Assembly (NCBI GenBank): GCA_026770705.1
Contig: JANJGN010000017.1
Location: forward strand, 55,800,001 to 55,864,000
Origin: Isurus oxyrinchus
Taxonomy: Eukaryota
Direction: 5' to 3'
Length of the DNA stretch: 64,000 nucleotides
The translations under genes were made by a program, and so were the position numbers. Under the pieces are notes generated by a model. It was not told the origin of the DNA. It saw nothing but the letters and a program-made list of their open reading frames with translations, and made no database searches. How positions within the stretch are numbered: the first letter of the stretch is position 1; every line of letters starts with the position of its first letter. Positions 1 to 64,000 of the stretch are shown one piece after another.

Positions 1-920
1 GTTAAAATTGTAAATTTGATGTTTCCTGAAAAAACAAAATCATTGGAATAAGGAGCAGAATTGTTAATGGGTAAATGGAGACAAACTGCACAATTTGCCA
101 TGTAGCTAAAAGACCCATTGGTAAGGAAACAATAGAAATTGAATTCCAAATGTGCTGTAAGGCTTTTTCCATAATGTGTTGCTCTCGTATAGTGGAATTC
201 TTTTACATGGCTACAAGGGTTGATTTATCTGAAGTCAAAGTGGTGTAAGATGGTAGCAGCTGATCTTTCACAGCAATGATTCTTCATCTTTCACTGAGTG
301 CTTTAATTCCAATGCTGTGAGGTGTACTTGAGTTGTTTCCAGATCACTTATCCTCATAGTTCTGTAGGTGGAAAGGTTTTAGTGTTATCTCCATGTTTCT
401 GTTTTATTTGATGGCCATTGGCAAAGAAGTTGGGGAGGAGTTTCCACTTTGGATGCAGTTAACAATCTGGGCACAAAGTTCGTCCACTTTGGGAAGTTTT
501 TTTTTGTTTCTGCTCAAACTTCTTTGTTTATCCACAAACTCAATTTGCTATGAATCAGTGCATTTTAAAGCCTAATTTCAAAAAATATCCTTCATATTTA
601 ATGGCAGTAAACTTGGTAAAGTTGATCCATTCTGGATGCATGGCCAGTTTCGTGGCTGGACCGGCTTCTAGCGCAATGTTTTAAATTAGTGCAAAAAATT
701 ATGGAAACTCAATTTCTATTGAATGCAATTTGCACCTAAAATTTCATATCTTTTGATTTTTTTGATTTTGGGGGAAATTGCCCTGAAAAATGGAAGTGCG
801 ACTGAGTGGAAAACTACACGCTGTCTTTAGCCTAATTGGAGCCGAAATAGCATTTCCTTCTTCTGACTTCTGAAGAATATTAATTAATTTTACTAAACAG
901 GATTAGAGAGGTAGCATTTC

Positions 921-1201
921 TTTTTTTTTATTTCTTAGGAAGTGAGTGTCACTGGCAAAGCCAAAACTTTGCTCATTCCTAATTACCCTTGAGTCCGTGG
1001 TGGTGAACCACCTTCTTGAACTACTGCAACGCATGTGATATAGGTACAACACAGTGCTGTTAGTAAGTGAATTCTAGGTTTTTCATCCAGTAACAGTGAA
1101 GGAATGCGGGTGTGTTCCAAGTCACGACAGTATGGGGTTTGGAGGGGAACTTGCAGATGGTGGTGTTCCCATGAGACTGCTGCCATTGGCCTTCTAGGTG
1201 G
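921..1201 (-). mobile_element. LINE family B 3' fragment
   Basis: Poly-T followed by the shared 3' end (CCTAATTACCCTTGAG...CCACCTTCTTGAAC). Confidence 0.8.
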
Positions 1202-2726
1202 AATATTAGGGGGAACTTCTTAACTCAGAGAGTGGTGAGAGTTTGGAATGTGCTGTCAACAGGGAATGGCAAGATTCTGGCTTTGATGATGTTTAATCTG
1301 TCCAACTTTCCAAAACCCGCATGTAAAGTCTGTGTGTGGCTGGTACAGTGATAGATTAATAGAGGACAGTCAGTGAATTTGGGTTTACTGTATGCAGTAG
1401 AGTTTAACCCACCCATTAGTGACTTATGGGCCTTGTTCACTTCTTTGAGTTTGGCAAATGTGTTACTTATGTCTTGTTGGAGCATTTTATTCTTTTCTGC
1501 ATAGAATTTAGTTACACACTTAGTCACGTAGAAGTCACAATTGTACAAGAGAGGGAAACAGTAGCAAGTAGCGCGTTCAGGTGAGGATAATTTCGTTATG
1601 GAATCTAGTTCATCAGTTATATTTGATCAAAATCTAATTTTGTATCATATAAAATGTATTGCTGTATGTAAAAATGGATGACTTTTTAATTGTGTTATGC
1701 TGTCTGCTGCAACATAAAGCTGCACCATGTTTGGAAAGGTCCAAAATATGTTCTTTTGTCTGCTGTATATCGAGCTTTTCTGCATGTGCTTCCCTGTGCC
1801 CTTGATTTGTATGATCTGCTAGCTCCTTTTTTTTTTATGCACAGAAATCTTTCTCATGTGCTACCCATACGCTTTGTCTGTGTACGAAGGTTGCAAGGGT
1901 GGAGGAGGTGATGGATGGCTAGCACATGGAAGCGCTCACTGGACATAAGGCATAAAACAAAGGATACTGCATTAGTCGTCAGTGATACTACCTCTAATCA
2001 CAGCTGAGCTTGACAGCACTGCATAATTATACAATTGAAGCAGTGAATCAGTTATTGCAACACAAGTCCACATGGTGCACATGATTTCATGCCGTTTCTA
2101 GGAACCTAAAACCCATTGATATCATTTATGAGATTGGCGACTGTATTACTTCAATTATACAACTAAAGTAGTTTATCTATAAATTGTAGCATTGAGTTAT
2201 AAGCACACAGCTTATCAAAAGCAGCTATTCTAGTGTTTGTGCTTGTTTTGCGTAAGATGCATCCAAATCAGTGGCCTTGACGGAGTGAGCAAGAAAGAAC
2301 GAGAAAATTGGGAATTTATAATTTGGCAGAATTTGGGATTGGAAGGCAAAGGCCCCTCGGCACCCAGAGAATTATGCCTCAGATAAAGGATGAGTAGGCA
2401 ATCCAGAATTGTTTCCTAGGGTGGAATGGTGACAGCTTGTTTGTTGGTGTTACCACCATATGTTATACCTTACCTGAACTTTGGGAATTGTTAGTGCTGT
2501 ATATTGTCTGAACGATGGAAAGCACTGGCAGTGTGTAATGTCTAAACTCAAGTGGCACTGTTCGCGGTGTGTGTTGTCTGAACTTGGGTATGCCTACACC
2601 TTAAATATATGTTGGTAGCTAGCTCTGTATTGTAAAGCAGGGCTTGAGTGTTTTACTACCTGCCTCTTCTCTGACACTGGACCAAGATACACATTCCAGC
2701 CAGAATTCTAGGTAGCTGGTGCCCAA

Positions 2727-4885
2727 TTTTTTTATTTGTTCATGGGATGTAGGTGTTGCTGCAAGGCCAGCATTTATTACCCCTGAGAAGGTAATGGTGA
2801 GCCATCATCTTGAACCCCTGCAATTCGTATGATATAGGTAGTACTAGAGTTTTGGATTTTGACCCAGCGATAATGAAGAAACCATGAAATATTTCCAAGT
2901 CAGGTTGATGTGAGTCTTAGAGGAAAACTGCATCTGCTGCACTTGTTCTTCTAGGTGGTAGAGACCATGGGTTTAGAAGGTCCTGTTGAAGGGACCTTGG
3001 TGAGTTGCTGCAGTGCACCTTATAGATGGCACATTGCTACCACTAGCCTTAGAGGGAGTGAGTGTTTAAGGTGGTGGATGGGGTACCATTCAAGTGCGCT
3101 ATTTTGCCCTGGATGGTGTCAAGCTTCTTGAGTGCTGAAGCTGCACTCATCTAGGCAAGTGAAGGGTATTCCCTCACACTTGAGTTGTACCTTGTAGATG
3201 GTGGAAAGGCTTTGGGAAGTTGGGAGCTGAGTCACTACCTGTGGAATACCCAGCCTCTGACCTGCTCCTGTAGCCACAGTATTTGTGTGGTTAATCCAGT
3301 TAAGTTTCTGATCAATGTTGACCCCTAGGATGTTGGTAGGGGATTCAGCAATAATACTATTGAATGTCATGGGGAGTTTGTTAGATGGTGGGAATGTTGC
3401 TCGGCACTTGCCAACCCAAGCCTGAATGTCCAGATTTTTCTGCTTACATGCTTAGACTGTTTCATTTTCTGAATGTAACTGAACACTGCAATCATTAGCA
3501 TGCTTCACCACTCCTGACTTTATGATGAACCAGAGCGATCATTACTGAAGCAGCTGAAAATGGTGGGGCTTTGGACACAGTCCCAAGGACTGAGATGAGC
3601 CCACCACAACGTCCTTTTTCCTTTGTGCTAGATATGATCCAGCCAATGGGGAGTTTTTCCCCTGATTGACTTCATTTTGCTAGGGCTTCTTTATGTGACA
3701 CTTGATCAAATGTTGCCTTGATGTTAAGGGCTATAACTCACTCTCACCCCTGGAATTAAGCTCTTTATTCATTTTTTGAATCAAGGTTGTAATGTGTTGT
3801 GTAATCAAGTTTGGCAGAACCCAAACTGATCATCAGTGAACAGGTTATTGGGTACCAAGTGTCCCTTGATAACAATGCCTTCCATCACTTTAATTGAGAG
3901 TAGACAGATGGGGCAGTAGTTGGCTGGATTGGACTTGCCCGCTATTATGGACAGGACATAGCTGGGCAATTTTACACATTATCTGGTAATGACAGTGTTG
4001 TAAATGTACTAGAACAGCTTGTCTGGAGGCGTGGCTTGTTCTGGAGCTTAAGTCTTCAGCTGAAGATGGGATATTGCCACCTTTGTTGTATCCAGAGCAT
4101 TTAGCTATTTCTTTATCAGTTGGAGTGAATGGAATTGGCTGAACACTGGCATCTGTGATGTTGTGGGCCTCAGGAGGAGGCTGAGATGGATCATCCAATT
4201 GACACTTCAAGCTGAAGATGGTGCAAATGTTTCAGCTTTGCCTTTTGGACTCACAAGTTGACTCCACGGGGAGGTTCATGGAACTCCCTCAACCACTATT
4301 TGTAACTGTATGTGGCAAGACATCAGAGTTTTTGACCAGATTATTGGTTGTGGAATTACATAGTTTGTCTAGGGCATGATGCTTCCACTGTTGAACATGT
4401 ATGTAGTCCTGCATTGTAACTTCACCAGTTTGGCACCTCAGTTTTAATTATGTCTGCTACTTCTGCCATGTTCTCCTACGTTCTTAGTGAGCAGGGTTGA
4501 TCCCCTGGCGTGACTTTGGCAATGTGAGAGATATACCAGGCCATAAGATTACAGATTGTGCCAGAATGCAATTAAGCCGATGGCCCCCAATGTCTCATGG
4601 GTGCCCAGTTTTGAGCTGTTAGACCTGTTCTGAATCTAACCCGTTTGGCACGATGATAGTGCCACATAACACAAATGGAGGTTGTCCTCAATGTGAAGAC
4701 AAGACTTCATCGCCACAAGGACTATGATACAACTGAGTGGCTTGCTAGGCTATTTGAGGGCAGGTGAGAGTTACCCACATTTCCATGGGTGTCAAGCTGC
4801 ATATAATCCAGACCATCTAAGGTCAACAGATAGTGAATCAAATTGATTTTTACGACAATCTCGGAATTTCTTGATCTCCAGATTC
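2727..4885 (-). mobile_element. LINE family B, internally deleted, including the SINE-like 5' segment
   Basis: RT fragments (ILGVNIDQKLNW). 4727-4885 is homologous to 47405-47610. Confidence 0.85.
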
Positions 4886-5035
4886 AACAATGATTTTCAA
4901 AAGGGAATCGGATAATTATCTGAAGAGAAGTTGGCAGGGCTACAGGGAAAAGGCTCAGGAGTGGGACTAGCTGAGTTCTCTTGCAGAAAGCCAGATCAGA
5001 CATGAAGGGCTGAATGGCTTCTTTCCGTGCTGACT
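4886..5035 (+). mobile_element. CR1 3' tail fragment
   Basis: Homologous to 11260-11410. Confidence 0.7.
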
Positions 5036-5322
5036 GTACTTGCATTGCTAAACGCTCCACTTCCTGTGTAGTCTACACAGCTGTCTTGTTTGTCTCATTC
5101 TTCCATGATGTGTTTCAGACCTGAAATGTAACTATTGAAACAAATTTACATTGACTAACACTGTTTACTTTTGAGTAAATTATCTCCACAGACCAAAGAA
5201 TAAACAGAATCAAACTTTTGTGGATCTGTTACTATAAATCTTTGACTTTTCCTTCTTGCAATTCTCTGAAATATACAGTATTCTTCCTTTCAACTTATTT
5301 GATTGATCACGATTTAAGTGAG

Positions 5323-6100
5323 TTTTTTTTTAATTCATTCATGGGATGTGGGCATCACTGGCTAGGCTAATTGTCCTTGAGAAGGTGGTGATAAGCTACC
5401 TTCCTGAACTGCTGCAGTCCATGTGGTATAGGTGCACCCACAGTACTGTTAGGGAGGGAGTTCCAGGATTTTGACCCAGCGACAGCGAAGGAATGGTGCT
5501 ATATTTCCAAGTCAGGATGGTGAGTTACTTGGAGAGGAAATTTCAGGTGTTCGCATGTGTCTGCTGCCCTTGTCCTTCTAGGTGGTAGCAGTCATGGCTT
5601 TGGAAGGTGCTGCCTAAGGAGCCTTGGAGTTCCTATAGTACATCTTATAGGTGGTGCGTTGGTAGTGAAGGGGGTGAATGTTTGTGGATGGGGTGCCAGT
5701 CAATGGGCTGATTTGTCCTGGGTGGCATCAAGCTTCTTGAGTGTTGTTAGAGCTGCACTCATCCAGGCAAGTGGAGAATATTCTATCACACTTCTGATTT
5801 GTGCCTTGTAGATGGTGGACAGACTTTGGGGATTCAGAAGGTGAGTTACTCGCCGCAGGCTTCCTAGCTCTTGTAGCCACAGTATTTACATGGTTAGTCC
5901 AGTTCAGTTTCTGGTCAATGGTAACCCCCAGGATGTTGATAGTAGGGGATTCAGTGATGGTAATGCCGTTAAATGTCAAGGAGCGACGGCTAGATTCTCT
6001 CTTGTTGAAGATGGTCATTGCGTAGCACGCATGTTACTTGCCATTTGTCAGCCCAAGCCTGGATATTGTTCAGGTCTTATTGCATTTGGACATAGACTGT
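5323..6100 (-). mobile_element. LINE family B 3' fragment
   Basis: Same 3' end. ORF fragment LTFNGITITESPTINILGVTIDQKLNW. Confidence 0.85.
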
Positions 6101-6489
6101 ACAATATTTTTCAAAAATCATTTCTTCCCTGAAGACTCTGACCACTGCTGAAGTACAACATCACAGATACACTTTCTATACTTGTTTCCCATATGCTGTA
6201 TGATGTGCCCTTGCTTTTACCCCTGTCTATACAATGACTTTGGGGCCAATTTTATCCACAGACTATTCCTGTACTATCTCCCCATTATTGTCGTGAAGTA
6301 TAGCCAGTTGATCCTTAAGCTTGGCATTCCTCTGTATGAGTAGCACAATTTCTCAAGCATTCATTCATCAGCCATGAACATACCCTCTGCAAGAGACCCC
6401 TTTCTAAACTGTGATTTTCCTAAGACTCACTTTATGCCCTCAGGAGTGACTACATCTTCCACCCAAGCCAATATTTCAGGCTAAACTGG

Positions 6490-7085
6490 ACTGTGCTCAA
6501 CCTTGCTGTCCTATTCCACATGAGTTGAGTTTCAAAGTCCATATTCTCCTGTCACCTAGACTGTCCACTTCTCCCTCTGTAACATTGCCTGTCGCTGACC
6601 ATGCCTCAGCCCTTCTACTGCTAAAAGCTACATTCATGTAAACTATTGCAGCACTGTCCTGTGCAGCCTCCCATCTTCCAGCCTCCATAAACTTAAGCTT
6701 GCCCAAAATTCTGCCAGTATTCTAACTCTCACAAAGTCATGTTCACCCATCACCAATGAATTAGTTGGCCTACACGGCTCCTGGACCACCAATGCCTCCA
6801 CTTTAAAATACTCCATCTTTATGTTCAGATCCTGCCACGTCCTTGCCCCACCCTATCTCTGTAACTTCCTTCAGCACTCCAACTCTGTGTTCCTCAAGTT
6901 ATGCCCATTATACATTCCCCAATGCCTTCAACCATTAAAGCTCTTAGATCTGGAATTCCGCACCTCTACCTCTCTCTACCCCTTTAAGCTACTTAAAACC
7001 TACCTCTTCGACAATCTTTTGGTCACCTGTCCTAAGATCTCCTCCTTTGGCTCAGTTACATTTTTATATAGCACCTTAAATGTAG
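6490..7085 (+). mobile_element. L2 LINE 3' fragment
   Basis: Degenerate RT C-terminus (CACCCATCACC...CCCACCCTATCTCTG...CTTAAAACCTACCTCTT). Confidence 0.7.
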
Positions 7086-7797
7086 TAACTTAATATCCCT
7101 AAGACATCATGTTCTTCTCCCATCAACCTAATCGTCTACTTTTGAACCTAGACCTGGGTTGAAATCTATGGCTCCCCATCAGGTGTTCAGGATAGTTTAC
7201 TTGAAACAATTTTGTGATCCCCACTGAGAAGATTCTCCTGGAGTGTAAGATACCTTGGAAGAAAGGTGAAGACAAACACAACACCAGCAGGGTAAAACTA
7301 AACTGATTTAATTTTCATTTCTGGCTGTAAACATTCCTAAATGTGGCTAGGTCCACTCAGTGCTTGAGAAGGAAGAGTTATGTGGAATGCATGACTCTTG
7401 ATGGGTTGTTTACGTGCAAAACACAATGACCTTTAATAACCATGCTTTGTTACTGTTCAGTCAGTTCTCTCGTGTGGTATTTCATGCTACTTTTATGACA
7501 GACAAGGAGACCAAGTTGTTGCTTTGTATTATTATTACCTTATTATTTTGACTTTGATTTTAAATGAAACTGCTGCCTTCTGCAAATATCAATACAATTG
7601 GGGTGCTTCAGAAAACAAAGTTATGCCTTTGGGCTGAAATATTTAATTTCGTCAACACAAGCATGTGATTCAATTACATCTGTTATACATTTTTCTCATT
7701 TCACTGAAATCTTGAGAGTTAAAGTTTTTTTTTAATTCTGATGGGAAAACCATTCCAATAATTAAACATTAATTTTTGTATTTTCTTGTGGCACTAA

Positions 7798-8808
7798 TTT
7801 TTTTAAATTCATTTATGGAATGTGTGCATTGCTGGCTAGGCTAGCATTTATTGCCTATCCCTAATTGCCCTTGAGATTGTGGTGGTGTGCTGCCGCCTTG
7901 AACTGCTGCAATCCAGTGTAGGTACACCCACTGTGCTGTTAGGAAGGGAGTTCCAGGATTTTGACCCAGCAACAGTAAAGGAATGGCAATATATTTCCAA
8001 GTCGGGATGTTGTGTGGCTTGGAGGGGAGCTTCTAGGTGGCGGCGTTCCCGTGTGTCTGCTGCCCTTGCCTTTCTAGATGGTGGTGGTCATTGGTTTGGA
8101 AGGTGCTGCCTAAGGAGCCTTGGTGAATTTGTGCAGTGCATATTGTAGATGATGCACATTGCTGCCACTGTTCATCAATGGTGAAGGGAATGATGTTTGT
8201 GGAAGGGATGCCAATCAAGCGGGCTGCTTGTCCTGGATGGTGTCAAGCTTGAGTAGTGTTGAAGCTGCACTCATCCAGACAGCTGGAGAGTATTCCATCA
8301 CACCCCTGACTTGTGTCTTGTGGATAGTGGACAGGCTTTGGGGAGTTAGAAGGTAAGTTAGTCACTGCAGGATTCCTAGCCTCTAACCTGCTCTTTTAGC
8401 CACAGTATTTATATGGCTAGTCCAGTTCAGCTTCTGGTCAATGGTAACCCCTGGGATATTGATCGTGGGGGATTCTGTGATGGTAATGCCATTGAATGTC
8501 AAAGGTCAAAGGTTGTATTCTGTCTTGTTGGACATGGTCATTGTGTGGTACTTGTGCGGTGCAAATGTTACTTGCCACTTGTCAACCCAAGCCTGGATAT
8601 TGTCCAGGTTTTGCTGCATTTGGACATGGACTGCTTCAGCAAGACCTGCTGACAAGTGGCAAGTAACATCTGCGCCACACAAGTGTCAGGCAATTACTAC
8701 CTCCAGCGAGAGAATCTAACCGTCACCCTTTGACATTCAATGCACACTGAATCCTCCACTGTCAACATCCTGAGTGTTACCATTAACCAGAAACCAAACT
8801 AGCCAGAT
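7798..8808 (-). mobile_element. LINE family B 3' fragment with an adjacent inverted piece (8647-8808 on +)
   Basis: Same 3' end. 8647-8808 reads ADKWQVTSAPHKCQAI on + and is a diverged reverse complement of ~8415-8585. Confidence 0.85.
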
Positions 8809-10164
8809 AAACCTCCAGTCAAAGTACAGTATCTCTCAAAAAGAAAACTTTGTCCTTTTTATTGAAGCTAATGAAGGAACTATGGAAGAAACCACAATGT
8901 AATTTATTACAGATGTAGATTATAGCACTGTCGGTATGACTGGTCATGAGCCAAGTTCAGCATAGGTTTGGATACATATAAGTCTAAAATATTGAGCAGG
9001 TAATTTGCTTTGAAAATTGGATGTGGCTGAAGATCTCATACTTTGTGTAAACTGAGCCTTTGCTTTAGGTCCCAATTGAAAGATATGGAGCGTGTCTGCG
9101 AACCTTAGCAAATGGAAATTTATTTACCAACTCTTTAGAAACTTTTTTATTCAGTTTAGGGCAGGTTTAAGGTTAGAATAGTTTAAAACAAATGCCTGGG
9201 CTGAATTGTTAAGATTGGCTTTACATATTGTGTGTCTGTAATTTACAATAAAAGCTGTTACGAGAGGTTTGGATGTGATATTTTGTTGTTCTGATTGCTT
9301 ACACCTTCCTCCAGTTGCCAAACACTACAAGCACAGGCACCATATTGAGCAAATCTTCACCTTTAATGTTTGGTTGCAAATCTCCAGATACTGTCAGAGC
9401 CTAAACTTATCAGTCTATAAAACATTCTCCCTTTATAGTTTAGTCAGAGAATCACCTTTCTCAATGGACATATTGTTGTCAGTTTTCCTTTTGCATGTCT
9501 CACCAATAGCTGCCACTGCCTACTTTTCATGGCTGCATCATACATGCAAGCTTAAACAAGCACCAGCTGAACACCAACTTCAAAAAAGCTGAAAACTCTA
9601 CAGTAGCCTTGAATGTAAGATTGACATTTGAAAACACTTAATTGCACTAAAGTACAGTGGGGCATACCTAAGCTGTACATACGCCAAAATTCCTTCAAAT
9701 ATTTATGGTTTATTTTGACCAGTGCATGAAAACCTGAAAGAATTCGCGTGTATGAAAGCACAAGGTTTAATGTCTAAAACTGTAAGGGCTAGTAGCTAAA
9801 TACGGCTTTTGCAAATTGCTGTGGCACTTCCGACCACTTAACAAGAAAACAATTTTAAATCTGATGGCAATCCTTCTCTCTCCTGCAATCTAGGTATTTT
9901 TTTTAGTTATCTTATATAAGCATTATGTGCATTATTCCATTGAACTATTATCTGCATGTGAAGCCACTAACCATTGTTGCAGTTATACTCTAGGCACATT
10001 ACTACACATCTGGAATGCCAGCTTGTATCAGGACTTCTCAGTGACCTGCAGCAGGTCTCTACAAATCAATCCTCTGACTCAACTTGCAGTACAAAAATAA
10101 GCATTTTACAAATACTTAAAAATGTGTTTAGTTGGAACTCACTTGTTTGAAAATTCCAATTGGA

Positions 10165-10456
10165 TTTTTAAAAATGTCGCTGGCTAGGTTACCATTTGTT
10201 TCCCATCCCTAATTGCCCTTGAGATGGTGGTAGTGAGCCACCATTTGAACCGCTGCAGTCCATGTGGTGTAAGTACACCCACAGTGCTGTTAAACAAGGA
10301 GTTCCAGGATTTTGGCCCAGCGACAGTGAAGGAACAGCAATATGTTCCAAATCAGAGTGGTGTGGGGTTTGGTGGGAAACTTGCAGGTAGTGGTGTTCCC
10401 ATGTATCTACTGGCCTTTTTCTAGATGGTAGAGTCGTGCTTTTGAAGGAGCCTTGT
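10165..10456 (-). mobile_element. LINE family B 3' fragment
   Basis: CCCATCCCTAATTGCCCTTGAG...GAGTTCCAGGATTTTG shared 3' block. Confidence 0.8.
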
Positions 10457-11019
10457 TGTTGTACAATTAGATCATTTTTTTTCTTTGACTTCATTGCAGC
10501 AGTAAATTAATTAGAGCCTTCAGAGTGTGAAAAAAATCATACACTGATTGCTTTCCTTGTGATAATAGCAAGATGGAAAATTCCACAATTGCCAGCTATT
10601 ATCTCGTGCATTCTTTTGACTCCTTTGTGCAAGTTGAGTTTAACTTCTGTCTCACTCTTAGTGTAGTGCACTCCAGCAGTCAATTTAATATGACCATTCT
10701 ACAGTGAGATTTATTTACACTGATCTTTACTAAGTTAAATGGCGGAGTAATATAAACTGACACCTTGATGTTGAATGTATTCCTCTTGATTGCCTTGTCA
10801 AATGTAATTAAATTCATGAGAAGCAGGCAAATAATGTTTCCCATGTATTTGTATATCTTTCAGTTGTGTTAACATTCAAAAAGTGGGGGCATTGTATTGA
10901 AGTCAAAAACAGGAGGGAAAAAATGGTTCATTTTGAGTACCTTCTGTCTGAATTTAATGTCTGAAATATCCAATTAAAACGTATAATTAATCTTGTATTG
11001 AGGTTCTTAGAAGCATAAT

Positions 11020-11430
11020 TTTTTAAACTTCTTGGAGAAGAAAAGGTTGAGGCAAAATTTGATAGAAGTGTTCAAAATCATAAGGGATCTAGACAGAGTG
11101 GATAGAGATAACCTGTTCCCATTGACAAAGATTGAGAATCAAAGGACATAGATGTATAGTGATTGGTGAAAAAACCAAAGAAGAAGTGAAAAAAAATTTA
11201 CATAGCGAATGGTTGTGACCTGGAATGCACTGCCTGTAAAGGTGTTGGAGGCAAATTCAATCATGATTTTCAAAAGAGAATTAGATAAGCACCTGAAGGG
11301 GGGAAAAAGTTTACAGGGCTATGGGGAAGATGTGGGAATGAGACTAGCTAAATTGTTCTCATAGGGAATGGCCATGGGCTCAATGGACCGAAAAGCCACC
11401 TTCTGTGCTGTAACCATTCTATGATTACAA
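11020..11430 (+). mobile_element. CR1 3' fragment
   Basis: TTGGAGAAGAAAAGGTTGAGG...TGGAATGCACTGCCTG...GGACCGAAAAGCCACCTTCTGTGCTGTAACCATTCTATGAT tail. Confidence 0.8.
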
Positions 11431-11802
11431 AATCCAATTTGGCCTGACAGGGTTATGTTGTGAATAATAGGAAGATCTAATGGTGTTTGTCTGCTGGCCA
11501 TTCGATTCATACCTTCCCTACAAGTCCATGTGAAAATACAGAACCATGAAAAGCACTAAATAAAATGAATAATAAAGGACATTTGAAGCTTCATTTCCCT
11601 AATGACATCATAACACTATCCTTGTGTTATCTGTTATGGTAACTTTTAATTTGGAAAACAAGGTGCAATGTGCAGAGCTCAAACAAGTTTAACAAAAATA
11701 AGAGATGATCAACTAAACCAGGAAGAAATGTTAGGAATTGGCAAGCCACGGTTTAATAGCCGGAGTACCCTAGAATGAAGCAAAAATTGAGGGAGGCTAC
11801 AG

Positions 11803-13812
11803 TTTTTTTATTTATTTGTTCATGGGATGGGCAAGGCCAGCATTTATTGCGCATCCATAGTGCCCTTGAGGTGGTGGTGAGCTGCCTTCTTGAACCGCTG
11901 CAGTCATTGGGCATAGATACACCCATATGCTGTTAGGGAGGGAATTCCAGGATTTTGATCCAGCGACAGTGAAGGAAAAGTGCTATAGTTCCAAGTCAGG
12001 CTGGTATGCGGCTTGGAGGGCAACTTGCAGGTGGTGGTGCTCCCATGTGTCTGCTGCCTTTGTCCTTCTAGGTGATGGAGTTCACTGGTTTGGAAGGTGC
12101 TTTAGTTAGCTGGTGCAGTGCCTCTTGTACATGGTATATACTGCTGCCATTTGCTTGGTGGTGGAGAGAATTAATGTTGAAGGTGGTGGATGGATGCCAG
12201 CCAAGTGGACGCTTTGGCTTGACTGGTGTCAAACTTCCTGAGAATTGTTGGAGCTGCACTTATTCAGGCAAGTGAAGAGTATTCCATCACATTCCTGGTT
12301 TATTGCTTGTAGATGATGAACAGGCTTTGGGAGGTCAGGAGGTGAGTTACCCTCTGCAGAATTCCCAGCCTCTGACCTGCGCTTGTAGCCACAGTACTTG
12401 TATGGTTGGTCAACTTCAGTTTCTGCTCCGGTGGTAACCCGGAGATGTTGATAAAGAAGAATTCAGTGATGGTAATGCCATTGAGTGTTAAGGGGAGATG
12501 ATTAGATTCTCTCTTGCTTTAGATGGTCATTACCTGACATTTGTGTGGCACAAATGCTACTTGTCACTTTTCAGCTCAAACCTGGAATGTAATCCAGGTC
12601 TTGCTGTATACAGACCCAGAATGCTTCAGTGTCTGAGGAGTCGCAAACAGCGCTGAACATTATGCAATCATCTGTATCCCACTTCTGACTGTATGGAGGG
12701 GAGGCCAGTCATGAAGCAGCTGAAGATAGTTGTGCGTCGGAAATGACCCTGAGGAATTCCTGCAACGATGTCCTGGGCGGAGATGATTGACCTCCAACAA
12801 CCATAGCCATCTTCCTTTGGGCTAAGTATTACTCCATAAGTGGAGAATTTTCCCCTTGATTCCCCTGGACTTCAGTTTGTTAAGGTGGCTTGATGCCACA
12901 CTCTGTCAAAGGCTGCTTTGGTGTCAAGGGCAGTTTCTATCATCTCCCCTCCTGAGTTCAGCTCTTACTGGACCATGGTTGTAATGAGCTCAGGAGTTGA
13001 GTGGCCCTGGCGAAACTAAACAGAGCTTCAGTGAGTAGGCTATTGCTAATTGAGTGCCATTTAACAGCACAGTCGATGAATCCTTCCATCATTTTGCTGA
13101 TGGAGTGTAGACTGATGAGATAATTGGCCAGGTTGGATTTGTCCTGCTTTTTGTGTACAGGACATACCTAAGCAATTTTCAACATTGCCTGATAGAAACC
13201 AGTGTTGTCATTGTACTGGGACAGCTTGGCTAGGGTTGCAGCTAGTTCTAGGTTACAAGCCTTTACTACTATTGCCAGAATACTGTGAGGGCCCGTAGTC
13301 TTTGCAGTATGCAGTACCTTCAGCCATTTGTTGATATCACATGGAGTGAATCAAATTGGCTAAACACTAGCAACTGTAATGCTGGGGACCTCAGGACGAT
13401 GCCGAGATGGCATTTCTGGCTGAAGGTAATTGCAAATGCTTCAGCCTTGTCTTTTGCACAGATGTGCTGGCTCCCCCATCATTAAGGATGATGATATTTG
13501 TGGAGCTACCTCCTCCAGTGAGCTATTTAATTGTCCACCACCATTCACAACTGGATGTGACAGGACTGCAGAGCTTAAATCTGATCCATTGGTTATGGGA
13601 TCACTTAGCTCTATCGTATGCTGTTTAATTTGTTTAGCGTGCAAATAGTCCTGTGTTGTAGCTTTAGTAAGTTGACGCCTCATTTTTAGGTATGCCTCAG
13701 TTGCTCCCAGCATATCCTCCTGCACTCTTCATTGACCAAGGTTGAGCCCCCGGCTTCATGGTAATGGTAGAGTGGGGGATATGCTGGGCCATGCATTCCA
13801 AACTTTGTGGCC
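11803..13812 (-). mobile_element. LINE family B, ~2 kb 5'-truncated copy
   Basis: Colinear with 2727-4560 and with 38428-39279 + 45792-46520. Confidence 0.85.
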
Positions 13813-13974
13813 CTGCAAAAGAATTTAGTTGGAGCAGCTGTCCATGTAATAAATCCTGATCTAAAACAGTGAGAAAAGCTTGTAGGGTGGTAGATTTGGT
13901 GCCCGAAAGGGGCAAGAGAGAGAGAGATGCATTGAAACCCCAGCCCATATCATTGATAAAAATAAAAATTAAGA

Positions 13975-14590
13975 GTGACAAAAAGAGATAGGGGAGGAAA
14001 GTAGAGGCTCAACATCAAGCTTTGCTGTGTCCAAGAATGTGGGTAATGAGTTTGAGACTCTCCAATATAAAGTATTATTCATGTTGTGATCAAACCTGAG
14101 CTTTAGATAGCAGCAAGGGAAGAATTTGAAAAGCGTTTCTTAGAGGGAGCTTCAACATTATAGATGTGAGAATCCCATTTGAGGTAGGAGATAGTGAGGT
14201 TACGGAGGTCATTAAGTTGTTTTGACTAAAGAAACATAAGCCTTCATTGAATAATTGAAAGAAATTAGATGTTGATACTCATTCAAGGAGCATGGCGAAA
14301 TCCAGACCACGTGATTCAGCCATTGCATTGAGAAGGGACCTGGAGGATGTGTACAGTGGCCTTTGAGTGGAATAATCAGCAAAGGACTGGGTAGGTTTGG
14401 ATGATCAATAGAGAAAGTCATGACCTGAAAGAACAGAGTGGGAGAGAGGATAATGTTCAGTGGAATTAATTGAACAAGAACCAGAGAACAATAGAGCAAC
14501 TTGAGATAGCGATGAATATAATTTGGTAATGGACCATATGGTAACTTGTTCAATGTGCGCTGGGTCAGATCTGAAGATGCCCATCACATT
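13975..14590 (-). mobile_element. Old L2-like fragment
   Basis: Purine-rich + strand. The minus strand shows degenerate GPLLI.PL and WLNHVVW L2 RT-like segments. Confidence 0.45.
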
Positions 14591-17500
14591 GACCAGGGGG
14601 TACCTCTAACATAAGCAGTAGAATTGTCAGTGAAGTAGCCATACCATGAAAGTGGAAATTACTGCTGCAGCAGACTATTATTCTAGCTTCAAGGCATGTT
14701 ATTAGATTAGAGTAGCAGAGCTTTGCTTTGGGGCAAAGCCAGGCATGTTAACTGACTTGGGAATTCCTGATGCTGGGCGGCAAGATGGGATAAGTGTTCT
14801 CCTCTCAGTACTTGCATGCTCTCCTTTGACATCTACAAATTCACTGCCCATCATTTAACTCCAATTGTCTTAACCATTTTAGAGCAGTGGTTTTTTTTAA
14901 ACATTTGGGTAACGACCCCTGCAAATATTGGTGTAATTCTGCAGACCTTTTGTCCCAATTCCCAAAGACAGTATTAGTAGCCCAAAGATGAACAGAGCTG
15001 CCTTTGCACAAAAAGACTTGGCATTAGTGCTGGTAACAGAAACAATGTTTGACAAACAAAAGAGTACAGAAAAGACATTAAATGTAAAATTCTCAAGACA
15101 TGCTGGTTCAATTGGGTACAGTAGTGCTGTCAGTGGTGAGATGTGCATACTTCACCTTGCTTGATAATCCTTGGGGCACTGACTATGGTAGCAATTCAGA
15201 GTTAATTTTTTCAGTATTATCAGAAAAGCTCATAATGATCATAGTGGCCTGGCCCATACATAACTGGCAGTCTGTGTGACCCATTGCCGCCATTATGGAT
15301 TTTATCTTGCACTCCAGGTTTTATTTTTATAGGCTGCTTTCTTCACAGCAGGATCATCAACAGGCACTGGAAACAATTTAATGCATATACAAAAATAAGT
15401 AATTTGCAATCCTAGCCATCAGCACAATGCATAGAATAGTACACAACTTCAGCACGAAACACTATTTGACACCATTTCAAATTGATTCCTAATTGTTTTC
15501 TGTTCTGCAGTGTTCTTGCACATTGAGATATTTAACTTAAGTAAGATTCTCTCCTCCTTGTTTCCAACGTAGTACTGAAATAAAGAATTAATTTAAGAAA
15601 ACTTAACAAATGGAATTGTTTTAAAAATATTGACCAAATCATTTAATCAATTTGTAGCCCAGTGGTGATTTGAGTTATGTCTCCATACAGTGAAGTACAG
15701 TGGTATGGAGTTTACAGATTCAGAGCTATTCACTTATTCAAAAAAAAGGCAATGATTTTAACACCAAATGTATGCTGAAAGCAGTGATTGTTTATTAGGT
15801 CCAATCTCACATACTTGATCTTCTCTTGAGCCATAGGTCAATGTGGGTGTGCTGATTTGTACTGTCAGCCAGGGCAAGTGGTCTCCCAAGCGCCTGAACA
15901 AAGGGGTTGGTGGTGCCATTTGTCCTAGAGTGCTGAATGGCAATATTGGCAAATTTCACCCTCCCCCCACCCTCAATCAAATTGGTAGATAATATGAAAT
16001 TACCTTCTGAAGTGCTGTTTGAAAATCTGATTTAGATGAGTTAACATTGCATTTTGTCTTATGCCTATTGTGTGCTTTAATGAATAAGGATGAATTAATA
16101 CATTTTATAATCTTTATTACATTTTAAAGATTATAAATTATGCAGAAAGTAGAAATATTTAGTGTGATGTTGCCATTCTATGATAGAATCATTGCGTGGA
16201 TGATACAATAATCTCGTCAGGTAGCCTTTCGGGAAGGCTGCTTAAGTCTGTGCTTCAGAATTGTCTTTTGGGCTGATTTGGGCAGTAGCGGGTCACGCTT
16301 AAAGATCGAATAAAAACAAAAAATGTAAGTAAAGCTGTGTTTTAATTATACACATTTATGGCTATTTCATTAATTCTTTTTATGGACACTTGGTCATTTT
16401 AGATTGATTTGTAATGAGTCATCCTGTTGTAAAATGGACTTTTAATTCTTGCAGGATTTTAAGAACAATTGCATTTTTATTTTTAAAATTATATTTTTTG
16501 AACTTTGATTGTCTATCTGTATTTTTTGTTGTTGATGACTAAAGTTGGACTCTGTTTCTTTCATCAGGACAGCTATGGTTGCAGTCTTACGTCAGTGTCT
16601 GCACCTAACCTGTTCAGTACAGGGGTATGAAATTACTACATTTCCTTCCAGTCAATTTTGAAACCATGCATGACACTATGTTGACCTGTGCTTGTCTTTC
16701 ACCTGTACATCTCTTTATTTGAGCATGCTGAGCACAATTCATATTACTGTACTGACATTAGAACATTAAAACACCCATTTGATTGCAATAAGGGAATGCA
16801 TTTGAACTCTCACTTGTCTTTAATCCCTAAAGCACATTTACCCAGTCATTTAAGCGCTTTGCATTCATAGCAGAATAGTAGATCAAATATTCCAATGGAA
16901 CCTCTTTAAAAAATGTTTGTAATTTACCTCAAGTTGGTCATTATAATTTTGCCAATGTTTAGAAAGTAATTACATTTAACTTAAAGGTAGATTTTTACAT
17001 GACTATTACAAACTGAATTGGGACAGCCCAAACTCATTTTCATTTACTGGGCTCATTTGGTGTATTGGTACAAATATGCTATAGGAAGTGTTATATTTAA
17101 ATTGGTGCACTTTAGATGTTCCAGTATCTTTCTTGTGTGACGCTTTTGATTCAGAAACAACTCAAGCTTGGAAGAGTTAAATCAATAAGCTAATTGGAGT
17201 ACTAGATTTTTTTTTCTTCAATTTAGCATGAAAATATCTTCATGTACCATCAGAATTTGCTAATATTCTAATGGCAGTGCAGTGTAAGATTCTGTCTGCC
17301 ATTAAACAGAATAAGGAGACTTTCATCCTATCAGTTTATGTTGGATATGAACCCAGGTTCCAGAAATGAAAGCCCACTGTCTAACCTCCTGTGTTGCTCA
17401 GTAACCACAAGCTGCTGTCAATTGTAGCTCCTTTATCTGCATAAGTACAGTAATAATGAAATTTCCCCTGCTGATGGGAAGAGAGCAGTTCACTTTCCCA

Positions 17501-18359
17501 CCTGCTACTTTAGCTTGAAACCACACTTGTTAATTTAATTTATCAAATGCAGTTGAATGAGCTTTTCTTGGATGTTGGAGATAATATTTCAGCTTGACTA
17601 CATTACTCCTAAGTAAAATCTACACAAGGGTTTGCATGTGCTCTCATTCTGTGTAATTGTACTACATCTTAAATTTAATTTACAAAAAAAATCTCATTCG
17701 CAAAAAATAATCCTCAGTAGTGCTAATTAGTGAAGTTAAATGCCCAATCCCATCACATTTTATGGCAGACCATTCAACATAGCTGTTAAAGGCGCACAGT
17801 GGCTCAAGATGAGCCATTTTGACATTTAAGGCTTTTTTTTGTTGAACAGAAATTTGAAATGAGTTCTTGGTGTTTAACAACAAATCTTGTTTTCTAATTC
17901 CAATTCTTTATCTTGGGATTAATGACCTTTGGCCTACCAGTCAAGTTTAGGTCTCATTCTACTGAGCATTAATACATACTAGCAGTTTCTAATTCGAGGT
18001 CATCAGCTTTCTTTTGTCTTGCTTGCAAATTATTCCAGATTCAGAATGTTGAAGAATATTATAAATGTATTTATATTAGAAAGGTGTTTTATATTATAAA
18101 TCCATACTTAAAATAGAATACACCAGGCACAGAAGGTTCCAGGAGCATCCGTGTATATTTTTGCTGATGTGTTTATTATGTAAATACAATATTGTTTAGG
18201 CTATATTATTGGAATTTCTCAGCTAAGGTTAGAGGAAAGCATGATACCTAGTAACTCTTGAGCTGAAATTCCATTGGAAAGATTTCTGGCATACATCTGG
18301 TTTAACCATCCACCACCAGAAATTGCTAGACCAAACGTTAGTTCAGGGTCATCCTAGAA

Positions 18360-20390
18360 ATTAAATATACCTTCCCCAGCTCCCACCACCCCATCTTCCC
18401 CACCCCCCACAAGCTTCTTCACTCCACAACCACAACTATCTTTTTTAAATCCCTTTTCCACGTTCACTTCCAACATTAGGTACTCAAGGACTTATTTGTC
18501 ATTGATTAAATTTCCGGCCCCTTCCCCTCTTCCCCATGCCCAGAAAACCAGGGCTAAGCTAAGATTCCCCTTGTCCTAGCCTTGAAACTGCATAATCTTC
18601 TCTTCTCTCCCATCTCCATTCATACCCTCGCCTTGTACAGGCTCTCATGCCCCCATTTCCATTAATTTTTCAACTGTTGGCCTTACCTTTCTAGCAGGTA
18701 TTATAAATGCTTCTCTGCTTTTGGGTACTGTTCTTTTCCCTTTCGAAAATATCATATTCACACACTCCTCAAAACCATCAATTTCTCTCTCCTTGCAAAC
18801 CACTGCCCCATCTAAAACCTCCCTTCCCTCCCAAACCCTTGAATGCTTTGTCACCCTCCATCTTTCATGTCGCCCCAATGTTTGAATATCTTCCATGAGG
18901 TTTTCATCCATACCTCAGCATTGAAGAAGCCAGATTCAGTCACAAATGACAGCTTCTGACAGTGACAGTGTACTGTATCCATTCTTGACCTTTCTGTAGC
19001 CTTTGTCATGTTCAATCACCCTCTCCTCCTTCAGTGCCTTTCCTCTGTTGGCCAGTCTATGGGACTGCCTTTCCTTGTGTCATGACCATGGATCATAGCC
19101 CTGAATTACTTACAGACATATTGAACTTTTAAGTAAGATTTTTTTTTTAAAATAAGGACATACAAGCAAAAACTGGCTGAGACTGTAAAGTAACCACTTT
19201 CTGGAAAATTCCTATGTGGATTACACTTGACCAACTAGTCCAGAGAATGGAATGTCACATCTAAAAAGGTGTCAAGGCCTACTTCAGATAGAGACACTTC
19301 AAAGGAAAAGATGTAATGCAAAAACTGAACGTAATCTCTTGTGGTTGGGGAGATAATGAAGGCTGATTACCATCTCAGCAGGAACCATTTCCTGTGAGAT
19401 TCTGGACATGATGCAAGTTGAAAAGGAAGCAGATCTAGGCAAAAGACATGTTTTTTTCCCTTCCAACAATACACAAGAAAAGGGGTTAAAAAGCAAACTG
19501 CAACCCTAGTTGTATGTGCTGGTTTTGGTGTTCCAGGCCTGGTGTGTGCGAGGGTGTGCTGTGAAGGTCACAGCTGAAGAGCATCAACCAGGCATCCCTG
19601 CACTTGCCGGTAAAAAATTCTCTGCCTGATTGCTGGAAGCAAGTCACAAACCACAGTCAAAAAAGGAAACAGGACAACTCCTTTCAGCTAACCTGCAGAA
19701 CCAAGAATATCCAATTGCCCAAAGTCAGCTGTTCCAGAATCATCCAATTTAATGGCTTGCAACATTTCATCATCTACTCCTCATGGACCAGCCAAAGACT
19801 GATCGTATATCTTTTTAACTTTTATTTCTGGACTCACTTCTCATTTCTAATCTGTGTTTTTATTTTTTTTCTCATGTTTTAGTAACTGATAAACTCACTC
19901 TTTCTTTAACTCAAGAAAGCCTGGTTAAATTGGCTCCTTTTAAAAACAAATACATTTAGACTGGGAAAAGGTATGCACAAGGGAAGGGATCCTTTTTGAA
20001 TTAACCTTGTTGTGACCAACCAAGGTAGTTGAATAAAGAAGGGGAGCCTGTTTGCTTCACCCCTCACCTGAGAGCATGACAATTTTGGGTATCTTGCCTA
20101 GGATCATAAATTGGGGGAACCTCTCCTGGGGACTGGTCATAACACTTGGTTCCACTCTTAGCTATCCAATTGTAGCCAGAACATCTCTTGCAATGGCTTC
20201 TCTCACCCTTGCACTGTTACCTCTGGAACTAAGGAGCTATCTTTAGTTCTGCCTTTGACCAAGCTTTTAGTCACCCCCCTCCTAATCCCTTCCTTAGACT
20301 CGGTGTCTATTTTTGACTGGTTGCCCTTTCGTGAAGCACCATGGAACTTTGTTCTACATTAAAGTGTTTTATCATTGTATGTTGTTGCTT
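18360..20390 (+). mobile_element. L2 fragment interrupted by a solo LTR
   Basis: CTTGACCTTTCTGTAGCCTTTG (LDLS.AF), and GGGACTGCC..CTTG|GTTCCACTCTTAGCTATCC (GTA..WFHS.LS) continuing across the LTR. L2 tail ~20330-20390. Confidence 0.7.
19078..20144 (+). mobile_element. Solo LTR (Gypsy/ERV class)
   Basis: TGTCATGACCA ... TGGTCATAACA inverted termini. Perfect 4-bp TSD CTTG (19074-19077 and 20145-20148). AATAAA at ~20032. Confidence 0.85.
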
Positions 20391-21495
20391 TGTGTCATCT
20401 CTGCGGACCGATTTTAGGATCTTCAACATTTTGCCATGCATTGTTTCTAAATTTACAGGCAAATAAAGCCTGGTCACAATTTCCTAGACGTTAGCATATG
20501 CTATGCTGAATTATATACCAATTTCCTTGATGTTCAGGATGATTATATTATGTAGGAACTTCCAGTATTCTTTTTATAGCATTGGTCTGAGCAATTTAAC
20601 TTTCAGTCTAGACATGCCATCTCACTGCTACTGAAATTGTGCCATTATGTAAAAATACGGCCTTAATTTCAGCTATAGGTGCAGTCATTCCTTTAGAGAT
20701 GTTTTAGTATTAATTCGAATGTTTCAAATGGATAATAGACCACAGATGTCCATTGAAATACTGCAGTTCCAGTACCCTAGCTGTCCAATTGTCACATTTA
20801 GTAGTTTCTCTCTCCTGAATGGTCTTTTGACCTATATTTATGAGGCTTCATATTAGGAAGTATAAAAAAGTGTAATTTTAAAAGCTGTGATGTTTTCCAT
20901 TGAATGGAAATGAATAGTAATCACCAGCTGTTGGACGAGCTGACTGGCACCATACGCTATAATGCGACTCAGTTATTGTGCCATTGTTCAAAATGCTGTT
21001 CATCACATCAAATCATGCTGGTATTTCTGTTTTTGAATAGTTCCTAAATGGCATTATTATTTTAACTATTCATCTACAATAGCTAGTAGGCTTTTTTTGA
21101 GGTAAGTCTGAATATAGAGACGATATTATTCCTGCATTTTTCTTTGTCAGCTTGACCGTTAGGTCTCTGAAGAGTTTAAATGTTCATAATATTAACTGTT
21201 TAATACCAATTAATATTTATAATCTGTGTATATCTAATTTATAATTTATATTAGCATATCTTGTAAAACAAACCAGAAAAACTTGCTCCTAGATGCTACG
21301 TTGAGTGATTCAAGTTGTTCATTTTAAAATTTCTTTGATCAGACCTCTTAATTGTGTAATCACACCAAACAGTGCTAGTAAGCTTTTTGTGATGTTTTCT
21401 AAATTGTTGCACTGGCTGTATTTCTTCAGTTTGATTTCAGATTTCCAAAGTGATCAGGAAAACAGTAGATGCATATTAAGAGGGGAAAGCTCAGG

Positions 21496-22299
21496 TGTTA
21501 TGACACAGCAGTTAGCAAAGGCTGAGTTGTTTAAATCCCAGGGAAATTTAAACAACTGTCATAACCTATATTTTCAGTTGGTATGTTTGAGTTGCAGCTC
21601 TGAATTCCGTAATAAGACCACCAAGCCTCAAGAGGCTTATTTTATATGAAACTAAATTAAACATTGATTAATTTAACAGCTAATTAAACACACACATGTC
21701 TACAAATTGCTACCATAAAAGCTTCTAAACAAATTCCCAAATTAATCATTCCAAGGTAAATCTTCATTAAGGCAACAATATTTAAACAAACACTAGGCAA
21801 AGCACATGTGATCTTACGAATTCAAAATGAGGTCCCTTGCAATTTGGTTCCTTTGCAGACAGTTGTAGGGTTTCAGGCTGGTTAGATGTTAAATGCCTCT
21901 GACCTGCACACACACAACTCCTTTCGGTTTATACCTAACTTCCCCTATGAATGTAAATTTTCCATTGTTTTACTCATTCATTTTTTAATTTTACATCTCA
22001 AGAATCCTTTCATTCCAATTTTATTAGTAATATAAACACATTGCTTGGTGTCTCCAGTTAGGTGCAAGATTTTACCCATTTTTTTTGAATAATTTATTCA
22101 ACAAATGCAAATTGCACTTTACCTCCTTACATTTATCTAATTAACATCTCAAAACTATAATACATCAAAGCACTCGGACTAGCTGGCTTTAATCCAGTTA
22201 AGCCGCACACAGACGCACCTGTACACACTGACCCTACTACATATCCAATTTAAAAATAATTTCCAATAACATTATACACATTAATATCTCTTCATAACT
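21496..22299 (-). mobile_element. Solo LTR family 2, copy A
   Basis: TGTTATGA...TTCATAAC(T) termini with flanks CAGG/CAGA. Colinear with 56320-57100. Strand is tentative. Confidence 0.75.
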
Positions 22300-22469
22300 C
22301 AGAGAAGTACTGTTATTATTCAGGCTTAGAAGGAAATTTTAATGAAAAATCCTGAATAAATAGCACTAAAAATTGTTAAAGTAATATTTTCTACAGAAAA
22401 CCATTCTTTATATACACTTCTTGACCTTCAATATAAAAGTCACAATCTAACAAGGTAAATGGTAGAGAG

Positions 22470-22745
22470 TTGAAACCTCATGTTACTAAGGGTTGCAATC
22501 TCAATAAGGGGTGGTCCCATTTAATTAGGACTGAAATGAGAAATTTCTTCACTCAAAGGGTTGCAGATCTTTGGAATTTTGTATCCCAGAAGGCTGTGGG
22601 TGCACAGGTATTTAATATATTTATGACAGTGCTTTGATAAAGGATATGGGGAAAGTGCAGTAAGGTGCGGTTGAGGTAGATAGTTATTATTGTGTTGAAT
22701 GGTGAAGCAGGCTCAAGAGGCTGATGCCCTACCTCTCCTGTAACT
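22470..22745 (+). mobile_element. CR1 3' fragment
   Basis: AGGACTGAAATGAGAAATTTCTTCACTCAAAGGG...CCCAGAAGGCTGTGG. Confidence 0.75.
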
Positions 22746-23214
22746 TATTACAATGCAGCATTACAATGATGTGAAAGTGGTTTGCTACTGTGTCATTAAA
22801 ACGTTTTAATATTTAGTGATTGTTAGCACCTTAACATTACTTCTGTGCTATCAAATGAAAAGCATTATTGGGGAGAGTGGAAAAATCTACTGATTTATTC
22901 TAGCTCAAATGAAACAAAAATAGTTGTTCCAATTGCTACAGCCACTACCATATTTCAACCAGGCATGGCAAATATTGGAATCTGCACAAAATAGTATCGC
23001 TCTTTGCAGAGATAAAGAAAGTAGGCTTATAATTGCAACTGTCTTGGGGCCAGCATAATGTGCTTGATTGACTACTGTCAGAACAAATGTCTTAAAATAT
23101 TAATCCTTTTTAGTCATCCATGGCTATTCTTTGTGGCAAGTAGTTCTCTTTCCCCTTAAGGGTATAAACTGGCTCTGTATCACAGATTATTTTTGAACAC
23201 CTAGAATTGATCAC

Positions 23215-23710
23215 CTGTCATTTTGCCCATTAACAGATTTGTTCACTTTACTTTGAGCAGTCTGTCTCATCACATTGAAGTCAGCCTTGTCTAAATCTGA
23301 AATCTTGGTTTTGCATTTCTTTCTTTCAAAGAATACATTGAACTTGAACATGTTATGATCACTATTGATAAATGTTCGTGTAATGGTAGGTTGTTCAATA
23401 AATCTGGCTCATTATTCATTGCTAAATTAAATCTACAGATTTATGGCTTGTTCCCTTGTTCATTCTAGGATATATTGTTGCAGAAAACTAACCAGAACAC
23501 ACAAGAAAAAGCTAGTCTGTTTTCCCAATCTATATGCAAGTTAAAATCCCCTATTAAACCCATTCTGCTTTTGCTCTCTGCTTATCTAATCTCTGCATTT
23601 CTACACTCTACCATTTCACAGCAGCTACTGGGAGTCTGTACATAATTCCCACTATGGTCTTAAATGCTTTTCTATTTCTGTTTTTTAATTCTGTCTGTAA
23701 AGTTTGCTTC
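23215..23710 (-). mobile_element. Old CR1 endonuclease-region fragment
   Basis: The minus strand reads IVGIMYRLP, GDFNL and SDHNM-like motifs. Confidence 0.6.
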
Positions 23711-25720
23711 CTATTTATTTCTGAAGATTTATAGGCAAGATGGAAATGACCAAATAGTATAACAAAGCAGTGCATCACAGCAAAAATTAGGAGGAAACAT
23801 GTCATAGTATGTCAGTGATATCACAAAACATGCAAGCATTGGTACTAGGGCAAAAGTCACCACCAATTAACATGGCGCAAAGAGATTTCCTTGGATTCAT
23901 TTGATGTAGAAGAGAACTAATTCTGACAACTCCCGAGTATACTTACAATGTAGCTCAGTACATCTTTTAACCATGGAGGCTAGCTCATCCTGTTGTCTAA
24001 AAGAAGCACTAACCCAAGGGTTTAAAATCCCTTAAAACTTGCACCACAAAGGGAAGAGACAGCCTGCATGCCAAGGAAGAAAGATCAAACAGAACCTCAT
24101 AAGCACTATATTGCAACCTGATCACGGAAATTTCCCAACTGACTGCCCAGAACTCCATCACAAAAGCATAGAAATCCAAAGATATTTTTCATAATTCAAA
24201 ATGTGTCAAACATCAATTGTTTTGCATTGACTATCTATTTTCTGCGTTAATTATGAGGAAGTACTAAACATAGAGTTGAGTTTTTTCTCCTACTTTAGTA
24301 ATAAACCTGGTCTTGACTTGCAGTGCAGACTTGCTGTGAGAGTAGTCTGCATACCTGGCAGGCACTAGGCTCTAACTTTGCTCAAATGATAGATATGGAA
24401 TCAAATTATCCCACATTCCTATCAAGACCATGAGAATCGGTTAATGGTTACAGCTGTTTGATGTGGCTTGGAATTTGATTATTTTAAACAAATGCAACAA
24501 TGTAACTTTCACTTTGTTTGAATGTTCTTTGTAAGCCTTTCCTATATTATTTCTCCCATTTTAAAAAGAAAAGGTGAATCTATCTTGACTCTACAAAATG
24601 TCTATCCAATGTAGTTCTCTACCAATCTCCACCATTCTGTTCTCCCCAGGAAAATACTTATGCTTTTTGTCATTATGTGTATGCTAGCATGTTTTTCCCC
24701 ATTGAACCTGCTTATGTTTCCACTTTTCCCATTTTTCTTGTTAATTTATTTTGCTAAAATTCACATTGGGAAGTTGAATATTAGTAATAACCTGTTGAAG
24801 GAATGTCCAAAATCAAAACAAAAAACCCAAGTTATTTCCTATATTCTGTGTTCTGCAGTTTTCTTTAAAATATAGCTTCAAGCTTAAGGGTTGAAAAATA
24901 AATCGTCAATCTGAAAAAACACTGCCTTATTCTCATACATATCTAATTAGAGTCTACTCTGGATTGGAAAATTTGTACTTGATTCATATTGTTACCTAAT
25001 TTAGCCAACATAAATAACACAACATAATGTAAGCGCTTAAAAAAATACTTAATTCAAGGTTGCTTAATTCTAATTTAACAGGATTGGCCTTGGTGTATAT
25101 TTGCAGGTTAACAGAAAATTGAAGACGAGCAAAATATTTTATGAAGCATGTTAAACAGATCACATTACTTTCTGTTTTTGAATTATTGCCCAAAAAAACT
25201 AACACAATGAGTTATCTGCTAAAATGTCCCAAAGAGAGCACCATTAAACTTAGCATGCTCTTGTGACGATTCAAAACACAATTGTGCTATAATCAATGGA
25301 ATTAAGACTGACTCAGAGTTATGCTGCTGAACAAAAAACATATATGCCATAATTATTGTAGAAAATTTGGGGCAGGGGGTGATGCTTCTTGAATTGGATA
25401 TTTTTCCACTTTCAAATGAATTTATTTTAATGAATGCACCTTGACTATTCATTTTCAGGATACATTTTATCAGGAAAAAATAACGATATGTCCTGTTATT
25501 GAAAGAATGGTACCTTAAGACAAAACTACAGAAGTGATTACAAATTTTGACTGTGACTGTCAGAAATTACTGGCCAAACTTTTGGTCAATTTTTCCAAGC
25601 CCATGGTTGTTTTCATTTCCTTTTATTTTAAAGGGGGGAGCTAAGCTCTTTGATCAATTTGTATTAAATTGTTAAAGGTATGTTTTCAATGTGTTGATTT
25701 CTTCTTTCTGCTGAAAATAG

Positions 25721-25836
25721 GAATATGAAGCCCGAATGGGCCGAATGACCAAAACTCCACTCCAATCTGCACGGCGGCGAAATCTTGAATTTGAGCCACT
25801 GTCTACTACAGCACTTATCCTAGAGGATCGACCAGC
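25721..25836 (+). CDS. TBC1D12: TBC1D12 coding exon (first one visible in the window)
   Basis: AG|GAATAT...CCAGC|GTAAGT. Encodes [38 protein letters not shown](A). [15 protein letters not shown] is the TBC1D12/14 signature. 116 nt, phase 0 to 2. Confidence 0.95.
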
Positions 25837-28800
25837 GTAAGTAAAGTTTGGTATACAGCCTGCAAAAATGATTGGTGCACTTAATTCACGTTTGGGCTTG
25901 TATTCCATAAATGTTGCCATATAAACTATGCTAAGGCTCTGCATTTTAGTATCTAATCCTGTTATCACTGTATCTACTTTTACAAGACTTTTTCTGGGAG
26001 AGGATGTCAATTCTTGCAAATCTCAAACTTGACATTACTGTGAAAATGTGGCTGTGTTCGTAGCATTCAAGCCAGATTCTATTCAATAGTTATATATAAA
26101 GAACCTATTTCATTCATTAGTTGGTTCATGGAACACAAGCCATTTTAATGTCTATCCCTTTTGGGTTTTGTTTCTTTTTTACGCATACTGCTCACCATAT
26201 ACAACAAGTAAGCAGAACCTCATTCCAAGTAGCCTTGTTATGATTTTAGCTAGGAACATCCTTACAACTCTGCACAATCTTAAAACTTTGAAGACTTTCC
26301 ATCTTCCTCCGCTCCAACTATTCCGAGGTAAAATTTTCAATTACCATCTCTTGACTGTGGATCCCTCAGTCCCTTGGTTCAGGTTACTTTTCCAACACTT
26401 CCAAGCTAGCCTGATGGCTTTCATTACCACAAGGCTCTGTGGAGGGATCACTGTAGATTCTTCCACTAGGTTCAAACTAGGCAAACTTGCAACTTCTGTT
26501 CCCTTACAAAATTCAAACTGAGATCAAGCCTTACTCGCATTCCACATGGCAAACAATGAACTTACTTTTTTTACTCTACTTACAGTGCAGGTCTATCTAA
26601 CTGTCATTTACCTTGACTATCTTCTCTGTCAGCTGCAAACTGCACACACCAGTTCCAAGCTGCAGCTACTACTTGATGGCTTTGTGTCCATTTATATGGC
26701 CATAACTAGTTTCAGTCTGCCCACAAGTTTTGGTTTCCAAAGCTCAGGTTCAGTTTTAGTTTCCTAAGTGACTGGGAGGGTGAGTTTCCTTACTATGTTT
26801 CTCTTTTCTGTTTCCAGTTAGGTCATGCATTGTTTAAGTTTCTCCTCTTGTTTTATAGCTCTATCTCTCCTACTCTTACCTTTTAAGTGTAATAATCTTC
26901 CAACTTGTTTATGTTGTATTGATCTCATTTTCTACAATTATACTAAAAGGTATATTCTGAAACACACAAATCATGAGCTAGATATTTGGAACAACATCAT
27001 GTCAAATGGTATGAGTAATTATAACAGGCAAACTATTTGCATAAATAATCTGAGTACAATTCCTCTGTACAAACGTGCCTTGGTAATTGGCCCAATTAAT
27101 ATGGAAATTTAGCCCTGTCCTTGTTGAATTTACTTTAAAGGACTACCTCAAGATGAAAGTTGTGCTGGATTTTAAAACCACAGGATGGAAGCAGTTTGCT
27201 TTAATTTCTGTACTTTTTGATTAAGCTAATTTAAAGTTTCTTTTATAACAGCCTGTTTAAAATGCTAGTGTTGTAAAGTACCAATAGTCTACCAATGCAT
27301 TAATGACTTTATAGATTGAACCATTGTATTATAAAAGTATCCGTCAACTATCTCTAGTGGCCAGCTCCTATAATACTGAATTTTGATCTTGGAAAAATGA
27401 TGGATATGTAAGAAGACAATACAGCTTTATTACTTTATCTGTTTAACCAAACTTGATGCCTTCAGAGAAGCAAGCGTTTTGAGCTCCATGGGCTCATGTT
27501 GACCAAGTCAGAAGGAAGAAGCTCCATAACACAAAACAATCTTACATTATTTCCATGGTACAGGACTTGACACAATTGAAAATATGTTGCAGTTGTGTAA
27601 GCTTTAAATGAAGGATGTCTAAAAGTTAGAAGGGTAAATTATCCAAATGTGGACTGTTTCTACATTGTACAGTATAATACTTCATACCTTTGCTTTCGTA
27701 AATTGTGAATAAAGTTGAATATTTTAGTCCACACAAAGTGGGCCCAGACTCCACCTTCCAGACTGACAGACCAACAGCTTTGCAGTTAAATAGGATCACT
27801 GGTGACCCTGAGTTATGCAACCAAAAATGCAGACTTTTCAACCACAAAGGTGTGGTTGCTTACAACTATTGAAATAAAAATACTTTTTAAAAACCCCAAC
27901 AGTACAGCAAGTTTAACTTGTATATGAAAAAAGGTATCAACCTGATGTGGGAAATGAAGGGTTAATATGATTACTATGAGTTACACTCATGAAGCAGTTT
28001 CACTGTAATTTTCCATAACCTTAGCTTATACACTTGGCCTGCCTTTTCAAGATGTGTTTTGCTAGAGATGAAGTCACTGCAGCCAATAAGCCGGAGCTGT
28101 TTTCTACATTTCATGCTGTCGCACTAGCATGCTTACCTGTGAGAATATGATCGGACATGTTTACCTGTGATACATGGACGGCCACGAGCAGACAAAGCAC
28201 GTTCAGGCATGTGGCCAGCTGAAGTTGAATTGTGTATAAATGTATGTTACTGTAACTGCTCTTTGAGAGATTCAGCAGCTTGAATCTTCCCTGCATGCTT
28301 GTAAAAAAGCATCTGACTTTAACCATCTCTGTTGTGCCACAACAGAACCTATGCATCCACTTTGTGGAAACAATAATAAAATGACATGCTTTACTAATAA
28401 TTGTCTTGAGGACTTATTAGATAATGCCAACAGCCAATAAAACTTGGCTTCTTTTGCTTTTTGGTGCCCCGATGGTCTTTTGGCCAAAGGAAGAAGATGC
28501 TTCCCAGTTGAATTGGCCTGGAGATTTTCATCAGCATTCACCAGATAGAGAAAAAAAAGTCATGTTTGACTCTCAGTTTATGAATTAGCAATCTGTTACT
28601 TAAGTCATCCATGGGCCTTTCAAAAAATGTATGAAAATGGAATTTAAAAAAACACACTTCCAAGGGTGTATGTTTTTTCATATTTTTCATTTACAATCAT
28701 TTATGGGCCTAAATTTTGCAGTCAATGATGCAACAAGGGTGCTCACCACTGACCTTGTTGAGAGCTGTCCACAAAGATCTAGTGATCTGAATTGTGTGGG

Positions 28801-31189
28801 TTTCCCTAACCCCATTGGCATTAAATTGGCAACCCCATTAAATGTGGTACCAAGACAAGGGGATACCTTCATGTACAACAGCAGTGATGTCAGCAAGCAA
28901 GTAAGCAGCCAGTCGCATTGAATATTCTCTCACAGGAAACCACAAAGTTAAGAGCACTTAATCTCCTTCACTTTTGATTTATATTTTCAGAGAGTGAAAT
29001 AAATAATTCATTAGATTAAGATAGAAGTTTCAATAAACTTTTGAAAAAAGAAACTTTTAAACAAATATATTTTACCATTATGAAAAAATTGACACACTAC
29101 AAATGTAAAATTAGATTTTCAGGACCAGTGAGGATGTTTAGCAGTAATTAGGAAGTTGGTAGGCTATTAAAAATTCAGTTACACCTCATTCCATAAGATG
29201 TAACTTTTTCAAGGGATTTAACAGCGAGACTAACAATGCAAGAGTGGAAGTTCTTGTCAAATCAATGGTTTCCATTGAATATATTCTGGGAGTGCCTCAA
29301 CAGTGACCTTCTGAAGAAGCATAGAATCACTGGCTGCAAATTCTGGATTTCTGCATTATTCTGCACAAGTGTGGACTCCCGAAGCTGCAGTTAGTTTCAA
29401 TGGAATAGTGAGGCGGCTGATAGTTTCACTATCATTATCACCATGCAAGGCGCCCAGTAACTTTATTGCTTTAGCCATTGAATTTCTTCTTGAAATTTAC
29501 AAAATCAAGATCATCTTGCATTACAAAATACATCCAGATTTAGCCTTATTGATGTATGTAAGTCCTTCTGAAGCCCAAAGCTGGTTGAAATTTGGGCCTG
29601 ACTAAACTGTGCAATGAAGTTTATAGTCATAAGTCCTATTATATGTAATGAATAGCCTGATAACCACAGTTTCAGAGCCTTAGGTTCTCAATTAATATTT
29701 ACATTTTGTGTCTTCAAGGATGGGGAAATGACTGTTCAGCTTAAATCCAGCCTTTCACAGGCTTGTGTGGGATTCATAATCTTAGGGGAATAAACAGTAA
29801 GCATGGAATGCAGAAGTTTATTTGGCCCATCAAACTTACTTGATGGATTCAGAATTCAGACAACTCAGAAAAATTTTCTCCTGACCAATGAATTCTCCAG
29901 AATATTAATATTTATATGATTCAATCCTGTCAGTTTGCTTTATCCAGAAGACCATTCCCATGATCTTGGCAATGGAAAAATCATTTGTGAATAACTTGAA
30001 GCAATCACTATTCACCTTCAGTCACATTCCTAATATTCCAAATATTTAGTTGTTTTAATAAATTAATTGATGCAGCATTAACTATATTTGTACTTATCCC
30101 ACACATACACATGTCTGTGAGGTAAGAATTATCTAGTCTCATATATCTTTTTTAAACCTTTTTATTTTTATACTTGTCTCTCCTAGTCTTGCATCCACAA
30201 TAAAAGCCAGGGAGCCCACTTGTGTATCTATTATCTATGCTTCTAATCATTTTTAATAACTATATTCCCAATTAGTCATATTTCTAACAAAGAAAGGGTA
30301 TTGTAATTTTCCCCTTAATTTGCAGCTATCGTTAAGCCATGAATTCACCCTCTCCTCTGAACCCTCTCCAGTGCATCCTTGTTTTGATAACAAGGAGCCC
30401 AAAATTGCACAGTATTCTACATGTGCCCTCAAAGATATTTGCCGATTAAATATTAAATATTGAACTTCATTAACATCATTAACAGATTTATACAAGATCC
30501 TGACGGTTAATAATTAATAATACCCAAATCATACTTTGCCTTTGCTAACAGACATATTTTGTGTTCAATTTTGGTGTGGATTATTTCACATTCAAAACTA
30601 AAATACCTTAACTTAAAATAATTGAATAAATCTACTTAACTGACCCAGATCTTATCCCTTTCAAAGTAATGCAAGAAAAATAATTGCAGATAAAGTACAT
30701 CTTAAAAATAAAACTCAGTGGATGGTGCAATTATACATTGGAATGCTAACTTTTCCTTGCTTGGTGCTTTAAAACCCCTTCTCCCCCACAGTGAGTGTTA
30801 TTTGAGAAAGTGCGCAGACTTTCAATCTTTTAATGGGATGCACTACAAAAGTAATAGTTTTTACAAAATATCTGCATCACCTTTGTAGTGGACTTCATTA
30901 AAATATTTGGTGAGAAAATACTACCTATTTCAAAACTCTTTAATTGGAAAAAAAACTGCCCATGTTCAAGTACCGAATTGAAGATGATAAATTGAGGTAC
31001 CAAGTGGTAGAACATATACATCACTTAGAAAAGTTGTGCTATGCATTTTTTTCTTTTTTGCAGGCTAACAAATTAAGGCAGAGCAACTATAAACAAAGAA
31101 ACTTAGAGTGAACACGTGCATTTATATGAATCTAGCTTACTTATATAGAAGATAATAAAACTATCAGTTGTGGAATTTTAAGATATTTC

Positions 31190-31500
31190 TTAAGATGTTT
31201 CTGCTTGTAGAGAGTCCAAATTTATTGGACAGAAGTATAAGATTGTCACCAATAAATCCAATTGGGACTTCAAGCGCAACTTCTTTATTCAAGTGGCAAG
31301 GATTTAGAATTTGCTACCACATTGGGTAGCTGAGGTAAATGATATTGATGCATTTAAGGGGGTGATAGGAACATGAGGGAATTGAAGGATATGTAGATGC
31401 CGTGAGATGTAGTAGGGTCGGAGGGTCCCGTGGAGCACAGGCTCTAGGCGCAGATCATTTAGGTCAAATAACGTATCTCTGTGCTGTAACTCCACCTAAT
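31190..31500 (+). mobile_element. Old CR1 3' fragment
   Basis: AAGATGTTTCTGCTTGTAGAG...AACTTCTTTATTCAAG...TCTCTGTGCTGTAAC. Confidence 0.6.
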
Positions 31501-31779
31501 AAGGAAAATTCACAGGAAGTTTGGAATCTATCAATATGGACTTTCCCTACCTAAAAGCACTAATGCCAAACTGATAGAGTTGTTACCAACTCTATTCTAA
31601 AACTCAGCCAGCAGGAACCTGGGTAATACCATTTGTGCCAGTGTGCTGCCCAAGCAGTTCATGGTGCACTGCCAGCTGCTGCCTGGTTGTGACTGACTTG
31701 ATGGAGATAATACCCGGTGAATAGAAAGGTCAGCTGAAGAATTCATGAATTAATTGGAGGCAAAGCTTATTCCTAAAAC

Positions 31780-32048
31780 CCATGACCCCACCTAGAAGGA
31801 CAAAGGCCACATGCATATGGGAACATTATTACCTCCTTCCCCTCCAAGTCAGGTACCGTCCTGACTTGGACATATATTTTCCTTTATGGTTGCTAGCTTA
31901 AATTCCTGGACCTCTACCTAAGAGCATTGTGGGAGCATATTTACTGTATAGACTGAGTGGTTCAAGAAGGCCCGCCACTTGGGATAGGTAATAAATACTG
32001 GCCTTGTCAGTGGCACCCTAATCCCAACAATGCATTTTTTTTTAAAAA
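31780..32048 (+). mobile_element. Diverged LINE family B 3' end (sense orientation)
   Basis: CCTAGAAGGACAAAGG...GGTTCAAGAAGG...AATAAATACTGGCCTTGTCAG is the reverse complement of the family 3' block. Confidence 0.7.
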
Positions 32049-33375
32049 CTGCCAGTGGCTGACTTCATTAACCAAGAAGCTGGAAAATATCACTATCAAA
32101 CCTGATCCAGTCTTGTTATCTATGTGCAGCCCAACGGTATCTTCTGCAAAGGACATTGAGCTTATCTCATGAACAGCAACAATTGATTAAACAGTTACCA
32201 AAAAGTTGCAGAAATTGATGAAAGTGAGTGAAACTGGTACAGTTCAAATATTTAAATCACCAACAAAATGTTGATGTGTTCATTTGTAGAGTATGTGCAG
32301 CCTGACTGATGAAATGTTGCTTACCCTGATGTGGGAAGTAGGGAATGAACCTGATAAATGTATGATGCATATTTAAATTACTAATATTGTGCAGCCATGT
32401 AGCTTTGAAATGTTGTGGAAATGAGTCCTATTCCAAATGTGCTTGAGTTTGAGGCAGTAATTTAAAATCCAGCTCAATAAATTGCTGTTTATTTTCATTT
32501 CTCATCATACTTGTTATGCTGTATGTCACATTGCCAGGGCGGGGAACAATATCCATGTACTTCAGGTACTGGATGAGCAACATAGAAGCCCTGTTCACGT
32601 GGAAGATACTGGAACCTATATAAAAATAGTTGTGAGGAGGATCTCCCACTCCTTGCCAGGTGCCATGACCAAGCATGTGGCCTGACTGGGAGATTTTTAT
32701 TGTTTAGTCCACAGTTCTATTATGAAGTTATATAGAAGCAAAATTATAATTTTTTGCAGCATTATCCAATTTTATGGAATTCTTAAGTGAATTTTGACAA
32801 GTATTTGACAAATTTATTCTATCAGAGTTGCTAAGACTCCATGTTTGAAATAAAATTTAAAATTCAAGGGAATGTGCTCATGTCTCAAGTACCTATCTAG
32901 GTCCATGCCCCTGGTGAGATAAGATGGTGTTTGAACGCATTGTGACACTGTTTGACTGACTATTTGGAATACAGTTTGAGCCCCTTCCCCAGCTATTATA
33001 CTTAATAGTAACAAAAGCATGCCTGTGACAAAGTGCATGCAGTCTTTTAGAAATAGCTTGCCTCTCATAAAAGGTTCAATTGGTTTGGAAGAGACACTGT
33101 CCCAGTAAATGCTTGTATAACTTATACTTCTAGCATGTAGACAAGCAGCAAGGTTTGGATATTGAGGCCAGTTTTATAATTTAAAAAAGTCAGGTCATGG
33201 GTAGATTTTGTATAGCAGGGAGATGAAATTCTGAATGTATGTAGGTGATTTTGAAGGAGTTTCTGTTCTGTAATTGGAGGAAATTACTGTGTGTTTATAT
33301 GTGGAGCGCTTCTCATCCTAGAATTTGACATTCAAATTTTTACTCCTGTGCTTACCAGAAACTTTTTTTTTGCAG

Positions 33376-33458
33376 CCACCTACCTGCCAAGTCTGCAGAG
33401 GAGGCTCAACGGCACCGACAAGAATATGATGAGATGGTGGCAGAGGCAAAGAAACGAG
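33376..33458 (+). CDS. TBC1D12: TBC1D12 coding exon
   Basis: poly-T TGCAG| ... CGAG|GT. Encodes [27 protein letters not shown](E). 83 nt, phases match both neighbours. Confidence 0.95.
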
Positions 33459-34160
33459 GTGCTGTTGTTGATTACTGGATTACTTTTCTGAGCAAGATGT
33501 AATGAGATATGTGAAATAACCTGATTCATCCTCTACTACTAAATGCAAATACCATACAAGAATATTCTTAGGTTAATTTTGCAAATCATATCTGCACGGT
33601 TTGTTTTGTCATCTTAGATTTCTAATCAACAACCATTTGCAGCCAATAAAAATGACCAGGCCTTGGTAATTTTGTCATTGCACATTGACTGAGTACATAA
33701 TTGAGTTATCATAAAATTACATCAATTAGTGGTTAGTAGGTTGATGCCCTGGAGCTTAGCCACAAAGGTCAGAATTTACTAGGTTTAATCCTTAGCCTTT
33801 AGTGAATTAGCTCATCTCATTCAGAGTAACTGCTTTCAGTTTTCCTGGGTTTGGGCAAGAAAATTTAGCAGAGCTTTCCTCTTTTGGGGGTAACAAACTA
33901 ATTAAACAGGTTGATACGGCAGATGATCAAAATAGACTTTGTGTAAGCACCAGCTGAGAATTGCAGTGACCTTATGACTTTAAAGGAATAACTGTAGAGC
34001 ACCAATAGTCAGTAATTTGGATGGGTAAAATGCAAATTCAGCTCTTGATCCAAGCCTCATTATGCCTTGTGAAGACAACTGTCTGCCCATGGTTAGGGGA
34101 TGGTGACAGATAAGGGAGATCAGAGGGAGGGTAACCTCATGTCTCCTCTTGCATGGTCAA

Positions 34161-35112
34161 GATGAAGGAACTGAGGGCATCCTGGCTAAATTTGCAGATG
34201 ATACAAAGATAGGTGGAGGGACAGGTAGTATTGAGGAGGTGGGGAGGCTGCAGAAGGATTTGGACAGGTTAGGAGAATGGGCAAAAAAGTGCCAGATGAA
34301 AAACAACATGGGGAAGTGTGAGGCCATGTACTTTGGTAGAAAGAATAGAGGCATGGACTGTTTTCTAAATGGGGAGAGAATTCAGAAATCTGGAGTGCAA
34401 AGGCACTTGGGAGTCCTAGTCCAGGATTCTCTTAAGGTTAACTTGCAGGTTGAGTCGGTAGTTAGGAAGGCAAATGCAATGTTGGCATTTATTTCGAGAG
34501 GACTAGAATATAAAAGCAGGGATGTGCTGCTGAGGCTTTCTAAGGCTCTGGTCAGACCACATTTAGAATATTGTGAGCAATTTTGGGCCCTGTATCTCAG
34601 GAAGGATGTGCTGGCCCTGGAGAGAGTCCAGAGGAGGTTCACGAGAATGATCCCAGGAATGAAAGGCTTAACATATGAGGAACATTTGAGGACTCTGGGT
34701 CTATACTCGATGGAGTTTAGAAGGATGAGGAGGGATCTGATTGAAACTTACAGAATACTGAAAGGCCTGGATAGAGTGGACATGGGGAAGATGTTTCCAT
34801 TAGTAGGAGAGACTAGGACCCGAGGGCACAGCCTCAGAGTAAAGTGAAGACCTTTAGAACAGAGATGAGGAGAAGCTTCTTTAGCCAGAGAGTGGTGAAT
34901 CTATGGAATTCATTGCCACAGAAGGCTGTGGAGGCCAGGTCATTGAGTGTCTTTAAGACCGAGATAGATAGGTTCTTGATTGGTAAGGGGATCAAAGGTT
35001 ACGAAGAGAAGACGGGAGAATGGGGTTGAGAAACTTATCAGCCATAATTGAATGGCGGAGCAGAGTTGATGGGCTGATTGGCCTCATTTCTGCTCCTATG
35101 TCTTATTGGCTT
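34161..35112 (+). mobile_element. Young 5'-truncated CR1 LINE
   Basis: ORF 34149-34847 (KFADDTK, LVRPHLEYC, LERVQRRFTRMIPG) and a CR1 tail. Candidate 8-bp TSD ATGGTCAA at 34153-34160 and 35113-35120. Confidence 0.92.
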
Positions 35113-35254
35113 ATGGTCAAAGGTGGAAAAGTGTCAGAGCTCTGAAAACAAATTGTTTGAACCCTCAAGGTTACGAATCTATTTAAATGTACTAGAAAAA
35201 TTTGTCACTTATGAACTGTAATTAGAATGTTTTGGGAATTTTGATTTAATTCAG

Positions 35255-35372
35255 AGATAAAAGAAGCACAACGAAGAAAAAAAATTATGAAGGAGCGATT
35301 CAAACAGGAAGAAAACATTTCTCATGCTATGATCATTTGGAACACTGATATTCTTCCCAACTGGGAGACCAT
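35255..35372 (+). CDS. TBC1D12: TBC1D12 coding exon
   Basis: TCAG| ... AT|GTAAGT. Encodes [38 protein letters not shown](I). 118 nt. Confidence 0.95.
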
Positions 35373-35414
35373 GTAAGTAGGTTATTATTGAAAAGCAACT
35401 ACAGTTGAGTATCC

Positions 35415-36761
35415 AAAACAAAAACAGAATTACCTGGAAAAACTCAGCAGGTCTGGCAGCATCGGCGGAGAAGAAAAGAGTTGACGTTTCGAGTCCTCAT
35501 GACCCTTCGACAGAACTTGATTTCGAGTCCAGGAAAGAGTTGAAATATAAGCTGGTTTAAGGTGTGTGTGGGGGGTGGGGGGGGGGAGAGATAGAGAGAG
35601 AGGTGCTTCTGTAGACAAACAAGCAGTGATAGAAGCAAATCATCAAAAGATGTCAGTCACAATGGTACAAAAGAACACATAGGTGTTAAAGTTAAAGTTG
35701 GTGATATTATCTAAACGAATGTGCTAATTAAGAATGGATGGTAGGGCACTCAAGGTACAGATCTAGTGGGGGTGGGGGGAGCATAAAAGATTTTAAAATA
35801 TTTAAAAATAATGGAAATAGGTGGGAAAAGAAAAATCTATATAATTTATAGGGAAAAAAAGGGGGAAACAGAAAGGGGGTGGGGATGGGGGAGGGAGCTC
35901 ACGACCTAAAGTTGTTGAACTCAATATTCAGACCGGAAGGCTGTAAGGTGCCTAGTCGGAAGATGAGGTGTTGTTCCTCCAGTTTGCGTTGGGCTTCACT
36001 GGAACAATGCAGCAAGCCAAGGACAGACATGTGGGCAAGAGAGCAGGGTGGAGTGTTAAAATGGCAAGCGACAGGGAGGTTTGGATCATTCTGCATCTGC
36101 ATTGTTCCAGTGATGCCCAACGCAAACTGGAGGAACAACACCTCATCTTCCGACTAGGCACCTTACAGCCTTCCAGTCTGAATATTGAGTTCAACAACTT
36201 TAGGTCGTGAGCTCCCTCCCCCATCCCCACCCCCTTTCTGTTTCCCCCTTTTTCCCCTTTTTTTCCCTATAAATTATATAGATTTTTCTTTTCCCACCTA
36301 TTTCCATTATTTTTAAATATTTTAAAATCTTTTATGCTCCCCCCACCCCCACTAGATCTGTACCTTGAGTGCCCTACCATCCATTCTTAATTAGCACATT
36401 CGTTTAGATAATATCACCAACTTTAACTTTAACACCTATGTGTTCTTTTGTACCATTGTGACTGACATCTTTTGATGATTTGCTTCTATCACTGCTTGTT
36501 TGTCTACACAAGCACCTCTCTCTCTCTTTCTATCTCTCCCCCCCCCACCCCCCCCCCCCCCCGCCCCCCCACACACACCTTAAACCAGCTTATATTTCAA
36601 CTCTTTCCTGGACTCGAAATCAAGTTCTGTCGAAGGGTCATGAGGACTCGAAACGTCAACTCTTTTCTTCTCCGCCGATGCTGCCAGACCTGCTGAGTTT
36701 TTCCAGGTAATTCTGTTTTTGTTTTGGATTTCCAGCATCCGCAGTTTTGTTTTGTCTTTAT
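35415..36761. mobile_element. Penelope-like element copy 1: two inverted 3' ends only (fold-back)
   Basis: Minus arm 35415-~36092 and plus arm 36097-36761. Both carry the GIY-YIG C-terminus (...QPSGLNIEFNNFRS) and the 3' pLTR. 15-bp TSD TACAGTTGAGTATCC at 35400-35414 and 36762-36776. Confidence 0.93.
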
Positions 36762-36763
36762 TA

Positions 36764-37111
36764 CAGTTGAGTATCCTTTATCCGTAAATCCGAAAACTGA
36801 ACACATCCAAAAACCACACTTTTTTGAACCTTATCAACCTTTAGCATAGGAAGCCTAGCTGTTTGTCTTCACTCTTTGCCTTGTGATTTTTTCAAATTCA
36901 AATTCACATTTCAAAAAGAAAGTTATTACAGGTACCCTGTATTTATTATTCAGTAATGCATCTTACTTTTCTCGCCATTTTATTTACTTTAGACTATAGG
37001 TAACTTAGGCTTAGGCTATTGTAAGCTTATACATGGCATCCGAAAACTGAAATTATCTGAAAACCAAAATGGAGACAGCCTGAGGGTTTCGGATAAAGGA
37101 CGCTCAACCAG
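36764..37111. mobile_element. Tc1/mariner Tigger4/MER46-like MITE
   Basis: TA|CAGTTGAGTATCCTTTATCCG ... CGGATAAAGGACGCTCAACCAG|TA imperfect terminal inverted repeats, with internal TCCGAAAA repeats. Confidence 0.75.
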
Positions 37112-37170
37112 TACTTTATAATTGTGATAGTTGTGCGTGTTTATAACACCTTTTTGTTTCTTGTACTTAG

Positions 37171-37277
37171 TCGAAATACGCGGAAGGTGCGTGAATTGTG
37201 GTGGCAAGGTATTCCGCCAAGTGTTCGAGGAAAAGTATGGAGCTTGGCTGTTGGTAATGAACTGAATATTACTCATG
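37171..37277 (+). CDS. TBC1D12: TBC1D12 coding exon (start of TBC domain)
   Basis: TTAG| ... CATG|GTATGT. Encodes [35 protein letters not shown](E). 107 nt. Confidence 0.96.
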
Positions 37278-38255
37278 GTATGTGCACTGCCTGAATCTTT
37301 ACATAAATTACTTTGTTAATGAAAAGAAAGAAAAAATGTTCTGCTTCAAAAATGTTGTGGCAATTGCACTTTTCTGACACTTATTGCTTATGTAAGCCTA
37401 GTGAGTTTGGCAGGCGATGGACTGAATGTAACAACAATGGTCTAACTGACTCTGACCTTGCTTTATTCCAGCAGGGATCACTGAAGTTAGACCAGGAAAA
37501 GGAACTCTTGCTGATTGTCTTCCCCAATAATTTCAGGGATCAAAAATGAATTATAATATTCCTGCTGCCACCCCAACCGAGATCCTCTATGTCGGTGCAG
37601 ATCAAGGTTGAATCTGCAACGGCTATATGTCTCAGAGTCCAAGGGAAGAGGTTATTAATTAATTGAGCTGCTTATAGTTAGTGATTACTGAATTAAATAT
37701 TGGTGCTTTCATGGTTATTATCTTGTGCCAGCATTGGATATGTTACAAAGTCCGCAGACAACTATGAGTAGATTTATTAAGGAAGTAAATGTAGTGTCAG
37801 TCACTTCTCAGTATTACAAAACATAGTTGTGCAGCATCAGAAATTATTACAACTACACTAGATTTAATTTTAGCCTATTTATAAATAGCACTGGACAGTG
37901 TTTAAGAAATTAAGCTCTTTCAAATTGAACTAGATTCAGAAGTGATCTAACATTCCCTTCACAATATTCAGATCTTTTAACTGAAACGGCAAGTAGAAAA
38001 AAACGTAAAACTGAAGCTTTTGTTCCCTCAGGTGACTAGCTCCCGATTTCAACTATACTACTGGGGCGATAGTAAATGGAGGGCCATGGCTTCCCCAAGG
38101 AACCTCTTCTGGGCCACAGTCACACACATCCTGTAGTGACGTTTTTAAAATAGTTTTTGTTAGCTATCCATGATCAGGTTGATTCAGTTGGAAAGGGAGA
38201 AATTAACATTTTTTTTAAATACCTTAATTGTTTATAGTGTCTTTCCATTTCATAG

Positions 38256-38336
38256 AGCTTTATGAAATCTTCCTGTCTAGAGCTAAGGAGCGCTGGAAAA
38301 ACTTCAGTGAGATTGGATCAGAGAATGAGACTGAAG
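38256..38336 (+). CDS. TBC1D12: TBC1D12 coding exon
   Basis: CATAG| ... GAAG|GTAAAT. Encodes LYEIFLSRAKERWKNFSEIGSENETE, the TBC1D12-type sequence rather than the TBC1D14-type. 81 nt. Confidence 0.95.
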
Positions 38337-41300
38337 GTAAATTGACTTTTAAATTACCTCTCATGGAACAAATCATTAAATTGCCAATGCAGAAAAGCAA
38401 AGCGGTCCTCTTCACTCTGGTTGGTATTAAGTTCTTGAATGTTGTTGGAGCTGCACTCATCCAGGCAAGTGGAGAGTATTCCATCCCACTCCTGATTTGT
38501 GCCTGGCTTTGGGGAGTCAGGTGATGAGTTACAGGATTCCTAGCGTCCGACCTGCTCTTGTAGCCACAATATTTATATGGCTAGTCCAGTTTGGTTTCTA
38601 GTCAATGGCAAGCCCCCCAGGGTGCTGATAATGGGGGATTCAGTGATGGCAATGCCATTGAATGTCAAGGGTCGATGGTTAGATTCTCCCTTGTTGGAGA
38701 TGGTTATTGCCTGGCACTTGTGTGACACGACTGTTAAATGCCACCTGTCAGCCCAAGTCTGGATATTGTCAAGGTCTTTCTGCATTTGGACATGGACTGC
38801 TTCAGTATCTGAGGAGTCATGAATGGTGCTCAAGCTTGTGCAATCATCAGCGACCGTCCCCACTTCGGACCTTAGGATGGAGGGAAGGTCATTGATGAAG
38901 CAGCTGAACATGTTTGGGCCTAGGACACTACCCTGCAGTGAGGTCCTGGAACTGAGATGATTGACTTCCAACAGCCACAACCATCTCCCTTTATGCTAGG
39001 CATGACTTCAACCAGTGGATAGTTTTCCCCCAGTTCCCACTGACTCCAGTTTTGCTCTGGCTTCTTAATGCCACTCTCGTTCAAATGCTGCTTTGATGTC
39101 AAAGACAGTCACTCTTGCCTCACCCATGGAGTTAAGCAGCATTGTCCATGTTTGAACCAAGGCTGTAATGAGGTCAGGAGCTGAGTGGCCCTGGCAAAAC
39201 CCAAACTGAGCATCAATGGACAGGTTATTGCTAAGCAAGTGCTGCTTGAAAGCACTGTTGATGACCCCTTCCATTACTTAGAATACAAGAAATAGGAGTA
39301 GGCCATTCAGCCCTTCAAGCCTGCCCCGCCATTCACGAAGGTCATGGCTGATCTGCCCCAGGCCTTAACAACTCTTTCGTGCCAGCTCCTCATTGCCCTC
39401 AACTCACCAATATTTCAAAAATCTATTTACCTCCTCTTTAAATATTTTGTGATCTAGCATCCACAGTTCTCTTGGGTATAGAATTCCAGACATTCACTAA
39501 CCTCTGAGAGAAGAAATTCCTTCGCATCTCAGTTTTAAATGGATGCCCCCTTATTCTGTAACTATATCCCCTAGTTCGAGATTCCCCCACTAATGGAAAT
39601 ATCTTCTCAATATCTACCCTGCTAAGCTGCCTCAGAATCTTGTATCTTTCAATAAGATCACCCCTCATTCTTCTAAACTCTAATGAATAAAGACCTAACC
39701 TGTTCAGCATTTCCTGATAAGTGAACTCCTTCATCCCAGAAATCAACCTAGCGAATCTCTTTTGAACTGCCTCCAGTGCCAGTATATCCTTTCTTAAGTA
39801 CAGCTACCAAACTGCACAGAGTACTCCGTGTAAGGCCTCACCAATACCCTGTACAGTTGTAACAAAGCTTCCCTATTTTTAAACTCCAACCCCCTGGCAA
39901 TGCATTCCATTTGCCACCTTAATTATTTGCTGCACCTGCATGCTAACTTTTTGTGTTTCATGTACAAGAACACCAAGTTCCCTCTGTGCTGCACTTTTTT
40001 GAAGAGTATGTCCATTTAAATAATACTGTTTTTTGATTCTTTCTACCAAAGTGCATGATTTCACACTTTCCTACATTTAAACTCTATCTGCCAAGTTTTT
40101 GCCCACTAACTCAACCTGTCTATATCCCCTTGCAGATTCCTTATGTCCTCATCACAACATGCCCTCCCACCTATTTTTGTATCGTCAATAAATCACACTC
40201 TGCCCCCTCCTCCAAGTCATTAATATAGATATTTAGTAATTGAGGCCCTAGGACTAACCCTTGTGGCATTCCATTAGTTACGTCTTTCCAACCTGAAACA
40301 CACCCAATAACCCCAACTCTGTCTTAACCAATCCTCAATCCATGCTAATACATTACCCCCAATACTGTGAGCTCCTATTTTGTGTAATAACCTTTTATGT
40401 GGCACCTTATCAAATGCCTTCTGGAAATCCAAATACACTACATCTACCAGTTCCCTTTACCAACTTTGCTTGTTAAATCCACAAAGAACTCTAGCAAATT
40501 TGTCAAAGATGATTTCTCTTGCACAAAACCATGTTGACTCTGTTTGACTGCAATAAGCTTTTTTAAATGTCTTGCTATTTCTTCCTTAATATTGGACTCC
40601 AGCATTTTCCTGATTACAGATGTTGAGCTGACTGATTTATAGTTTCCTGTCTTTTGTCTCCCTCCCTTCTTGAACAGGGGCGTCGCATTAATGGTTTTCC
40701 AATCCATTGGGACCCTCCCAGAATCCAGAGAGTTCTGGAATATTTCCACCAAAGCCACTTCTTTTAAAACCCTTGGATGCAGGACAACAGGTCCTGGTGA
40801 CTTGTCTGACTCTGGTCCCATTACTTTGTCAAATAATTTGCCCCTTGTGATAGAGGAGGAACAAGATCTTTCCTCCCATTAGCTCCTTGCTTATCTGATA
40901 TCTTTGGAGTGGTTATAGTGTCCTCTGATGCAAAATATTGGTTTGAATTATCTGCCATTTCCCTGATCCCTGTTATCAATTCTCACTTTAGTCATGCTCT
41001 TTTTATATACCCATAGCTCTTGCTGTTTGTCTTTATATTTCTTGCCAATTTACTTCCTTAATCAATTTTCCCCCTCTTTATTCGCTTTTTAGTCATCTGC
41101 TGCTGGTTCATAAAAAAATTCCCAATCCTCTGGCCTACCACTAGTTTTCACCACTTTGTATGCCTTAGTTTTTGATTGGACACTCTCCTTGACCACTTTT
41201 GTTAACCACACGTGGTTCATCCTTCTTATCAAGTCCTTCTTTTTGACTGAGATAAATTTTTGCTGAGCGTTATGAATATCTGCTTAAATGTCTGCCACTG

Positions 41301-41700
41301 CTCATCCACTGACCTTCCCCTTACTTTAATTTCCCAGCCTGTTTAATTCCCAGCTTTAGGCAACTTTTTCTTCATACCTCTGTAATTGCCTTTGTTTAAG
41401 CTGAGGACGCTGGTTTGAGACCTGAGTTGCTCGCCCTCAAATTGAATTTGAAATTCTACCATGTTGTGATCACTACCCCCTAGAGGATCCTTAACTATGA
41501 TAGCTCTTACTAATCCCGCCTCATTGCACATAACTAGGTCTAAAATAAAAACAAAAACAGAATTACCTGGAAAAACTCAGCAGGTCTGGCAGCATCGGCG
41601 GAGAAGAAAAGAGTTGACGTTTCGAGTCTTCATGACCCTTCGACAGAACTTGATTTCGAGTCCAGGAAAGAGTTGAAATATAAGCTGGTTTACTCTGTTT

Positions 41701-43620
41701 AACTGTCGGCGCGACATTAGTCGTCTCAATTTCTCTGCTCCTCTCACCCATTCTAACCTGTCTCTCTCTGAACTTACTGCACTCCATTCTCTCAGGTCCA
41801 ACCCTGACATTGTCATCAAACCCGCTGACAAGGGTGGTGCTGTTGTTGTCTGGCGCACTGACCTCTACCTCGCGGAGGCTGAGCGTCAACTCGCAGACAC
41901 TTCCTCCTACCTCTCCCTGGACCATGACCCCACCACTGAACATCAAGCCATTGTTTCCAGGACTGTCACTGACCTCATCTCCTCTGGGGATCTCCCTCCC
42001 ACAGCTTCCAACCTGATAGTCGCCCAACCTCGGACGGCCCGCTTCTATCTCCTACCCAAAATCCACAAACAGAACTGCCCCGGTAGACCGATCGTCTCAG
42101 CTTGCTCCTGCCCCACAGAACTCATTTCTCGTTATCTTGACTCCCTTCTCTCTCCCCTTGTCCAGTCCCTTCCCACCTACATCCGTGATTCCTCTGACAC
42201 CTTACGTCACATCAACAATTTCCAGTTCCCTGGCTCCAACCGCTTCCTCTTCACCATGGACGTCCAATCCCTCTACACCTCCATCCCCCACCAGGATGGT
42301 CTGAGGGCCCTTAGCTTCTTCCTCGAACAGAGGCCCGAACAATCTCCATCCACCACTACTCTCCTCTGTCTGGCTGAACTTGTTCTCACGTTGAACAATT
42401 TCTCCTTCAACTCCTCTCACTTTCTCCAAATAAAAGGTGTGGCTATGGGTACCCGCATGGGCCCCAGCTATGCCTGTCTCTTTATGGGATATGTGGAACA
42501 TTCCTTGTTGCAGTCCTACCCCGGCCCCCTTCCACAACTTTTTCTCCGGTACATCGATGATTACTTCGGTGCCGCTTCATGCTCTCGTCGGGACTTGGAA
42601 AAATTTATTAATTTTGCTTCCAATCTCCACCCCTCCATCATTTTCACGTGGTCCATCTCTGACACTTCCCTTCCCTTCCTTGACCTCTCTGTCTCAATCT
42701 CTGGTGATAGACTGTCCACTAATATCCATTACAAACCCACCGACTCCCACAGCTACCTCGACTACAGCTCCTCACACCCCGCTTCCTGTAAGGACTCCAT
42801 CCCATTCTCCCAGTTCCTTCGCCTTCGTCGCATCTGTTCCGATGATGCTACCTTCAAAAACGGTTCCTCTGACATGTCCTCCTTCTTCCTTAACCGAGGT
42901 TTTCCACCGACGGTCGTTGACAGGGCCCTCAACCGTGTCCGGCCCATCTCCCGCGCATCCGCCCTCACGCCTTCTCCTCCCTCCCAGAAACATGATAGGG
43001 TCCCCCTTGTCCTCACTTATCACCCCACCAGCCTCCGCATTCAAAGGATCATCCTCCGCCATTTCCGCCAACTCCAGCATGATGCCACCACCAAACACAT
43101 CTTCCCTTCACCCCCCTTATTGGCATTCCGTAGCGATCGCTCCCTCCGAGACACCCTGGTCCACTCCTCCATCACCCCCTACTCCTCAACCCCCTCCTAT
43201 GGCACCACCCCAAGCCCACGCAAAAGATGTAACACCTGCCCCTTCACTTCCTCTCTCCTCACCGTCCAAGGGCCCAAACACTCCTTTCAAGTGAAGCAGC
43301 ATTTCACTTGCATTTCCCCCAACTTAGTCTACTGCATTTGTTGCTCCCAATGTGGTCTCCTCTACATTGGAGAGACCAAACGTAAACTGGGCGACCGCTT
43401 TGCAGAACACCTGCGGTCTGTCCGCAAGAATGACCCAAACTTCCCTGTCACTTGCCATTTTAACACTCCACCCTGCTCTCTTGCCCACATGTCTGTCCTT
43501 GGCTTGCTGCATTGTTCCAGTGAAGCCCAACGCAAACTGGAGGAACAACACCTCATCTTCCGACTAGGCACCTTACAGCCTTCCGGTCTGAATATTGAAT
43601 TCAATAACTTTAGGTCGTGA
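41701..43620 (+). CDS. PLE reverse transcriptase + GIY-YIG endonuclease (5'-truncated, uninterrupted frame of 639 codons)
   Basis: The frame stays open upstream of the listed ORF at 42256. Motifs: IKPADKGG, FYLLPKIHK, GRPIVS, MDVQSLYTSIP, GVAMG, RYIDD, IPFSQFLRLRRICS, Cys-rich linker, NLVYC..C..C.LLYIGET, GLN. Confidence 0.93.
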   Translation, partial: NCRRDISRLNFSAPLTHSNLSLSELTALHSLRSNPDIVIKPADKGGAVVVWRTDLYLAEAERQLADTSSYLSLDHDPTTEHQAIVSRTVTDLISSGDLPPTASNLIVAQPRTARFYLLPKIHKQNCPGRPIVSACSCPTELISRYLDSLLSPLVQSLPTYIRDSSDTLRHINNFQFPGSNRFLFTMDVQSLYTSIPHQDGLRALSFFLEQRPEQSPSTTTLLCLAELVLTLNNFSFNSSHFLQIKGVAMGTRMGPSYACLFMGYVEHSLLQSYPGPLPQLFLRYIDDYFGAASCSRRDLEKFINFASNLHPSIIFTWSISDTSLPFLDLSVSISGDRLSTNIHYKPTDSHSYLDYSSSHPASCKDSIPFSQFLRLRRICSDDATFKNGSSDMSSFFLNRGFPPTVVDRALNRVRPISRASALTPSPPSQKHDRVPLVLTYHPTSLRIQRIILRHFRQLQHDATTKHIFPSPPLLAFRSDRSLRDTLVHSSITPYSSTPSYGTTPSPRKRCNTCPFTSSLLTVQGPKHSFQVKQHFTCISPNLVYCICCSQCGLLYIGETKRKLGDRFAEHLRSVRKNDPNFPVTCHFNTPPCSLAHMSVLGLLHCSSEAQRKLEEQHLIFRLGTLQPSGLNIEFNNFRS

Positions 43621-43929
43621 GCTCCCTCCCCTATCCCCACCCCCTTTCTGTCTCCCCCTTTTTTTCCCCCCTTTTTTTCCCTATAAATTTTATAGATTTT
43701 TCTTTTCCCACCTATTTCCATTATTTTTAAATATTTTAAAATCTTTTATGCTCCCCCCACCCCCACTAGAGCTGTACCTTGAGTGCCCTACCATCCATTC
43801 TTAATTAGCACATCCGTTTAGATAATATCACCAACTTTAACTTTAACACCTATGTGTTCTTTTGTACCATTGTCACTGACATCTTTTGATGATCTGCTTC
43901 TATCACTGCTTGTTTGTCTACACAAGCAC

Positions 43930-43970
<41 letters not shown>

Positions 43971-44042
43971 CCCCCCCCACACACACACACACACACACCT
44001 TAAACCAGCTTATATTTCAACTCTTTCCTGGACTCGAAATCA

Positions 44043-44081
44043 AGTTCTGTCGAAGGGTCATGAAGACTCGAAACGTCAACT
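44043..44081 (+). ncRNA. Minimal type I hammerhead ribozyme-like motif in the PLE pLTR. Also at + 36623-36661, + 60098-60136, - 35479-35517, - 41612-41650, - 57933-57971
   Basis: AGUU-CUGUCGA-A-GGGUC(loop)GACUC-GAAAC-GUC-AACU: stem I, core, 5-bp stem II, GAAA, palindromic ACGU stem III and a GUC cleavage triplet. Such motifs are characteristic of PLE pLTRs. Confidence 0.7.
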
Positions 44082-47000
44082 CTTTTCTTCTCCGCCGATG
44101 CTGCCAGACCTGCTGAGTTTTTCCAGGTAATTCTGTTTTTGTTTTGGATTTCCAGCATCCGCAGTTTTGTTTTGTCTTTAGGTCTAAAATAACCTGTTCC
44201 CAGGAAGGTTCTGCAATGTATTACTCTAAGAAACAAAACCTGATACGCTCTACAAATTCATCTTCCATGTTACCCCTGCCAATCTGATTTATCCAGTCAA
44301 TATGCAGATTAAGATCAGCCATTTCAATTGTAGCGCCCTACTTACACGCCTCCATCATTTCCCCATTTATACTTTGTCCTACAGTAAGGTAACTCTAGAG
44401 GGGCCCACCGGTAACGTCTTCCCCTTGCTATTCCTTATTCCCACCCAAACTAATTCCACATAACAATCTATTGCAGCTATATATCATTACTCACCGCCTC
44501 CCTTTATTAACAAAGCTACCCCTCCTTTTCCTTTTAGCCTATTTTTTCAGAATGTCGAATACTGAGTTCCCAGCCTTGGTCACCCTGCAATCACGTATCT
44601 GTAATGGATATCAAGTCATTTATTTCTATTTGTGCCATCAACTCATCTATCTTGTTACAAATGCTGTATGCATTGAGATAAAGAGCCTTAAGCTTTGACT
44701 TTTTACCATTATTACTCATTCTGGTTCTAATTTCTGCACTCTTCTGCTTATATTTTCTGCCCCTTCCTGTCACACTTTGATTATTGTTCACCTCTTCACT
44801 ACACCACATCTCTGTTCTTTCGTTTCTTTTTGACTTTTTAAACTTCCCTTCAATTGAACCCTCCCGTCCACTAATTACTTTAAAGCCCTATCTACAATCC
44901 TAGTTATATGGTTCGCCAGGACACTGGTCCCAGCATGGTTGAAATGAAGCCTGTCCCAACAGAACAGCTCTCTCCTTCCCCGTACTGGTGCCAGTGCCCC
45001 ATGAATGAGAACCCATTTATCACACACCAATCTTTGAGTCACACATTTACCTCTTTAATCTTATTTACCCTACACCAATTTGCACATGACTCAGGTAGTA
45101 ATCCGGAGATTATTACCTTTGTCGTTTTGCTTTTTAATTTAGTCCTGAGCTGCTCGTAGTCCCTCAGCAGAACCTAGTCCTACCTATGTCGTTGGTACCT
45201 ATGTGGACCATGACAACTGGATCCTTCCCCTCCCACTCCAAGTTCCTCTCTAGCCCAGAAGAGATGTCGTTAACCTTGGCACCAGGTAGGCAACACAGCC
45301 TTTGGGACTGCCTGCCTTTGCTGCAGAGAACAGACCTATTCCCCTAACTATGCTAACCCCTGTTTACTACTACATTTCTCTTTTCTCCCCCCACTTGAAT
45401 GGCGCTCTGTACCATGGTGCTGTGGTCAGTTTGCTCATCCTCCCTGCAGTCTGTGCCCTTGTCCACACTGGAAGCAAGAACCTCTTACCTATTGGCAAGA
45501 TCACTGGCTGAGGCTCCTCCAAAGCTAAATTCTGGATCCCTATACCTGCCTCACTTGCAGTCACACCCTCCTGTCCCTGACCATGGTCCAAATTTGATGT
45601 AATTAATCTAAGGGGTGTGACAGTGTCTAGGTAACTCTCCCCCTCCCTGATGTGTCACAGTGTCCGCAGCTCAGTCAACTCTGAGCCGAAGTTCGTGGAG
45701 CAGCCAACACTTGCTGCTGATGTGGTCACCATGGATCGCACTGGCGTCCACCAGCTTCCACATACTACAGCTGTAACACATCGCCTGCCCAACTTTACTG
45801 ATGAGGGAGGGTAGACTGATGGATCGGTAATTGGCCAGGTTGGTTTTTGTGTACAGGACATATCTGGGCAGCTTACCATATTGCGAGGTAGATGCCAGAA
45901 TTGTAGCAGTACTGGAACAGCTTGGCAAGTTCTGGAGCATGAGTTCTGGAGTGCGAGTTTTCAGTACTATTGCCAGAATGTTGTCAGGGCCCATAGGTTT
46001 TCCAGTGTCCAGTGCCTTCAGCCATTTCTTGATAGCACAAAGTGAATCGAATTGGCTGAAGACTGGCATCTGTAATGCTGGGGACCTCTGGTGGAGGCTG
46101 ATATGGATCATCCACCTGGCACTCCTGGCTGAAGATTGATGGAAATGCTTCAGCCTTAGCTTTTGCACTGATGTGCTGGGCTCCCCCATCGTTGAGGATG
46201 GGGATATTTGTGGAGCCTCCTTCTCCAGTGAGTTGCTTAATTGTCCATCACCATTCATGACTGGATATGGCAGGACTGCAGAGCTTAAATCTAATCCATT
46301 GGTTGTGAAATCACTTGGCTTTGTCTATTGTTTGCTGTTTATGCTGTTTGGCACACAAGTAATCCTGTGTTGTAGCTTTACCTGGTTGACACCTCATTTT
46401 TAGGTATGCCTAGTGCTGCTTCTAGCATGCCCTCCTGCACTCTTCATTGAACTAAAGTTGATCCCCTGGTCTGGTGGTGATGGTAGAATGGGAGATATGC
46501 CATGCCATAAGGCTACAGATAGTGGTTGAGTACAGTTCTGCTGCTGATGTTGATCCACAGTGCCTCATGGCTGCCCAGTCTTAGTTGCTAGATCTGTTTC
46601 AAATCTGCCCCATTTAGCATGGTGGTAGTGCCACACAACACGATGGAGGGTATCCTCAATGTGAAGACGAGACTTTGTCTCCACAAGAGCTGTATGGTGG
46701 TCACTCACAGTGATACTGTCATGGGCACATGCATCTGTGGCAGGCAGGTTGGTTAGGATGACGTTAGGTATGTTTTTCCCTCTTTTTCGTTCGCTCACCG
46801 CCTGCTGCAGACCCAGTCTAGCAGCTATGTTCATGGGACTCGGCCAACTTGGCCTGTACTGGTGCTACTGAGCTACTCTTGTTGATGGACATTGAAGATT
46901 ACCACCCAGGGTCAGTTCTGTGCCCCTGCCACCCTCAGTGCTTCCTCCAAGTGGTGTTCAACATGGAGAAGCACTGATTCATCAGCTGAGGAGGTACGTT

Positions 47001-49472
47001 ACATGGTAATCAGCAGGAGGTTTCCTTGCCCATGTTTGACCAGATGCCATGGGACTTCATGGCGTCTGAAGTCGATGTTGAGCGCTCCCAGAGCAACTCC
47101 TGACTGTGTACCACTGTGCTGCCACTTCTGCTGGGTCTGTCCTGCCAGTGAGACAGGACATACTCAGGAATGGTGATGGTGATGCCTGGGACATTGTCTG
47201 TCAGGTATGATTCTGGGAGTATGACTATGTCAGGCTGGCTTGACTAGAGTGTGAGGCAGCTCTCCCAATTTTGGCACTAGGCCCCGGATGTTATTGAGGA
47301 GGACATTGCTCGACAGGGCTGAGATTGCCGTTATCATTTCCGGTGCCTAAGTCGATGCCGAATGGTCCATCCGGGTACATTCCTTTTGGATATTTTAGTG
47401 GTTTGATACAGCTGAGTGGCTTGCTATGCTATTTCAGAGAGCATTTAAGAGTCAGCAACATTGCTGTGAATCTGCTGTGGAGCCACATGTAGCCAGACCA
47501 GGTAGGAACACCAGATTTCCTTCCCTAAAGGACATTATTGAACCAGATGGGTTTTTACAACAATTGACTGGTTTTATGGTCACCATACGACTTTTAATTC
47601 CAGATTTTTATTTAATTTAAATTTCACCATTTGGTGGGGTTTGAATCCATGTCCCCAGAGCATTACCCTGGGCCTCTGGATTACTAGTCCAGTGACAATA
47701 CAGCTACACCACCGCCTCCATATTTTATCTTTCATTTTTCCATTGTTCCATATTTTATTTTTCCTACTATTCAGGGGAAAAAGTGAAGGCTCTAGATGAA
47801 AAACTTGCATAATCTTTGGAAAGTAAGGGAACCTTGAGCAGTTGTATGGGAATAACTGAAATTTATGCATTATTCAAGCACGCACTTTTTCTTCAAGTGG
47901 TTTATAACTGGAAATCACTGACTTTTCAGTACAGCTTGGGCAGGAGTGCACATATAAACCTTTCTGACATGTAACTGAGAATCTTCACCAGAAGTGCTGA
48001 AGCCAGCAACTGACTGTATGAATCCCTGTCCTTGCACATATCTTGTCATGATCTATAAGAGGAAAAGCAGCTTCAAGCAGAGAACATAACCAGGCCAGAT
48101 CTGGCAACCCAGATCTGCTTATTAATGATGCTCCTGAGATGCCACCTGAAGTTTAAGAACTTCTGATTAGCAACGGAGGCACTCAAAACCTTAGAACTTG
48201 CAGCTAATGTCAGGTTGTGGGGAACATGGAAAACAAATGGAGTGAAGAATCAAGATCTGATCATGAAGTCCACAGGTTAACTACTTGGCTTCACCATGCA
48301 GCAAAAAAATAGGGGCACTGAACCACAGCATAATTTCATATAGGTGCTGCAGCCATGTGCTATATAAAGGGAAGATGAAGTGACATGCAACTGGAGAAGC
48401 TATCCAAACATGCAAGAATAGCTTCAACTCACTCCCTAACACTAGAGGCCATAGAGTGGATGAATAATTTGGATGTCAGCATTTAACCTTGCTTTTCAAT
48501 CTGCAATACCAAGCAACTACAGCATTGGGCCTTTTTATTTAAACATTAAATATGTTGGTAGTGCATTTTAAATAGTAAATTAAATCAGACCAAACCAAAG
48601 GATAGATAATCAACACATCAAGCATTTTACTCAAAGCTGTTCAAACTGTTGGAACTGCTCCGTTTCCTTTTTATAATCAAGTAGTGATTAAGAATGGTAT
48701 TTAATATCCATGTTTAGTTGAGTTATTGTTGCTTCTTCATTAAATAATTTCTGTTTTTTATGTACTAGAATGTAACATTCTGTTCCTATTATGTCTTGAT
48801 GTTTTAAGCTATTGTGTAATTATATATCATAATCTTTAAAGGAGTTATTGGGTTTTGAAAGCAAATTATACCTTTGTATGATTCAGAACTGTGGGTAGTG
48901 AACCATTATTGACTTGTTCTCCTTGATTGTGCATATAATGTCATGCTGGCTTATCTGGTTGTTTTAGTCTTATATGTGGGCATTATCTGTGCAGTATCAT
49001 GATTTTGCATTTTCCTCTGGTGCATGGCAGCAAATGCAAAATTAAATATGATCACTGTCATCTGTAATCTGTTTCTGCTGTTGTGTAAATTTAGGTTGAT
49101 TTTATAAAATGAAATTTCTAGTGACTACTAGTAATGTTCTATCTGCTGCAGATACCAGGATTCCATGTGGCAGATGCCGGAGCTATGACAAAGAAAATAA
49201 ATCCCTCTAAGTCAAATATAAGCTGTAACCTAAGTAAATGTTTCCTTTTAGCATTTTTGCCATAAGTATGAGAAAATAATTCACAGACCTGGGAAATTGT
49301 GCACATATAGAATATAATGATCTAATTAAAATAGGCAGCCAACACATTTTTGACCATTTTACCAACTTCATGTAGAAAAATGCCATCACGTAAAATAAAT
49401 TCAATTGTCAGTTGAGACATAAAGTGCAATGCCAGCTACAATCAGTAATGATTTATTACTGCTGATTTCCAG

Positions 49473-49567
49473 AATCTGGAGCACCGCAGGCTGATCGAGA
49501 GGCCAGTCTTGAACTGATAAAGCTGGACATCTCCCGTACATTCCCTTCTCTCTTCATTTTCCAAAAG
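49473..49567 (+). CDS. TBC1D12: TBC1D12 coding exon with IxxDxxR arginine-finger motif
   Basis: TTCCAG| ... AAAG|GT. Encodes [31 protein letters not shown]. 95 nt. Confidence 0.95.
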
Positions 49568-50197
49568 GTTTGCAAATTTTACTGAGTATAATAATGACAA
49601 TAACTCCCAAGTTGTATTGTTACAAGCCAGTTTGAAATATAGCAATTGACTGAAAATAATTTGCTTATTAACCAAACAGGATGTTCCAGATGTGTGTACA
49701 TCTGTCAAACAGTTAAAAAGTACATAAAAGCCTCATAACCTTCCTTGTAGCAGCAGCTTATGGTTAGGGATTTGCAATGAAAACCAACTGCTGGATAATT
49801 ATTTTGACATTAATTCAATATTTTAGTGAAAATTATTTTGAGTAAATTGTCTGGACAAAATGTGAATATTAGACTGATTCTGAAAGAATGCACATCAGTT
49901 AAGATTGAACTCAATTTGTCAGACCTCATTTTTAAAAGTAGATTGTTTTTAATCAAATTAGGAAGGACTTGCACCACAATTCCCTATCTTTGTAATTTTC
50001 TGTAACTATCAGATATAATATGCAAAGTAAATGAAATATGGAGAAATGATTTCTGAATAGAAAAAGGTCAATTCAATTTCCAGATAATTCTGACACAGGA
50101 ATGGTTTGTTTAAATGGGCACTATTTTCATGTGAATGTGTTGGTAAAATCTCTTTGCAGTGGAAGAGCTAAAACAGTACAGCCACACAATGATAGAA

Positions 50198-50595
50198 AGA
50201 AAGACTTGTATTTCTGTGGCACATGTCACAATCTCAGGGCATGTCACAGCGCTTTACCATCAATGAAGTACTTTTGAAGTGTAGTCACTGTTGTAATGTG
50301 GGAAATGCGGCAGCCAGTTTACGCATAGCAATCTCCCATAAACAGCAATGTGACAATGCCTGGATAATCTGGTTTTGTGATAGAGATTGACAAATAAATA
50401 TTGGCCAGGACAAACCCACCTGATCTTTGAAATAGCACCATGGAATCTTTTACTTCTAACTTAGAGAGCTGACTGGGTCTCAGTTTAATGTCTGATCTGA
50501 AAGATTGTATCTCTTGTGTGTAGCATTCCCTCAGTACTGCACTGGAGTATCAGCCTAGATTTTTATATGCAGAGCTGAGTGTGCTATGGCTGAGA
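50198..50595 (-). mobile_element. DeuSINE (SacSINE1/AmnSINE-like)
   Basis: Deu-domain reverse complement CAGTTTAATGTCTGATCTGAAAGA...GCATTCCCTCAGTACTGCACTGG, plus an L2-type tail. Confidence 0.75.
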
Positions 50596-51703
50596 TACAA
50601 TTAAATTGGTTTACATTATATCATCACTCAAGGTTAATCATTGATATCTCCCTTATAAAATCACCAAAAAAATAATTGATTCTGTAATTTGGCCAACAGT
50701 TTTTTTTTTATCTGTTAAACTGTGAATGATAATTCTGTGAAAGAAGCCTTGTAATTGCATATTCCTGTCCCCAGGGAAATGAAAGTGAAGAATACATTCT
50801 ACATTGCCAGTCTGATTCCAGGGCATTTCAATTCGATCTTAATCACAATTCTTTGGACTTTTGATGAAAGTGTATTGTGAGATATTTTTGAATTTGAAAA
50901 GTGTTCACTGTGCAAGTCATAAACATCATATAATGGCAAGCACCAATATAGCAGTTAAGCCATGTTGAAAGAGAGAGAGAATTCACGATGGTGAATTCAC
51001 AACAGGGGAATGCCTATTTCTTTAATGTATCGACAAATCAAAAGAGCAATCGAAGTATCAAACTTGGGATGTTGCAACACGGAAACAAGCAATTTGGCCC
51101 TCCAAGACTTTGGCAATATTTTTCTCTCAGCCACCCAGTTCAAGTCCACATTCCAGCTCACTTCCCAAGCCATTTCGTATTCATATTAGGTTGAATGTTG
51201 TTTAAAGTTAAACCTTGCAAACTTTTAGCTTCCATAAATCTAGCAGGCTGGCTGAATTTTTTTGACATTTATGACGTACTACTAGCCAGCTTTTTGTAGC
51301 TTTGCACATACATCATCGAGATCAATTTGAATTATTTTTCAAGTCAAATAGAGAGGTGGGGGGGGGCAGGGAGGGATAGGGTAGAAGAGGAGGAATGGAA
51401 GAGAAGGGCACAGGAGGGCATGATATTCAGTGTGCTATATCTCTGGCTGCAAAATCCTTGCAATTAATTTGGACGTGCCAATGGCTGCCAGTATTGGGAG
51501 AGTGAGGGGCGAAGTTGCTGAGAGAAATTCAAATCAGTAGTCATGGTATGATTGAGGCATGAGCCAGCCATTGGGGAGGGTAGTGTCAGCCAGTTTCAGG
51601 GAGGGTGAATGGGAGAATTTTACTGTACCAAAGAAATAGTGTTTGTTGTATTTTTCTGTAATTCACGTTAATAAGATCTGAAAGCCTTGTGTTATATTTG
51701 AAG

Positions 51704-51775
51704 GGTGGACCATATCACGATCTCTTGCATAGTGTCCTTGGGGCATATACCTGCTACAGGCCTGATGTGGGATAT
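51704..51775 (+). CDS. TBC1D12: TBC1D12 coding exon
   Basis: AAG| ... TAT|GTAAGT. Encodes [24 protein letters not shown]. 72 nt. Confidence 0.96.
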
Positions 51776-52269
51776 GTAAGTATTTGACCTTTTGCAATAA
51801 TATATTTGTAAAATCTGGCTTACAAGTCACACCTATTTGTAAAGCATTCTCCTATTTGTTAAAATAGAGCTTTAGTGAAGCAGTGGCATTGGTACGCATA
51901 CGTTTTTATTTTGAGGACAAACTCAAGCACAAAGGCAATATTTGCAAACCACTTTTGTACCATCTAAATTCAAACTAATAGAATGCAAAGATTTTGATAT
52001 TTTTGATCAATTCTAAAGATCCGTGGCCTTTAGAAACAATTGCCATATTATTATGGTTTTGTAAGGCTTCCTTAATATATTATTTATCATAGCTAGAATG
52101 TTGCTAGTAGACCAGTGAAGCTGCTTGTTACCAGCTTATTGTTTACCCCTCCATGTGTTCAGAGGCACCAGCTACCCCTGGTCAACTCCTTTGTAAAATA
52201 ACCCATGAATCTTGCATTCTGGAATTAATTCACTTCTACTCTTGGAGTCGTATGGTATACCCTTGACAT

Positions 52270-52813
52270 ATTGTAAACTCGTATGAGTTCCTTTAATCTT
52301 TTGAGAAGCAAAACTTTTACTTATTTTCATTTTTATTCATTTATTCCTTTTTATCCCCTTTTTTACCCCCCTTTTCTATCCCTTTTTTACCGTTTCCGCA
52401 CCCCCCCCCCTCAAAACGGGCCATCTGCCATTCGTTCTATGTTGTTGTTTCAGAATGCTGATCCTTGTTCTGCTATTAACACATTCTGCTTTCATACCTT
52501 TATGCCACTATCAGCACCTTAAGTCTTCATCATGACCATTAACACTCCCTTTGTCTTCTATCCATGACGTCTTTAGTCAATCTCTCCTTAGCCCCCACCT
52601 ATCACTGACCTATCCTGCTTTACCTGCTCCGCCCCCTTAAACAGTATAAATTCCATCACATTTCTACTTTGCTTTAGCTCTGAAGAAGATTGATAAGGAC
52701 TTGAAACATGAACTCTGTTTCTCTCTCCATAGATGCTGTCAAACCTGCTGAGTTTTTCCAACATTTTCTGTTTTTATTTCAGAATTTCAGCATCCGCAGT
52801 ATTTTGCTTTTAA
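52270..52813 (+). mobile_element. Old Penelope-like 3' end / pLTR relic
   Basis: Pyrimidine-rich UTR, then CTGAAGAAG...GAAACATGAACTC...AGATGCTGTCAAACCTGCTGAGTTTTTCCA...CAGCATCCGCAGT, homologous to the young pLTRs. Confidence 0.8.
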
Positions 52814-52824
52814 CCTTTGTAATA

Positions 52825-53045
52825 ATATGGGAATGGAATCACACGTGGACCAAACCAGGTAGAGGTGCAGGTTCCCTTCCATGAAGGATTTTACAATAAT
52901 CTGGCATTTCCTGTGATCATTTTTTTCTGGTGCTTGTCCACAAATTGTCATATTTATTAAATTGAATCTGACAATTTTCTGTGGTGGGTTTTGAATTTGC
53001 CCCCTCTGGGTTGCTAGTCCAGTACCATAGCCATTACATTGCCAT
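52825..53045 (-). mobile_element. tRNA-derived SINE related to the family B head
   Basis: GTGGTGGGTTTTGAA...TTGCTAGTCCAGTACCATAGCCATTAC is homologous to 47630-47715. A shorter related head lies at ~55120-55212. Confidence 0.65.
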
Positions 53046-53618
53046 ATCTTGAAGAACATTATTGTAAAATGAGTCTGATGGTAAATCATAAAAGAACTGG
53101 TGAATTTTGCTGAATGGTTGAACATAAGCAACAATTCTTAGTACCAAATTAACAACACCATGCTATGATATCCTGAGGAGCAGGTGGAATATTAAGGTCT
53201 TAATTTGATGACTTTTCAGGTCAGCTGCGTCTTAATTCTTAAATAGAGCAAGATCTGCCACCTTACAGCATTTGTTAGACCTAACTGACCTTGAACATAG
53301 CTCTGCACTGTTGCTAGATTTTTCTCAAAGGCACAGATATTCCCTGTGACTATGAATGGTGATTACCTCCCTCCAGTCTGTTACTCCCATTGTGTTCCCC
53401 AGGCTAGGAGAAAACAGACCCTTGGCTGCCTGTTGCTGGAACAGATTATAAGCTACTTTGTAACAGAAACATAAAGGGAATTGCAACTGGTGAAATCATC
53501 TATGAAGGAAGGAAAGTGATTGCATGAAATTCTGTACATTACCAGCAGTGCAGAAGCCAGCTCATAAGTTCATAAATTTTAATACAACAATTAATCATAA
53601 GCATGCTATTTCCTGCAG

Positions 53619-53747
53619 GTCCAAGGAATGTCTTTTGTTGCTGCTGTGCTCATCCTCAATTTGGAAGAAGCAGATGCTTTTATAGCTTTTGCAAACCTAT
53701 TGAACAAACCCTGTCAGCTGGCATTTTTCCGTGTGGATCATAGCATG
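53619..53747 (+). CDS. TBC1D12: TBC1D12 coding exon with YxQGM glutamine finger
   Basis: CTGCAG| ... ATG|GTAAGG. Encodes [43 protein letters not shown]. 129 nt. Confidence 0.97.
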
Positions 53748-55432
53748 GTAAGGGCATTGCAGTGCACAGACGTCTGAAACAGATGACAGGATTACATGCT
53801 ATTTGTCTGCATGTGGAAGGACTGATGCAACATCAAATCAACTGTGGAGCTACTGACAACTGGTCTATGACACCAGAGTTGTGTTTGTTTCAGAAGTACT
53901 ATAGGAAAAATGTCTGCTTAAGCTGTAGAATCTTAATAGTTGTAACATGCACAGTTGGATCAGTTTAAAATGGCATTTTAAGCATCAGTGTCTATCCTTT
54001 TTCTTAAAGTTACAATATTCCTTATCCATTCCCATATTTCAACAAATGTCTTAAAATAGTCAAGTGTGTAAGTCCAGCAGCGGGACCAAACAACACCACA
54101 ATTGATAATTCAGAAGAATTTATTACATGTCTTACTTGTGACATAATTGTCTGTTAGAAAAACCTGCACTCATTTCTCTGCTGAGGAGCCACAAGGCGGT
54201 GTATGCATTTATTGTGCTTTTTTTCATTTGCTTCATCCCTGTGGGAGGAAGGATGCTAATCTATGACTTATTACTGCTGTTGTGATCGGAGGTGCACAGC
54301 ATGGGAAAACCCACCTGGAAGCACATATACTATATCATGAAAAAGCATGTATTGAACATGTCACCCAAATATTAATGAATTCATCATTTAAAAACTTAAT
54401 TTGCAAGCTGGATATTAAGTGGAGGGAAGGTAAATTGGATTGCAACAGGTCACAGTGATGAAAAATACTTGGGGAAAAATCCTTGAAAATTGAAAGAAAA
54501 TAGCTTCCCTAAGGCTCGGTAACAACGTATCCAACACAATGAAGTAATGGAGCATTAGAACAAAGAGGTTCCACTTCATTCTTTGTTTATCTTTAAATTT
54601 GTAGCTGTTTGCTGTGGTAAAAATGGGGATGCGATAATGACCTATGCATCCCTGGGCTAGGGGGAATCAAAATCAGGTTTTCTTCCTCTTTTTTTTCTAC
54701 TTCATGACCTCTCCTGGAAAATATGAGAGAGAACTCCAAGCGGGATCATCCCTCCCATAAGTCATCTAGTGTGACAACACACTTATTGTCTAGTAAAAAT
54801 TAAGGCACCTGTGGAAGGATACCTCAAAAAGGTGAACACCTTTGTGGGACAGGAGGAGAAAAGCTGCAGAAAAATAATCCAAGGAATACTCCAAGGAACA
54901 TTTGCAACTGAATCATATGATTGTGCACTACTTTCCCAATGTGAACTCTATTCATTTAACGAAATGAACTTCCCACAATGTGTGATTATTGTAAGTGCTC
55001 GAGTCAACTCAGTTTTACAATGAAACTGTTATCTAGCATTCTTATGTCATTGTATGTTGTTTTTGTGTACTTGTAACTCTTTCGAGTACAAACACGTTTC
55101 CATCTGTTCCTATTCAGTTGAAATTACATTGTTTCATAATTTGCCATGGTGAGATTTGAACTCTTGATCTTGGGGTTACAAGCCCAGTACCATAACCACT
55201 TGGCTATTTAGGCATTCTAGCTATAATCACCCCAGTCTTAATTGAAATTAAAAGCCAAATAAGATAAAGTTTCAAAGCTTGATTAATGTGAGCTAATGCT
55301 GAGTATTCCTTTCGAGTCAAATATTTTTTAAAAAGTTTTTTTATCATGAAAATGATAAAATTGGTTGACAGATTTTTTTTTAAATATTGTTTACTTCAAC
55401 AACTGAAATCTTAAAAAAATTCTTCTCCTCAG

Positions 55433-55542
55433 ATGCTGAAATATTTTGCATCATTTGAAGTGTTTTTTGAAGAAAATCTTCCAAAGCTCTTTGCACATTT
55501 TATGAAAAATAACTTGACTCCAGATATCTACCTTATAGACTG
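55433..55542 (+). CDS. TBC1D12: TBC1D12 coding exon
   Basis: CTCAG| ... TG|GTAAGT. Encodes [36 protein letters not shown](W). 110 nt. Confidence 0.97.
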
Positions 55543-55820
55543 GTAAGTGCATTAATCATTTGTTTGTGTTTTGAATTTCCAGTAATAATTTTGCAGTTTA
55601 AGATCACTGAGTAGTATATTTGTTTACAGATTGATGTCCAGAGTAAAGGTTTAACCTTTGAAATCGTTCCGCGAAACTAATCACCAAATTAGTATATGTT
55701 GCCTGCATGCATATATATACAATTTATAATGCATAAAACAGACTACTTCATGTAGCAATTGTTAGAATTGTGACTATAGCAGCCACTGTATTAATTTGGA
55801 TTCTACTCTTTAAATTATAG

Positions 55821-56079
55821 GATATTTACACTCTATAGTAAGTCACTGCCTCTCGACCTAGCTTGTCGAGTCTGGGATGTCTTTTGCCGGGATGGAGAAG
55901 AGTTCCTTTTTCGAACAGCATTGGGCATCCTCAAGTTGTATGAGGACATTTTAGTGCAAATGGACTTTATTCATATAGCTCAATTTCTTACCAAACTGCC
56001 TGAAGATATCACATCAGAAAAACTTTTTGCTTGCATCACTACTGTTCAGATGCACAGCAGTAACAAAAAATGGACACAG
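55821..56079 (+). CDS. TBC1D12: TBC1D12 coding exon
   Basis: TATAG| ... CAG|GTGAGG. Encodes [86 protein letters not shown]. 259 nt. Confidence 0.97.
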
Positions 56080-56319
56080 GTGAGGAAACGAATAACTAAG
56101 AGATGGAATATTAAGTTTAACACTTTTATTAGTACAGAACGCATAATTAATGTGGAAAATGTTTGATATGTGAAGGCCTTTATTTCAGCAGCAATACAGG
56201 CTTTGATGTGTCTCAACAATCAGCAGTCACTTATAACAAACTATAAGAGCAAAACTTAATTTATATATCCTCAAGAACAAGATATGCTACTAGTTTGGAA
56301 TATATACTAATGTGTTATC

Positions 56320-57100
56320 TGTTATGACACAGCAGTTGGTAAAGGCTGAGTTGTTTAAATCCCAGAAGGAAACTTGAACAAGTCATAACCTATATTTTAA
56401 ATTGGCATGTGGAGTTGAGCTTTGAATTCAGGAAGAAAGCCACCAAATCTCGAGGTTTTTTATATAAAACTAAATTAAACATTTAAATTAACAACACATT
56501 AAACACGTATGCACATTTCTACAAATTACTACCCTAAAACTTTTAAACAAATCCCCAAATTAATCACTCCTAGGTAAATCTCCAAGGCAACAATAACCCA
56601 TAGATTTAAACTGACACCAGGCAAAGCACGTTTGACCTTACGAATTTAAAATGAGGTTCCTTTGCAGACGCGGTTGTAGCCTTACAGGCTGGTTAGATCT
56701 TAAATGCCTCTGACCTACACACACAAACTCCTTTCTGTTTATACCTAGCTTTCCCTCTAAATGTAACTTTTCCGTTGTATCCTAGGCTTTTAACTTCACA
56801 TTTTCTAACTATAATCCTTTCATTCCACCAATTTTATTAGTAATATAAACACATTGTTTGGCATCTCCCAGCTAGGTGCAAGATTTTACCTATTCTTTTG
56901 AATGGTTTATTCAACAAATGCAAATTGCACTTTACCTTTTAGCTTATGTTTATCTAATTAACATCTCAAAACTACTATATACCAAAGCACCCAGACTAGC
57001 TGGCTTTAATCCAATTAAGACACACACACACACACTCTACTACAAGTCCAATTTAAAAAATAATTTCCAATATTATAGACATTAATATTTCTTCATGATA
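56320..57100 (-). mobile_element. Solo LTR family 2, copy B
   Basis: TGTTATGA...TTCATGA(T)A termini with flanks TATC/TGTC. Colinear with 21496-22299. Strand is tentative. Confidence 0.75.
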
Positions 57101-57830
57101 TGTCTAAATTGTGGATCAATTTCTGAAGTTTTGATGCTGTAGTGAAATCTACATAATATGACCTCACTTCACTTCTATGAACATTAAAAGACCGGCAATC
57201 GCTTATGCCACCATTTTCATGCTCCCTCTTAAGGTTTTTGTATCTATGTTCTCCTGGCTAGCTTCTGACATTATTTTAACTCCTTGACAAACTCTTACAT
57301 CTCTTCTATTAATTGAAGAGGATGAAATTTCATTTGTAACAAAGTAAATAAATTGCTAACACAATAGAGATACATGGGTATGATATGACAGTCATTAGAG
57401 AGATATGGTTGCAAGGTGACCAACACTGCAAACTGACTATTCGAGGGTATTTGACATTTCAAAAGGATAGGAAGAAAGGAATAAAGAGGTGGAGTAGCTC
57501 TGTTAATCAGAGACGAGATCAATACGGTAGTGGGAACTGATCTTGGTTTGGAAGATCAAGATGTAGAATTAGTTTGGGTTGGGATAAGGAATAGCAAGGG
57601 AGGAAGTCACTGGTGGGTGTAGCTTATAGAACCCCTAACCATGGTTTCACTATAGGACAGAGTATAAATCAAAAAAATAATGGGGGTTTGTAAGAAAGAT
57701 ACAGTAATAATTGTGGGTGATTTTAATATTCATATAGATAGAACAAATAAAGTTAGCAAAGGCAGCTTTGAGGATGAATTCTTGGAACGTATTTGTGACA
57801 GTTTCTTAGAACAATATTTTGTGGAACCAA

Positions 57831-60194
57831 GAGATAAAAACAAGAAAAACTGCGGATGCTGGAAATCCAAAACAAAAACAGAATTACCTGGAAAAACTCA
57901 GCAGGTCTGGCAGCATCGGCGGAGAAGAAAAGAGTTGACGTTTCGAGTCCTCATGACCCTTCGACAGAACTTGATTTCGAGTCCAAGAAAGAGTTGAAAT
58001 ATAAGCTGGTTTAAGGTGTGTGTGTGGGGGGCGGAGAGATAGAGAGAGAGGTGGTTGTGTAGACAAACAAGCAGTGATAGAAGCAGATCATCAAAAGATG
58101 TAAGCGACAATGGTACAAAAGAACACATAGCTGTTAAAGTTAAAGTTGGTGATATTATCTAAACGAATGTGCTAATTAAGAATGGATGGTAGGGCACTCA
58201 AGGTACAGCTCTAGTGGGGGTAGGGGGAGCATAAAAGATTTTAAAATATTTAAAAATAATGGAAATAGGTGGGAAAAGAAAAATCTATATAATTTATAGG
58301 GAAAAAAAGGGAAAAAGGGGGAAACAGAAAGGGGGTGGGGATGGGGGAGGGAGCTCACGACCTAAAGTTGTTGAATTCAATATTCAGACCGGAAGGCTGT
58401 AAGGTGCCTAGTCGGAAGATGAGGTGTTGTTCCTCCAGTTTGCGTTGGGCTTCACTGGAACAATGCAGCAAGCCAAGGACAGACATGTGGGCAAGAGAGC
58501 AGGGTGGAGTGTTAAAATGGCAAGCGACAGGATGCCTGTCTCTTTATGGGATATGTGGAACATTCCTTGTTGCAGTCCTACCCCGGCCCCCTTCCACAAC
58601 TTTTTCTCCGGTACATCGATGATTACTTCGGTGCCGCTTCATGCTCTCGTCGGGACTTGGAAAAATTTATTAATTTTGCTTCCAATCTCCACCCCTCCAT
58701 CATTTTCACGTGGTCCATCTCTGACACTTCCCTTCCCTTCCTTGACCTCTCTGTCTCAATCTCTGGTGATAGACTGTCCACCAATATCCATTACAAACCC
58801 ACCGACTCCCACAGCTACCTCGACTACAGCTCCTCACACCCCGCTTCCTGTAAGGACTCCATCCCATTCTCCCAGTTCCTTCGCCTTCGTCGCATCTGTT
58901 CCAATGATGCTACCTTCAAAAACGGTTCCTCTGACATGTCCTCCTTCTTCCTTAACCGAGGTTTTCCACCCACGGTCGTTGACAGGGCCCTCAACCGTGT
59001 CCGGCCCATCTCCCACGCATCCGCCCTCACGCCTTCTCCTCCCTCCCAGAAACATGATAGGGTCCCCCTTGTCCTCACTTATCACCCCACCAGCCTCCGC
59101 ATTCAAAGGATCATCCTCCGCCATTTCCGCCAACTCCAGCATGATGCCACCACCAAACACATCTTCCCTTCACCCCCCTTAACGGCATTCCGTAGGGATC
59201 GCTCCCTCCGGGACACCCTGGTCCACTCCTCCATCACCCCCTACTCCTCAACCCCCACCTATGGCACCACCCCATGCCCACGCAAAAGATGTAACACCTG
59301 CCCCTTCACTTCCTCTCTCCTCACCGTCCAAGGGCCCAAACATTCCTTTCAAGTGAAGCAGCATTTCACTTGCATTTCCCCCAACTTAGTCTACTGCATT
59401 CGTTGCTCCCAATGTGGTCTCCTCTACATTGGAGAGACCAAACGTAAACTGGGCGACCGCTTTGCAGAACACCTGCGGTCTGTCCGCAAGAATGACCCAA
59501 ACCTCCCTGTCGCTTGCCATTTTAACACTCCACCCTGCTCTCTTGCCCACATGTCTGTCCTTGGCTTGCTGCATTGTTCCAGTGAAGCCCAACGCAAACT
59601 GGAGGAACAACACCTCATCTTCCGACTAGGCACCTTACAGCCTTCCGGTCTGAATATTGAGTTCAACAACTTTAGGTCGTGAGCTCCCTCCCCCATCCCC
59701 ACCCCCTTTCTGTTTCCCCCTTTTTCCCCTTTTTTTCCCTATAAATTATATAGATTTTTCTTTTCCCACCTATTTCCATTATTTTTAAATATTTTAAAAT
59801 CTTTTATGCTCCCCCTACCCCCACTAGAGCTGTACCTTGAGTGCCCTACCATCCATTCTTAATTAGCACATTCGTTTAGATAATATCACCAACTTTAACT
59901 TTAACAGCTATGTGTTCTTTTGTACCATTGTCGCTTACATCTTTTGATGATCTGCTTCTATCACTGCTTGTTTGTCTACACAACCACCTCTCTCTCTCTC
60001 TATCTCTCCGCCCCCCACACACACACCTATCTCTCTGCCCCCCACACACACACCTTAAACCAGCTTATATTTCAACTCTTTCTTGGACTCGAAATCAAGT
60101 TCTGTCGAAGGGTCATGAGGACTCGAAACGTCAACTCTTTTCTTCTCCGCCGATGCTGCCAGACCTGCTGAGTTTTTCCAGGTAATTCTGTTTT
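57831..60194 (+). mobile_element. Penelope-like element copy 3, 5'-truncated, with a ~700 bp inverted arm
   Basis: Minus arm 57831-58531 and plus arm 58532-60194. 16-bp TSD TATTTTGTGGAACCAA at 57815-57830 and 60195-60210. Confidence 0.95.
58546..59682 (+). CDS. PLE RT C-terminal half + GIY-YIG (truncated copy)
   Basis: 378-aa ORF nearly identical to copy 2: RYIDD, CPRKRCNTC, LVYCIRCSQCGLLYIGET. Confidence 0.9.
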   Translation: MGYVEHSLLQSYPGPLPQLFLRYIDDYFGAASCSRRDLEKFINFASNLHPSIIFTWSISDTSLPFLDLSVSISGDRLSTNIHYKPTDSHSYLDYSSSHPASCKDSIPFSQFLRLRRICSNDATFKNGSSDMSSFFLNRGFPPTVVDRALNRVRPISHASALTPSPPSQKHDRVPLVLTYHPTSLRIQRIILRHFRQLQHDATTKHIFPSPPLTAFRRDRSLRDTLVHSSITPYSSTPTYGTTPCPRKRCNTCPFTSSLLTVQGPKHSFQVKQHFTCISPNLVYCIRCSQCGLLYIGETKRKLGDRFAEHLRSVRKNDPNLPVACHFNTPPCSLAHMSVLGLLHCSSEAQRKLEEQHLIFRLGTLQPSGLNIEFNNFRS

Positions 60195-60472
60195 TATTTT
60201 GTGGAACCAACCTGGGAGCAGGCTCCAATATTGCCTAGGGTAGACTCTAGCAAGGGTTAGACTTTTTTCAATAAGTTCACTGTATTGTTTCTGAGTCTGC
60301 TAAATTCAGGATTGACAGAAGGTTTTATCTTCCATTTTGAGTCTGTAAGTACACAATTACAGAAACATTAATGCACCAGTACAGTTCCATTCTTGAGTTA
60401 ATTTGAAAGTCAGACTCAGAGTTTTGGGTCATTTGTAAATAAAACCTCATTCTTTCCTTTTACAATCTGCAG

Positions 60473-60541
60473 GTGTTTGCTTCACTGATGAAGGAAAACA
60501 AGGAAACTGAGAAAAATCATTGTCCTGCCTTGAAAAGTTAA
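60473..60541 (+). CDS. TBC1D12: TBC1D12 last coding exon
   Basis: CTGCAG| then VFASLMKENKETEKNHCPALKS*. The C-terminal PALKS matches TBC1D12 (TBC1D14 ends in PSLRH). Confidence 0.95.
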   Translation: MFASLMKENKETEKNHCPALKS

Positions 60542-62310
60542 TGTTACTTTGAGGACATTTGATCTTTGTGACAGTCAGCGAGAAAGAGTTTGTTAGAATT
60601 AATGGTGTAGCAATACTTTATGGAAATTTCTTCAATGCATCTCCTTAAAGTTGATGGCTGTTGAAGTTAAGGGACTGAATATTGTTGGACTGTGAATGAC
60701 CCAAAGATCTGTGTGTGTTATCCCCATTGATGGGAAGAGTGTTATGGTGCAGTTGATCCTTCATGACCTACGTCCAACGAAATGAAGAAATGTTTACACT
60801 AGTGTCAGTATTAATGGAAAAATTGAGTTCTGTGCAAAGTAGTTCATTTATTAGTGAATGGAAAACTGATATGTAAAATTTCTGAGCACTTATCTGTACC
60901 ATGTTTCTGGTGCGCGGAGTACCTCTGAAGCCAGCTGATTCCCAGAAACTACCTAATGTGGACCAAATAGATTTTGAATTACTTTCCTCCATTATGTGTA
61001 GCGTTTTAGTGATAGTCCTATTTGGGAAATAGCTGGTTTTTACTACTTAATGTGGTCATTTTGCTTTTTAAGATTCTGAAGTAAAAGGACAAAGATGAGA
61101 GAGAGCATCAAAATCAGTACTGTTCTACTTTACAGAACCACCAGTTCTGTTAGCAGCCTTGGAAGTGCTTGGTTTTGAAATATTCCACAGCATCCTCTTT
61201 AATATTTCCAGGCATTTCCTGTTTCTTGCAAACCTGAGAATGATCTTTTATATTCAATTACTGAACTGTGGCATTTTTTATTCAACTACTGAACTGTACT
61301 ACAAATATTTTTATTGACCTTCATTTCAGTAATTTGCTGCTTTTCTGGTGCTTTCAACAATGGGGATAGCAATGTATCACTTCCAGGACTCCAGGGTGAA
61401 CTGCATACAGAATGGTAGAATGTCAAAGTTAAACTTCCAAATATTGTACTACGACAGTTAAAAGTCAGTGTCTCTCAGCTAATGAAGCCTTTGTGATTGT
61501 CCTCAGACAGGTGCTGTGGGCTTGACTTTCGTAACTGTATATGTTTTATGATGTGCAATACAGAAAACTCCAAAATGGCATAGTGCTTTGCACAAGTCTT
61601 GGAATGTAACCATGATAACATTCAATAACTTTTATTTCAAATCAGGTGATGAAAACTGATGACAGCTACAAACTGTAGCAGTGTGTACTAATACATTGCT
61701 CAGGACTGTTGTCTGCTCACAATGGAAAGATAAAGTGAGATTATTTGTCAGTAATCACAAAAGGGCAGAGGGCTAATTATCAGGCTTTTTTTTCTAACCT
61801 GACTTGTAATTTCTGCAGTGAATTTGGTGACACATTTGTGTAAATTTGAGATTTGTCTCAGTGTGCAAATTACAAAATATACTTTCTTACACTTCTGTTT
61901 CTTTTTTTATTTGAAAGGATTTGTACTTTATTTTCTTGTATTCTTAGCTAAACCAGTTCCTGTATTCCCTGTATTCAAATTATCTTATTGGAGTATAAAA
62001 ATGAATTGTGTAGGAATTTTTATCTTCTAGTTTGTTTTGAAGTCTCTACTAAAGGAATTGGCATGTTACATAAATAGTGTACTACAAATTGAGTGCAAAA
62101 TACTTTGAATTATAAGATTTTTTTTTATTTATATATCCTTTCATTTGATTGAATGAAATTCTTTACCTTGCTTTCTATTGTACAGATTTCATACTGACTA
62201 CAGATGTAATGTATATGAAAATGAATTGTAAATAGCAGGGAAACAGTCCACAGCTAATACCACTAGATACCAGTTTCATATGTAAATAAAGTATGAAGTC
62301 AAGTGCCTTC
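60542..62310 (+). other. TBC1D12 3' UTR (end approximate)
   Basis: AT-rich sequence with no recognisable repeats, from the stop codon to AATAAA at 62285, followed by a GU/U-rich tract. Confidence 0.7.
62285..62290 (+). terminator. Polyadenylation signal AATAAA
   Basis: AATAAA directly preceded by TGTA, with downstream GTGTGCTTTTTCAGTTTTACTTTTCTTT. Confidence 0.7.
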
Positions 62311-64000
62311 AAATGTGTGCTTTTTCAGTTTTACTTTTCTTTCAATTGGGTCATCTTCTTGATCTCTAAGTAGGACACTTCGCATTATATGGGTAAGTGC
62401 TCAATAGTTGATCCTGTGGGGGAACAAGCAAATAGACCCAGTTGTCATCAATGTTCCCTTTAAGGTGGGTAATTGTGTATAATCTAGAACGTAATGCACA
62501 ATGCCACAAACAACTGTGCACAACGAATGTTCCCATTAAGATACACTTGTGTGGTTGCACAGCGATGTTAAAGGGACCTCAGTGCAACAATAAGGTCACG
62601 CAAAACAAATAAATTAGAGGGAAATTTGGTTGTCATTCCCACTTAGGGGTAGTGCATTGGCATTTCTTCTTGCCTACATACTTCTCCCTGTCTATTTTAT
62701 TGTGTGGGGTTTATCTATATTTTTAGGCAAATGCTATCAAAAATCAGTAACAGTTAATAAAACTATGTTTCCTTAGTGAATTTTTTACACCTCTGTAGAG
62801 GTTTCTAGTGTACCCAACAATGTCTTTGCAGAGCTTTCTGATGTACTGAACAATGTTTTATTAAAAGCCATGTGGCACTGGACGTTTCTTCAATAGCTAC
62901 CAGCAGACTGTATTGTGGTATGGAATTTCTATTGATTTAGGTATTAGCATAACTCTTTTGTCTAATGAAAGCAGGTGCAATGAATTTTAATTATTTCTTT
63001 TTTGGAAACATGCTATTTGAGTCTTTCTGGGCACTCTAGCAGGAAGTACCAGATACATGACCATCCAGCTGTTCAGGCCACTACCAAGTAGACTTAGGGT
63101 GATCTGTCTTGGGAATTCCCCTCTGTGCAGGGAAGCCCTGAAATGAACTTCACTGAAGCACCTAATAACTCAACAAAATTCAGCAGCACATAGATATGAA
63201 TCTGCATCCTGCCACTGGCACAGCCTGCAGGGATGGGGCATCGGTTCACTGGACTGATATATGAAGTGGATCTCCCACAAAATCAAAGCTAACAGCCCAT
63301 AATGTCCTGGTTCTTGAGACCTAAACAGCATACAGCTACCTTTGACTTTTCCAGTGACCTTCCACATATGCTAGTCCTTGCTCCAGAGTATCCTTGAGTC
63401 ACGTAAATGACCTAAGTCAGGAAATCCAACCCCTCCTGGAGAGTTATATTGCAGGAAAATCTTGCCTTTAATGTGGATGAATATAGCACATGTGTAATTC
63501 TTCAGATGTCACTGAAGTCCAGATGTCCAAACTGTTAGACTTTGTTATAGATGTAAAAAAAACATTTTATACTGGGGTCCTCTGACCCAGATTCACATAT
63601 TTACAGACAGTTATAATTATTGTGATTCAGACTCTCTTTTCTGGTGCCTGGCATAAAGGATCAAGTCCACAGGTGTACACTTCATATGTCCACATGATTT
63701 TTGCGCTCAAAGTAATCTGGGCGTAATATGTTCAGGGTAATCAATGAATCCTTTATCCTGCTGATGATATATTGTTATATTATTTGTAAAGAGCTGGGAA
63801 CTAATTGTTATTTAAGTATAAATCCCAGGAGCCACATTCACTGCTGCAGTGCAATAATCTGCTGAGTGACAATGAACCAAAACTTCTGAGGAGTGGCATT
63901 CACAGTTGGATTGCCACTCACTCCTTTTTACTTACACTAGAATTCAACTTCACCTTTCTTGCCCGACCTTCTGACTCGGGCTGGGTGAGAAATATGCAGT

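Follow-up and report, generated by a model that had tools for sequence, protein, structure and literature searches.

Paired Long and Short 3' Ends in Penelope-Like Insertions Suggest Double Target-Primed Reverse Transcription

Introduction

In the available parts of PMC8557442 and PMC3846280, Penelope-like elements (PLEs) are described as carrying an inverted pLTR, a tail of 30–40 nt at one end, and a TSD. The accessible text of PMC8557442 defines the DKG motif and the CX2-5CxxC linker for PLEs, describes EN+ Neptune and Nematis elements that combine a DKG RT, this linker, and, at the C terminus, a GIY-YIG with an inverted, 5'-truncated copy and a 30–40 bp tail at one end, and calls the origin of the inverted repeats and of the one-sided tail an open question. 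The Pen2a, Pen2, and Pen3a insertions of Adineta vaga, in the available part of PMC3846280, show an inverted pLTR, a TSD of 8–10 bp, one pLTR that bears a 31-bp tail, junctions that are palindromic, and foreign DNA captured between the pLTRs, and the model given there is self-priming on an antisense template. For PAc, a Poseidon element of Anolis carolinensis, the RT starts at two internal sites, which bound the tail and are linked to an RNA stem-loop, both target strands are cut and extended in vitro, and the protein is predicted to dimerize via an N-terminal helix (PMC11167929). The start site is alike on the top and bottom strands in vitro, and the second-strand steps are left unvalidated (PMC11167929); the available part of that paper contains no assignment of one site to each nick, no TSD spacing, and no account of the inverted arm.

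The window analysed here, a 64-kb stretch of Isurus oxyrinchus DNA, contains three young Penelope-like insertions of the Neptune/Nematis type inside introns of a TBC1D12/14-like gene, each with two outward-facing 3' ends, one 34–44 nt longer than the other. Measured against the available part of PMC8557442, the copies share the protein motifs, the inverted 5'-truncated copy, and the one-end tail of EN+ Neptune/Nematis elements, differ in having no direct upstream pLTR and a U at position 6 of the hammerhead core, and extend that account with a tabulated, strict long/short pairing flanked by TSDs of 14–16 bp. The inverted pLTR, TSD, one-sided tail, and palindromic junction recall the Adineta insertions, whereas the TSDs are longer (12–17 bp over all units analysed) and our reading is double priming. 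Likeness to PAc lies in two start sites at the tail boundaries, an associated RNA structure, a predicted dimer, and the cutting and extension of both target strands that the insertions imply; PAc differs in belonging to the Penelope/Poseidon clade, in starting at AC-rich sites, and in preferring ATT for cleavage, the start sites here being U-rich and many inferred nicks being followed by CCT.

Results

The original prediction placed an outward-facing element 3' end at both flanks of each copy, and this holds in 3/3 window copies, with the predicted coordinates and TSD lengths (15, 14, and 16 bp in copies 1, 2, and 3) also correct. With end positions numbered from the hammerhead-like cleavage triplet, TSD left out, the tails (long minus short end) measure 36, 34, and 44 nt, in agreement with the shortening of one arm by about 30–45 nt noted at first. 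The side of the short end is likewise as first noted: left in copies 1 and 2, right in copy 3. Apart from the two junctions, features lie on the plus strand unless the minus strand is named. Copy 1 begins with its left TSD (35400–35414, 15 bp), followed by a left arm on the minus strand with the short end (+68; 35415–36092) that extends ~80 nt further 5' in the ORF than its partner on the right, a junction filler of 4 nt (36093–36096) that, together with the first bases of the right arm, makes up a 6-nt tandem repeat, the right arm with the long end (+104; 36097–36761), and the right TSD (36762–36776, 15 bp). Copy 2 lies between TSDs of 14 bp (41535–41548 and 44179–44192) and comprises a left arm of 144 nt on the minus strand with the short end (+67; 41549–41692), nested in the right arm, a 5'-truncated open ORF encoding RT and C-terminal GIY-YIG (41693–43620; 5' breakpoint within a few nt), and a 3' UTR/pLTR plus tail with the long end (+101; 43621–44178). 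In copy 3, flanked by TSDs of 16 bp (57815–57830 and 60195–60210), the left arm on the minus strand has the long end (+106; 57831–58531) and the right arm, consisting of an ORF fragment, pLTR, and short end (+62), spans 58532–60194; the two are joined bluntly, which creates a hairpin of 6 bp around a 3-nt loop (58526–58540).

As a chance control for these TSDs, an exact repeat of at least 14 bp was found in 0/3000 random window pairs. All three window TSDs start with TA (chance ~0.002) and 0/5 outside TSDs do, so that this start is either family-specific or due to chance. As a lead only, 3/6 window arms end 111–192 nt upstream of the stop codon (p ~0.04). An older related 3' end at 52633–52812, ~78% identical, is single-ended, lacking both an inverted partner and a convincing TSD, and the claim that every insertion is two-ended was therefore overstated. 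Likewise, the long end had been equated with the full terminus, which it is not: its position varies by 5 nt, and at one outside locus, L002, a tail of the same kind continues into the next unit's leader and ORF.

The ORF contains an RT domain (Pfam RVT_1, E 4e-8) with DKG and YIDD motifs in its translation and, in the same frame, a C-terminal GIY-YIG whose Pfam matches (E 7e-4 and 3e-4) fall just under the curated cut-off. In the GIY-YIG region, a CxxC lies between the VY motif and the YIG motif, with two His residues further downstream (CCHH motif), and homologues at 50–74% identity have the same RT/GIY-YIG layout. The CX2-5CxxC linker between RT and EN is intact in copy 3, has its first Cys replaced by Ser in copy 2, and is conserved in homologues. 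An inverted 5'-truncated copy with a 30–40 bp tail at one end is present in 3/3 window copies; a direct upstream pLTR is found in none of the three, all of which are 5'-truncated, and a 79-nt remnant is present in the relative L002. Classified by motifs, the window copies appear to be canonical EN+ Penelope-like elements of Neptune/Nematis type. In a tblastn search among plasmids and phages, the ORF had no match. The N-terminal 340 residues of a homologue, P0002, are predicted to form a homodimer (score 0.58, best of three controls 0.00; contact agreement of the dimer runs at least 92%, pLDDT at least 63), by a mark that is reached by 21/30 solved pairs and 0/23 single chains from microbes and by 7/16 in animals.

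In three copies, one long and one short end each would arise by chance with a probability of 0.125; it is the loci outside the window that make the pairing convincing. All five complete outside units, from other animal DNA, pair a long with a short end (TSDs of 12–17 bp), giving 8/8 complete two-ended units: three in the window, three canonical PLE units outside, and two SINE-like units outside. These mixed units span four families and two clades, and their TSDs measure 12–17 bp, one with two mismatches. Under independent choice of ends, 8/8 would occur at most once in 256, in a sample of only eight units selected for showing two ends. Some further ends depart from the pattern: L007 has at 3246–4494 a long end alone, for which neither partner nor TSD was found, L001 ends ~18 nt past the hammerhead and matches neither start site, the right end of L006 is lost, and the short end of the SINE-like family shifts by ~20 nt between two copies.

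In terms of arm content, the arms are non-nested in 5/8 units (window copies 1 and 3, L005 F1, L007 F1, and the L002 SINE), and the left arm of L005 consists of 29 nt of tail that is missing from the right arm. After TSD-boundary columns were dropped, the two arms of copies 1, 2, and 3 differ at 3/544, 0/145, and 1/601 positions, as compared with ~1.4–2.3% between insertions, and 9/9 informative sites among the four long arms group by insertion, as private variants common to both arms. These variants are compatible with a single RNA or with two RNAs from one donor, and can also be explained by later gene conversion or by a single master donor active at a time. The L007 arms differ at 3/95 positions and have no private variant in common.

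The element ends and junctions carry further signatures. Exact overlap between TSD and element at the eight short ends is 4, 1, 1, 6, 2, 0, 3, and 2 nt, with a mean of 2.4 as opposed to 0.35 expected, and this sum was reached in 0/200000 simulations. Junctions show microhomology of 3–4 nt in L002, L006, and L009, whose counterparts in copy 1, L007, and L005 F3 hold templated filler and that in L005 F1 a 1-nt insertion; a repeat as long as the 6-bp palindrome at the copy 3 junction arises in 113/4000 random joins. At 5/10 Neptune-type ends, CCT lies immediately 3' of the inferred nick, and in L007 it does so on both strands, a pattern noticed post hoc.

The 3' ends contain two candidate RNA elements. 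An identical hammerhead-like motif occurs in 6/6 window arms (in copy 1, a putative minimal motif at 36627–36657) and has the helix II, the extra base after A9, and the palindromic ACGU of minimal hammerheads (PMC4209133), with a non-canonical U at core position 6. A Rfam gathering scan of the 64-kb window returned no matches, hammerhead included, and cofolding of two motifs did not give a dimeric ribozyme fold. Downstream, a long-range helix followed by CGCA is predicted in copy 1 at 36677–36743 (36677–36683 pairing with 36733–36739, CGCA at 36740–36743), so placed that the short start site falls within the enclosed loop and the long site 3' of the helix. The older end at 52633–52812 retains helix and CGCA, which are present in 6/10 of the ends that bear a hammerhead. 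The helix takes five different sequences there, each of which was matched by at most 7/5000 shuffles in a script test whose motif was picked after the sequences had been inspected. The helix is missing from 4/10 ends, among them family F3, in which long and short ends are paired all the same. From a MAFFT alignment of four sequences, RNAalifold returned no consensus pairs, a covariance model built from two window sequences missed the F1, F2, L011, and L013 ends, the folding stability of the whole 3' end is unremarkable (z 0.38), and the tails alone form no stable hairpins (z −1.0 to +1.05).

Discussion

We consider it probable that these insertions were made by double target-primed reverse transcription of Penelope-like elements. 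The endonuclease would nick both target strands 12–17 nt apart, as a related protein nicks both (PMC11167929), and the 3' overhangs would become the TSD. Each 3'-OH would then prime cDNA on the sense RNA, often after pairing of 1–6 nt with it, the short end starting inside the loop of the conserved long-range helix and the long end 3' of the helix and CGCA; the helix may govern the choice between sites, of which two are known in vitro for PAc. Both cDNAs would derive from one donor, by way of either a tandem transcript that holds two pLTR-tail units or a pair of transcripts from one locus, and the machine in this model would probably be a protein dimer, which brings two RTs. The cDNAs would stop independently and their 3' ends be joined by microhomology or templated-insertion end joining, presumably a host pathway that left the scars seen at junctions, before gaps are filled. 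The TSD/element overlap at short ends, the non-nested arms, the end-joining scars, the 5/5 outside units, and the in vitro data of PMC11167929 all add support to double priming. The original interpretation, two primings at two fixed sites joined head-to-head, is thus partly supported: the primings and the join are the best reading, and the sites are zones of 5–7 nt instead of fixed points.

Self-priming and resolution views appear in the available parts of PMC3846280 and PMC8557442. Fold-back on one template, possibly antisense RNA, would yield an inverted-repeat intermediate that the endonuclease resolves or trims, leaving the tail one-sided. The nested arms of copy 2 and the palindromic junction of copy 3 are as self-priming predicts and stand against double priming; private variants common to both arms are likewise expected, and palindromic junctions have been published for rotifer copies. 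However, it does not readily produce non-nested arms, the TSD/element overlap at short ends, or junctions in L002, L006, and L009 with microhomology instead of palindromes; the tail-only arm of L005 could not have been copied from the other arm, and in vitro RT start sites on sense RNA map to the tail boundaries (PMC11167929). Trimming after synthesis could rescue the non-nesting at the cost of an extra step. Self-priming with endonuclease resolution is weakened by the present data, and we judge it decidedly unlikely. Gene conversion is possible between inverted repeats, and two separate insertions at one spot could have been homogenised in this way; cleavage by Penelope elements of their own pLTR region has also been reported (PMC11167929). 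Each unit, however, has a single TSD and none internally, and the constant long/short composition and the closeness of the two arms relative to the divergence between insertions make this history very improbable.

Double priming could also be real with each end choosing its site independently, the pairing then reflecting small-sample luck and the selection of recognisable units. The strand-independent start sites in vitro (PMC11167929), the tail "often" at one end only in the available part of PMC8557442, and the one or two copies of a 34-bp repeat in PMC2377424 favor such freedom; with every unit mixed across four families and two clades, we find it unlikely. Long inverted repeats belong to the known types of assembly artefact, here a fold-back chimera, and the arms could alternatively be terminal inverted repeats mobilised as a DNA transposon. 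With unique, TSD-bearing flanks, unequal and non-identical arms, variable TSD lengths, host exons that run on across the copies, and recurrence of the pattern in unrelated assemblies, either can hardly be the case.

A stricter form of double priming is plausible, and we propose it tentatively. Double TPRT would be obligately asymmetric, with a two-RT machine, nicks 12–17 nt apart, and a helix plus CGCA that assigns one primer to the in-loop site and the other to the downstream site. The "optional" tail would then be a fixed trace of two active sites. A tRNA-headed SINE that inserts in the same manner appears to have acquired this RNA element, and would then be a SINE that a Penelope element mobilises. 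With no strand difference reported in vitro (PMC11167929), obligate pairing of the two sites is a proposal.

The insertions can also be set beside those of L1. L1 twin priming uses two target-strand primers and leaves a TSD and an inverted junction with short microhomology; priming occurs once at the poly(A) and once inside the same RNA, at a position that varies, the 3' end is not duplicated, and the endonuclease is of the APE type. The TSD and the internal inversion with junction microhomology are found here as well, whereas the 3' region is duplicated, poly(A) is absent, the endonuclease is GIY-YIG, and both primers start in a zone of 35–60 nt. A mechanism distinct from twin priming had been proposed because of the duplicated 3' end, and this contrast is not established: ordinary twin priming on a single tandem transcript that holds two pLTR-tail units would give a duplicated 3' end too, and double priming and twin priming could there be one and the same.

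The architecture itself is no discovery, and with it and the two start sites already in print, the double-priming idea is less new than first presented; a model with one site per nick was not found in print, and Arkhipova 2006 and Evgen'ev and Arkhipova 2005 may discuss double priming. The mechanism is nonetheless sharpened and testable. The pairing in outside units, the non-nested arms, the private variants, the TSD overlap, the scars, and the helix plus CGCA suggest new support for it. The pairing rule, the non-nested arms, and the RNA helix can be counted in any fish or invertebrate genome and mutated in the existing in vitro system. If this reading is true, a retrotransposon that is sister to telomerase would use programmed sites on RNA for the priming of both target strands.

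Identity and setting of the element

Self-comparison of the window reveals one young repeat in three copies, each with an inverted internal arrangement: copy 1 (35400–36776), copy 2 (41535–44192), and copy 3 (57815–60210). Among named homologues, the closest come from sharks and rays (65–74% identity), and full-length relatives are ~900 aa, so that the copy 2 protein lacks roughly 250 N-terminal residues. By sequence, the CX2-5CxxC linker, as defined in PMC8557442, marks the element as putatively Neptune/Nematis type. A minimal hammerhead-like motif is present in 6/6 arms (the outward-facing element 3′ ends, two per insertion), with features as in PMC4209133 except at core position 6, where U replaces A in all six (36627–36657 and five others) in this recently active family; such a change may be tolerated or may leave the motif inactive.

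Copies 1–3 are situated between exons of a + strand TBC1D12/14-like Rab-GAP gene (exons near 37170–37280, 38256–38340, and 55860–56079, the last matching TBC1D14 with E = 6e-45), for which TBC1D12 is presumably an alternative name. The three copies of this one young family fall within 25 kb, in or beside the gene, with their ORF-bearing arms in its sense. Older LINE-like repeats (65–80% identity) lie at 954–13800, 34100–34980, 38417–40190, and 45800–47460, among them a 246-codon RT-like frame at 34107–34847.

Ends and target site duplications

The original prediction held that every Penelope insertion has two outward 3′ ends, one long and one short, between TSDs. The six-arm alignment and exact direct repeats bear this out for copies 1–3, whereas an older relative at 52633–52812 has a single end and "every" must be given up. 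The TSDs are 35400–35414/36762–36776 (copy 1), 41535–41548/44179–44192 (copy 2), and 57815–57830/60195–60210 (copy 3); an exact repeat of at least 14 bp occurred in 0/3000 random window pairs. In each copy, one arm stops in a U-rich stretch 3′ of GGTAATTCTG and the other goes on for 34–44 nt, the tail. With the hammerhead-like cleavage triplet as zero, the short ends of copies 1, 2, and 3 fall at +68, +67, and +62, and the long ends at +104, +101, and +106. All three TSDs begin with TA, a possible endonuclease preference.

The outside sample came from a scan of a bacterial genome collection, which gave 16 loci (L001–L016) holding animal-type PLEs, evidently host DNA within MAG records; 10/16 loci come from a single record, and host contamination is the source. 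Five complete two-ended units were found there, with long paired with short in 5/5. Two belong to family F1 (L007 435–961, 17-bp TSD, 58-nt tail; L005 2805–4223, 13-bp TSD, 58-nt tail) and one to the Poseidon-type family F3, without the linker motif (L005 181–2260, 12-bp TSD, 41-nt tail). Two are tRNA-headed (L005 6055–6982, 12-bp TSD, 53-nt tail; L002 2114–2487, 32-nt tail, 13-bp TSD with 2 mismatches, equalled in 13/2000 random tests). L003, L004, L008–L016, and the F2 copy in L002 were left out of the unit count, with an end beyond the retrieved DNA or a short contig.

At the 8 short ends, the exact overlap of TSD and continuing element averages 2.4 nt versus 0.35 expected, as is commonly left when a primer anneals to a template that extends further. 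CCT or GTT stands immediately 3′ of 9/16 inferred nicks at the flanks of all 8 units, a possible endonuclease preference; CCT directly follows the inferred nick at 5/10 Neptune-type ends versus a background of 0.013 (post hoc). In a single case (L002 4931), a full-length direct copy starts 10 nt 3′ of the cleavage triplet, as if the template 5′ end were a ribozyme-cut one.

A predicted helix between the two sites

A conserved, long-range Watson–Crick RNA helix of 6–8 bp is predicted in 6/10 hammerhead-bearing ends examined, one strand starting +18 to +22 past the cleavage triplet and the other ending 0–1 nt before CGCA. These Neptune-type examples, downstream of the hammerhead motif, are window 36677–36743 and 52732–52798 and loci L008, L009, L011, and L013. 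Five distinct helix sequences all pair, each equalled by at most 7/5000 shuffles, for a motif picked after inspection of the sequences. The helix is missing in F3, L004, L016, and the L001 solo motif, and a covariance model built on two window sequences did not find it elsewhere. In the families with known ends (window, F1, F2), the short ones fall inside the enclosed loop and the long ones 19–42 nt past the helix; the tail therefore comprises the helix 3′ strand, CGCA, and a downstream spacer. By eye, the short-site region at 36706–36744 resembles a 5′ splice site (CAG/GTAATT) plus pyrimidine tract, with CAG at the helix end; Penelope elements are known to retain introns.

The tRNA-headed element (~260 nt, inverted long/short arms, 12–13-bp TSDs) bears an equivalent helix-plus-CGC motif with a compensatory change. 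Its head scores 40 and 36.6 bits as Rfam tRNA (tRNA-Arg by ARAGORN in L002), and neither the L005 nor the L002 copy has an ORF or hammerhead match. The L005 unit encloses ~310 nt of foreign DNA. The element may be a SINE that a Penelope-like element mobilises, a case for which a literature search showed no report.

Arm relationships and junctions

Private variants are common to the arms of one insertion: when the four long arms from copies 1 and 3 are compared, 9/9 informative sites group by insertion. Within-insertion differences as counted are 3/544 (copy 1), 1/146 (copy 2), and 2/602 (copy 3), the counts for copies 2 and 3 each including one TSD-boundary column; between-insertion differences are 1.4–2.3%. 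At one site (58379 vs 59661; alignment column 202) the copy 3 left arm fits copy 2, unlike its own right arm, possibly through recurrent mutation or a second template.

Copies 1 and 3 are non-nested, the short-ended arm extending further 5′ and the tail lying on the other arm. Over the 8 units, 5 are non-nested, 1 is nested, and 2 are ambiguous. The junctions carry scars: a 4-nt filler giving a 6-nt tandem repeat in copy 1, a 5-nt repeat in copy 2, and a 6-bp hairpin at the blunt join of copy 3, with random joins giving at least 6 nt in 113/4000 and at least 5 nt in 324/4000. Outside, head-to-head junctions have 3–4 nt of microhomology (L002, L006, L009), fillers of repeated neighbouring sequence (L007 and F3), or elsewhere a 1-nt insertion. 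Three of the six arms end 111–192 nt upstream of the stop codon (36092, 36097, 58531; p ~0.04), possibly at the RNA 5′ end, the upstream pLTR boundary, or an RT pause.

Mechanism of insertion

PMC3846280 describes Adineta vaga Pen insertions with inverted pLTRs, one of which bears a 31-bp tail, and with 8–10-bp TSDs, and proposes self-priming on antisense RNA. In PMC11167929, the purified anole protein, for which a dimer is predicted, cut both strands and extended them from internal starts at two positions bounding the tail; no difference in start site was seen between the strands, and later steps are left open. Two-strand cutting and two start sites are established for this relative. General background is found in parts of PMC2377424, PMC8969392, PMC4209133, and bioRxiv 10.64898/2026.07.22.740005; the available parts of PMC12910113, PMC9977147, and 10.1101/596502 hold no mechanism information. 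An explicit model in which each nick primes at its own site was not found in the open-licence literature.

We consider it probable that insertion proceeds by staggered nicking of both target strands. Each 3′-OH would prime cDNA on sense RNA, both from one donor, one within the loop and the other beyond the helix; the two cDNAs would terminate independently, and their 3′ ends would be united by end joining. The TSDs, end positions, TSD overlaps, non-nested arms, shared variants, and junction scars are observed directly; we infer which site goes with which nick, the part played by the helix, the repair pathway, and a dimer. The dimer is predicted for the homologue P0002, where two copies of its N-terminal region (340 residues) would associate through an antiparallel helix spanning residues 48–91 (score 0.58, best control 0.00); this prediction concerns a relative rather than the window's truncated protein. 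If the template were one tandem RNA, the process would be twin priming on a template carrying its 3′ end twice, and the contrast with L1 drawn in the original prediction would weaken.

Self-priming with endonuclease trimming would suit the 6-bp hairpin at the copy 3 junction and the nested arms of copy 2; in the L005 F1 unit, 29 nt of tail alone make up the left arm, which is missing from the right arm and therefore cannot be its fold-back copy. We regard this route as quite improbable. Priming from both ends at independently chosen sites, which is unlikely, overlaps the favoured double-nick model and differs from it only on obligate pairing. The pairing in the three window copies alone has a chance of 0.125, and counting against a pairing rule are a long end at L007 3246–4494, with neither partner nor TSD found, the L001 end, which falls at neither site, and L006, whose right end is lost. 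The joint proposal of an obligately asymmetric double priming and a SINE partner is tentative, and we place it slightly below even.

The observation is real and was described correctly, in a new family member whose architecture is already published; added here is a sharper model of staggered double priming, independently supported and directly testable.
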